A stretch of DNA of 64,000 bases from Mobula birostris (GCF_030028105.1 NC_092374.1:197589345-197653344), one strand, 5' to 3'; counted from the first letter of the stretch, positions 1-64,000 are shown. Notes: a model not told the origin generated them from the sequence alone. Made by a program: numbers and translations.

Positions 1-2486
1 GGAAACAGATCCTGGAAAGATTTAATAATAACAGAGTTGTCGTGATGGGAGATTTTAATTTCCCAAATATCGATTGGCATCTCCCTAGAGCGAGGGGTTT
101 AGATGGAGTGGAGTTTGTTAGGTGTGTTCAGGAAGGTTTCCTGACACAATATGTAGATAAGCCAACGAGAGGAGAGTCTGTACTTGATCTGTATTGGGAA
201 ATGAACCTGGTCAGGTGTCAGATCTCACAGTGGGAGAGCATTTTGGAGATAGTGATCATAATTCTATCGCCTTTACAATAGCATTGGAGAGAGATAGGAA
301 CAGACAAGTTAGAAAAGCGGTTAATTGGAGTAAGGGGAAATATGAGGCTATCAGGCAAGAAATTGGAAGCTTAAATTGGGAACAGATGTTCTCAGGCAAA
401 AGTACGGAAGAAATGTGGCAAATGTTCAGGGGATATTTGTGTGGAGTTCTGCATAGGTACGTTCTAATGAGACAGGGAAGTTATGGTAGGGTATAGGAAG
501 CATAGTGTACAAAGGCTGTAATAAATCTAGTCAAGAAGAAAAGAAAAGCTTACAAAAGGTTCAGAGAGCTAGGTAATGTTAGGGATCTAGCAGATTATAA
601 GGCTAACAGGAAGGAGCTTAAAAAGGAAATTAGGAGAGCCAGAAGGGAGCATGAGAAAGCCCTGGCGGGCAGGTTTAAGGAAAATCATAAGGCATTCAAG
701 TATGTTAAGTGCAAGAGGATAAGATGTGAAAGAATAGGACATATCAAGTCTGACAGTGGGAAAGTGTGTATGGAACCGGAGGAAATAGCAGAGGTACTTA
801 ATGAATACTTCAGTATTCACTATGGAAAAGGATCTTGGTGATTGTAGTGCTGACTTGCAGCAGACTGAAAAGCTTGAGCATGTAGATATTAAGAAAAGAT
901 GTGCTGGAGCTTTTGGAAAGTATCAAGTTGGATAACTTGGCGGGACTAAATGAGATGTACCCCAGGCTACTGTGGGAGGCAAGGGAGAAGATTGCTGAGC
1001 CTCTGGCGATGATCTTTGAATCATCAATGGGAACGGGAGAGGTTCCAAAGGGTTGGAGGTTTGTGGATGTTGTTCCCTTATTCAAGAAAGGGAGTAGAGA
1101 TAGCCCAGGAATATAGACCAGTGAGTCTGACTTCAGTGGTTGGTAAGTTGATGGAGAAGATCCTGAGAGGCAGGATTTATGAACATTTGGAGAGGTATAA
1201 TATGATTAGGAATAGTCAGCATGGCTTTGTCAAGGGCAGGTGGTGCCTTACGAGCCTGATTGAATTTTTTAAGGATGCGACTAAACACATTGATGAAGGA
1301 AGAGCAGTAGATGTAGTGTTTATGGATTTCAGAAAGGCATTTGATAAGGTACCCTATGCAAGGCTTATTGAGAAAGTAAGGAGGCATGGGATCCAAGGGG
1401 ACATTGCTTTGTGGATCCAGAACTGGCTTGCCCACAGAAGTCAAAGAGTGGTTGTAGATGGGTCATATTCTGCATGGAGTTCGGTGACCAGTGGTGTGCC
1501 TCAGGGATCTGTTCTGGGACCCTTACTCTTCATGATTTTTATAAATGACCTGGATGAGGAAGTGGAGAGATGGGTTAGTAAGTTTGCTGATGACACAAGG
1601 TTGAGGGTGTTGTGGATAGTGTGGAGGGCTGTCGGTGGTTACAACGGGACATTGATAGGATGCAAAACTGACCTGCCAAGTGGCAGATGGAGTTCAACCA
1701 GGTAAGTGTGAAGTGGTTCATTTTGGTAGGTCAAATATGATGGCAGAATATAGTATTAATGGTAAGACTCTTGGTAGTGTGGAGGATCAGAGGGATCTTG
1801 GGGTCTGAGTCCATAGGACACTCAAAGCAGCTACACAGGTTGACTCTGTGGTTAAGAAGGCGTATGGCGTATGGGCCTTCATTAATCATGGAATTGAGTT
1901 TAGGAGCCGAGAGGTAATGTTGTAGCTATATACGACCCTGGTCAGACCCCACTTGGAGTACGGTGCTCAGTTCTGGTCGCCTCACTACAGGTAGGATGTG
2001 GAAGCCATAGAAAGGGTGCAGAGGAGATTTACAAGGATGTTGCCTGGATTGGGGAGCATGTCTTATGAAAACAGGTTGAGTGAACTCGGCCTTTTCGCCT
2101 TGGAGCGATGGAAGGCGAGACGTGACCAGATAGAGGTGTATAAGATGATGAGAGGCATTGATCGTGTGGATAGTCAGAGGCTTTTCCCCAGGGCTGAAAT
2201 GGTTGCCCCTAGAGGACACGGGTTTAAGGTGCTGGGGAGTAGGTACTGAGGTGATGTCAGGGGTAGGTTTTTTACTCAGAGAGTGGTGAGTGCGTGGAAT
2301 GGGCTGCTGGCAACGGTGGTGGAGGTGGATACGATAGGGTCTTTTAAGAGACTTTTGGATAGGTACATGGAGCTTAGAAAAATAGAGGGCTATGGGGAAG
2401 TCCAGTAATTTCTAAGGTAGGGACATGTTCGACACAACTTTGTGGGCTGAAGGGCCTGTGTTGTGCTGTAGGTTTTCTATGTTTCT
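1..2486 (+). mobile_element. CR1-clade LINE, degenerate ORF2 (endonuclease end, RT) and 3' tail
   Basis: Frameshifted ORFs with [58 protein letters not shown]; ends in tttctatgtttct. Confidence 0.9.
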
Positions 2487-4163
2487 GCTTAATAAATACT
2501 TTCTTTTCAGTATTCACTGCGGAAAAGGATCTTGGTGATTGCAGGGATGACTTGCAGTGGACTGAAAAGCTTGAGAATGTAGATATTGAGGAAGAGGATG
2601 TGCTGGAACTTTTGGAAAGCAAGTTGAATAAGTCACCGAAACTAGATGGAATACCCAGGCTACTGTGGGAAGCAAGGGAGGAGATTGCTGAGCCTCTGGC
2701 GATGATCTTTGCATCATCAATGGGGACGGGAGAGGTTCCGGAGGATTGGAGGGTTGCGGATGTTGTTCCTTTATTCAAGAAAGGGAGTAGAGATAGCCCA
2801 GGAAATTATAGGTCAGTGAGTCTTACTTCAGTGGTTGATAAGTTGATGGAGAAGATCCTGAGAGGCAGGATTTATGAACATTTGGAGAGGCATAATATGA
2901 TTAGGAATAGTCAGCATGACTCTGTCAAAGGCAGGTCATGCCTTCTGAGCCTGATTGAATTTTTGACGATGTGACTAAACACATTGATGAAGGTAGAGCT
3001 ATAGATGTAGTGGATATGGATTTCAGCAAGGCATTTGATAAGATGCCCCATGCAAGGCTTATTGAGAAAGTAAGGAGGTATGGGATCCAAGGGGACATTG
3101 CTTTGTGGATCCAGAACTGGCTTGCCCACAGAAGTCAAAGAGTGGTTGTAGACGGGTCATATTCTGCATGGAGATCAGTGACCAGTGGTGTGCCTCAGGG
3201 ATCTGTTCTGGGACCCCTAGTCTTTGTGATTCTTATAAAAGACCTGGATGAGGAAGTGGAGGGATGGGTTAGTAAATTTGTTGATGACACAAAGGTTAGG
3301 GGTGATGTGGATTGTGTGGAAGGACATTGATAGGATGCAAAATTGGGCTGAGAAGTGGCAGATGGATTTCAACCCAAATAAGTGTGAGGTGGTTCATTTT
3401 GGTAGGTCAAATATGATGGCAGAATATAGCATTAATGATAAGATTCTTGGCAGTGTGGAGGATCAGAGGGATCTTGGGGTCCGAGTCCATAGGAGGTTCA
3501 AAGCTGCTACGCAGGTTGACCCTGTGGTTAAGAAGGCATACGGTGCATTGGCCTTCATCAATCATGGGATTGAGTTTAAGAGCCAGAGGTAATGCTGCAG
3601 CTATATAGGACCCTGGTCAGACCCCACTTGGAGTACTGTGCTCAATTCTGGTCGCCTCACTACAGGTAGGATGTGGAAGCCATAGAAAGGGTGCAGAGGA
3701 GATTTACAAGGATGTTGCCTGGATTGGGGAGCATGCCTTATGAGAACAGGTTGAGTGAACTCGGCCTTTTCTCCTTGGAGCAACGGAGGATGAGAGGTGA
3801 CATGATAGAGGTGTAGAAGATGATGAGAGGCATTGATCATGTGGATTGTCAGAGGCTTTTCCCCAGGGCTGAAATGGCTAGCATGAGAGGGCATAGTTTT
3901 AAGGTGCTTGGAAGTAGGTACAGAGGAGATGTCAGTGGGTAAGTTTTTTTTATGCAGAGAGTGGTGAGTGCGTGGAATGGACTGCTGGCAGTGCTGGTGG
4001 AGGTGGGAACGATAGGGTCTTTCAGGAGGCTCCTGGATGGCTACATGCTTAGGAAAGTAGAGGGCTATGGGGAAAGTCTGAGTAGTTCTAAGGAAGGGAC
4101 ATGTTCGGCACAGCTTTGTGGGCCGCAGGGCCTGTATTGTGCTGTAGGGTTTCTATGTTTCTA
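2487..4163 (+). mobile_element. Second, 5'-truncated CR1 copy, head-to-tail with the first
   Basis: Restarts at the equivalent of about position 797 (ttcagtattcac), same RT motifs, same tttctatgtttct tail. Confidence 0.9.
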
Positions 4164-4780
4164 AATAATGACATTAGGGTTAGAGATACTGGCCGGTGGG
4201 ATTGTCAACTGAACACCAATGTGGTGACACAGTAATAAACAAGGAAATATTTGCTGAATGTAATAATGGGGCAGTAGTTGTCATGGGAGACCTTAACATG
4301 CACACAAGTTAGACAAATCAAATTCATCGAAGCAGTCTTGAAGAGGGTTTCATAGAATGCATCTGTGATAACATTATTGAACAGCAGGATGTGACATCTT
4401 AGATCTGGTCCTGTGCAACGAGACAGGTCAAACTAATAAAGCTTTCGTTAAGAATCCACTTGGAAAGAGTGATCATTGAGTGATCAGACAAGTGGAGGGC
4501 GAAATGGTTCGATGTGAAGCCAGTCTGTTGCACCAGAATGAGAGAGACTGAAACAGTACACGGGAGGAGTTAGCTCACTTCGACTGGGAACACAGACCAC
4601 ATGGCAGGACAGTGGAAACACTGGAAGACATTCAAAGAGAGTTTTCACATTGTTCATCAGAAGTATTTCCAGTTGAAAACAAAGATAGTGAGGGTGGGGG
4701 AGAGCCAGCCTTGGAATACTGGGGAAATTACGGCAGATATTAAACTAAATCCTCATGAAAAGTCACCAGGAATAGTGTGA
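4164..4780 (+). mobile_element. Older CR1 endonuclease-region fragment
   Basis: gtagttgtcatgggagaccttaacatgcac = VVVMGDLNMH, followed by a DLVLCNE motif. Confidence 0.6.
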
Positions 4781-5815
4781 GCAACACACACACAAAGTGC
4801 TGGAGGATCTCAGCAGGCCAGAGTAGCACCTATGGAAAAGAGTACAGTTGATGTTTTGGGCCGAAACCCTCTGACAGGACTGGAGAAAAAAGCTGAGGAG
4901 TGGACTTAAAAGGTGGGGGAGTGGAGGGGAGAGAGAAACACCAGGTGATGAGCGAGACCTGGAGGGGGAGGGATGAAGTAAAGAGCTGCGAAGTTGATTG
5001 ATGAAAGAGACAGAAGGCCACAGAAGAAAGGAAAGAGAGGAGGAGCACTGGAGGCAGGTGATGGTCGGATAAGGAGGTAAGGTGAGAGAGGGAAAAGGGG
5101 ATGGGGAGTGGTGAAGGAGAGGGGGGTGGGGGGCATTACCGGAAGTTTGAGAAATTGATGTTCATGCCTTCAGGTTGGAGGCTACCCAGACAGATTATAA
5201 GGTGTTGTTCCTCCAACTTAAGTGTGGCCTCATCACGACGGTAGAGGATAGATGTATCGGAATGGGAATGGGAAATGGAATTAAAATGGGTGGCCACTGG
5301 GAAATCCCACTTTTTCTGGTGGACGGGGCATAGGTGCTTGGTGAAGCAGACTCCCACTCTACGTCAGATCTCACCGACATACAAGAAGCCACACCAGGAG
5401 CTCTGGACACGGTATATGAACCCAACAGACTGTTTAGGGCCTGAGTGGTAGTGAGGGAGGAGATGTAGGGGCAGGTGAAGCACTTGTTCTGCTTGCAAGG
5501 ATAAGTGCCAGTAGGCAGATCAGTGGGGAGGGATGAATGGACAGGGGAGTCACGTAGGGAGTGATCCCTGTGGAAAGCAGGAAGTGGAAGGAGGGTGGGA
5601 GGGAAAGAGGTGCTTGGTGGTGGGATCCCGCTGGAGGTTGCAGTAGTTTCGGAGAATTATGTGCTGGACATGGTGGCTGGTGGGGCGGTAGGTGAGGACA
5701 AGAAGAACCCTACCCCTGGTAGGGTGGCAAGAGTCTGGGGTAAGAGCAGACGAGTGTGTCAGATGCAGTTGAAGGCAGCGTTGATTGTGGAGGAAGGGAA
5801 GGCCCTTTCGAGAAT
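4781..5815 (-). mobile_element. Penelope-like element 3' part (GIY-YIG endonuclease remnant) with degenerate hammerhead tail
   Basis: Minus-strand CSRCGFLYVGE and FPVATHFNS...KLEEQHLIICLGSLQPEGMN; decayed hammerhead-like tail near 4845-4882. Confidence 0.75.
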
Positions 5816-6367
5816 GAAAAGCCTCCAGTGGAGATGAAGGAATTGAGAGAAGAGGATGGTGTTTTAACAAGTAACAGGGCGGGTCGAGGTAGAGTCCAGG
5901 AATACTGGGAGCAAGGAATATTGGGAGACTGGGAAAATGGGAAAATGTTTAAAAAGTAACAGTTAACCATGAGCAAACAAGTAAGAAAGGGAAGATTGTG
6001 AACGCAATCAGAATGGTTAAAGTGAATATATGCCCTTGATAATAAGATGAGGGAAATAATATTGGTTAATACAGAAATGGCCAAGGCTTTAAATAACTAA
6101 TTTAACACCTACAAAGTACATCTTCAACAGGAAATGCCTCAAAAAGATGGTATCCATCATTAAGGACATCACCCAGAACACACCCTCCTTCTCATCACTA
6201 CCATCAAGGTGGAGGTACAGGGGCCTGACGATACACACTCAACATTTTAGGAACAGCTGCTTCTCCACTGCCATCAGATTTCTGAATGGACAACTAACCA
6301 CGAACACATCCTCAGTATTTATTTCTTTACTTTTGCTCACTTTTTACATGACTAATTTAATTATATA

Positions 6368-6426
6368 CAGTACTGTGCAAAAAACCTGGGCACATATAGG
6401 GTGCCCAGATCTTTTGAACAGTACTG
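6368..6426. mobile_element. 59-bp TIR-only Tc1/mariner-type MITE
   Basis: ta|cagtactgtgcaaaa...ttttgaacagtactg|ta; near-palindrome flanked by TA. Confidence 0.6.
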
Positions 6427-6685
6427 TAACTTCAATTTACTACTTGCAAATTACAATTTACACTAAGCATTGAAGACTGGTTCTTGTTTGAATTAACATC
6501 GGCTGTATTTACACAAGTCCAGAATACTCCCTAACAGCAAGCATAAAAGGCTTTGAGCTCATCAGAGAGTGAATCTCGGGGCCATTTACAATACTGTGCA
6601 AAGTCTAAGGCAGCAAAGCTATTGTATGTGTGCCTTGGACTTTTGCACGGTACACTACATGGCAATGATGAGTTCAATGTATATA

Positions 6686-7797
6686 CAGTTGCAAGAAAAT
6701 GTTTGTGAACCCTTTGCAATTACCTGTTTTTCGGTATTAATTACTCATAAAATGTGGTCTGATCTTCACCTAAGTCACAATAATAGACAAGTACAATCTA
6801 CCTAAACTAATAATACACATTGTAATTCTTCACATCAACACTGAATACACCATTTAAACAATCACAGTCTAGGTTGAGAAAAGTATGTGCGCCTCTGGGG
6901 TAATGCCTTCTACAAAGGCTGTTTGGAGTCAGTTGTTCCAATCAATGAGATGGGAGGTGTGTGTTGTAGAGGTGCCCTGCCCCATAAAAAAAGACACAAG
7001 AGCCTGCTCTTCTCAAGAAAGATCTGTTTATGTGCACCATGCCTAAATCAAAACAAATTTCAGAGATCCTTAAAAGAAAAATTCCAGAGATGCATGAAGC
7101 TGGAAAAGGGCACCGCACACCGACACCAAAACCTCATCCCAGCTGTGAAGCATGGTGGGAGGAGCCCTGGGGTCTGGGGCTGCTTTGCTGCCTCAGGTCC
7201 TGGACAGCTTGTAATCATTGAGGGAATAATGAATTCAAAACTGTATCAAGACATTTTACAGGGTAGCAGTCCTTCACCTGAAGCTTAATAGGAGTTGAAT
7301 GATGCAACAAGACAATGATCAGAAATCCAAGAGTAAATGAACAACAGAATGTTTAAAAAGAAGAAAAGAAATTGTGTTTTCAAATGACGAAGTCAGAGTC
7401 CAGACCTTGACCCAATTGCCATGCTGAGGTAGAACCTGAAGAGGGCTGTTCCTGCAAGGTATCCCAGAAATACTGATGAACCGAAACATTTTTGTACAGA
7501 GGAAATGGTCTAAAATTCCTCTTCATTGTACAGGTCTGATCAGTAGCTACAAGAAACATTTGGTGGAGGTTATTGCTAGTAAAAGAAGTTCTACCTGTTA
7601 TTAAATACAAAGGATCACATACATTTTCCAGCCTGGATTGAGAATGATTGAACAGTGTGTTCAATAAAGACATAAAAAGTACAATTGTTTGTGTGTTATT
7701 AGTTTAGGCAGATTCTGTCTATTATTATGACTTAGATGAAGATCAGACCACATTTTATGAGTAATTAATGCAGAAAACCAAGTAATTGCAGAGGATT
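6686..7797 (+). mobile_element. Tc1-like DNA transposon, internally deleted; right TIR cut by the N gap
   Basis: TA|CAGTTG start; long inverted repeats (aattactcataaaatgtggtctgatcttca on both ends); transposase remnant VKHGG..VWGCFAASG and QQDND. Confidence 0.85.
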
Positions 7798-7961
7798 NNN
7801 NNNNNNNNNNNNNNNNNNNNNNNNNNNNNNNNNNNNNNNNNNNNNNNNNNNNNNNNNNNNNNNNNNNNNNNNNNNNNNNNNNNNNNNNNNNNNNNNNNNN
7901 NNNNNNNNNNNNNNNNNNNNNNNNNNNNNNNNNNNNNNNNNNNNNNNNNNNNNNNNNNNNN
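7798..7961. other. Assembly gap (164 N)
   Basis: Run of N. Confidence 1.
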
Positions 7962-8851
7962 AGATCTTTTGTTACGAATTGCAACATACTGCTGCTGCAA
8001 ATCCATGCTTTTCACAACATATGCCTTTGATATTAAACATTATTCTGACTTTGTGTTGGGATCTAACCTGCCAAAGAGAGGTGCGATGGATGCCCTCTTC
8101 TCATTTCTACCATCAGGAAGGAGGTACAGAAGCCTGAAGGCTCACACTCACACATTCAGGAACTGCTTCTTCCCCTCTGCCGTCCACTTCTGACTGCACA
8201 TTGAACCCATGAACACCACCTCACTTTTTTTTATTTCTGTTTTTACACTGCTTATCTTAATTTAACTATTTAATATGCAAATATACATTCTTACTGTAAT
8301 TAATTCTTTCTCTATTATCATGTATTGCATTGCACTCTTGCCTCAAAGACAACAGCCTGTAATCTTAAACCTGATTCTGACTTTGCGTCGAGGACACATC
8401 TAACAGGTCAAGGAGAGATGTTATGGATGCAATGCAAGGTGGGAACCCTAGGCAATCACTGTCACCCATTTGGTGATGAGCGGATGGGTAAGCCGAGCAA
8501 ACAGTAGGCAAGTCCCCTGATGGAAAGCATTCCAGGGAACCGACAGAAATGGCTGACTATATAGTAGATGTGTTTGTGATAATTTACCTTTTTTTTTTGT
8601 GAGGAACAGTCCCAAATTTCAATATTCAGCCTCCCAGAATGAATTGGAGGTCAGTAGTCAACTCTAGCTAGAGCCTTGTTTAACTGCTTGGCGGGAAGAT
8701 AAAGATTTTGACCTGTTAGTGGGTATGGAAGGACAGTAAAGTCATGGCATCATTTTGTATAAACCAATCCCCATTATTCTGCACTAACCAACAAACACAC
8801 ACTTACACCAATCAATCAATCATCCACACACTGGGGAGGGGGTGGGATTTA

Positions 8852-9376
8852 CACTCAGTGGCCACTTTATTAGGTACATCCTACACATGACAAAGTGCTG
8901 TCTTAGAGTGCGTCTGTGCTCCAGCAGGTCCATTTGAATGTTCTCCATGCTGTTCATTCAGACGCTCTTCTGCACACCACTGTTGTACCACATGGTTATT
9001 TGAGTTACTGTCACCTTCCTGTCGTCCAGAACCAGTCTGACCGTTCTCCTCCGACCACTCTCAACAACAAGGCATTTTTGCTCACTGCATGGTTTTTGTT
9101 TTACACACCATTCTCTGTAAACTTTAGCGAATGTTGTGAACAAAAATACTAGAGATCAGTAGTTTTTGAGATACTCAAACCACCCTGTCTGGCACCAAGT
9201 CATTCCACAAATCACATTTCTTACCCATTCTGATGTTTGGTCTGAACAACATTTGAACCTTCTTGACTATGTCCGCCTGCTGCTATGCGCTGAGCTGCTG
9301 CTACATGATTGGCTGTTTAGTTGTTTGCATTAACCAGCAGCTGTACAGCTGTACCTAGTAAAGTGGCCACGGAGTG
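8852..9376 (-). mobile_element. Non-autonomous Tc1-like element upstream of hsp70 copy 1
   Basis: TIRs cactcagtggccactttattaggtaca / tgtacctagtaaagtggccacggagtg with TA flanks; remnant RLVLDDRKVTVTQIT. Confidence 0.8.
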
Positions 9377-9964
9377 TACGTCTGAGACTAACCCAATCCT
9401 GAGCTGTACATTCTAGCCCCTTGCATTTTCGGGCCAAGGGAACCTCCAACAGCAAGTCAACGCACTAATAATACCGGATATTATCCACAACCTCCACAAG
9501 TCTCCTGTATCCTGCAAGACTACATCTCACCATTGAGCCAAATTAGACTCTAAAGCTTGCCGACCCCACAGATATAAAATAAAATTGATGCTCTTCTGCC
9601 TTTTACACCATTCATAAATATACATGCTGATTTTACCTTAATTAATTATTTTCTGCACTGTCGCCAAATATCTAAGATCGCCACTCAATCGTACAATATC
9701 ATGCTGTATTCTGGCCAATCCACGGCTAAAGAAAGAAAAAGGCTCCCGGTCAGAGGTGAGGCGGAGTTCAGCGCTGTCAACCTCGATAGAAACTCACTAA
9801 AAAGTCATCGGGTAAATTTCAATCCCATCAACAAATAAAATAAATGCTTTCCATCGTAAATTGTCGTTACATAAATCTGAACAACAATATTATCCCCACA
9901 CCATATACACAGTCGAGTTTTGTTTCATAACCGACACTACATGGGTATTAGCGCTGGGAGCCGC

Positions 9965-10745
9965 AGGGACTTGCGAAAATTCTGGAAGTGGCGAGGTAGA
10001 TCTGGTGCAGAGTCTGGGAGGATTTGATTACACTGACATCGCTGCGTTACGGATAATTTATTTTAATTTGCTTATGTCACCTTCTCTTTGCAATGTACTA
10101 TACGGGGGCTGTAAAAAGATTATTTATGACATTTAAACCCTGTATATTTAAAACGCAAATCAAAAAAAAAACTTCTCGCGGAAACTTCACCATCACTTCT
10201 GTCAATCTAATAATTTTTTTAAACTTCGTGTCAAGTCCTGTTCTGGTCACAAACACCGCAAAAGTCCTTTTGTCAAAATTGAGTGTCACAAACTCTGACT
10301 TTCAGTTCTATACTTCCTTTAAGTGCTCTGTTACTAATTTCGTCCTGCAGATATTAACCAGAGCTGTCGATCCTTGTTTGCTGGCTTCGTCCCTTTAAGG
10401 CCAGAGAATTCTCTCCCCAGAAGATGCTTCAGATTTTTTCTTGCGTGCAGGGAACTTTTGGAAGAAATTGCTGGTTTCGTATATTTAAAAAGTGTTTCAA
10501 AGGGTTCCCGAATGACTCGGTTTTCAGCCGGAACCTCCCTGACTGCACCAGATCTTTCTCGCTATTACCAGAACATTCGCGAAGCCCCGGCAAGTCTCAG
10601 ACTAGCAGCGTTCTGATTGGCCGCCGCCTCGGAACCTTCTCCAACCTTCGGCGGTGAGTCACTCGCCGGCGTTTTCATTGGTTTACCGGGTCGTCCCTCA
10701 AGAACAAAGCACCGCCCACACCGCTGTGCTGGGACTATATTAAGG
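9965..10745 (+). promoter_or_regulatory. hsp70 copy 1 heat-shock promoter
   Basis: Perfect 3-unit HSEs cGAAaaTTCtgGAAg (9974-9988) and aGAAcaTTCgcGAAg (10570-10584); imperfect HSE at about 10631-10650; ATTGG at 10616 and 10677; TGAGTCA at 10655; CCGCCC at 10712; TATATTAA at 10736. Confidence 0.85.
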
Positions 10746-10845
10746 GACGGAGCAGGGGACCAGGCAGTAACGATCTGCTTGGAAAAACAAGGAATTCCTT
10801 GCGGTATTTCAATAAAGAACGTCGGAGCTTTCGTCAGAAACACAG

Positions 10846-12768
10846 ATGTCTGCATCAACGGGAACAGCTATCGGTATCGACCTGGGCACCACCTACTCCT
10901 GTGTGGGGGTCTTCCAACATGGCAAAGTGGAGATCATCGCCAATGACCAGGGCAACCGCACCACCCCCAGCTATGTGGCCTTCAACGACACCGAGAGGCT
11001 CATCGGTGATGCAGCCAAGAACCAGGTGGCAATGAACCCCGCCAACACCATCTTTGATGCCAAGCGGCTTATTGGGAGGAGGTTTGACGACCCGACGGTA
11101 CATTCTGACATGAAGCACTGGCCCTTCCAGGTGGTGAGTGATGCGGGGAAGCCAAAGGTGAAGGTGGAGTACAAGGGGGAGAACAAAACCTTTTACCCAG
11201 AGGAAATCTCCTCCATGGTGCTGACCAAGATGAAGGAAATTGCTGAGGCTTACCTTGGCTGCAGAGTCACCAACGCTGTCATCACCGTTCCTGCTTACTT
11301 CAATGATTCCCAACGCCAGGCAACCAAAGATGCTGGTGTGATAGCTGGTCTCAATGTCCTGCGTGTCATCAATGAGCCAACTGCAGCTGCCATTGCCTAT
11401 GGTCTGGACAAGAAAGGTAAAGGGGAGCGTAATGTTCTCATCTTTGACCTGGGTGGTGGCACCTTCGATGTGTCCATTCTCTCCATCGATGACGGTATCT
11501 TTGAAGTGAAATCAACAGCTGGTGATACCCACCTGGGAGGAGAGGACTTTGACAACCGCATGGTCAATCACTTCATTGAGGAGTTCAAGCGGAAATACAA
11601 GAAAGACATCAGCCAGAACAAGAGAGCGGTGAGGAGGCTGCGGACGGCCTGTGAGAGAGCAAAGAGAACGCTGTCTTCCAGCACCCAAGCCAGTATTGAG
11701 ATTGACTCTCTGTTTGAGGGTGTTGATTTCTACACCTCTATCACAAGGGCTCGCTTTGAGGAGCTGAACTCTGACCTGTTCAGGGGCACTCTGGAGCCAG
11801 TGGAGAAAGCCCTGAGAGATGCCAAGCTGGACAAATCCAAAATCCATGAAATTGTCCTGGTGGGAGGCTCCACCCGAATCCCCAAGATCCAGAAGCTGCT
11901 GCAAGATTTCTTCAACGGTAGGGAGCTGAACAAGAGCATCAACCCCGACGAGGCCGTGGCCTATGGGGCAGCTGTCCAGGCGGCCATTCTGATGGGCGAC
12001 AAGTCGGAGAATGTTCAGGATCTGCTACTCCTGGATGTTGCTGCTCTGTCATTGGGGCTGGAGACGGCAGGTGGAGTCATGACCACACTTATCAAGCGTA
12101 ACACAACCATCCCCACCAAGCAGACCCAGATTTTCAGCACCTACTCTGATAACCAGCCTGGGGTCCTTATTCAGGTGTTTGAAGGCGAGAGAGCCATGAC
12201 CAAGGACAACAACCTTCTGGGCAAGTTTGAGTTGAGTGGCATCCCTCCCGCTCCTCGTGGCGTACCCCAGATTGAGGTGACCTTCGATATTGACGCCAAT
12301 GGCATTCTCAATGTCTCTGCTGTTGACAAGAGCACCGGGAAAACAAACAAGATCACCATCACCAACGACAAGGGCAGGCTGAGTAAGGAAGAAATTGACA
12401 GGATGGTGCAAGATGCAGAGAAGTACAAGAATGAGGATGAAATGCAGCGGCAGAAGATTGCAGCCAAGAACTCTCTGGAGTCCTATGCCTTCAACATGAA
12501 GGGCTCTGTGGAGGATGAGAAGATGGCCGGAAAGATCAGTGCTGAGGACAAGAGGAAAGTCATTGACCTGTGCAACGAGACAATATCCTGGCTGGAGAAG
12601 AATCAGATGGCAGAGAAGGAGGAGTTTGAGCACAAGCAGAAAGAGCTGGAAAAACTCTGCAATCCCATCACTGCCAAACTGTACCAAGGAGCAGCCGCAG
12701 GGGAATCGTGCAGGGCACAGGCTGGGAATGCCAGTTCTGCCGGACCAACTATTGAGGAGGTGGATTAA
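10846..12768 (+). CDS. hsp70: Intronless, inducible-type cytosolic Hsp70, 640 aa (copy 1)
   Basis: [36 protein letters not shown] signatures; C-terminal GPTIEEVD; no GGMP repeats; HSE/TATA promoter. Confidence 0.98.
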
Positions 12769-13053
12769 AGGACTGTAAATGTGACTGTCTGGGGCTTGCA
12801 CAGTTTGAGCTGTCTGGACACTTCAGTGGGTCTGATGCTGATGTTGGCACTTGGGAATAGTCTTCACTGTAACACCACGGGGTCATGTCAATGTCCTGAA
12901 TCTGGCTGTGATGTATTAATTGTAAACACTGGTAACGAGTTGTATTCAATTCCTTTGATCGGGTTTTTTGTATTGGGGTATTTTATTTTTTTAAAGTCAT
13001 CTGTTTTGGAATGTAAACTTTGTACAGTTTTAAGTTTCTTGTAACATGCTTTT

Positions 13054-13059
13054 AATAAA
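13054..13059 (+). terminator. Probable hsp70 polyadenylation signal
   Basis: AATAAA about 285 nt after the stop codon, kept at the equivalent place in copies 2-5. Confidence 0.65.
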
Positions 13060-13945
13060 TCTTCTAATTTTTTAAAATTGGGTGTAATTATATTTCATCA
13101 CCAGAGAAGGAAAACTTGCCATTTTGTTTTCAAAAACATGAAGTCAACAATTTATGGGTGTTAAATTATTGATGTATATCAATGAATGTTTCCTCCTCAT
13201 CCTCCCTTTCCCAGGGATATCTTCCTTCTAATTTCCAGCACACCTTCTTTCTGGATCTCTTTTGTCAACACTTCCCCACTCTCACAGGTGCAGTTTGACA
13301 TTACTTTACCAGAAGGCTTTTGGTTCTTCAAGGTGACCAGTCCCCAATGTTGACAGATCTAGTCATGTTGCCCTTCGCCGGTAGTTCCTGCATTGTCCCC
13401 AAAAACAGCTTAATTCGCTGCCTTGGGAGAGAATCCCATATGCTGGGAACGACGATTGGTATTGGCAGCAGGCTGAGTTTTGAGGTGTGTGTTTGGACAG
13501 GTACATGGAGGGGAGGTGATTGACAGGTTGCGGGCAACTGGAACTAGCCGGGAGGATGCTGTGTGGGGCTTGGACAAGTTGGGTGGAAGGGCCTTTTCCC
13601 AGCTGTTCTCCGCACAACTGTTGACGTTTCTGTTTATCATACAGTATCAGGATGTAAAGGAACTTTAGCAGTTACAAGGTATTTTACCTAGTAATCATGT
13701 CAAACCTTGCAGAGATTTCTGTAAGCAACAGGTTATTGAGCTCCTGATTTAAATCACCTTCATACAGAGGAACAGAATGAGTCCATTCAGCCCATCGATA
13801 TTGTTTTGGCATTTGATCATTGCTGATTTATTTTCCTTCTTAATCCCATTCCCCTGCTTTCTCTCCATCCATAACCTTTGATACGCTCACTAATCAAGAA
13901 ACTATCAACCTCATCTTTAAGTGAAATTTAAATAACTTGAAATCC

Positions 13946-15412
13946 TTTCTTTTTCAATCTTTTTATTAAGTTTCAAATTAATAAACATAGCAATAATGAT
14001 ACTTAGAGATCGGGATTACATTAAAAACGGTTAACATGTATAACCACAGAATCTAAGTAATAAATGTGTAGTAACTAACCCTGAAAACAAAATTTTATAG
14101 AGAGAGAAAAAGAAAAATCCCTAAACTAAAAAAAAGCTAAACTGAAGGTTGGGCTGCCATATTTCATCGGTTAAAATTATAATTTGTCATTAACTCCACT
14201 CCTCTTTACATGGAGAAAAAAATTACTAAAAAAAAAGGATTCAGAAAGGGTCAGCTTACATCTTATGAAAATATTGAATAAATGGCCTCCAGGTTTCTTC
14301 AAATTTAACCGAAGGATCCATAGTACCGCAAGTTTAAACATGCTATCGTTTGGGAAAACCAATGAAATGGTAGTGGGGTTGGAATATTTCCATTGAAATA
14401 GAATGGATCTTCTGGCTATTAATGTACATAATGCAATTAGACGACAAGCTGATGAGGATAAATGACTGGAGTCTGTCACTGGTATTCCAAAAATTGCAGT
14501 AATAGGATGAGGTTGTAAATCAACACACAGAACTACTGACATAGTACCAAAAATATCTTTCCAATATTTTCCTAGAAGAGGGCAAGACCAGAACATATGT
14601 GTCAAGGAAGCTACTTCAGTATTACATCTATCACAAACAGGATTTATATGGCACTAAAAACGAGCTAACTTATCCTTGGACATATGAGCCCTGTGAACCA
14701 CCTTAAATCGTATCAGGGCGTGTCTGGCACACATTGAAGAAGTATTAACTAGTCGAAAAATTTTCTCCCAGTTCTCTGTAGATAAAGATATTTGAAGTTC
14801 TCTTTCCCCTCATTCTTAATTTTATCAGATGTACCTAGACGTATTTGCGTAATGAAATCATAAATAATTACTATTAAACTCTCCTAATGGGGGTTTAAAC
14901 CTAAAGATTTTTCTGTAACTTCAATTTGATGCGATATCGGAAAAATAGGTAAAGTAGCGTTCATAAGGTTTCTAATCTGTAAATATCTGAAAAACTGTGA
15001 TCTAGGCAAATTATATTTATTAGACAACTGTTCAAAAAATTTAAAACAATCATCCATGAATAAATCACGAAAACATGTTATTCCCTTTGTTTTTCCATAG
15101 AAGAAAAGCTTGATCAATTCTAGATGATTGGAAGAAAAAATTAGGTATCATTGAACTTGACAGGATAACTTTATTCAATCCAAAAAATTTACGAAATTGA
15201 ATCCATATTCGTATTGCATGTTCAATTATCGGATTTATCATTTGTTTATTCAATTTAGTAAGTTCAAAGGGAAGCGCAGCTCCGAAAATGGAAGCCAGCG
15301 AAAACCCCTGTACAGACTCCCCCTCGAGGTTCATCCATCGTGGACATCGAACTCTTGTGTCCAAAACGTTAAATATCGAATATTAATTGCCCAGTAATAA
15401 AATCTAAGATTC
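13946..15412 (-). mobile_element. L1-clade LINE, 3' end of ORF2, 5'-truncated
   Basis: NLRFYYWA, FFRYLQIR, THMFWSCP..YW on minus strand; AATAAA plus A-rich tail at the left end. Confidence 0.8.
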
Positions 15413-15506
15413 GACGTGTACTTATTTTGAGACTTGATTCCTGGATCCAGATATCAAGGGAGGAAACATCGCCTTGCGTCTAAAAGTTGTAAAAAATCCG
15501 ATGAAT

Positions 15507-15706
15507 GGTTCTTCTCCCGTGCGAGTGGGAGGGGTTGGGTGGTGGGGAGTATACCCCTCAACTACGGTTGTATTATAGAAGGTGAACGAGCAAGTGCCAC
15601 GTGAGTGACTAAAATGTTTAAACTGTTTAGAATGAATCATGAATTCAGAATTATTGAATTGGTTTATTGTAAATAATTTAGTTAAATATATTTTGCTTTT
15701 AAAAAA
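15507..15706 (+). mobile_element. Old Tx1-type 3' UTR fragment in the U1 3' flank (paralogue at about 53300-53500)
   Basis: gagtgggagggg...ggagtatacccctc...gtgccacgtg...ggtttattgta shared with the Tx1 3' end at 19324-19580. Confidence 0.55.
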
Positions 15707-16141
15707 CGACGGGATAAGGTAAGCAGCCGCCGAGACCGTTCAGCAGGGCCCCCAGCATTTATCTTATGATGCAGCACGGGATCTGCAGATTTTCTCGTGT
15801 TTGACCTTTTCTGCAGATGTGGTGTGAGTGGCTGTTTCCGGCACCTATTGTTATTTTTCTCACCTTCTTCTGTCGTTCCTTACCATCTCTTACTAAATAA
15901 GAAGTTGATGCGCAATTTGTTACAGTATAAGCACAGTATTCTTCTTTGGTTGGTTGAGAGAACGGAACGACTGAAAGGCTGAATTAATATTGTAACCTTA
16001 TAAGGTAAAGTAAGCGAGTTGTTAGATGAGTTGTCTGGAGGCACCGAGATATTCCAAATTAACCGGCGGTCGTCAATTCACGCGACATAGGGAGAAAACA
16101 CAAAACTGAACCAGAGACCCGTCTGTCTTTAAACTGAAAAT

Positions 16142-17459
16142 CAGGGGAGAGCGCGAACGCAGTCCCCCACTACCACAAATTTGGGGACATCGCAGGCGTC
16201 AGCACACCATAAGTGCAATGGGATAGCCTCGTCCTGGGAGAACCTTTTTTTCCCCAAAGATACTTTATTCAGAAGCGTTACATGAAAAAACAGTCGTTGA
16301 CTCTGAGTCCTTATTCAATAAAGTTATTAACAATAAAATTATGCGTTGACTCTGTTCATTTACAAATGAAAAATGTTTACAATAAACCATTCATTTACTC
16401 TCAATCCTTGGTCAAGGGTTAAGACTTATTAACAATAAAATTATCAACAATAAATGCAGGCGATGGCTCTAATGCTTTCCCAAATTAACAATTCCACCCA
16501 CTCCTTGGGCACCATGTTGATTATCTGTCCACACCGCTGATGAGGGTAGGTCTCCTCCCCACCCAACCCCTCCCACTCCCACATCCTTAACTTTACCCTG
16601 ACCTGCCGTTATGTCCAAACCCCCAGACTGTCGTCGACGGCCTCATGCCTCCCCACGCTCTCTACATATCGCGCTAGGAACGTGAGAACGTCGACGCCAG
16701 GCACATAGGCATTAAGCATCTGTATCGTAATTGTTCACTCCTGCGTTGCCACGGCAAAGAGAGGTTGCACTTTAAATAGCGACAGCGGCGCCTCGCTCCC
16801 TTTCTCGAAGAAGCACTGGAGCAGTCTCTGCCACCCTGCGGCACGCCGGAAGGTGACATCATAGTAACTCGGGAAATCCTGCACGCAGTACAGATCATCT
16901 ACCTTAAAGCCGCAGCAGTCGAAAAGCACCTTACGAATGAAAGTAATCCGACTGAAGCTGTTGCCATCTTTCAGATCCTTGACACTCATTCGCACGGTAT
17001 TCTTGATACCAGCTCCACGAGCGGAAGGGCTGGTCTCCCCCGACCTCCTTCTCGGTTCGCTGGACTCCCCAGCTCTCTTTCTCCATTCGCTTGACTCCGC
17101 AGCTCTCTTCTCTGATTGGCTGGACTTTCCAGAAGTCGCTGCTATGCCGGATTTTCCACTCTGCTTCATTGACGCGCTGGACGCTTCAGCTCGCATATCC
17201 GATCCCCTGCAGCCCTCCGCTCTTTCCTCTGAGTCGCTGGTCTCTGCAACACTCCCTCCACATGCGCTAGTCTTACCAGCCATCCCGTTGTTCCGGGAAA
17301 GCACGTTCAACTGCGCCGTCAGCGCGAACTCCTCTCCCAGCCGAAGATCTCCCCGTTTCGAGCACAGCAGGAACCGCTAGGTTCTTAGAAGAATGGTAGT
17401 ACGCCCTCGTCCTGGGAGCACAGCCTTAACAGTTACGGTCTCTCCCTTGCCAGATGAAT
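16142..17459 (-). pseudogene. RNU1: U1 snRNA pseudogene split by a Tx1 insertion
   Basis: U1 nt 40-164 at 16142-16244 (22-nt deletion); U1 nt 1-57 at 17405-17459 (diverged); 3' box GTTTAAAGACAGA on minus strand at 16122-16134. Confidence 0.92.
16245..17404 (-). mobile_element. Tx1-clade non-LTR retrotransposon, internally deleted (5' UTR, ORF1 N-half, 3' UTR, poly(A))
   Basis: ORF1-like NTVR..FSRITFIRKVL..GFKVDDLYCVQDFPSYYDVTF, continuing past a stop as TITIQMLNAYVP..FLARY..GVWT; AATAAA plus A-tail; 18-bp TSD (16227-16244 and 17405-17422). Confidence 0.85.
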
Positions 17460-17900
17460 GTTACCTTTCTATGCATCCGTATGCATTCTTAACCCACACC
17501 CCTCAATATTCAGGCGAACAAATCTTTTAAAGGAATAGATTTCCTACTATTCCACGTGGTCCTCTCAGAATACCGTTGCCACAAATGCCACAAATCTATT
17601 TATTTGATTAGCTTCTGTGCTTTAGTACTGATAAATCCTAGACCTTAATCTGCATGTTTTCTAAAAAAAGGAAATGTGCGCCACGATTGGTTTTGCAGTG
17701 ACTGGTCGTTGCCGAACCCGACCGCACGGTGTCAGTGTTTTCATTGAGGAAATGCAGGGAGCTGCCTGAGGCTCACAGGGTGATTGAACAGACGGCCCCG
17801 TCCCTGGCCCCGAAGACCAGGATTGCGCTGGAAAGGTTGAAGAGGAGATTAGCCAGGAAGTTGCTTGGGGTGGGGGGTCAGCTTTTCACCTATGAAGGGA
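17460..17900 (-). promoter_or_regulatory. U1 upstream region (PSE-like, SPH-like, octamer-like) of the split copy
   Basis: Collinear with the upstream regions of both intact U1 genes; TCGCCTGAATATTGAGGGG and ATGCAGAT on minus strand. Confidence 0.7.
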
Positions 17901-18399
17901 GATTAAACACAGGACAGCACAGGAGCTGATCTTTCGACTCAAAATGCCTGTGCACAGACATCCCACCCTGCAAAAGCACCCCCGCCCCCCGCAACCCCAT
18001 ATCTCCCTCCCCCCGGTCGACCTACAAGGGTGTATGTAATACTTTGTTTTAGTGATTTTGTCTAATCTGTAAACCAAGATGGATATATGCAGAAATATGA
18101 CATTAATATATGTCCTTATATTATCATGTTTATTCTATTACAATTTTAAGCAAGTCTACAGGGAGTTTTGCCTCATCACGTAGGACATCAACAGAGTAGC
18201 TCCTTAGCAGCTAGACAGCTAATTTAAATAATGTTAGCTATGCTAATGAACGAATGACACCTGTTAAACTCACCTGAACTTGTCTTTTACATTTTAACCC
18301 ACCATGGGCAATAGAAAAGTCACTGTTGCAAACAGTGCAGCGAGCAATACTGTCATTCTTTTTGAGGTCGACTGTAAAGCCCGCTCACAGAGAAAACTG

Positions 18400-19323
18400 A
18401 TCTGGCCCAAGGGAACCTCCAGCAGCGGGTCAACATATTAGGGCAATATCACTAATATAGACATCATCCATAACCTCCACAAGTCTTCTGTATGCTCCAG
18501 GACTACATCTCAGCATTGAGCCAAATTAAACACTAAAGCTTTCCGACACCACAGCCATGAAATTGTTATAAAATAAAATTAATGCTCTGGCTGATTAATC
18601 TCAGCTGGCTTTTAACCATTCATAAATGTACATGCTGATTTCACCTTAATTAATTACTTTCCGCACTGTCGCCAAATATCTAAGATCGCACAATATCATG
18701 CTGTATTCTGGCCAATCCACGGCTAAAGAAAGAAAAAGGCTCCCGGTCAGAGGTGAGGCGGAGTTCAGCGCTGTCAACCTCGATAGAAACTCACTAAAAA
18801 GTCATCGGGTAAATTTCAATCCCATTAACAAATAGAATAAATGTTTTCCATCGTAAATTGTCGTTACATAAATCTGAAAAACAGTATTATCCCCACACCA
18901 CATACACACTTGATGTTTGTTTCATAACCGACACTACACGGGGAGTATCGCTGAGAGCCCGCAAGCCGCTGGGACTTTGCGAAAATTCTGGAGGTGGCGA
19001 GGTAGATCTGGTGCAGAGTCTGGGAGAATCTGACAACACTAACATCGCTGCGTTACGGATAATTTATTTTAACGTGTTTAAGTCACCTTCCCTTAGCAAG
19101 GGCTGCAAAAGGAGTAATAATAACATGTGAACCTGTATATCTATACCAAAACAAAAAAAAACTTCTCGCGCAAACTTCACCATCAGTTCTGCCAATCTGA
19201 TAATATTTTTTAAACTCCACGTCACGTCCTGTTATGGTCACAAATACTGCAAAAGTCCTTTTGTCAAAATTTAATGTCATAAACTCTGACTTTCAGTTCT
19301 ATGCTTCCTTTAAGTGCTCTGTA
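18400..19323 (+). promoter_or_regulatory. Distal hsp70 upstream region of copy 2 (core promoter missing)
   Basis: Collinear with about 9430-10331, including the distal HSE module; stops at aagtgctctgt. Confidence 0.75.
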
Positions 19324-19580
19324 TTATTTTTATTTCAAAATATACCTTATTCAAAAATAAATGTATACAATAAACCATTCAGTAACTTTCCATCCTTTAC
19401 ATACGTTTCCATTATAGTCAGTACATATCCGTATTTATAGCCACCCACGTGGCACTCCAGTAGTTCAGCTTACCACATCATTGTCGAGGGGTATACTCCC
19501 CGCCCCCCGACCCTTCCCACTCCCAAGGGTGGAGAAACCTATACCGTGGTCCTTCCCCACCGGGCCCTTGCGGTGGCTGA
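19324..19580 (-). mobile_element. Tx1-type 3' end (ORF2 C-terminus, 3' UTR, A-rich tail)
   Basis: Minus strand ends ATARARWGRTTV-stop, then a UTR shared with other Tx1 ends in the window. Confidence 0.75.
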
Positions 19581-19582
19581 GT

Positions 19583-20824
19583 TGGAGATACCCACCTGAG
19601 AGGAGAGGGCTTTGACAACCGCATGGTCAATCACTTCATTGAGGAGTTCAAGCGGAAATACAAGAAAGACATCAGCCACAACAAGAGAGCGGTGAGGAGG
19701 CTGCGGACGGCCTGTGACAGAGCAAAGAGAATGCTGTCTTCCAGCCAGTATTGAGATTGACTCTCTGTTTGAGGGTGTTGATTTCTACACCTCAATCACC
19801 AGGGCTCGCTTTGAGGAGCTGAACTCTGACCTGTTCAGGGGCACTCTGGAGCCAGTGGAGAAAGCCCTGACAGATGCCAAGCTGGACAAATCCCAGATCC
19901 ATGAAATTGTCCTGGTCGGAGGCTCCACCCGAATCCCCAAGATCCAGAAGCTGCTGCAAGATTTCTTCAATGGTAGGGAGCTGAACAAGAGCATCAACCC
20001 CGATGAGGCCGTGGCCTATGGGGCAGCTGTCCAGGCAGCCATTCTGATGGGCGACAAGTCGGAGAATGTTCAGGATCTGCTACTCCTGGATGTTGCTGCT
20101 CTGTCATTGGGGCTGGAGACGGCAGGTGGAGTCAAGACCACCCTTATCAAGCGTAACACCACCATCCCCACCAAGCAGACCCAGATCTTCAGCACCTACT
20201 CTGATAACCAGCCTGGGGTCCTTATTCAGGTGTTTGAAGGCGAGAGAGCCATGACCAAGGACAACAACCTTCTGGGCAAGTTTGAGTTGAGTGGCAATCC
20301 CTCCCGCTCTTCGTGGCGTACCCCAGATTGAGGTGACCTTCGATATTGACGCCAATGGCATTCTCAATGTCTCTGCTGTTGACAAGACCACCGGGAGAAC
20401 AAACAAGATCACCATCACCCACGACAAGGGCAGGCTGAGTAAGGAGGAAATTGACAGGATGGTGCAAGATGCAGAGAAGTACAAGAATGAGGATGAAATG
20501 CAGCGGCAGAAGATTGCAGCCAAGAAATCCCTGGAGTCCTATGCCTTCAACATGAAGGGCTCTGTGGAGGATGAGAAGATGGCCGGAAAGATCAGTGCTG
20601 AGGACAAGAGGAAGGTCATTGACCTGTGCAACGAGACAATATCCTGGCTGGAGAAGAATCAGATGGCAGAGAAGGAGGAGTTTGAGCACAAGCAGAAAGA
20701 GCTGGAAAAACTCTGCAATCCCATCATTGCCAAACTGTACCAAGGAGCAGCAGCAGGGGAATCGTGCAGGGCACAGGCTGGGAATGCCAGTTCTGCTGGA
20801 CCAACTATTGAGGAGGTGGATTAA
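19583..20824 (+). pseudogene. hsp70: hsp70 pseudogene (copy 2): 5' third missing, two frameshifts
   Basis: Starts at the GDTHL codons (about codon 226); 8-bp deletion near 19744; +1 insertion near 20297; ends GPTIEEVD. Confidence 0.95.
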
Positions 20825-21327
20825 AGGACTATAAATGTGACTGTCTGGGGCTTGCACGGTTTGAGCTCTCTCGACACTTCAGTGGGTCTGATGCTAATGT
20901 TGGCACTTGGGAATAGTCTTCACTGTAACACCACTGGGTCATGTCAATGTCCTGAATCTGGCTGTGATGTACTAATTGTAAACACTGGTAACTGGGTCTA
21001 TTCAATTCCTTTGATCCGGTTTTCTGTATTGGGTTTTTTTTAAAGTCATCTGTTTTGGAATGTAAAGTTTGTACAGTTTTAAGTATCTTGTAACATGCTT
21101 TTAATAAATCTTTTATTTTCTTTTAAGAATTGAGTGTAATTATATTTCATCACCAGGGAAGGAAACCTTGCCATTTTGTTTTCAAAAACATGAAGTCAAC
21201 AATTTATGGGTGTTAAAGTATTGCTGTGTATAAATGAAAGTCCCCTCCTCATCCTCCCTTTCCTTCTAATTTCCAGCACACCTTCTTTCTGGATCTCTCT
21301 TGTCAACACTTCCCCACTCTCACAGGT

Positions 21328-22488
21328 CATAGTCATAGTCATAGTCATACTTTATTGGTCCCGGAGGAAATTGGTTTTCGTTACAGTTGCACCATAAATA
21401 ATAAATAGTAATAAAACACCATAAATAATAAGTAGTAATAAAACCATAAATAGTTAAATAGTAATATGTAAATTATGCCAGGAAATAAGTCCAGGACTAG
21501 CCTATTGGCTCATGGTGTCTGAAACTCCAAGGGAGGAGCTGTAAAGTTTGATGGCCACAGGCAGGAATGACTTCCTGTGACGCTCTGTGTTGCATCTCGG
21601 TGGAATGAGTCTTTGGCTGAATGTACTCCTGTGCCCAACCAGTACATTATGTACTGGATGGGAGACATTGTCCAAGATGGCATGCAACCTGGACAGCATC
21701 CTCTTCTCAGACACCACCGTCAGAGAGTCCAGTTCCATCCCCACAACATCACTGGCCTTACGAACGAGTTTGTTGATTCTGTTGGTGTCTGCTACCCTCA
21801 GCCTGCTGCCCCAGCACACAACAGCAAACATGATAGCACTGGCCACCACAGACTCGTAGAACATCCTCAGCTTCGTCCGGCAGATGTTAAAGGACCTCAG
21901 TCTCCTCAGTAAATAGAGACGGCTCTGACCCTTCTTGTAGACAGCCTCAGTGTTCTTTGACCAGTCCAGTTTATTGTCAATTCGTATCCCCAGGTATTTG
22001 TAATCCTGCACCATGTCCACACTGACCCCCTGGATGGAAACAGGGGTCCGTACCTTAGTGCTCCTCAGGTCTACCACCAGCTCCATAATCTTTTTCACAT
22101 TAAACTGCAGATAATTCTGCTCACACCATGTGACAAAGTTTCCTACCGTGGCCGTGTACTCAGCCTCATCTCCCTTGCTGATGCATCCAACTATGACAGA
22201 GTCATCTGAAAACTTCTGAAGATTACAAGACTCTGTGCAGTAGTTGAAGTCCGAGGTGTAAATGGTGAAGAGAAAGGGAGAAAAGACAGTCCCCTGTGGA
22301 GCCCCAGTGCTGCTGATCACTCTGTCAGACACACAGTGTTGCAAGCACATGTACTGTGGTCTGCCAGTCAGGTAATCAAGAATCCATGACACCAGGAAAG
22401 CAACCACCTGCATCGCTGTCAGCTTCTCCCCCAGCAGAGCAGGTTGATTGTGTTGAACGCACTGGAGAAGTCAAAAACCATGACTCTT
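21328..22488 (-). mobile_element. Rex1-clade LINE, 5'-truncated (RT ORF 21502-22413)
   Basis: GAPQGTV, YTSDF..QKFSDD, KKGQSRLY.LRRL, FLPVAIKL; (catagt)n tail; empty site ctcacaggtgcagttt present in copy 1. Confidence 0.88.
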
Positions 22489-23914
22489 GGTGCAGTTTGG
22501 CATTACTTTACCAGAAGGCTTTTGACAGGAGATTCGGCATTGTCACCAAAAACGGCTTAATTAGCTGCCTTGGGAGAGAATCCCATATACTGGGAACGAT
22601 TAGTATTGGCAGCAGGCTCAGTTTTGAGGTGTGTATTTGGACAGGTACATGGAGGGGAGGTGATTGACAGGTTGCGGGCAACTGGAACGAGCCGGGAGGA
22701 TGCTGTTGTGGGGCTTGGACAAGTTGGGTGGAAGGGCCTTTTCCCAGCTGCTCTCCGCACAACTGTTGGCGTTTCTGTGGAAATGCAGGGAGCTGCCTCA
22801 GGCCGACAGGGTGAATGAACAGGCGCCCCCGTCCCCGGCCCCGCAGACCGGGATTGCGCTGAGGCTGAAGGGGAGATTAGCCAGGATGTTGCAGGGCTGT
22901 TAGTTTTTCACTTATGAGTGGAGACTGAACAGACCAGCAGGGTTTTCGGCCCAAAATGCCTGTACACAACGTTATGCCAAATAAAATTATATCCCTTCTG
23001 CCTCCACACGATCCCTATCTCTTCATACCCGGTCATGTTCTTATTTAAAACGCTCTTAAACTGCACCGTATCTGCTTCCACCACCACGACAAGCAGCTCG
23101 TTCCCGGGAAACCCACCAGCCTCTGGGTGAAAGAAAATCGCCTTTAAACTAACTCCATCATCATAGAAATGCAAGTATTTGATATTTCTATTCGGAGTAA
23201 AACTCTTAATCTTTTCTATAAGTGTTTCTCATCAATTTTAAAGCTGTTCGGTTTTGCCTCCATCCCCCGACAACTGAGAGAAATCTAGTGACGGGTCAGG
23301 TTAGATTTGTTTTCTTTGGTGATCATAAATGGGAGAGAGAGAGGCCCAGGTAGCGTGGACAGGGTCATTGTTTACCCAGTGGACAGTCGAGTTCAAACCA
23401 GAGTTTAGGAACGAGGGTTAGTGGGACCTGAGAATGAACTTCATCTTCAAAGTTCAAAGTAAAATTTATTATTAGCAATTCAGGAACAGCTTCTTCCCCA
23501 CTGCAATCAGTGTTCATGGGATCAATGACCATTCAGAAATCAGACCCACCATGAATACTGCTCATATATATATATAAATTTGTTTTGTACTAGTTTTAAT
23601 GTATTAAATGCACATATATGTAGACTTACTGTAATTGATCTACTTACGTATTTATTTTCTATATTGAATTGCAAGGTATTGCATTGAACTGCTGCTGCTA
23701 AGTTAACAGATTTCACAACACATACCTGTGATAATATCTCTCACTGCTCCCCATCTGCAATTTCTTCGGCTCTTCAACTTTTCCACCACATGTTGACTCA
23801 GACTTGCAGGTCTTGGCTCCATCCATCCCCCTCCTGTCTTCTCCTATCGTTTTGGAACTCCCCCTCCCCCTCCCCCTCTCACTTTCAAATCTCTTACTAA
23901 CTCTTCCTTCAGTT

Positions 23915-23950
23915 AGTCCTGACGAAGGGTCTCGGCCTGAAACGTTGATT
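23915..23950 (+). ncRNA. Minimal hammerhead ribozyme motif in a Penelope-like fragment (about 23740-24010)
   Basis: agtc-CTGACGA-agggtctcggcct-GAAA-cgtt-gatt. Confidence 0.55.
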
Positions 23951-24206
23951 GTACCTCTTCCTAGAGATGCTGCCTGGCCTGCTACATTCACCAGCAACTT
24001 TGATGTGTGTTCCTGTGATAATAAACCTGATTCTGATTCTAATTTTCCATTCAAAGTCATTGGTGTTCCCATATCAGGCCATAATGCAGCCAGTCAATAC
24101 ACTTTCCACTGCACATCTATAGGTTTTGATGACACACCAAATCTCTACAGTCTCCTAAGGAAGGAGAAACTTTCTTTGCAATTAGATTGATGTGAAAGGT
24201 CCAGGA

Positions 24207-25600
24207 CAGGGACTGTCACAAGTTTAACATTTCAATTGGGGGACCATTTCCTTCAGCACCTCAATTCAAAGTTCCTCCTAATTTATAATGACCAGTGTGC
24301 GTAAAAAATTGTATTGAACAATGACAACATGTGCGCGCTGAATTTTTACGTGGAAGTAAACCTGAAGCAATTCTAAGGAAAATATATCACTGATTCAGTT
24401 TGTTGTTTATTGTTTAAAAGAAAAAATATAATACACATCAATGAGTCTTCTTTCCCATGAACAATACGACTGCAAGCAACAATATCAATCAGTTCACATG
24501 TTATTAAAGTTATCTGAAATGGTTGACAAAATATCCAGATAGGTGTTTTATTTGGAAATCATTGCATACAGCACTGAATTGGTAGCTTAATTATATTAGA
24601 GACATAATCGTGAACAAGATAATGAACATATCAAAGTTGCTTCGTCATTTTTCTCCCTGCTGTCTTTGGCATCTACCCAATCTTTGTCCAGACAAATAAA
24701 TCCGCCTTCCAGCAGAGAATTCTCATTGGCATATCCAAATGACACTCACTTAAACGGTTCCTCAGTTTGTTTTTGATCTGATTCGTGACAGTAAAACCTC
24801 TTTCACGAGCAGCGCGAGTTCTAAGAAAGGTTCCGCCAATGTCCGCCAGCTTTGCAAGGTCACAAAACTCTTCATTTTGAGTTGCAAATCTCACCATTTC
24901 AGAAGAGCTGGTAATCAGTTTGGATTTAATTTTTTCTTGTACAGCAAGTTTGAAGTCATTGCACTGCTTAACTGTGACAGCATTTTCAGCAAGGAAATCA
25001 GGATATTTTCCACACAAGGCACTCACCTGGTCTTTGCCAAAATGGAAGTCACATTCTGCACGCACAGAAAAATCAAAAGCCTCCCGTTCTTGTACCTCGC
25101 CCTCAGGAAACCTCTCTTCTAAATGAACACAGAGATGGATTATCAAGGTCAACAGAGAATTTGTAGTTACTGTCACAACTGTAGCTCAGAAAACTTTAAC
25201 TTCCTCACTCCAAGACTCTTTGTCTCCCAGATGCTTCTTGCTTATCTTGTTAATTTTGCCTCGTACAAAATGAAATGCATCAATTGTCATTAAGACACTC
25301 CTTTGCAGTCTTCAACAGTGCAGCCTCTTCTTCAAAGACATCATTTAACACCTCTAAAGCTATTTTTATTCACTGCTTATCAACTTTTTGTGACAATATT
25401 TCTTCGGAAATATCGTCCTCAAAATATACAATCAATGCCTCATACGTGTTTATGATTGCCTGCAGTGTAACGTGTCTAGACAGTATCTCACTTTATTCAC
25501 TGGTCTGAAAGCAACAGCTTCATTTCCACAGGTGTTTGCAATTCCTTTAAAAGTGCATCTTGTAGGTGAAGATTGAGAAAACACCCAGAAACCTCCCAGG
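24207..25600 (-). mobile_element. hAT DNA transposon remnant
   Basis: LEERFP and ARERGFTVTNQIKNKLRNRL (hAT C-terminal dimerisation motif); cagg-type terminus at 24207. Confidence 0.75.
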
Positions 25601-25764
25601 CCATGCTCTTTACTTGCTGCTGCCATCAGGTGAGGTAAAAGTGCCTCAGGATTCACACCACCGGGTTCCTGAACAGTTACTACCCCCCAACCATCAGGCT
25701 CTTGAACAAAAGGGGATATCTACACTCATTTAAGGACTCTGTTATATTGATTATAATAAAGTCA

Positions 25765-26810
25765 TAATTAGTGCAGTGAATAGAGGGGAACAGGTGGATG
25801 TTATATTCTTGGATTTCCAGAAGCTGTTCAATAAGGTTAATTAAGATACGGATCCATGGAGTCGGAGGAAGTGTATTGGCATGGATAGTGGATTGGTTAA
25901 CAGATATAAGGCAGAGAGTTGGCGTAAATGGGATCTTCTCCGGTTGGCAGTCAGTGGTGAGTGGGGTGCCGCAGGGGTCAGTGCTGGGCCCGCAACTGTT
26001 TACCATTTACATTGATGATTTGGAAGAGGGGACTGAGTGTAGTGTAGCAAAATCTGCTGATGACACTAGACTGAGTGGAAAAGTAAATTGTACAGAGGAT
26101 ATGGAGAGTCTGCAGAGGGATATAGATAGGTTAAGTGAGTGGGACAAGGTCTAGCAGATGGAATACAACTTTGGTAAATGAGAAATCATCCACTTTGGAA
26201 GGAATAATAGAAGAGCAGATTATTATTTAAACGGTGAAAGATTGCAACATGCTGTTGTGCAGAGGGACTTGGGAGTGCTTGTACATGAATTGCAAAAAGT
26301 TGGCTTGCAGGTACAACAGGTTAGGAAGAAGGCGAACAGAATGTTGGCCTTCATTGCTAGAGGGATTGAATTCAAGAGCAGGGAGATGATACTGCAACTA
26401 TACAGGGTACTGTGTGCAGTTCTGGTCTCCATACTTGAGGAAGGATATACTGGCTTTGGAGGCAGTGCAGAGGAGGTTCATCAGGTTGATTCCATGGATG
26501 AAAGGGTTAACCTACCAGGAGAGATTGGGTCGCCTGGGACTATACTCTCTGGAATTCAGAAGAATGAGAGGGAATCTTATAGAAACATACAAAATTTTGA
26601 AAGGGATAGATAAGATAAAAGTGGGAAACTAGTTTCTTTTTTTTAATTTTATTTTTATTTGGATAAGGAATTCACAAATATCATGTACTTTTTTCACACA
26701 TGTAACCTTTTCCATTTTTTTATATGTATAAAACTACAATTATTGATACATTCTTAAGTAGGTAAGACTAGAACTGGGGCACATTCACTTCAAGATTCAG
26801 GGGAGAAGAT
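25765..26810 (+). mobile_element. CR1 RT fragment
   Basis: [36 protein letters not shown]. Confidence 0.85.
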
Positions 26811-27249
26811 TTATTTTCTGTTACTTATCCATTTAATACTGTTTTTCTATTACTGTCTTGTTTTTATCTACGGCTTTATTTAATTGCCTGAGAAACAGAG
26901 TTTCATTGTACCTATGTATAATGACAATAAAGATCATTCAATTCAATTCAAAAATTCAATTTCCGATGGAGATGAGCAGAAACTGCACGTTCCAAACTCA
27001 CGAGATTTCAGTGTAGCTTTTTTAACTGTTTCATTAAGCCATTCCATTTCAAATGAACCCGCTCTTCACACGACCTTAGACCAACTGGACAGGATGCTGT
27101 TTGTTGTCACCATCAATATTTAACATCACCATTCCCACAGTCCTGATCAACAAGCTATGAACACTACCTCACTGCTTTTTTTAAAATTTGTGCAGTTACA
27201 CTACGTATCTTAATTTAACTGTTTAATATGCATATCTATATACTTACTG

Positions 27250-27820
27250 TAATAAAGTGCTGTCTTAGAGTGCGTCTGTGCTCTAGCAGGTCCATTTGAA
27301 TGTTCTCCATGCTGTTCATTCAGACGCTCTTCTGCACACCACTGTTGTACCACATGGTTACTTGAGTTACTGTCACCTTCCTGTCGTCCAGAACCAGTCT
27401 GACCGTTCTCCTCCGACCACTCTCAACAACAAGGCATTTTCGCTCACGGCAGGATTTTTGTTTTACTCACCATTCTCTGTAAACTTTAGAGAACGTTGCA
27501 AACAAAAGTCCCAGAGATCAGTAGTTTTTGAGATACTCAAACCACCCTGCCTGGCACCAACAGTCATTCCACAGTAAAAATCACATTTCTTCCTCAACCC
27601 ATTGTTTGTTCTGAACAACAACTTGACCATGTCTGCATGCTATTATGCACTGAGCTGCTGCCACATGATTGGCTGTTTAGTTGTTTGCATTAACCAGCAG
27701 AAACACGGGATTGGCTGTTCAGTTGTTTGCATAACCTGCAGACACAAAGGATTGGCTGTTTAGTTGTTTGCATTAACCAGCAGACACACAGCTGTACCTA
27801 GTAAAGTGGCCACTGAGTGT
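27250..27820 (-). mobile_element. Paralogue of the Tc1-like element at 8852 (left TIR lost); also at about 40917-41487
   Basis: Collinear with 8893-9376; short internal triplication of gattggctgtt..gttgtttgcat. Confidence 0.75.
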
Positions 27821-27933
27821 CCGACTGTGACAGACCCGATTCTGATCCGGAGCTGATCCTAGCGCCTTACACCCCTGGCCCAAGGGAACCTCCAGCAGCG
27901 GGTCAACATATTAATGCAATATCACTAATATAG

Positions 27934-28153
27934 TGGCCAAGTGGTTAAGGCATTCGACTAGCGATCTGAAGGTCATGAATTCGAGCCCCAGCTGAGGCAT
28001 CGATGTTACCACCGAGACAACATCGGTGCCATGGAGAGGAGAGACTTGCAGTATGGGCAACTGCTGGTCTTCCATACAACCTTGTCCAGGCCTGAGTGAA
28101 AACTTTCCAGGCGCAGATCCATGGTCTCACAAGACGAACGGATGCCATAAATA
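27934..28153 (+). mobile_element. tRNA-headed SINE
   Basis: A-box TGGCCAAGTGG, B-box-like GAATTCGAGCC; TSD actaatat(a/g)g at 27924-27933 and 28154-28163; absent from copies 1 and 2. Confidence 0.75.
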
Positions 28154-28640
28154 ACTAATATGGACATTATCCACAACCTCCACAAGACTTCTGTATCCTC
28201 CAGGACCACATCTCACCATTGAGCCAAACTAAACTCTAAAGCTTGCCAACACCACAGGCATGAAATTGATATAAAATAAAATTAATGCTCTGGCCAATTA
28301 ATCTCTGCTGCCTTTTACACCATTCATAAATGTACATGCTGATTTTACCTTCATTAATTATTTTCTGCACTGTCGCCAGGTATCTAAGATTGCCACTCAA
28401 TCTTACAATGTCATGCTGTATGGTGGCCAATCCACAACTAAAGAAAGAAAAAGGCTCGGGGGCAGATGTGAGGCAGAGTTCAGCGCTGTCAACCTCGATA
28501 GAAAGTCACTAAAAAGTCATCGGGTAATTTTTTTAATCCCATAAACAAATTACATAAATGCTTTCCATCGTAAATTGTCATTACATAAATATGAACAATA
28601 ACATTATCCCCACATCACACACACTCTCGATGTTTGTTTC

Positions 28641-29724
28641 TGTTATAGCCAGGTCCATGAAGTCCGTATTCCGGTTCACGGTCCGGTCCATCGACCCTTG
28701 CTCCAGGTTGTTCTATCTACCCTGTTTCTGTTCTTGTTGAGCTAATTGAGGTAGCTGATGCTTGTTGGGGCTCGCTGCATAAATACCTCCAGAGACCAGG
28801 GCGCGGTTGCTGGATTGTTCCTGTCCTTACTCCTTGTATCCCTTCCCCTGCCTTCTGTTTTCTCGCCTGAAGCCTTGCCTTGTCTTGCTGGTAACTCTCG
28901 CCTCGCCTGAAGTTCTGTCTCGCCTTGCTTTGCCAGAAGTCCTGCCTTATTTTGCCGGTAACTCTCGCCTCACCTGAAGTTCTCGTCTTGCCTTGCTCTG
29001 CCAGTAGCCTTGCCTTTTCTTGCTGTCAGGTCCTGGAGCCACCCTGTTCCTAGATCCTTTCCTCTGCCGTTACCTGGGGTTGGTTCTGTCCCTTCCTGTC
29101 CCTTGCCTCTGTCGGGTGGTGATCCGTGCCCTGCCCAGGAGGAGCCTGCCAAGCCTCGCCTCAAGTTTCCAGCCTCCTGCCGCGCCTCGCTTCAAGTCTC
29201 CTGCCTCCCACCTCCAGCCTCGCCTCAAGTCTCAAGTCTCCGGCCTCCAGCCTCATCCTCAACCTCGCCTCACCTCAAGATCCTGCCTCCAGCCTCAGCC
29301 TCGCTTTGCCTCAAGTCTCCTGCCTCCAGCCTCACCTCAGGTCTCCTGCCTCCAGCCTCGCCTCCTATCCTGCCTAGCCTCTAGCCTGAAGACTCCAGCC
29401 TCTAGCCTCTAGCCTCTTGCCAAGCCAAGCCAAGTATCTAGCCTCTAGCTTCAAGCTGCAAGCCTGTAGATTTCTGCCTCGTCCTGCCTGGCTGCCAAGC
29501 CTCGTCCTTGCCTAGTTCTAGGGTCCGAGCCAGAGGTAAGACCTTGTCCAGTCTCTGGCTCGGAGTCCAAGCTCGGGCTCGTAGCTCTCTTGTCCTGTCC
29601 TGTTCCGGGTTCCCAGTTTTCCTGTCCATGTCCTTGCCATCGCCCTGTATCCTAGTCCTGTCCCTAGTACTTCAGTGTCTGTGTCTTGCACTTGGGTCCG
29701 TTCCTAGCCACCGCCCTTATGACA
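28641..29724 (+). mobile_element. Solo LTR-like element (1084 bp) with internal pyrimidine-rich minisatellite
   Basis: TGTTA...TGACA termini, 5-bp TSD gtttc; empty site ttgtttcataacc in copies 1 and 2. Confidence 0.85.
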
Positions 29725-29774
29725 GTTTCATAACCGACACTACACGGGGAGTATCGCTGAGAGCCCGCAAGCCG

Positions 29775-30552
29775 CCGGGACTTCGCGAAAATTCTGGAGG
29801 TGGCGAGGTAGATCTGGTGCAGAGTCTGGCAGAATCTGACAACACTAACATCGCTGCGTTACGGATAATTTATTTTAACTTGTTTAAGTCACCTTCCCTT
29901 AGCAATGTACTATGCTAGGGCTGCAAAAGGAGTAATTATGACATTTGAACCTGTATATTTAGACCAAAACAAAAAAAAACTTCTCGCGCAAACTTCACCA
30001 TCACTTCTGTCAGTCTGATAATACTTTTTTAACTCCGTGTCATGTCCTGTTTTGGTCACAAACACCGCAAAAGTCCTTTTGTCAAAACTTAATGTCATAA
30101 ACTCTGACTTTCAGTTCTATACTTCCTTTAAGTACTCTGTTACTAATTTCGTCCTGCCGATATTAACCAGAGCTGTCGATCCTTGTTTGCTGGCTTCGTC
30201 CCTTAAGGCCAGAGAATTCTCTCCCCAGAAGGTGCTTGAGTTTTTTTCTTGCGTGTAGGGAACTTTCGGAAGAAATTGCTGGTTTCGTATAGTTTAAGAA
30301 GTGTTTCAAAGGGTTCCCAAATGACTCGGTTTTCAGCCAGAACCTCCTTGACTGCACCAGATCTTTCTCGCTATTACCAGAATTTTCCCGAAGTCCCGGC
30401 AAGTCTCGGACTAGCCGCGCTGTGATTGGCCGCCGCCTCGGAACCTTCTCCAGCCTTCGGCGGTGAGTCACTCGCCGGCGTTTTCATTGGTTTAGCTGGT
30501 CGTCCCTCAAGAACAAAGTACCGCCCACATAGCTGCGCTGGGACGATATTAA
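29775..30552 (+). promoter_or_regulatory. hsp70 copy 3 promoter
   Basis: HSEs cTTCgcGAAaaTTCtgGAGg (29781-29800) and aGAAttTTCccGAAg (30379-30393); CCAAT, AP-1 and GC boxes; TATA changed to GATATTAA (30545). Confidence 0.8.
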
Positions 30553-30654
30553 GGTCCGGAGCAGCGGACCAGGCAGTAACGATCTGCTTGGAGAAGCAAG
30601 GAATTCCTTCTGGTATTTCAATACAGAACGTCGGAGCTTTCGTCAGAAACACAG

Positions 30655-32577
30655 ATGTCTGCACCAACGGGGACAGCCATCGGTATCGACCTGGGCACCA
30701 CCTACTCCTGTGTGGGGGTCTTCCAACATGGCAAGGTGGAGATCATCGCCAACGACCAGGGCAACCGCACCACCCCCAGCTATGTGGCCTTCAACGACAC
30801 CGAGAGGCTCATCGGTGATGCAGCCAAGAACCAGGTGGCAATGAACCCCACCAACACCATCTTTGATGCCAAGCGGCTCATCGGGAGAAGGTTTGACGAC
30901 CCGACGGTGCAGTCTGACATGAAGCACTGGCCCTTCCAGGTGGTGAGTGATGCGGGGAAGCCAAAGGTGAAGGTGGAGTACAAGGGGGAGAACAAGACCT
31001 TTGACCCAGAGGAAATCTCCTCCATGGTGCTGACCAAGATGAAGGAAATTGCTGAGGCTTACCTTGGCTGCAGAGTCACCAACGCTGTCATCACTGTTCC
31101 TGCTTACTTCAATGACTCCCAACGCCAGGCAACCAAAGATGCTGGTGTGATAGCTGGTCTCAATGTCCTGCGTGTCATCAATGAGCCAACAGCAGCTGCC
31201 ATTGCCTATGGTCTGGACAAGAAAGGCAAAGGGGAGCGTAATGTTCTCATCTTTGACCTGGGTGGTGGCACCTTCGATGTGTCCATTCTCTCCATCGATG
31301 ATGGTATCTTTGAAGTGAAATCAACAGCTGGAGATACCCACCTGGGAGGAGAGGACTTTGACAACCGCATGGTCAATCACTTCATTGAGGAGTTCAAGCG
31401 GAAATACAAGAAAGACATCAGCCAGAACAAGAGAGCGGTGAGGAGGCTGCGGACGGCCTGTGAGAGAGCAAAGAGAACGCTGTCTTCCAGCACCCAAGCC
31501 AGTATTGAGATTGACTCTCTGTTTGAGGGTGTTGATTTCTACACCTCTATCACAAGGGCTCGCTTTGAGGAGCTGAACTCTGACCTGTTCAGGGGCACTC
31601 TGGAGCCAGTGGAGAAAGCCCTGAGAGATGCCAAGCTGGACAAATCCCAGATCCATGAAACTGTCCTGGTCGGAGGCTCCACCCGAATCCCCAAGATCCA
31701 GAAGCTGCTGCAAGATTTCTTCAACGGTAGAGAGCTGAACAAGAGCATCAACCCCGACGAGGCCGTGGCCTATGGGGCAGCTGTCCAGGCAGCCATTCTG
31801 ATGGGCGACAAGTCGGAGAATGTTCAGGATCTGCTACTCCTGGATGTTGCTGCTCTGTCATTGGGGCTGGAGACGGCAGGTGGAGTCATGACCACCCTTA
31901 TCGAGCGTAACACCACCATCCCCACCAAGCAGACCCAGATCTTCAGCACCTACTCTGATAACCAGCCTGGGGTCCTTATTCAGGTGTTTGAAGGCGAGAG
32001 AGCCATGACCAAGGACAACAACCTTCTGGGCAAGTTTGAGTTGAGTGGCATCCCTCCCGCTCCTCGTGGCATACCCCAGATTGAGGTGACCTTCGATATT
32101 GACGCCAATGGCATTCTCAATGTCTCTGCTGTTGACAAGAGCACTGGGAAAACAAACAAGATCACCATCACCAACGACAAGGGCAGGCTGAGTAAGGAGG
32201 AAATTGACAGGATGGTGCAAGATGCAGAGAAGTACAAGAATGAGGATGAAATGCAGCGGCAGAAGATTGCAGCCAAGAACTCCCTGGAGTCCTATGCCTT
32301 CAACATGAAGGGCTCTGTGGAGGATGAGAAGATGGCCGGAAAGATCAGTGCTGAGGACAAGAGGAAAGTCATTGACCTGTGCAATGAAACAATATCCTGG
32401 CTGGAGAAGAATCAGATGGCAGAGAAGGAGGAGTTTGAGCACAAGCAGAAAGAGCTGGAAGAACTCAGCAATCCCATCATTGCTAAACTGTACCAAGGAG
32501 CAGCCACAGGGGAATCGTGCAGGGCACAGGCTGGGACTGCCAGTTCTGCCGGACCAGCTATTGAGGAGGTGGATTAA
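30655..32577 (+). CDS. hsp70: Intronless Hsp70, 640 aa (copy 3)
   Basis: All three Hsp70 signatures (third reads TVLVGG); ends GPAIEEVD. Confidence 0.97.
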
Positions 32578-33093
32578 AGGACTGTAAATGTGACTGTCTG
32601 GGGCTTGCACGGTTTGAGCTCTCTCGACACTTCAGTGGGTCTGATGCTGATGTTGGCACTTGGGAATAGTCTTCACTGTAACACCACGGGGTTATGTCAA
32701 TGTCCTGAATCTGGCTGTGTTTGTAAACACTGGTAACTAGGTCTATTCAATTCCTTTGATCGGGTTTTCTGTATTGGGTTACTTTATTTTTTTTAAAGTC
32801 ATCTGTTTTGGAATGTAAACTTTGTACAGTCTTAAGTATCTTGTAAAATGCTTTTAATAAATCTTTTATTTTTTAAAAAAATTGGGTGTAATTATATTTC
32901 ATCACCAGGGAAGGAAAACTTGCCATTTTGTTTTCAAATACATGAAGTCAACAATTTATAGGTCTTAAAGTATCACTGTATCTCAATAAATGTTCCCTCC
33001 TCTTCCTCCCTTTCCCAGGGATATCTTCCTTCTAATTTCCAGCACACCTTCTTTCTGGATCTCTCTTGTCAACACTTCCCCGCTCTCACAGGT

Positions 33094-34226
33094 GATAGTC
33101 ATAGTCACACTTTATTGATCCTGGGAGAAATTGGTTTTCGTTACAGTTGCACCATAAATAATTAAATAGTAATAAAGCCATAAATAGTTAAATAGTAATA
33201 TGTAAATTATGCCAGGAAATAAGTCCAGGACTAGCCTATTGGCTCAGGGTGTCCGAAACTCCAAGGGAGGAGTTCTAAAGTTTGGTGGCCACAGGCAGCA
33301 ATGACTTCCTATGACACTCTGTGTTGCATCTCGGTGGAATGAGTCTTTGGCTGAATGTACTCCTGTGCCCAACCAGTACATTATGTACTGGATGGGAGAC
33401 ATTGTCCAAGATGGCATGCAACCTGGACAGCATCCTCTTCTCAGACACCACCATCAGAGAGTCCAGTTCCATCCCCACAACATCATTGGCCTTACGAATG
33501 AGTTTGTTGATTCTGTTGGTGTCTGCTACCCTCGGCCTACTGCCCCAGCACACAACAGCAAACATGATAGCACTGGCCACCACAGACTCGTAGAACATCC
33601 TCAGCATCATCCGGCAGATGTTAAAGGACCTCAGTCTCCTCAGGAAATAGAGACGGCTCTGAACCTTCTTGTAGACAGCCTCAGTGTTCTTTGACCAGTC
33701 CAGTTTATTGTCAATTCGTAAATCCAGGTATTTGGAATCCTCCACCATGTCCACACTGACCCCCTGGATGGAAACAGGGGTCACCGGTACCTTAGCTCTC
33801 CTCAGGTCTACCACCAGCTCCTTAGTCTTTTTCACATTAAGCTGCAGATAATTCTGCTCACACCATGTGACAAAGTTTCCTACCGTAGCCCTGTACTCAG
33901 CCTCATCTCCCTTGCTGATGCATCCAACTATGACAGAGTCATCAGAAAACTTCTGAAGATGACAAGACTCTGTGCAGTAGTTGAAGTCTGAGGTGTAAAT
34001 GGTGAAGAGAAAGGGAGATAAGACAGTCCCCTGTGGAGCCCCAGTGCTGCTGATCACTCTGTCGGACACATAGCGTTGCCAGCACATGTACTGTGGTCTG
34101 CTAGTCAGGTAATCAAGAATCCATGACACCAGGAAAGCATCCACCTGCATCGCTGTCAGCTTCTCCCCCAGCAGAGCAGGGTGGATTGTGTTGAACGCAC
34201 TGGAGAAGTCAAAAACCATGACTCTT
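33094..34226 (-). mobile_element. Rex1-clade LINE, same insertion site as in unit 2
   Basis: 314-aa RT ORF with FDFSSAFNTI, PQGTVLSP, FSDD; same junctions. Confidence 0.88.
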
Positions 34227-35092
34227 GGTGCAGCTTACCAGAAGGCTTTTGCCAGGAGATCTGGCATTGTCACCAAAAACGGCTTAATTAGCTGCCTTGG
34301 GAGAGAATCCCATATACTGGGAACGATTAGTATTGGCAGCAGGCTCAGTTTTGAGGTGTGTGTTTGGACAGGTACATGGAGGGGAGGTGATTGACAGGTT
34401 GCGGGCAACTGGAACTAGCCGGGAGGATGCTGTTGTGGGGCTTGGACAAGTTGGGTGGAAGGGCCTTTTCCCAGCTGCTCTCCGCACAACTGTTGGCATC
34501 ACCAACATCGTATCATGTCAGGATGTAAAAGAACTTTATCAGCCAAGGACAACCTGAAGCAGGTCTTCAATGCACTGAAGTGATACCACCAATACTGGAC
34601 ACACCCAACACACACATACACTATTTGATACACTGATATATGTTGTGAATTTTGTTGTTTAGTGGCAGCAGAACATTGCAATACATTGTAATTTCTAAAA
34701 CTATATATAAAATACGATAAGAAATACATATAAAATAAATTAAATAATTATTGCAGAATGGCGGCAAAATACTGTGTCTTAGTGGGCTTGAGATTAGAAT
34801 TCCGATGGCAGAGGGGAAGAAGTTTTTCTTGAAAAGTTGGGTGTGTCTTCTGGCTCCTGTATCTCCTCCTTGAAAGTCAGGCAGTATCTATGTTGGGAAA
34901 TGAACAGTGGACCAACAGCAGACTGTAAGCAGAAATTCATCAAATCCACTGGCAACAAGTATCCTGCTCATGGACTTTATCTCCTGCCCTGAGGACCAAG
35001 TTAAACTATTTTACCAGTGTCAGATATTTCTGTATTAACGCCGTGTGGATTGCCGCCTCTGGTATTCAAAACTGTCTCCCTTAAATAGTGAA

Positions 35093-35105
35093 NNNNNNNN
35101 NNNNN
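35093..35105. other. 13-N assembly gap flanked by a 149-bp direct duplication
   Basis: 34944-35092 repeated at 35106-35254; single copy in unit 4. Confidence 0.95.
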
Positions 35106-35287
35106 ATCCACTGGCAACAAGTATCCTGCTCATGGACTTTATCTCCTGCCCTGAGGACCAAGTTAAACTATTTTACCAGTGTCAGATATTTCTGTATTAA
35201 CGCCGTGTGGATTGCCGCCTCTGGTATTCAAAACTGTCTCCCTTAAATAGTGAACTGCCTCTGCCCTCTACAATAGAACATGCAGAA

Positions 35288-35414
35288 TTCTTTTTATTTT
35301 AAAATATACTTTATACAAAAATAAATTATATATACAATAAACCATTCAATAACTTTCCATCCTTTACATACGTTTCCATTGCGGTCTGTACATATCCGTA
35401 CTTATGGCCACCCA
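35288..35414 (-). mobile_element. Short Tx1-type 3' end occupying the position of the U1 gene
   Basis: Closely matches 19324-19447 (caataaaccattca..aactttccatcctttacatacgtttccatt). Confidence 0.75.
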
Positions 35415-35760
35415 AATATTTTGAAGATATATTTCCTACTTTTAGGAACGAACCTCCTAGAATACCGTTACCACAAATGCCCTAAATCTAGATTATTTGA
35501 TTAGCTGCTGTAGTTTAGTGCTGACAATTCCAAGACCTTAATCTGCATTTTTTCCAAAAAAGGAAATGTGCGCCACGATTGGTTTTGCAGCGACTGGTCG
35601 TTGCCGAACCCGACCGCACGGTGCCAGTGTTTTCCTTGAGGAAATGCAGGGAGCTGCCTGAGGCCCACAGGGTGAATGAACGGGCGGCCCCGTCCCCGGC
35701 CCCACAGACCGGGATTGCGTTGAGGCTGAAGGGGAGATTAGCCAGGATGTTGCAGGGCTG
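35415..35760 (-). promoter_or_regulatory. Orphan U1 distal promoter (no PSE, no U1); also at about 48920-49265
   Basis: Collinear with about 53931-54270; keeps taccacaaatgcc and atctgcat. Confidence 0.7.
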
Positions 35761-36850
35761 TTAGCTTTTTACTTATGAGTGGAGACTGAACAGACCAGCA
35801 GGGTTTCGGCCCAAAATGCCTGTACACAACGTTATGCCAAATAAAATTAAATCCCTTCGGCCGCCGCACGATCCTTATCTCTTCATACCCGGCAAGTTCT
35901 TATTTAAAACTGCACCATATCTGCTTCCACCACCACGCCATGCAGCTCCCTGATCATAAACTAACTCCCTCATCATAAAAATGCAAGTATTTGATATTTC
36001 TATTCGGAGAAAATCTCTTAATTTCACATGTTTCCCTCTCCATCCCTCTCTGCCTTCCGCAGGGATCGGTCCCTCCGTGAATCCCTGATCCACACGTCCC
36101 TCCCCACGGATCTCCCACCCGGCACTTATCCCTGTAAGCACGTGTTAGCTTTTCACTTATGAAGGGAGAGTGAACACAGGACAACACACGAGCAGGTTTT
36201 TCGGCCGAAAATGCCTGTACACAACGTTATGCCAAATAAAATTATATCCCTTCTGCCTCCACACGATCCCTATCTCTTCATACCCGGCAAGTTCTTATTT
36301 AAAACTGCACCATATCTGCTTCCACCACCACGCCATGCAGCTCCCTGATCATAAACTAACTCCCTCATCATAAAAATGCAAGTATTTGATATTTCTATTC
36401 GGAGAAAATCTCTTAATTTCGCATGTTTCCCTCTCCATCCCTCTCTGCCTTCCGCAGGGATCGGTCCCTCCGTGAATCCCTGATCCACACGTCCCTCCCC
36501 ACGGATCTCCCACCCGGCACTTATCCCTGTAAGCACAAGTGTTAGCTTTTCACTTATGAAGGGAGAGTGAACACAGGACAACACACGAGCAGGTTTTTCG
36601 GCCGAAAATGCCTGTACACAACGTTATGCCAAATAAAATTATATCCCTTCTGCCTCCACACGATCCCTATCTCTTCATACCCGGTCATGTTCTTATTTAA
36701 AACGCTCTTAAACTGCACCGTATCTGCTTCCACCACCACGACAAGCAGCTCGTTCCCGGGAAACCCACCAGCCTCTGGGTGAAAGAAAATCGCCTTTAAG
36801 CTAACTCCATCATCATAGAAATGCAAGTATTTGATATTTCTATTCGGAGT
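35760..36850. repeat. Roughly 390-bp tandem repeat, 3 starts (35760, 36144, 36541)
   Basis: Each starts gttagctttt..acttatga; only two starts at the equivalent place in unit 4. Confidence 0.8.
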
Positions 36851-37581
36851 AAAACTCTTAATCTTTTCTATAAGTGTTTCTCATCAATTTTAAAGCTGTT
36901 GGGTTTTGCCTCCATCCCCCGACAACTGAGAGAAATCTAGTGACGGGTCAGGTTAGATTTGTTTTCTTTGGTGATCATAAATGGGAGAGAGAGAGGCCCA
37001 GGTAGCGTGGACAGGGTCATTGTTTACCCAGTGGACAGTCGAGTTCAAACCAGAGTTTAGGAACGAGGGTTAGTGGGACCTGAGAATGAACTTCATCTCC
37101 CAGAGGGTGGTTGGAATCTGGAAACGTTCAAAGTTCAAAGTAAAATTTATTATTAGCAATTCAGGAACAGCTTCTTCCCCACTGCAATCAGTGTTCATGG
37201 GATCAATGACCATTCAGAAATCAGACCCACCATGAATACTGCTCATATATATATATAAATTTGTTTTGTACTAGTTTTAATGTATTAAATGCACATATAT
37301 AGACTTACTGTAATTGATCTACTTACGTATTTATTTTCTATATTGAATTGCAAGGTATTGCATTGAACTGCTGCTGCTATGTTAACAGATTTCACAACAC
37401 ATACCTGTGATAATATCTCTTACTGCTCCCCATCTGCAATTTCTTCGGCTCTTCAACTTTTCCACCACATTTTGACTCAGACTCGCAGGTTTTGGCTCCA
37501 TCCCTCCCCCTCCTGTCTTCTCCTATCGTTTTGGAACTCCCCCTCTCACTTTCAAATCTCTTACTAACTCTTCCTTCAGTT

Positions 37582-37617
37582 AGTCCTGACGAAGGGTCTC
37601 GGCCTGAAACGTTGACT
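37582..37617 (+). ncRNA. Minimal hammerhead ribozyme motif in a Penelope-like fragment
   Basis: agtc-CTGACGA-agggtctcggcct-GAAA-cgtt-gact. Confidence 0.6.
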
Positions 37618-37873
37618 GTACCTCTTCCTAGAGATGCTGCCTGGCCTGCTGCGTTCACCAGCAACTTTGATGTGTGTTCCTGTGATAATAAACCTGATTC
37701 TGATTCTAATTTTCCATTCAAAGGCATTGGTGTTCCCATATCAGGCCATAATGCAGCCAGTCAATACACTTTCCACTGCACATCTATAGGTTTTGATGAC
37801 ACACCAAATCTCTACAGTCTCCTAAGGAAGGAGAAACTTTCTTTGCAATTAGATTGATGTGAAAGGTCCAGGA

Positions 37874-39267
37874 CAGGGACTGTCACAATTTTAACATTTC
37901 AATTGGGGGACCATTTCCTTCAGCACCTCAACTCAAAGTTCCTCCTAATTTATAATGACCAGTGTGCGTAAAAAATTGTATTGAACAATGACAACATGTG
38001 CGCGCTGAATTTTTACGTGGAAGTAAACCTGAAGCAATTCTAAGGAAAATATATCACTGATTCAGTTTGTTGTTTATTGTTTAAAAGAAAAAATATAATA
38101 CACATCAATGAGTCTTCTTTCCCATGAACAATACGACTGCAAGCAACAATATCAATCAGTTCACATGTTATTAAAGTTATCTGAAATGGTTGACAAAATA
38201 TCCAGATAGGTGTTTTATTTGGAAATCATTGCATACAGCACTGAATTGGTAGCTTAATTATATTAGAGACATAATCGTGAACAAGATAATGAACATATCA
38301 AAATTGCTTCGTCATTTTTCTCCCTGCTGTCTTTGGCATCTACCCAATCTTTGTCCAGACAAATAAATCCGCCTTCCAGCAGAGAATTCTCATTGGCATA
38401 TCCAAATGACACTCACTTAAACGGTTCCTCAGTTTGTTTTTGATCTGATTCGTGACAGTAAAACCTCTTTCACGAGCAGCGCGAGTTCTAAGAAAGGTTC
38501 CGCCAATGTCCGCCAGCTTTGCAAGGTCACAAAACTCTTCATTTTGAGTTGCAAATCTCACCATTTCAGAAGAGCTGGTAATCAGTTTGGATTTAATTTT
38601 TTCTTGTACAGCAAGTTTGAAGTCATTGCACTGCTTAACTGTGACAGCATTTTCAGCAAGGAAATCAGGATATTTTCCACACAAGGCACTCACCTGGTCT
38701 TTGCCAAAATGGAAGTCACATTCTGCACGCACAGAAAAATCAAAAGCCTCCCGTTCTTGTACCTCGCCCTCAGGAAACCTCTCTTCTAAATGAACACAGA
38801 GATGGATTATCAAGGTCAACAGAGAATTTGTAGTTACTGTCACAACTGTAGCTCAGAAAACTTTAACTTCCTCACTCCAAGACTCTTTGTCTCCCAGATG
38901 CTTCTTGCTTATCTTGTTAATTTTGCCTCGTACAAAATGAAATGCATCAATTGTCATTAAGACACTCCTTTGCAGTCTTCAACAGTGCAGCCTCTTCTTC
39001 AAAGACATCATTTAACACCTCTAAAGCTATTTTTATTCACTGCTTATCAACTTTTTGTGACAATATTTCTTCGGAAATATCGTCCTCAAAATATACAATC
39101 AATGCCTCATACGTGTTTATGATTGCCTGCAGTGTAACGTGTCTAGACAGCATCTCACTTTATTCACTGGTCTGAAAGCAACAGCTTCATTTCCACAGGT
39201 GTTTGCAATTCCTTTAAAAGTGTATCTTGTAGGTGAAGATTGAGAAAACACCCAGAAACCTCCCAGG
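37874..39267 (-). mobile_element. hAT remnant (duplicate)
   Basis: Same 167-aa ORF at 38340-38843. Confidence 0.75.
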
Positions 39268-39431
39268 CCATGCTCTTTACTTGCTGCTGCCATCAGGTGA
39301 GGTAAAAGTGCCTCAGGATTCACACCACCGGGTTCCTGAACAGTTACTACCCCCCAACCATCAGGCTCTTGAACAAAAGGGGATATCTACACTCATTTAA
39401 GGACTCTGTTATATTGATTATAATAAAGTCA

Positions 39432-40477
39432 TAATTAGTGCAGTGAATAGAGGGGAACAGGTGGATGTTATATTCTTGGATTTCCAGAAGCTGTTCAATA
39501 AGGTTAATTAAGATACGGATCCATGGAGTCGGAGGAAGTGTATTGGCATGGATAGTGGATTGGTTAACAGATATAAGGCAGAGAGTTGGCGTAAATGGGA
39601 TCTTCTCCGGTTGGCAGTCAGTGGTGAGTGGGGTGCCGCAGGGGTCAGTGCTGGGCCCGCAACTGTTTACCATTTACATTGATGATTTGGAAGAGGGGAC
39701 TGAGTGTAGTGTAGCAAAATCTGCTGATGACACTAGACTGAGTGGAAAAGTAAATTGTACAGAGGATATGGAGAGTCTGCAGAGGGATATAGATAGGTTA
39801 AGTGAGTGGGACAAGGTCTAGCAGATGGAATACAACTTTGGTAAATGAGAAATCATCCACTTTGGAAGGAATAATAGAAGAGCAGATTATTATTTAAACG
39901 GTGAAAGATTGCAACATGCTGTTGTGCAGAGGGACTTGGGAGTGCTTGTACATGAATTGCAAAAAGTTGGCTTGCAGGTACAACAGGTTAGGAAGAAGGC
40001 GAACAGAATGTTGGCCTTCATTGCTAGAGGGATTGAATTCAAGAGCAGGGAGATGATACTGCAACTATACAGGGTACTGTGTGCAGTTCTGGTCTCCATA
40101 CTTGAGGAAGGATATACTGGCTTTGGAGGCAGTGCAGAGGAGGTTCATCAGGTTGATTCCATGGATGAAAGGGTTAACCTACCAGGAGAGATTGGGTCGC
40201 CTGGGACTATACTCTCTGGAATTCAGAAGAATGAGAGGGAATCTTATAGAAACATACAAAATTTTGAAAGGGATAGATAAGATAAAAGTGGGAAACTAGT
40301 TTCTTTTTTTTAATTTTATTTTTATTTGGATAAGGAATTCACAAATATCATGTACTTTTTTCACACATGTAACCTTTTCCATTTTTTTATATGTATAAAA
40401 CTACAATTATTGATACATTCTTAAGTAGGTAAGACTAGAACTGGGGCACATTCACTTCAAGATTCAGGGGAGAAGAT
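39432..40477 (+). mobile_element. CR1 RT fragment (duplicate)
   Basis: Same ORFs as 25765-26810. Confidence 0.85.
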
Positions 40478-41600
40478 TTATTTTCTGTTACTTATCCATT
40501 TAATACTGTTTTTCTATTACTGTCTTGTTTTTATCTACGGCTTTATTTAATTGCCTGAGAAACAGAGTTTCATTGTACCTATGTATAATGACAATAAAGA
40601 TCATTCAATTCAATTCAAAAATTCAATTTCCGATGGAGATGAGCAGAAACTGCACGTTCCAAACTCACGAGATTTCAGTGTAGCTTTTTTAACTGTTTCA
40701 TTAAGCCATTCCATTTCAAATGAACCCGCTCTTCACACGACCTTAGACCAACTGGACAGGATGCTGTTTGTTGTCACCATCAATATTTAACATCACCATT
40801 CCCACAGTCCTGATCAACAAGCTATGAACACTACCTCACTGCTTTTTTTAAAATTTGTGCAGTTACACTACGTATCTTAATTTAACTGTTTAATATGCAT
40901 ATCTATATACTTACTGTAATAAAGTGCTGTCTTAGAGTGCGTCTGTGCTCCAGCAGGTCCATTTGAATGTTCTCCATGCTGTTCATTCAGACGCTCTTCT
41001 GCACACCACTGTTGTACCACATGGTTACTTGAGTTACTGTCACCTTCCTGTCGTCCAGAACCAGTCTGACCGTTCTCCTCCGACCACTCTCAACAACAAG
41101 GCATTTTCGCTCACGGCAGGATTTTTGTTTTACTCACCATTCTCTGTAAACTTTAGAGAACGTTGCAAACAAAAGTCCCAGAGATCAGTAGTTTTTGAGA
41201 TACTCAAACCACCCTGCCTGGCACCAACAGTCATTCCACAGTAAAAATCACATTTCTTCCTCAACCCATTGTTTGTTCTGAACAACAACTTGACCATGTC
41301 TGCATGCTATTATGCACTGAGCTGCTGCCACATGATTGGCTGTTTAGTTGTTTGCATTAACCAGCAGAAACACGGGATTGGCTGTTCAGTTGTTTGCATA
41401 ACCTGCAGACACAAAGGATTGGCTGTTTAGTTGTTTGCATTAACCAGCAGACACACAGCTGTACCTAGTAAAGTGGCCACTGAGTGTCTGACTGTGACAG
41501 ACCCGATTCTGATCCGGAGCTGATCCTAGCGCCTTACACCCCTGGCCCAAGGGAACCTCCAGCAGCGGGTCAACATATTAATGCAATATCACTAATATAG

Positions 41601-41820
41601 TGGCCAAGTGGTTAAGGCATTCGACTAGCGATCTGAAGGTCATGAATTCGAGCCCCAGCTGAGGCATCGATGTTACCACCGAGACAACATCGGTGCCATG
41701 GAGAGGAGAGACTTGCAGTATGGGCAACTGCTGGTCTTCCATACAACCTTGTCCAGGCCTGAGTGAAAACTTTCCAGGCGCAGATCCATGGTCCCACAAG
41801 ACGAACGGATGCCATAAATA
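41601..41820 (+). mobile_element. tRNA-headed SINE (duplicate)
   Basis: Copy of 27934-28153. Confidence 0.75.
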
Positions 41821-42307
41821 ACTAATATGGACATTATCCACAACCTCCACAAGACTTCTGTATCCTCCAGGACCACATCTCACCATTGAGCCAAACTAAA
41901 CTCTAAAGCTTGCCAACACCACAGGCATGAAATTGATATAAAATAAAATTAATGCTCTGGCCAATTAATCTCTGCTGCCTTTTACACCATTCATAAATGT
42001 ACATGCTGATTTTACCTTCATTAATTATTTTCTGCACTGTCGCCAGGTATCTAAGATTGCCACTCAATCTTACAATGTCATGCTGTATGGTGGCCAATCC
42101 ACGACTAAAGAAAGAAAAAGGCTCGGGGGCAGATGTGAGGCAGAGTTCAGCGCTGTCAACCTCGATAGAAAGTCACTAAAAAGTCATCGGGTAATTTTTT
42201 TAATCCCATAAACAAATTACATAAATGCTTTCCATCGTAAATTGTCATTACATAAATATGAACAATAACATTATCCCCACATCACACACACTCTCGATGT
42301 TTGTTTC

Positions 42308-43391
42308 TGTTATAGCCAGGTCCATGAAGTCCGTATTCCGGTTCACGGTCCGGTCCATCGACCCTTGCTCCAGGTTGTTCTATCTACCCTGTTTCTGTTC
42401 TTGTTGAGCTAATTGAGGTAGCTGATGCTTGTTGGGGCTCGCTGCATAAATACCTCCAGAGACCAGGGCGCGGTTGCTGGATTGTTCCTGTCCTTACTCC
42501 TTGTATCCCTTCCCCTGCCTTCTGTTTTCTCGCCTGAAGCCTTGCCTTGTCTTGCTGGTAACTCTCGCCTCGCCTGAAGTTCTGTCTCGCCTTGCTTTGC
42601 CAGAAGTCCTGCCTTATTTTGCCGGTAACTCTCGCCTCACCTGAAGTTCTCGTCTTGCCTTGCTCTGCCAGTAGCCTTGCCTTTTCTTGCTGTCAGGTCC
42701 TGGAGCCACCCTGTTCCTAGATCCTTTCCTCTGCCGTTACCTGGGGTTGGTTCTGTCCCTTCCTGTCCCTTGCCTCTGTCGGGTGGTGATCCGTGCCCTG
42801 CCCAGGAGGAGCCTGCCAAGCCTCGCCTCAAGTTTCCAGCCTCCTGCCGCGCCTCACTTCAAGTCTCCTGCCTCCCACCTCCAGCCTCGCCTCAAGTCTC
42901 AAGTCTCCGGCCTCCAGCCTCATCCTCAACCTCGCCTCGCCTCAAGATCCTGCCTCCAGCCTCAGCCTCGCTTTGCCTCAAGTCTCCTGCCTCCAGCCTC
43001 ACCTCAGGTCTCCTGCCTCCAGCCTCGCCTCCTATCCTGCCTAGCCTCTAGCCTGAAGACTCCAGCCTCTAGCCTCTAGCCTCTTGCCAAGCCAAGCCAA
43101 GTATCTAGCCTCTAGCTTCAAGCTGCAAGCCTGTAGATTTCTGCCTCGTCCTGCCTGGCTGCCAAGCCTCGTCCTTGCCTAGTTCTAGGGTCCGAGCCAG
43201 AGGTAAGACCTTGTCCAGTCTCTGGCTCGGAGTCCAAGCTCGGGCTCGTAGCTCTCTTGTCCTGTCCTGTTCCGGGTTCCCAGTTTTCCTGTCCATGTCC
43301 TTGCCATCGCCCTGTATCCTAGTCCTGTCCCTAGTACTTCAGTGTCTGTGTCTTGCACTTGGGTCCGTTCCTAGCCACCGCCCTTATGACA
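42308..43391 (+). mobile_element. Solo LTR-like element (duplicate)
   Basis: gtttc|TGTTA...TGACA|gtttc. Confidence 0.85.
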
Positions 43392-43441
43392 GTTTCATAA
43401 CCGACACTACACGGGGAGTATCGCTGAGAGCCCGCAAGCCG

Positions 43442-44219
43442 CCGGGACTTCGCGAAAATTCTGGAGGTGGCGAGGTAGATCTGGTGCAGAGTCTGGCAGA
43501 ATCTGACAACACTAACATCGCTGCGTTACGGATAATTTATTTTAACTTGTTTAAGTCACCTTCCCTTAGCAATGTACTATGCTAGGGCTGCAAAAGGAGT
43601 AATTATGACATTTGAACCTGTATATTTAGACCAAAACAAAAAAAAACTTCTCGCGCAAACTTCACCATCACTTCTGTCAGTCTGATAATACTTTTTTAAC
43701 TCCGTGTCATGTCCTGTTTTGGTCACAAACACCGCAAAAGTCCTTTTGTCAAAACTTAATGTCATAAACTCTGACTTTCAGTTCTATACTTCCTTTAAGT
43801 ACTCTGTTACTAATTTCGTCCTGCCGATATTAACCAGAGCTGTCGATCCTTGTTTGCTGGCTTCGTCCCTTAAGGCCAGAGAATTCTCTCCCCAGAAGGT
43901 GCTTGAGTTTTTTTCTTGCGTGTAGGGAACTTTCGGAAGAAATTGCTGGTTTCGTATAGTTTAAGAAGTGTTTCAAAGGGTTCCCAAATGACTCGGTTTT
44001 CAGCCAGAACCTCCTTGACTGCACCAGATCTTTCTCGCTATTACCAGAATTTTCCCGAAGTCCCGGCAAGTCTCGGACTAGCCGCGCTGTGATTGGCCGC
44101 CGCCTCGGAACCTTCTCCAGCCTTCGGCGGTGAGTCACTCGCCGGCGTTTTCATTGGTTTAGCTGGTCGTCCCTCAAGAACAAAGTACCGCCCACATAGC
44201 TGCGCTGGGACGATATTAA
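43442..44219 (+). promoter_or_regulatory. hsp70 copy 4 promoter
   Basis: Same as copy 3 promoter, offset 13,667. Confidence 0.8.
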
Positions 44220-44321
44220 GGTCCGGAGCAGCGGACCAGGCAGTAACGATCTGCTTGGAGAAGCAAGGAATTCCTTCTGGTATTTCAATACAGAACGTCG
44301 GAGCTTTCGTCAGAAACACAG

Positions 44322-46244
44322 ATGTCTGCACCAACGGGGACAGCCATCGGTATCGACCTGGGCACCACCTACTCCTGTGTGGGGGTCTTCCAACATGGCA
44401 AGGTGGAGATCATCGCCAACGACCAGGGCAACCGCACCACCCCCAGCTATGTGGCCTTCAACGACACCGAGAGGCTCATCGGTGATGCAGCCAAGAACCA
44501 GGTGGCGATGAACCCCACCAACACCATCTTTGATGCCAAGCGGCTCATCGGGAGAAGGTTTGACGACCCGACGGTGCAGTCTGACATGAAGCACTGGCCC
44601 TTCCAGGTGGTGAGTGATGCGGGGAAGCCAAAGGTGAAGGTGGAGTACAAGGGGGAGAACAAGACCTTTGACCCAGAGGAAATCTCCTCCATGGTGCTGA
44701 CCAAGATGAAGGAAATTGCTGAGGCTTACCTTGGCTGCAGAGTCACCAACGCTGTCATCACTGTTCCTGCTTACTTCAATGACTCCCAACGCCAGGCAAC
44801 CAAAGATGCTGGTGTGATAGCTGGTCTCAATGTCCTGCGTGTCATCAATGAGCCAACAGCAGCTGCCATTGCCTATGGTCTGGACAAGAAAGGCAAAGGG
44901 GAGCGTAATGTTCTCATCTTTGACCTGGGTGGTGGCACCTTCGATGTGTCCATTCTCTCCATCGATGATGGTATCTTTGAAGTGAAATCAACAGCTGGAG
45001 ATACCCACCTGGGAGGAGAGGACTTTGACAACCGCATGGTCAATCACTTCATTGAGGAGTTCAAGCGGAAATACAAGAAAGACATCAGCCAGAACAAGAG
45101 AGCGGTGAGGAGGCTGCGGACGGCCTGTGAGAGAGCAAAGAGAACGCTGTCTTCCAGCACCCAAGCCAGTATTGAGATTGACTCTCTGTTTGAGGGTGTT
45201 GATTTCTACACCTCTATCACAAGGGCTCGCTTTGAGGAGCTGAACTCTGACCTGTTCAGGGGCACTCTGGAGCCAGTGGAGAAAGCCCTGAGAGATGCCA
45301 AGCTGGACAAATCCCAGATCCATGAAACTGTCCTGGTCGGAGGCTCCACCCGAATCCCCAAGATCCAGAAGCTGCTGCAAGATTTCTTCAACGGTAGAGA
45401 GCTGAACAAGAGCATCAACCCCGACGAGGCCGTGGCCTATGGGGCAGCTGTCCAGGCAGCCATTCTGATGGGCGACAAGTCGGAGAATGTTCAGGATCTG
45501 CTACTCCTGGATGTTGCTGCTCTGTCATTGGGGCTGGAGACGGCAGGTGGAGTCATGACCACCCTTATCGAGCGTAACACCACCATCCCCACCAAGCAGA
45601 CCCAGATCTTCAGCACCTACTCTGATAACCAGCCTGGGGTCCTTATTCAGGTGTTTGAAGGCGAGAGAGCCATGACCAAGGACAACAACCTTCTGGGCAA
45701 GTTTGAGTTGAGTGGCATCCCTCCCGCTCCTCGTGGCATACCCCAGATTGAGGTGACCTTCGATATTGACGCCAATGGCATTCTCAATGTCTCTGCTGTT
45801 GACAAGAGCACTGGGAAAACAAACAAGATCACCATCACCAACGACAAGGGCAGGCTGAGTAAGGAGGAAATTGACAGGATGGTGCAAGATGCAGAGAAGT
45901 ACAAGAATGAGGATGAAATGCAGCGGCAGAAGATTGCAGCCAAGAACTCCCTGGAGTCCTATGCCTTCAACATGAAGGGCTCTGTGGAGGATGAGAAGAT
46001 GGCCGGAAAGATCAGTGCTGAGGACAAGAGGAAAGTCATTGACCTGTGCAACGAGACAATATCCTGGCTGGAGAAGAATCAGATGGCAGAGAAGGAGGAG
46101 TTTGAGCACAAGCAGAAAGAGCTGGAAGAACTCAGCAATCCCATCATTGCTAAACTGTACCAAGGAGCAGCCACAGGGGAATCGTGCAGGGCACAGGCTG
46201 GGACTGCCAGTTCTGCCGGACCAGCTATTGAGGAGGTGGATTAA
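44322..46244 (+). CDS. hsp70: Intronless Hsp70, 640 aa (copy 4; protein appears identical to copy 3)
   Basis: Hsp70 signatures; ends GPAIEEVD. Confidence 0.97.
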
Positions 46245-46760
46245 AGGACTGTAAATGTGACTGTCTGGGGCTTGCACGGTTTGAGCTCTCTCGACACTTC
46301 AGTGGGTCTGATGCTGATGTTGGCACTTGGGAATAGTCTTCACTGTAACACCACGGGGTTATGTCAATGTCCTGAATCTGGCTGTGTTTGTAAACACTGG
46401 TAACTAGGTCTATTCAATTCCTTTGATCGGGCTTTCTGTATTGGGTTACTTTATTTTTTTTAAAGTCATCTGTTTTGGAATGTAAACTTTGTACAGTCTT
46501 AAGTATCTTGTAAAATGCTTTTAATAAATCTTTTATTTTTTAAAAAAATTGGGTGTAATTATATTTCATCACCAGGGAAGGAAAACTTGCCATTTTGTTT
46601 TCAAATACATGAAGTCAACAATTTATAGGTCTTAAAGTATCACTGTATCTCAATAAATGTTCCCTCCTCTTCCTCCCTTTCCCAGGGATATCTTCCTTCT
46701 AATTTCCAGCACACCTTCTTTCTGGATCTCTCTTGTCAACACTTCCCCGCTCTCACAGGT

Positions 46761-47893
46761 GATAGTCATAGTCACACTTTATTGATCCTGGGAGAAATTG
46801 GTTTTCGTTACAGTCGCACCATAAATAATTAAATAGTAATAAAGCTATAAATAGTTAAATAGTAATATGTAAATTATGCCAGGAAATAAGTCCAGGACTA
46901 GCCTATTGGCTCAGGGTGTCCGAAACTCCAAGGGAGGAGTTCTAAAGTTTGGTGGCCACAGGCAGCAATGACTTCCTATGACACTCTGTGTTGCATCTCG
47001 GTGGAATGAGTCTTTGGCTGAATGTACTCCTGTGCCCAACCAGTACATTATGTACTGGATGGGAGACATTGTCCAAGATGGCATGCAACCTGGACAGCAT
47101 CCTCTTCTCAGACACCACCATCAGAGAGTCCAGTTCCATCCCCACAACATCATTGGCCTTACGAATGAGTTTGTTGATTCTGTTGGTGTCTGCTACCCTC
47201 GGCCTACTGCCCCAGCACACAACAGCAAACATGATAGCACTGGCCACCACAGACTCGTAGAACATCCTCAGCATCATCCGGCAGATGTTAAAGGACCTCA
47301 GTCTCCTCAGGAAATAGAGACGGCTCTGAACCTTCTTGTAGACAGCCTCAGTGTTCTTTGACCAGTCCAGTTTATTGTCAATTCGTAAATCCAGGTATTT
47401 GGAATCCTCCACCATGTCCACACTGACCCCCTGGATGGAAACAGGGGTCACCGGTACCTTAGCTCTCCTCAGGTCTACCACCAGCTCCTTAGTCTTTTTC
47501 ACATTAAGCTGCAGATAATTCTGCTCACACCATGTGACAAAGTTTCCTACCGTAGCCCTGTACTCAGCCTCATCTCCCTTGCTGATGCATCCAACTATGA
47601 CAGAGTCATCAGAAAACTTCTGAAGATGACAAGACTCTGTGCAGTAGTTGAAGTCTGAGGTGTAAATGGTGAAGAGAAAGGGAGATAAGACAGTCCCCTG
47701 TGGAGCCCCAGTGCTGCTGATCACTCTGTCGGACACATAGCGTTGCCAGCACATGTACTGTGGTCTGCTAGTCAGGTAATCAAGAATCCATGACACCAGG
47801 AAAGCATCCACCTGCATCGCTGTCAGCTTCTCCCCCAGCAGAGCAGGGTGGATTGTGTTGAACACACTGGAGAAGTCAAAAACCATGACTCTT
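46761..47893 (-). mobile_element. Rex1-clade LINE (duplicate)
   Basis: 314-aa RT ORF 46942-47886. Confidence 0.88.
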
Positions 47894-48792
47894 GGTGCAG
47901 CTTACCAGAAGGCTTTTGCCAGGAGATCTGGCATTGTCACCAAAAACGGCTTAATTAGCTGCCTTGGGAGAGAATCCCATATACTGGGAACGATTAGTAT
48001 TGGCAGCAGGCTCAGTTTTGAGGTGTGTGTTTGGACAGGTACATGGAGGGGAGGTGATTGACAGGTTGCGGGCAACTGGAACTAGCCGGGAGGATGCTGT
48101 TGTGGGGCTTGGACAAGTTGGGTGGAAGGGCCTTTTCCCAGCTGCTCTCCGCACAACTGTTGGCATCACCAACATCGTATCATGTCAGGATGTAAAAGAA
48201 CTTTATCAGCCAAGGACAACCTGAAGCAGGTCTTCAATGCACTGAAGTGATACCACCAATACTGGACACACCCAACACACACATACACTATTTGATACAC
48301 TGATATATGTTGTGAATTTTGTTGTTTAGTGGCAGCAGAACATTGCAATACATTGTAATTTCTAAAACTATATATAAAATACGATAAGAAATACATATAA
48401 AATAAATTAAATAATTATTGCAGAATGGCGGCAAAATACTGTGTCTTAGTGGGCTTGAGATTAGAATTCCGATGGCAGAGGGGAAGAAGTTTTTCTTGAA
48501 AAGTTGGGTGTGTCTTCTGGCTCCTGTATCTCCTCCTTGAAAGTCAGGCAGTATCTATGTTGGGAAATGAACAGTGGACCAACAGCAGACTGTAAGCAGA
48601 AACTCATCAAATCCACTGGCAACAAGTACCCTGCTCATGGACTTTATCTCCTGCCCTGAGGACCAAGTTAAACTATTTTACCAGTGTCAGATATTTCTGT
48701 ATTAACGCCGTGTGGATTGCCGCCTCTGGTATTCAAAACTGTCTCCCTTAAATAGTGAACTGCCTCTGCCCTCTACAATAGAACATGCAGAA

Positions 48793-48919
48793 TTCTTTTT
48801 ATTTTAAAATATACTTTATACAAAAATAAATTATATATACAATAAACCATTCAATAACTTTCCATCCTTTACATACGTTTCCATTGCGGTCTGTACATAT
48901 CCGTACTTATGGCCACCCA
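48793..48919 (-). mobile_element. Short Tx1-type 3' end replacing U1 (duplicate)
   Basis: Copy of 35288-35414. Confidence 0.75.
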
Positions 48920-49834
48920 AATATTTTGAAGATATATTTCCTACTTTTAGGAACGAACCTCCTAGAATACCGTTACCACAAATGCCCTAAATCTAGATTA
49001 TTTGATTAGCTGCTGTAGTTTAGTGCTGACAATTCCAAGACCTTAATCTGCATTTTTTCCAAAAAAGGAAATGTGCGCCACGATTGGTTTTGCAGCGACT
49101 GGTCGTTGCCGAACCCGACCGCACGGTGCCAGTGTTTTCCTTGAGGAAATGCAGGGAGCTGCCTGAGGCCCACAGGGTGAATGAACGGGCGGCCCCGTCC
49201 CCGGCCCCACAGACCGGGATTGCGTTGAGGCTGAAGGGGAGATTAGCCAGGATGTTGCAGGGCTGTTAGCTTTTTACTTATGAGTGGAGACTGAACAGAC
49301 CAGCAGGGTTTCGGCCCAAAATGCCTGTACACAACGTTATGCCAAATAAAATTAAATCCCTTCGGCCGCCGCACGATCCTTATCTCTTCATACCCGGCAA
49401 GTTCTTATTTAAAACTGCACCATATCTGCTTCCACCACCACGCCATGCAGCTCCCTGATCATAAACTAACTCCCTCATCATAAAAATGCAAGTATTTGAT
49501 ATTTCTATTCGGAGAAAATCTCTTAATTTCACATGTTTCCCTCTCCATCCCTCTCTGCCTTCCGCAGGGATCGGTCCCTCCGTGAATCCCTGATCCACAC
49601 GTCCCTCCCCACGGATCTCCCACCCGGCACTTATCCCTGTAAGCACAAGTGTTAGCTTTTCACTTATGAAGGGAGAGTGAACACAGGACAACACACGAGC
49701 AGGTTTTTCGGCCGAAAATGCCTGTACACAACGTTATGCCAAATAAAATTATATCCCTTCTGCCTCCACACGATCCCTATCTCTTCATACCCGGTCATGT
49801 TCTTATTTAAAACGCTCTTAAACTGCACCGTATC

Positions 49835-50350
49835 TGTCCATACATGGCCTCCTCTACCGCCATGATGAGGCTAAACTCAGGTTGGAGGAGCAACACCTCA
49901 TATACCGTCTAGGTAGTCTCCAGCCCCTTTATATGACCATTGAATTCTCCAACTTCTGGTAATTCCCTTCCTCTATCCCTATTTCACTCTCCCCCCCCCC
50001 CCCCAGCTGCCTATCACCTCCCTCTTGGTTCCGCCTCCTTCTATTACCCATTGTGTTTTCCCCTATTCCTTCTTCACCTTTTTTGCCTATCACCACCCTG
50101 CTTCCCCTCCCCCACCCCTTTATCTTTCCCCTTACTGGTTTTTCACCTGGAACCTACTAGCCTTCTCCTTCCCACCCTCCCCCCACCTTCCTTATAGGGC
50201 CTCTGCCCCTTCCCCCTTCAGTCCTGACGAAGGGTTCCGGCCCGAAACGTTGACTGATCGTTTCCACGGATGCTGCCCGACCTGCTGAGTTCCTCCAGCG
50301 TGTTGTGAGTGTTGCTTTGACCCCAGCATCTGCAGAGTATTTTGTGTTCT
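49835..50350 (+). mobile_element. Penelope-like 3' fragment
   Basis: IHGLLYRHDEAKLRLEEQHLIYRLGSLQP; pyrimidine-rich tract; hammerhead tail. Confidence 0.75.
50218..50257 (+). ncRNA. Minimal hammerhead ribozyme motif
   Basis: tcagtc-CTGACGA-agggttccggccc-GAAA-cgtt-gactga; 6-bp stem I. Confidence 0.65.
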
Positions 50351-51309
50351 TAATTTCATCTATACGTGTTTCTCATCAATTTTCAAGCTACTGTATTGGG
50401 TTTTGCCTTCATCCCCGGACAATTGGCAGAAATCCAGGGATGGGTCAGGTTAGATTTGTTTTCTTTGGGGAGGGTAAAGGTGATCATAACTGGGAGAGAG
50501 AGGCCCAGGTAGCGTGGACAGGGTCATTGTTTACCCAGTGGACAGCTGAGTTCAAACCAGAGTTTAGGAACGAGGGTTAGTGGGGCCTGAGAGTGAACTT
50601 CATCTCCCAGAGGGTGGTTGGAATCTGGAAACGTTCAAAGTTCAAAGTAAAATTTATTATCAGCAATTCAGGAACAGCTTCTTCCCCACTGCCATCTGAT
50701 CTGTAAATGGTCATGGAACCCATGAACACTACACCATTTATATATATAATTTCTGTTTTGCACTATTTTTGAACTATTAAATACATATATATAGACTTAC
50801 TGTAATTGATTTACCTATGTATTTATTTTCTATATTATGTATTGCATTGAACTGCCGCTACTAAGTTAACGAATTTCACAACACTTACCTGTGATAATAA
50901 ACCTGATTCTGATTCTAATTCTAATTTTCCATTCAAAGGCATTGGTGTTCCCATATCAGGCCATGATGCATACTCAACACACTTCCCACTACACATCTAT
51001 AGAAGTTTGTCAAGGTTTTTGATAACAAGACAAATCTCTGCGGACTCCTAAGGAAGTAGAAACTTTCTTTACAATTAGATTTATATGAAAGGTCCAGGGC
51101 AGGTCCTCTGAGATCGTGGAGACAGGGGCTGTCACAACATCTAGCATTTGAATTGGGGGAAACATTTTGTTCAGCACCTCAACTCAACGTTCCCCCTAAT
51201 TTGTAATGACCAGTGTGAGCAAAGACTTGTACTGCACAACGACAACATGTGCGCACTGAATTTTTACGTGGAAGTAAATCTGAAGTCATCCTAAGGATAA
51301 TAAATGACT

Positions 51310-51581
51310 TGAAGGGCTCTGTGTAGGATGAGAAGATGGCTGGGAAGATCAGTGCTGAGGACAAGAGGAAAGTCATTGACCTGTGCAATGAAACAATATC
51401 CTGGCTGGAGAAGAATCAGATGGCAGAGAAGGAGGAGTTTGAGCACAAGCAGAAAGAGCTGGAAGAACTCAGCAATCCCATCATTGCTAAACTGTACCAA
51501 GGAGCAGCCACAGGGGAATCGTGCAGGGCACAGGCTGGGACTGCCAGTTCTGCCGGACCAGCTATTGAGGAGGTGGATTAA
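51310..51581 (+). pseudogene. hsp70: hsp70 3' fragment (copy 5) fused to a truncated hAT end
   Basis: Begins tgaagggctctgtgtag (GAG to TAG); encodes [10 protein letters not shown]...GPAIEEVD; full 3' UTR follows. Confidence 0.93.
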
Positions 51582-53705
51582 AGGACTGTAAATGTGACTG
51601 TCTGGGGCTTGCACGGTTTGAGCTCTCTCGACACTTCAGTGGGTCTGATGCTGATGTTGGCACTTGGGAATAGTCTTCACTGTAACACCACGGGGTCATG
51701 TCAATGTCCTGAATCTGGCTGTGATGTACTAATTGTTAGCACTGATAACTGGGTCTATTCAATTCCTTTAATCTGGTTTTCTGTATTGGGTTGCTTTATT
51801 TTTTTTTAATGTCATCTGTTTTGGAATGTAAACTTTGTACAGTTTTAGTTATCTTGTAACATGTTTTTAATAAATCTTTAAATTTTTTAAAAATTGGGTG
51901 TAATTATATTTCATCATCAGAGAAAGAAAACTTGCCATTTTGTTGTATCACTGTATCTCAATAAATGTTCCCTCCTCTTCCTCCCTTTCCTAGGGAGATC
52001 TTCCTTCTAATTTCCAGCACACCTTCTTTCTGGATCTCTTTTGTCAACACTTCCCCACTCTCACAGCTGCAGTTTGGCATTACTTTACCAGAAGGCTTTT
52101 GGTTCTTCAAGAAGGTGACCAGTCCCCAAAGTTGACAGATCTAGTGATGTTGCCCTTCGCCAGTAGCTCCTGCATTGTCCCCAAAAACAGCTTAATTCGC
52201 TGCCTTGGGAGAGAATCCCATATGCTGGGAACGACGATTGGTATTGGCAGCAGGCTGAGTTTTGAGGTGTGGGTTTGGACAGGTACATGGAGGGGAGGTG
52301 ATTGACAGGTTGCGGGCAACTGGGACTAGCCGGGAGGATGCTGTGTGGGGCTTGGACAAGTTGGGTGGAAGGGCCATTTCCCAGCTGCTCTCCGCACAAT
52401 TGTTGGCGTTTCTGTGCATCACCAACATCGTATCATGTCAGGATGTAAAGGAACTTTATCAGCCAAGGACAACCTGCAGCAGGTCTTCAAGGCACTGGAG
52501 TGATACCACCAACTCTAGATACACTTTATTTATACCACCGATATATGTTGTGAATTTTTTGTTTTGTGGCAGCAGAACATTGCAATACATTATAATTTTT
52601 AAAACTTTGTATAAAATACGATAAGAAATACATATAAAATAAATGAAATAATTATTGCAGAATGGCAGCAAAATATTGTGAGTTAGTGGGCTTGAGGTCA
52701 GAATTCTGATGGCAGGGAGGAAGAAGTTGTTCCTGAAAAGTTGGGTGTGTGTCTTCTGGCTCCTGTACCTCTTCCTTGAAAGTCAGGCAGTATCTATGTT
52801 GGGAAATGAACAGTGGACCAACAGCAGACTGTAAGCAGAAACTCATCAAATCCACTGGCAACAAGTATCCTGCTCATGGACTTTATCTCTTGGCCCGAGG
52901 ACCAAGTTAAACTATTTTACCACAGTGAGATATTCCTGCATCAACGCCGTGTTGATTGGCGCCTGTGGTATTTAAAACTGTCTCCCTTAGATAGTGAACT
53001 TCCTCTGCCCTCCACAATAGAACGTGGAGGATTGAATACGGGGTGGAAAAAATACTCCAAGGGACAAAAGATGCTATGATCGGCACCAACATACGTTAAG
53101 TGCCGGCTGAAGTCATCATCTGCAGAGGGAAACGGACAGTCGACGTTTCGGATTAGACAGACCCTTGATCTGGAGTTTTCAACTCTGTCCCGAAGGAGTT
53201 GTAATCTTGAGATTATGATTCCTGGATGTGGATATTAAGGGAGGAAATATCGCCTTGGGTCTGAAAGTTGGAAAAAATATCCGATGAATGTTTCTTTCGG
53301 GTTCTTCTCCGCTGCGAGTGGGAGTGGTTGGGTGGCGCGGAATAAACCCCTCAACTACGGTTGTGTTATAGAAGATGAAGTAGCAGAGTGCCACGTGAGT
53401 GAGTAAAATTTGAAAACTGTACAGAATGAAATAGTCATGAATTCAGAGTTATTGAATGGTTTGTCGTAAATAATTTTCTCAAGTGTATTTTGTTTGGAGA
53501 AAACGGATGGGAGAAGGTAAGTCGCCGCCGAGACCCATCAGCAGGGCCCCCAGTATTTTTGTAACCTTACAAGGGAGTGGGTCTGGAAGCAGCGAGACGT
53601 ACGAAGTGAACCATCGGTTGTCAATACACGCACTGAGTACGGGAAGACTGTACACAACTTGCAGAAAACTCTTAACAGGGGAATCTCTGTCTTTAGATTA
53701 GAAAT

Positions 53706-53869
53706 CAGGGGAGAGCGCGAACGCAGTCCCCCACTACCACAAATTTTGCAGTCGAGTATCCCGCATTTGGGGACATCGCAGGCGTCAGCACACCCGAAGT
53801 GCAATGGGATAGCCTCGTCCTGGGAGAACCGCCTTAATGATCACGGTCTCTCCCCTGCCAGGTAAGTAT
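53706..53869 (-). ncRNA. RNU1: U1 spliceosomal snRNA, intact, 164 nt
   Basis: Minus strand ATACTTACCTGGCAGGGGAGA...ATTGCAC...AATTTGTGGTAGTGGGGGACTGCGTTCGCGCTCTCCCCTG; 3'-box-like TCTAAAGACAGA. Confidence 0.97.
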
Positions 53870-54290
53870 GCTTTTTCTTCTCTGCCATCCACGTGCATGC
53901 TTAACCCACACCCCTCAATATTCAGGCAAACAAATGTTCTAAAGATCTATTTCCTACTATTCCACGTGCTCCTCCTAAAATACTGTTAGCATAAATGCCA
54001 CAAATCTAGATTATTTGATTAACTGCTGTAGTTTACTGGTGACAAATCCCAGACCTTAATCTGCATGTTTTCTAAAAAAGGAAATGTGCGCCACGATTGG
54101 CTTTGCAGCGACTGGTCGTTGCTGAACCTGACCGCACGGTGTCAGTGTTTTCCTTGAGGAAATGCAGGGAGCTGCCTGAGGCCCACGGGGTGAATGAACA
54201 GACGACCCCGCAGACCGGGATTGCTCTAGAAAGGCTGCAGGGGAGATTAGCCAGGATGTCGCAGGGGGGTCAGCTTTTCACTTATGATGG
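53870..54290 (-). promoter_or_regulatory. U1 promoter
   Basis: PSE-like TTGCCTGAATATTGAGGGG at about -42 to -60 (53911-53929); octamer variant ATGCAGAT at about -190 (54059-54066). Confidence 0.65.
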
Positions 54291-54380
54291 GAGACTGAAC
54301 ACAGGACAGCACACGAACGGATCTTTCGGCTCAAAATGCCTGTGCACAGACATCTCACCCTGCAAAAAACGCTCACCCCC

Positions 54381-54870
54381 TTGTTATATGCTTTGAATAA
54401 GTCTTTTACTTCTTAAATTGGCTGTAACTTTATTTCAATATCAGGGCAGATGGGCATGAAAATTTGCCCTTTTGCTTTTAGCACTTCAAAGTCATCAATT
54501 TATGGGTGTTAAAGTATATAACTGAATGACCCTTCCTCATCCTCCCTTTCCCAGTGTTATCTTCTTTCCAATTTCCACCACACCATGTTTTTGGATCTGA
54601 TTTGTTAACACCTCACTGTCATCACAGGTTAAGCATGGGATTACTCTGTTGCAAGGCCTGTGATCCTTCAAGAATGTGACCAATCCTCAAGATGGACAGA
54701 TGAGTAATGTTGGTCTTCGCCAGCAGCTCCAGCATTGTCCTCCAAAATGTATAACTAGCTGCCTTGGGGGAGAATCTGGCAATGACAATTGGTAGTAACA
54801 GCAGTAGAACCTCAGCACATACTGTGTACTTGGTCCCCAAACATTTGCCTCAACCTGCAAAATAAGCTTC
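54381..54870 (+). repeat. Diverged sixth copy of the hsp70 3' UTR end and 3' flank, without CDS
   Basis: ttgttatatgctttgaataagtc...aagtcatcaatttatgggtgttaaa...cctcatcctccctttcccag...gctgccttgggggagaatc aligns with about 13039-13436. Confidence 0.75.
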
Positions 54871-54891
54871 ATGAAATCCTACATAAGGACT

Positions 54892-55823
54892 TGTGATGAA
54901 AGAGGGTTACAAAGAGTACACATAGATTAAGATGTTAACTGTCCTGTGCTGGCACCAGTGGGATCAACAGTTGATCTGCCACCTGTCTTCAGGAGAAAGA
55001 GAGATAAGGAAGACAATGGAGCAGCATTTGGAAATGTTAATGAAGAGACAAGAGAGTTTAACGGAAGGAGACACCGGTCTGAGAACTGTCAAGATCGGCT
55101 CCTTTTTGAACCCTGAACTGTTTGAAGTGATGGACAGGCGGTACCCCAGCAGGGGGATAAAAAGGGACTGGTTCGCTAAGGCAGACACACACGACACCAC
55201 GAGGTAACGAGACCCTGGAAGCGGTGCGCCTCCCACAAGTCAGTGGGAGTTTTTGGAGGGCTGGTCGCGGGAACAAGCCATAGACGCACAGGGTGGAAAG
55301 GTACGATCGGCGGGAACCTGGTGTGTGTCCGCCCTTGCCTAGGTGCCGGATTCACTGCTGAGGAACGATCATATCTGAAACAGAGGGGTCACAGTAGGTG
55401 ACCTCAGAAGACATTACAAAGGGCTCGCCCGAAAGCTGACTGCGGGGAATATCGAAGGTCTGTGTGGAAGCCGTTTTGAATATTCATTCGCTTTCACCCT
55501 CTCTCTCTCCTCCCCCCACCCCCTTGTCCATCGCCACGGCAGTGATTACTGTGAACTGAACTGAACTCCATTGAACGGAAGTTTGCATCACTTTGAAACT
55601 GGTCATTTACCCCTAGACGACAATAGAGCTTGATTGATCCTGTTATCCGAATGCTGTGTACATGTGTGTTTATCATTGCTGAACTGTTGCATTTATTATC
55701 CTTTTGATTAGAGTACTGTGTTTCTTATTTCTTTAATAAAACTTTCTTAGTTCCAGTAATCCAGACTCCAACTGAGTGGTCCATTTCTGCTGGTTTGGCA
55801 ACCCAGTTACGGGGTACGTAACA
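54892..55823 (+). mobile_element. Solo LTR (932 bp)
   Basis: TG...CA termini, 4-bp TSD gact, AATAAA at 55735. Confidence 0.85.
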
Positions 55824-55827
55824 GACT

Positions 55828-57850
55828 TCAAAGTCCCTTTGCACCAGTTTTTTTTGGTATTTTCTCTCCATTTAGAAAATAGTCAACCTTTTCATTTCTT
55901 TTACCAAAGTGCCCGACCATACACTTCCCAACTCTGTATCCCATCTGCCATTCCTTTGCCCCATTCTCCTGATCTGTCTAAGTCCTTCTGTCGCCTCTCT
56001 ACTACTGCTGCCCTCCACCTATCTTCATGTCATCTGCAAACTTTGCATCAATTCCATCATCCAGATCATTGATATACAATGTAAAAAGAATCGGTCCCAA
56101 CACAGACCCCTTCATTCTCTCTCTTTGCCTCCTGACAATCAGCTGCTGTTTTGTATTTTGTGTAATGCCATGGTCATGTAGCTTGCTAAGCAGCCTCATG
56201 TGTGGCACCTTGTTAAAGGCCTTCTGAAAATCCAAGTACACAGCATCAATGGATCCTCCTTTGTCTAATCCATCCCGCTTATTATTTCTTCAAAGAATTC
56301 CAACAAATTTGTCAAGCAAGATTTTCCCTTCAGGAAACTATGCTGACTTTGGCCTATTTTATCATGTTCCTCCAACTACCCTGAGACCTCATCTTTAATA
56401 ATCCACTCCAATACCTTCCCAACCACTGAAGTCAGACTAACTGGCCTATAGTTTCCTTTCTTCTGCTTCTCTCCCTTCTTGGAGAGTAAAACGTTTGCAA
56501 TTTTCCAGTCTCCTTTATGGAACCATTGCAGAATCTAATGATTCTTGAAGGATCATTACAAATGCCTCCACAATCTCTTCAGCCACCTCTTTCAGAACTC
56601 TGGGGTGTACACCATCTGATCCAGGTGACCTCAGACCTTTCACTTTCCTAAGAACCTTCTCTCTAGTTATGGTAACTTCACACACTTCATGCCCCCTGAC
56701 ATATGGAACTTCCACCATACTGCTGGTGTTTTTCACTGTGAAGACTGATGCAAAATTCTTAATCAGTTCATCCGCTATTTTGTTGTCGCCTATTACTACC
56801 GCTCCAGCATTGTTTTCCACCAGTCTAATATCCACTTTCACCTCCCTTTTATGCTTTAAGTATCTGAAGAAACTTTTGGTATCCTCTTTAATATGATTGG
56901 CTAGCATACTTTTGTATTCCAGCTTTACCTTCTTAAAGACTTTTTAGTTGCCTTGTGTTGGTTTTATAAGTTTCCTAATCCTCTAACTTCCCACTAATTT
57001 TTGCTCAATTTTATGCCCCCTCTTTGGCTTTTATGTTGGCTTTGACTTCTCTTGTTAGCCACCGTTCTGTAATCTTCCCTTCAGAATAGTGCTTCCTCTT
57101 TGTGATGTAAATATTGTTTCCAGAAATTCCAGCCATTGCTGCTCTGCTATCAACCCAGAGTTCTATTCCAATCAATTCTGGCCAGCTCCTCTCTCATGCC
57201 TCTGTAATTCCCATTATTCCACTGTGATACTGATACGTCTGACTTTAGCTTCTCCTTCTTAAATTCCAGTGTGAATTCAATCATATTATGATCACTTTCC
57301 CCTGAAGGTTCTTTTACCTTAAGTTCTCTTATCAATTCTGGTTCATCGCACAATACCCAGATCAGAATAGCTGATCACCTAATGGGCTCAGCCACGAGCT
57401 GCTCCAAAAAGCTATCTCATGGGCTCTCAAGAAATTACCGCTCCTGCAATCCAGCACCAACCTGATTTTCTATCCCCTATTGTAGTTTGTTGGCCACATC
57501 CTCAGTACTGTTTGGGGTCTGTATACAACTCCTACCAGGGACTTTTTACCCTTTCAGTTCCTCAGCCCTGTCCACGATGATTCAACACCTTCCAATCTCT
57601 TTCTAATGATTTGACTTCATTTTTTACCAACAGAGCAACACCTCCCCGTCTGCCTTCCTGCCTGTCCTTTTGATATAAGTGTGTCCTTGGACATCAAGCT
57701 CCCAGCTATAATCTTTCAGCCATGATTCAGTGATGTCAACACCATCATACCTGCCAACCTGCAACTGTGCTGCAAGTTCATCTACCTTATTCCATATACT
57801 GCACACATTCAGATACAACTCTTCCAGTCCTGTGTTCACTCTTTTTGATT
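55828..57850 (-). mobile_element. CR1 ORF2 fragments
   Basis: YLDFQKAFNKV, KFADD, SPGSDGVHPRVLKE, SDHNMIEF, LYLNVCSIWNK..ITESWL. Confidence 0.85.
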
Positions 57851-57871
57851 TTGTCTCCCTTTTAGGTTTCA

Positions 57872-58537
57872 GGGGAGAGGAGAAGATGGTGGCGCGATGC
57901 AGCTCGCAGCGGCCACTCCAGTGGTGATGTCTGTTATCTGTCAAGTAGGGTGCCGAGCACAATCCTGATTTGATGGAGACAGATATGAGAGCACGGAGGA
58001 ACATCTGGTGAAACTTCTGAAATGCCTGCTTCGTTGCCGCTGCTACTGTGTGATCCAGAATCTCCGGAGGAGAAGGCCCCGAGTCCTCGGCTTTGCTTGT
58101 TGCTCGGCAGCCGGGGCGGGGTCGAAGTGCTCGGCAGAGGATGGTACTTGGTGTCGGAGGGCTAGTCGGAGGCTCAAAGCTTTCGGACGGACTGAGCGTC
58201 GGCTGCGGTCGGGTGCTTCCAATGTATCGGCAGGTTTGCGGCGCTTGGAGATTCATGGCAGGGAGAGTTTCTCCCGTCTACCGTCTGTGTGAGATGATGG
58301 GGCTATCGGGACTTTGAGACTTTTTTTTACCATGCCCATGGTCTGCTCTTTATCAAATTACAGTATTGCTTTGCACTGTTGTAACGATATGTTATAATTA
58401 TGTGGTTTTGTCAGTTTTAGTCTTGGTTCGTCCTGTGTTTCTGTAATATCTTTCTGGAGGAACATTGTATCATTTTTTAATGCATGCATTTCTAAATGAC
58501 AATAAATGAGGACTGAGTGTCCTCATAATCTAATCTA
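57872..58537 (+). mobile_element. Non-autonomous LINE-related element
   Basis: aagatggtggcg head, AATAAA and (aatct)n tail; no recognisable ORF. Confidence 0.45.
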
Positions 58538-58539
58538 AA

Positions 58540-59162
58540 TACTCATCTTGTTGACCACCAAAACCTAGCCTTTCCAGCAGTGAGGGGAGCCCTTCTCAGT
58601 CAGAACCCTCCTGTATGCCCGTAATATCATCTCCACAACCCCCTGCCCATGGGAGGACTGCAGTGGAAATGAATCAGTAAGACTGTGGGTTCGCAGAGAA
58701 GATGAAAGGGCTTCTGTCAGGTTTCATCCCCGGCAGGCAGCTGCGTTGTAGACAACCCTCTGATCTGCAGGCCACTCCTAGGGACGCACACGGAGACAAA
58801 CATCAAGCTGACAGATCATCAGCTCGGCGAAAAAATGCTCTTGGTCATCCTGAAACGGTGGTATCCCCGTGGAAGAATTCTGCCAACTGGCACGTTCCAG
58901 GCTGCAGGAGTATGTGCCAAGGTTGGCACTGAAGCCACCCGAGGAAGGAAGGACCACGGTTTAGGGAGTGGCTGGGGGTGGGGAGAAGCCCCTCAATTGT
59001 GGTTGTATTGCCTGAAATGAACCCTCAGGGTGCCACAAGAGGGGCAGAATTATTTTACACTGTGTACAAAGGATTGACAATGTCTGTAAAGAATGCAGGG
59101 TTATTGAATGGCTTATTCTTGCAAATAATTTTATGAATAAAGTATATTTTGCTAATAAAAAA
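58540..59162 (+). mobile_element. Tx1-type ORF2 3' end
   Basis: AVRGAL, LLYARN..CPWEDC, SRLQEYV, GRTTV-stop, then gaataaagtatattttg plus A-tail. Confidence 0.7.
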
Positions 59163-59239
59163 TTTATCTAGTAGGGTTTCAGCCCAAAACATCTACTGTA
59201 CTCTTTTCTGTAGAGGCTGCCTGGCCTGCTGAGTTCCTC

Positions 59240-60040
59240 CAGCATTCTGTGTGCATTGTTCATCCAGCTGATTGTAATTTTGCCCCATCAACAGCTTCTC
59301 CTCACTGCACAATGCCTCTGTTTGCAAACCAGCTACCTGATCTTCAGCACTATTATTCATCTTTCCTACGATATTTCTTGCATGGAAATAGACGCAGCTC
59401 AGGACACTAGTCTCACCATGCTCAACCACTTGATTCCTAACTGTGGCTCACCAACATCTGCCTCCACAAACTCTGCACTAACTGTTCTAGCACTTTGGAT
59501 CCCATCCCCCTACAACTCTAGTTTAAACCCTGTGCAGCATTATCAAACCTTCCAAATAGGATATTAGTCCCCCTCCAGTTCAGGTGCAAACTATCCCTTC
59601 TGTACAGGTCCCATCTCCCCTGGAAGAGAGCCTAATGATCCAAAAATGTTATGCCCTACCTCCTACACCAACTCCTGAGCCACATATTAAATTGGATAAT
59701 CTTCCTAGTTCTGGCCTCACTATCACGTGGCACGGGTGGCAATCCTGAGATCAGAACCCTGAAGGCCCTGCCCTTTAACTTAGCACCACACTCCCTTTGC
59801 AGAACCTCGTCATTCGACCTAGCCATGTCATTGGTACCTAACACGGACCACAACTTCTGGCTGTTCACCCTCCCACTTAATGTCGAGGACTGAACCTGAG
59901 ATACAGTATCCCGGACTTTGGCTCCCGAGAGGCACACACCATCCGGGATCCCGTCAGAGACCCGACTACTGTTAGGTCACCCCGACAGTATCCAAAATGA
60001 TATACCTATTGTTGAGGGGGAATGACCACAGGGGTACTCT
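59240..60040 (-). mobile_element. CR1 ORF1 (SGNH esterase-like) and ORF2 start
   Basis: CLSGAKVRD, GTNDMAR, VLISGLPPVP; CVYFHARNIVGK. Confidence 0.75.
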
Positions 60041-60049
60041 GCTCTGTTA

Positions 60050-60470
60050 AATGTCTGTCTGTCTGTATCTTGTTTTACTGCGGTTGGCATCCAGCTTAAT
60101 GGTGCATTACCGCCACCCTCTGCTCCAGAATGTGCACTAGACATACATTCTAAATCCCTTCACCCAATCACTCACACACACACACACCCCTACACTTCAC
60201 CCTCCCATCTTTGACCATCCTAGTATCCTATTCCTGTTTATTCGTCATATTCTATAAAAAAAACCCCTGTACCCCTTAAAAACACTAAAAATACCCGGAC
60301 TTGTGCTCTCTCACCCATGCCCAGCAACCCTTTTAATGTGAATTCCTGCATCCCCCAACTCCCCTAATTTATTCCTCATCATCTCTCTCTGTATCCCATA
60401 CTTCCTGCAACACAAAACTACATGTTCTACTGACTCCTCTTCCTGACATTCCTCACACAATCCTGTCTGC
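60050..60470 (-). mobile_element. I/Nimb-like LINE 3' end
   Basis: Minus strand GLCEECQEEESVEHVVLCCRKY zinc knuckle. Confidence 0.55.
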
Positions 60471-60516
60471 TCTGTTAAGTGCTCAAGGAGATCTGGTTTT
60501 TTTTGTGTGAAAATGC

Positions 60517-61866
60517 TGTAACGGTCTTTTGGAGGTCACCTGATGTGATTTTCCCGCCGATGTGAGGTCACGTGATGACATGTGCCGCCCGCCCCCCCCC
60601 GTGACTATATAAGGGTCGACCCGGGTGACGTAGTAGGTGTTTGAGTTTGTAGATTTTCAGGTGGAATGGGTTGTGCCTCCGTTTCTGTTGCGTTTGTTTT
60701 TGTGACGCAGTTTCATTTATAAAACGGTTGTACGTTCTGTTGAAAGATTCCATATTACTTGGACTGGGAATTTGTGGCTGGAAGTGCCAATTTACTCAAT
60801 TCCGACAGTTTTGAAGGGAGAGTAAAGAATTCGTCGAAGTGAAGGAGCGAGAGAAGTCGGTATCGTTTGGCAGTTTGATAAAGGATAGACCTTATTGAGT
60901 TTTCATTGAAGAGAAGCTGCATTGAGATAACTCTTGTAAAAGCGCAATAAGTTCATGCAAAAAGGCTCTCTCTCTAAAAGGAACTTAAGGTCAGTTGATT
61001 TAAACTGTTTATTTTCGGTTAATTCCACATCCCATTCCCATTCTGACATATCGATCCACGGCCTCCTCTACTGTAAAGATGAAGCCACACTCAGGTTGGA
61101 GGAACAACACTTTATATTCCGTCTGGGTAGCCTCCAACCTGATGGCATGAACATCGACTTCTCTAACTTCCGCTAAGGCCCCCTCGTACCCCATCTGTTA
61201 CTTATTTTTATACACACATTCTTTCTCTCACTCTCCTTTTTCTCCCTCTGTCCCTCTGACTATACCCCTTGCCCATCCTCCCTTGTCTTTCTTCCCGGAC
61301 CTCCTGTCCCATGATCCTCTCGTATCCCTTTTGCCAATCACCTGTCCAGCTCTTGGCTCCATCCCTCCCCCTCCTGTCTTCTCCTATCATTTTGGATCTC
61401 CCCCTCCCCCTCCCACTTTAAAATCCCTTACTCACTCTTCCTTCAGTTAGTCCTGACGAAGGGTCTCGGCCTGAAACGTCGACTGTACCTCTTCCGACAG
61501 ATGCTGATTGGCCTGCTGCATTCACCAGCAACTTTTATGTGTGTTGTTTACTTTCGGCATCGGGAATCCTGTGGACGGAACCAGAAGTAAAGGTGTGTCG
61601 GCGAAGAAATAGTTCTCTAGATAAGTCTCCCAATTGAACGTGTAAATCCTGTTGGACTTTGGAAGTTATCGCTTTAAGAACTGTTTTCAGCATTTAACGC
61701 TTTAAGAACCAGAGCTGAGTGGCGAGCTGGTGAACAACTGCGTACCTGTTACTCTCCGGTTAAAGTTTTCCTTTTTTTTCTTATCGTTTATACGTGTTTA
61801 ATAAATGTTCGGTTGTTTTTATAAAACCTGTCTCGATTAATATTCATTGTTGCCGGTTACGTAACA
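60517..61866 (+). mobile_element. Solo LTR with nested Penelope-like fragment (about 61019-61545)
   Basis: TGTAAC...GTAACA termini, TATATAA near 60606, AATAAA at 61800; nested insert flanked by tgttta(t/c)tttcgg; no TSD around the LTR. Confidence 0.7.
61449..61484 (+). ncRNA. Minimal hammerhead ribozyme motif with GUC cleavage triplet
   Basis: agtc-CTGACGA-agggtctcggcct-GAAA-cGTC-gact. Confidence 0.7.
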
Positions 61867-62070
61867 CTCTTTAACCCTTTCCCGTCACCCAGTTTTCAGG
61901 CTGCAGAATGATGTCGAAATCATCCTGTTCCATCTCCAAGTCCTGAACGCCGATTGCTAGGATCCGTAGCTGTATTATGCACGTCTTGGTGTACCGAGGT
62001 CCTACCGACGGCTGTACAGCAACCAACTCACTCTACCTCGCAAATTTCAGTTTCTATCTTTATTGAAGAT

Positions 62071-62234
62071 CAGGGGAGAGCGCGAACGCAGTCCCCCACT
62101 ACCACAAATTTTGCAGTCGAGTATCCCGCATTTGGGGACATCGCAGGCGTCAGCACACCCAAAGTGCAATGGGATAGCCTCGTCCTGGGAGAACCGCCTT
62201 AATGATCACGGTCTCTCCCCTGCCAGGTAAGTAT
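62071..62234 (-). ncRNA. RNU1: U1 spliceosomal snRNA, intact, 164 nt
   Basis: One visible difference from the 53706 copy (ACTTTGGG vs ACTTCGGG next to loop II). Confidence 0.97.
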
Positions 62235-62636
62235 GCTTTCTTTTCTTTGCCATCTGCATGCATGCTTAACCCACACCCCTCAAATTTAAGGCAACCAAAT
62301 CTTTTAAATACCTATTTCCCACTTTTACATGTGCTCCTCCTAGAATACCGTTACCACAAATGCCACAAATTTAGAGTATTTGATTAGCTTCTGTAGTTAT
62401 TGCTGGCAATTCGCATACCTTAATCTGCATGTTTGCTAAAAAAGGAAATGTGCGCCACGATTGGCTTTGCAGCGACTGGTCGTTGCCCAACCCGACCGCA
62501 CGGTGTCAGTGTTTTCATTGAGGAAATGCAGGGAGCTGCCTGAGGCCCACAGGGTGAATGAACAGGCGGCCCCGCAGACCGGGATTGCGCTGGAAAGGGT
62601 GTAGGGGAGATTAGCCAGGATGTTGCAGGGGGTTAG
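62235..62636 (-). promoter_or_regulatory. U1 promoter
   Basis: PSE-like TTGCCTTAAATTTGAGGGG, SPH-like taccacaaatgccacaa, ATGCAGAT; collinear with the other U1 upstream copies. Confidence 0.65.
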
Positions 62637-63496
62637 CGTGCTGAGGGATAGGACAGCACACCTGCAGGCCTTTCGGGGGCCAAAACAATGTTATGTCAAA
62701 TTAAACTAAATCTGAAAGGTGAAGGGAAGATTCGGCAGGGTGCTTCTCTCATTTCATCAAATCCTAATACGAGGAATTTTGCGGATGCTGGAAATTCAAG
62801 CATCCTGATGAAGGGTCTCGGACCGAAGCGTCGACTGTACCTCTTCCTAGAGATGCTGCCTGGCCTGCTACGTTCACCAGCAACTTTGATGTGTGTTGCT
62901 TATAAAATTCTATCTGGTTTTTGGTCCACCCTCCGACATCCCAGAGCTGGGATGTGTTGGGTTTGTTTTCCTTGCGGAGCAGAAATGGGAGAGGGGGATA
63001 CAGGGAAAATGGACAGCGAGAACTTTTTCCCTGTGACGAAGCGATCTCAAACCGGAGGGCCTTGGTTTGGGTGGGTGAACGTTTCCCAATCTTTTTTGTG
63101 TTACACCTCCTTGGCTCCCAGACCTCGCCCCAGCGTCCCCGCTCAGTTTCTGGCCATTACATAAACATTATAAAGAAGTTTGATTTATGATGCACAGTGA
63201 AAGAAAATAGGAACTTCAAATTCAAAGCAGTGACAAACAATGGCAAAAAAATTCAAATCTATTAAACCTACAAATAGTTATTATTAAATACAATCGGCGA
63301 TTGTAGAATGTACATTCATCCAACTGTTCACTACTTCATTGTGTGTTTTTTAATGAGATGGGCGGGTTGTACTATCAATTTCTCAACAGCAGACTGAAGG
63401 AGTCTCAGATCCTCATTCAGTAATTTGCCGTCTGTTTCATTGCTTTGAAAGAAGTTGGGTGGGTACATTGAAACCATGCTCCATTAAGTAATATTT

Positions 63497-64000
63497 CAGC
63501 TTGACATCGGTGGTTGGGAAGTTGTTGGGGTCGATTGTCAAGGATGAGGTTGCAGAGTACCTAGAGGCATATGACAAGATAGGCAGAACTCAGCATGGTT
63601 TCCTTAAAGGAAAATCCTGCCTGACAAACCTATTACAATTTTTTGAGGAAATTACCAGTAGGCTAGACAAGGGAGATGCAGTGGATGTTGTATATTTGGA
63701 TTTTCAGAAGGCCTTTGACAAGGTGCCACACATGAGGCTACTTAACAAGATAAGAGCCCATGAAATTACGGGAAAGTTACATACATGGATAGAGTGTTGG
63801 CTGATCAGCAGGAAACAGTGGGAATAAAGGGATCCTATTCTGGTTGGCTGCCGGTTACCAGTGGTGTCCCACAGGGGTCTGTGTTGGGGCTGCTTCTTTT
63901 TACATTGTACATCAACGATTTGGATTATGGAATAGATGGCTTTGTGGCTAAGTTTGCTGATGATACGAAGATAGGTGGAGGGGCTGGTAGTGCTGAGGAA
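63497..64000 (+). mobile_element. CR1 RT fragment running off the window
   Basis: TSVVGKLL, QHGFLKGKSCLTNL, YLDFQKAFDKV, KFADD. Confidence 0.88.

Follow-up and report, generated by a model that had tools for sequence, protein, structure and literature searches.

Intronless hsp70 and convergent U1 snRNA genes share a tandemly copied, mostly broken block in a ray genome

The 64-kb stretch of DNA analysed here (the window) comes from a Mobula-type ray and carries a recurring block in which an intronless hsp70 gene on the plus strand is followed by a convergent U1 snRNA gene on the minus strand. Five to six copies lie head-to-tail, most of them broken: three hsp70 ORFs and two U1 genes survive intact, and 0/6 blocks hold both. 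The original prediction had read a recurring order of hsp70(+), 3' flank, U1(-) and U1 promoter, and all of its coordinates were recovered; its statement that no unit keeps both genes is true for this window. No tRNA genes (tRNA search) and no Rfam families other than U1 were found in the window. Block 1 contains both genes, with U1 split in two.

8892..10845, plus strand: hsp70 promoter with its upstream region; TATA-like box at about 10737, heat-shock elements at 9974, 10565-10584 and 10631-10650
10846..12768, plus strand: intact hsp70, a single ORF of 640 aa with an EEVD end (PF00012, 876 bits)
12769..13673, plus strand: hsp70 3' UTR and shared 3' flank; AATAAA at about 13055
13674..15416, minus strand: AT-rich insertion, occupying the place of about 0.7 kb of flank in block 5
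15417..16141, no strand: U1 downstream flank, 77% identity to block 5; shared old Tx1-type 3' end, 3' box
16142..16246, minus strand: U1 3' part, nt 39-164; 22-nt deletion, 2 of 103 positions substituted
16245..17404, minus strand: Tx1-type retroelement within U1; 5' UTR, ORF1 piece (16735-17283), 3' tail, poly(A) (PF23057, E 2e-14)
17404..17462, minus strand: U1 5' part, nt 1-57 (matched at 17405-17453); 11 of 57 positions substituted, with loss of the splice-site-binding end
17462..17975, minus strand: U1 promoter; PSE-like, octamer-like (-193) and CCAAT (-228) motifs

Blocks 2, 3 and 4 have lost U1, and block 2 has also lost the 5' part of hsp70.

18402..19322, plus strand: block 2 hsp70 distal upstream region; distal heat-shock element retained at about 18980
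19323..19579, minus strand: block 2 Tx1-type 3' fragment, replacing about 1.2 kb (proximal hsp70 promoter and first 224 codons)
19580..20824, plus strand: block 2 hsp70 pseudogene, beginning at about codon 225; 8-bp deletion and 1-bp insertion
21328..22488, minus strand: block 2 reverse-transcriptase retroelement piece, at the identical site in block 3 (33095-34225) and block 4 (46762-47890)
22778..24391, no strand: block 2 distal U1-upstream piece (repeat match 22776-22969) and spacer common to blocks 3 and 4; U1 gene, PSE and enhancer deleted
27254..30654, plus strand: block 3 hsp70 promoter with its upstream region; two perfect heat-shock elements (29781, 30379)
30655..32577, plus strand: block 3 hsp70, intact 640-aa ORF; four near-invariant positions changed
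35093..35105, no strand: assembly gap of 13 N, with a 149-bp exact overlap on both sides
35287..35414, minus strand: block 3 Tx1-type 3' fragment, replacing the 3' flank, the U1 gene and most of the PSE, about 0.9 kb in all; block 4 equivalent at 48792-48919
35409..35830, minus strand: block 3 orphan U1 upstream region (repeat match 35406-35829); enhancer retained, PSE cut
44322..46244, plus strand: block 4 hsp70, intact 640-aa ORF; differs from block 3 by three synonymous changes, with elements of its promoter at 43448 and 44046
48914..49333, minus strand: block 4 orphan U1 upstream region (repeat match 48911-49334), a copy of that in block 3

Blocks 5 and 6 keep U1 and only remnants of the hsp70 side.

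51307..51581, plus strand: block 5 hsp70 3' fragment, the final 91 codons with in-frame stop; promoter and 5' part deleted
51582..53705, no strand: block 5, hsp70 stop to U1 3' end, 2.1 kb; the least interrupted copy
53706..53869, minus strand: block 5 U1 snRNA gene, intact (Rfam RF00003, 157.9 bits, model 1-166)
53870..54367, minus strand: block 5 U1 promoter; PSE-like -61, octamer-like -197, CCAAT -231
54380..54804, plus strand: old hsp70 3' flank remnant (block 6), 75-77% identity to blocks 1, 2, 3 and 5
62071..62234, minus strand: block 6 U1 snRNA gene, intact (RF00003, 157.8 bits, model 1-166); one difference from block 5
62235..62680, minus strand: block 6 U1 promoter; weak spacer homology resumes at 62907-63057

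The intact hsp70 genes belong to the cytosolic intronless class, with an HSP70 domain (PF00012, 876 bits), a single coding exon and a C-terminal EEVD. Their promoters carry five, four and four heat-shock elements against a shuffle mean of about 0.5, counts that were reached in 1, 4 and 0 of 300 shuffles; they fit the stress-inducible type, and heat induction is predicted from these elements. Between blocks 1 and 3, 14 amino-acid-changing differences at 1486 sites and 27 silent differences at 434 sites give a ratio of about 0.15, and at the sequence level the surviving genes are conserved.

The U1 genes of blocks 5 and 6, putative genes as judged from sequence only, are full-length, exceed the RF00003 gathering score of 69.5 bits and retain both the 5' end and the Sm site, and the block 1 copy gives a partial match (16142-16266, 54 bits) below this score. 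Both intact genes carry snRNA-type motif-like matches (PSE at -60/-61, octamer at -196/-197, 3' box-like sequence 8-10 nt downstream), as scored with consensus motifs and a PSE pattern derived from these same sequences. Blocks 5 and 6 are 99.4% identical in the U1 gene and 88% identical across the aligned upstream-plus-gene regions. Folded at minimum energy, U1 gives a stable structure (z -3.2) that differs from the known U1 cloverleaf. An antisense RNA driven by the orphan promoter of blocks 3/4 was considered and rejected, given that the PSE is cut.

The hsp70 distal 3' flank separates blocks 1 and 5 from blocks 2 and 3 at 9/9 informative sites, and the distal upstream region of U1 gives the same partition at 13/13. 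Since hsp70 3' flank and U1 upstream DNA group the blocks identically, the two were duplicated together, and the proposal of a linked cassette amplified as one unit holds. The repeated order, the common history of these two regions and the lesions are directly visible in the window. The end of the hsp70 ORF follows a different split (8/8 sites), and the proximal 3' UTR is mixed (5/3/1). Flanks have diverged by 5-25% between blocks, the pair 3/4 excepted, so that, this pair aside, the amplification is not recent.

Over 10.8 kb, 18 substitutions (0.17%) and no indels separate block 3 from block 4, and the pair straddles the 13-N gap. Gaps of this size are a mark of scaffolding with optical maps, in which overlapping contig ends, usually allelic ones, are duplicated (PMC7649008), and the two blocks could be alleles put in tandem by the assembly, which would leave one block fewer and the main reading unchanged. 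We regard this as unlikely: the exact overlap at the gap is only 149 bp; right of the gap the block tail is present twice (35106-36305 and 48611-49813, 99.6%); the spacer that separates block 3 from block 4 has a sequence of its own, differing from the block 2 spacer by 22 substitutions and 4 indels in 1.37 kb; and position 34962 reads T on both gap sides but C in block 4. The duplication behind blocks 3 and 4 is probably real; given their near-identity and the gap, we count it as one event rather than two.

The units, previously put at up to six, number five to six, with 3 and 4 as a single event, and block 6 is the weakest member of the array. In block 6, 7.2 kb separate the flank remnant from U1, and what this stretch shares with the rest of the window consists solely of interspersed-repeat pieces. 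Spacing between blocks, from hsp70 stop to hsp70 stop, is irregular (5.3-13.7 kb). Given that four additional hsp70 proteins are placed on a contig that may be this one, the array probably extends beyond the 64-kb window. Two 34-bp weak matches to U1 upstream DNA (at 2010 and 3685) were discarded; they lie within retroelement-like repeats and are absent from the nhmmer search.

Most gene losses coincide with retroelement insertions or plain deletions. The Tx1-type element in block 1 shows a target duplication of about 19 bp, equal to U1 nt 39-57, and its ORF1 matches a zinc-knuckle, ORF1-like protein from a ray (residues 53-296) at 69% identity. This 1.16-kb copy is internally deleted: ORF1 homology stops at 16585, the 3' tail follows, and an endonuclease/reverse transcriptase ORF2 is absent from it. 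The element splitting U1 may carry its own U1 head. Tx1-type 3' fragments occupy two deletion junctions (in block 2 and in blocks 3/4), and the reverse-transcriptase piece of blocks 2, 3 and 4 is a shared derived marker. The AT-rich insertion of block 1 (13674..15416) has no Pfam match and resembles an L1-type 3' end.

The term reciprocal gene loss, used in the original prediction, describes the window accurately, but as a significant pattern it is rejected: no block with both genes intact is expected by chance with p = 0.2 for six blocks and p = 0.3 for five independent blocks. Stress induces transcriptional read-through past poly(A) sites, and hsp70 and U1 are convergent, with 2.1 kb (block 5) or 3.4 kb (block 1) from hsp70 stop to U1 3' end. 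Heat-induced hsp70 transcripts running past the poly(A) site into a U1 gene 2-3 kb away could therefore disfavour blocks that keep both genes, of which there are none, and reciprocal loss would then have been selected. Given the chance probability of 0.2-0.3 and a block (block 2) without either gene, we consider such selection highly improbable; moreover, amplification of the block required that both genes be there, which means that intact pairs were tolerated.

The window's six perfect heat-shock elements all lie upstream of hsp70; measured from the starts of the intact U1 genes, the nearest are 9.8 and 18.2 kb away. Neither intact U1 promoter contains a heat-shock element, nor do the downstream flanks, compared with 4-5 per hsp70 promoter, and the suggestion that the two genes are co-regulated finds no support here. 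The old linkage might nevertheless be under selection, with heat-shock factor acting on U1, or a U1 enhancer that is always active and holds the promoter of the next hsp70 open. At the compact, head-to-head block 1-2 junction the distal heat-shock element of the next hsp70 is 1.5 kb from the U1 start, yet the 8.9 kb 5' of the block 1 hsp70 (164-N gap within) contain nothing that matches the U1 promoter, and the hsp70 of block 3 is preceded solely by an enhancer-less U1-upstream piece. Similarly, the U1 enhancer core persists without a working U1 in blocks 1, 3 and 4 and seems to be under constraint in block 1 (block-specific changes at 3/120 core vs 19/208 non-core positions, p = 0.02, one of four tests, uncorrected), but no constraint is detectable on the orphan enhancer of block 3 (5/120 core vs 14/205 non-core, p = 0.46). 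In human cells, heat shock disturbs U1-type protection of transcripts, and U1 transcription is reported to be repressed (PMC9098121). With no intact hsp70-U1 pair in the window and no heat-shock element in either intact U1 promoter, selection on the linkage seems very unlikely. Recent death of the block 1 U1 explains its little-changed enhancer core, and a second role may exist as well. Persistence of the block through 5-25% of flank divergence likewise counts against a purely passive history. It is also quite unlikely that the pair is an ancient feature of the shark/ray cluster in which U1 enhancer and head-to-head heat-shock elements act as one regulatory unit, the enhancer being kept after U1 death; if true, the heat-shock response would be tied to open chromatin or to spliceosome supply.

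Thus hsp70 and its convergent U1 gene were copied as one tandem block, and we consider it likely that U1 was a passenger and that the broken copies arose through ordinary birth-and-death decay; the passivity of U1 we infer from one partial array. Copying would most likely have occurred by unequal crossing-over, presumably driven by copy turnover in an old shark-and-ray hsp70 cluster, and redundancy of both genes would have left every copy dispensable. Block 2 would have lost its hsp70 promoter, and blocks 3/4 their U1, when a retroelement inserted and about 1 kb was deleted; an insertion would have split U1 in block 1, and the remaining losses would be plain deletions. Exchange between neighbours may have reshuffled the hsp70 coding ends, and separate promoters are predicted, based on heat-shock elements for hsp70 and on PSE plus enhancer for U1. 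The locus shows clearly how two unrelated multigene families can turn over within a single tandem block, and deletions linked to retroelements are seen there to cause gene loss; its main use lies in the annotation of hsp70 and U1 copy number in rays. Were the pair conserved across cartilaginous fishes and heat-responsive, it would provide a natural genetic means of asking whether U1 supply and the heat-shock response are tied.

Single contigs of 12 shark and ray species carry 3-8 hsp70 proteins each, and a tree of 69 hsp70 proteins shows mostly lineage-wise grouping. Among at least 160 hsp70 loci (80 from prokaryote assemblies, at least 80 from 17 of 64 parts of the metagenomes), a set with no bearing on rays, 0/160 match U1 or the cassette flanks; the best of these 160 loci reaches 79.6% identity to the hsp70 ORF, so none comes from a ray. 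Equally without bearing on rays, the 21-base U1-enhancer pattern occurs in 0 stretches of the metagenome contigs, and of the 80 metagenome hsp70 loci 15 are 4 kb or longer, 14 of which, searched with Rfam, contain two tRNAs and no U1. A ray-like hsp70 filed under a bacterium (P0027) was dropped as a second ray locus, as no such contig is among the prokaryote-assembly loci.

We found no hsp70-U1 array or pairing in print; linked multigene units and intronless hsp70 clusters are already known. In fish, U1-U2 snDNA forms linked repeat units, and 5S rDNA is linked to U1, U2 and U5 in Solea (PMC4696792). As in these units, the ray U1 was copied together with another gene family, jointly duplicated (9/9, 13/13) and present in complete and incomplete copies; the ray partner, however, is a protein-coding stress gene, and the array is small, irregular and mostly broken, with units holding both genes intact at 0/6. 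Vertebrate intronless hsp70 clusters include HSPA1A/HSPA1B (PMC5865164) and HSPA6/HSPA7 (PMC2266713). In organisation, if not necessarily by orthology, these clusters resemble the ray cluster in adjacent single-exon hsp70 genes, purifying selection, sequence exchange and a broken copy beside an intact one. The ray cluster differs in having more copies and faster turnover, and the passages considered do not mention U1 for the mammalian pairs.

Retrotransposons of the Tx1 clade have snRNA ties as well: Keno targets U2 genes, and the crocodilian elements Tx1-2_Crp, Tx1-2B_Crp and Tx1-4_AMi bear U1-derived heads (PMC4494074). Unlike Keno, the block 1 element is a single internally deleted copy in the window and lies in U1 rather than U2. 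Like the snRNA-linked Tx1 elements, it combines a Tx1-type ORF1, poly(A) and target duplication with a sense-oriented position inside an snRNA gene, and, like the U1-headed crocodilian elements, it is preceded by a diverged U1 5' piece (PMC4494074).

Self-comparison, ORF listing, Rfam and targeted searches of the 64-kb window, the source of all DNA evidence used here, bore out the gene map of the original prediction, in which hsp70 (+), a shared 3' flank, a convergent U1 gene (-) and the U1 promoter recur in up to six blocks. The following gene copies and remnants were located:

10846 (start): intact hsp70 ORF, 640 aa (ORF listing)
30655 (start): intact hsp70 ORF, 640 aa (ORF listing)
44322 (start): intact hsp70 ORF, 640 aa (ORF listing)
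19580: hsp70 pseudogene
51307: hsp70 end, 91 codons
54380-54804: hsp70 flank remnant, 75-77% identity
53706-53869, minus strand: intact U1 gene (Rfam)
62071-62234, minus strand: intact U1 gene (Rfam)

U1 upstream DNA occurs six times, once as its distal piece only. The array is irregular, since hsp70 stop-to-stop distances are 8.1, 11.8, 13.7 and 5.3 kb. Block 6 is the loosest: 7.2 kb separate its flank remnant from U1, interspersed repeats are the sole matches of this stretch to the remaining window, and the U1 downstream flank aligns at only 41-47% with those of blocks 1 and 5. The flank remnant at 54380-54804 (76%) may derive from a divergent hsp70 paralogue lineage (the group of protein P0154). 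Other repeats include a reverse-transcriptase retroelement in two tandem 1.7-kb copies of 87.5% identity (797-4162), and a decayed DNA-transposon-like stretch flanked by ~190-bp inverted repeats (77%) that end at a 164-N gap (6708-7797). In blocks 3 and 4, the hsp70 upstream region carries a repeat-rich 1.1-kb insertion (28641-29724 and 42308-43391) ending directly before the distal heat-shock element, and the distal U1-upstream region contains ~0.39-kb local tandem repeats (35759-36862 and 49264-49836), block 3 having one copy more than block 4.

Informative sites were compared among blocks 1, 2, 3 and 5, leaving out block 4 as a near copy of block 3 and block 6 as missing most of the segments. 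Both the distal 3' flank of hsp70 (9/9 sites) and the distal part of the U1 upstream DNA (13/13) separate blocks 1 and 5 from blocks 2 and 3. Blocks 2, 3 and 4 have in common a reverse-transcriptase insertion in one and the same place, as well as deletions flanking the U1 position on both sides. The identical splits demonstrate, at the level of sequence, that hsp70 and U1 were copied together as a linked cassette, which takes this claim beyond suggestion. The final 275 nt of the hsp70 ORF group blocks 1 and 2 against 3 and 5 at all eight sites, and support in the proximal 3' UTR is mixed (5, 3 and 1 sites); because of this discordance, we infer crossing-over or conversion inside the hsp70 gene. 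At 46052-46055, block 3 differs from block 4 at two closely spaced positions, and block 4 matches blocks 1 and 2 there, possibly reflecting a short conversion tract.

Over 10.8 kb, blocks 3 and 4 are separated by 18 substitutions without any indel, and the pair spans a 13-N gap. Such gaps are a mark of optical-map scaffolding, which can duplicate allelic overlaps (PMC7649008), and the pair can be read as an overlap of this kind. However, the two sides of the gap overlap by 149 bp, the block tail is present twice to the right of the gap and the spacer separating the blocks is distinct, and a true recent duplication appears very probable.

Several gene copies were lost next to Tx1-type retroelement sequences:

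16245-17462, minus strand: internally deleted Tx1-type element inside the block 1 U1 gene, with the U1 5' piece
19323-19579, minus strand: short Tx1-type 3' end
35287-35414, minus strand: short Tx1-type 3' end, same family
48792-48919, minus strand: short Tx1-type 3' end, same family

A 1.16-kb element interrupts the block 1 U1 gene; it contains a Tx1-type ORF1 domain (PF23057; three relatives among 2149 candidates), ends in poly(A) and is bordered by a ~19-bp target duplication. In block 2, a 257-bp Tx1-type 3' fragment occupies the place of ~1.2 kb that spanned hsp70 promoter and 5' coding DNA, and a separate deletion removed U1, PSE and enhancer. In blocks 3 and 4, ~0.9 kb that contained U1 and the greater part of the PSE is replaced by a 128-bp fragment from this family (90% identity). 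One family thus lies at two independent ~1-kb deletions, each of which took part of a gene. The position of the fragments suggests that Tx1-type insertion caused these deletions; in blocks 5 and 6, the junctions of the hsp70 deletions carry no Tx1-type fragment.

The split block 1 U1 gene retains an intact-looking promoter and 3' box. Because its 5' part is far more diverged than its 3' part (11/57 versus 2/103 substitutions; Fisher p = 0.0002, alignment counts), the element may possess a U1 head, or U1 may be its target. Either the diverged piece arrived with the element, for which crocodilian Tx1 families with U1 heads offer a precedent (PMC4494074), or gene conversion renewed the 3' part, with a working U1 as donor. 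Positions -45 to +57 are more diverged than the non-core promoter (19/98 versus 19/208, p = 0.015), and substitutions upstream of +1 misfit a simple RNA head.

The surviving hsp70 and U1 genes are conserved, as judged from sequence comparison. The two intact U1 genes differ at 1/164 positions, their promoters by ~10% outside the enhancer core. In both, motifs resembling a PSE, an octamer and a 3' box accompany a CCAAT motif. The first loop of both (53837-53842 and 62202-62207, minus strand) reads GAUCAUUAAG; the Rfam consensus is GAUCAaGAAG. Between the hsp70 genes of blocks 1 and 3, 14 amino-acid-changing differences (1486 sites) accompany 27 silent ones (434 sites). The block 3/4 gene may be at the onset of decay, because its protein departs at four sites from residues shared by at least 90% of 69 proteins (block 1: none) and the first base of its TATA-like box is altered.

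Reciprocal gene loss had also been proposed. No block in the window keeps both genes intact, but when three intact hsp70 genes and two intact U1 genes are distributed over six blocks, such non-overlap has a chance probability of 0.2 (0.3 with blocks 3 and 4 counted once). Four further distinct hsp70 proteins (P0002, P0016, P0021 and P0154) are recorded, apparently on the same contig, so the hsp70 cluster probably reaches beyond the window and may there hold intact hsp70-U1 pairs.

Bearing on the suggested co-regulation, a scan for three-unit heat-shock elements (at most one mismatch; significance against 300 dinucleotide shuffles) yielded 38 sites. Six of them match perfectly, each situated upstream of an hsp70 gene; the distance to such a perfect element is 9.8 kb for one intact U1 start and 18.2 kb for the other. 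Counts in the hsp70 promoters are 5, 4 and 4, reached in 1, 4 and 0 shuffles, and those in the four U1 promoters covered are 0, 1, 0 and 0, the sole site lying in the block 3 orphan promoter, which has no U1 gene (matched in 20/300 shuffles). Joint regulation might be argued from a heat-shock element that persists where blocks 1 and 2 meet, 1.5 kb away from the U1 start, and from the few block-specific changes in the block 1 enhancer core despite its dead U1 (3/120 versus 19/208 non-core, p = 0.02). The enhancer-core test is weak, however, because the block 3 orphan core gives no comparable signal (p = 0.46) and the two working promoters reach no more than p = 0.054. Heat shock repressed U1 transcription in human cells (PMC9098121). 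We consider joint regulation of an ancient pair improbable. The window holds a real tandem hsp70-U1 array, co-duplicated and decaying, whose linkage is probably passive.

The window belongs to a myliobatiform ray, and its hsp70 proteins fall into 90% clusters with Mobula, Hypanus and Hemitrygon proteins, the nearest being from Mobula. Three to eight hsp70 proteins map to single contigs in the species below, often with near-consecutive accession numbers, although a shared contig is no proof of adjacency:

Two Mobula species, Hypanus, Hemitrygon, Pristis
Leucoraja (six on a 382-kb contig), Amblyraja, Rhinoraja
Heptranchias, Heterodontus, Carcharodon, Chiloscyllium

In a 69-protein tree drawn from the 174 fetched hsp70 sequences (most cartilaginous-fish ones and four bony-fish outgroups), the majority of copies cluster by lineage; a single divergent paralogue (P0154 with P0034, P0152, P0153 and P0035; five rays) is common to Mobula, Hypanus, Hemitrygon and Pristis (support 0.97). 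Given the multi-protein contigs and the lineage-wise grouping, multi-copy hsp70 is both widespread and old. P0027, filed as Kangiella spongicola DnaK, groups with sawfish (Pristis) hsp70 and probably stems from ray DNA that contaminated a bacterial assembly.

Openly licensed PubMed Central and bioRxiv texts yielded no array pairing hsp70 with U1, although genome-paper tables could mention the locus; PMC3123226 has both terms in its reference list only, and no title among the matches listed for shark and ray hsp70 clusters indicated a study of such clusters. Human hsp70 clusters with a broken neighbour copy are in print (PMC2266713). The putative exchange inside the ray hsp70 gene resembles the crossing-over or conversion described within mammalian HSPA1A/B (PMC5865164), and the array itself resembles the published repeat units of fish in which U1 is linked with other gene families (PMC4696792), the partner gene here being hsp70.
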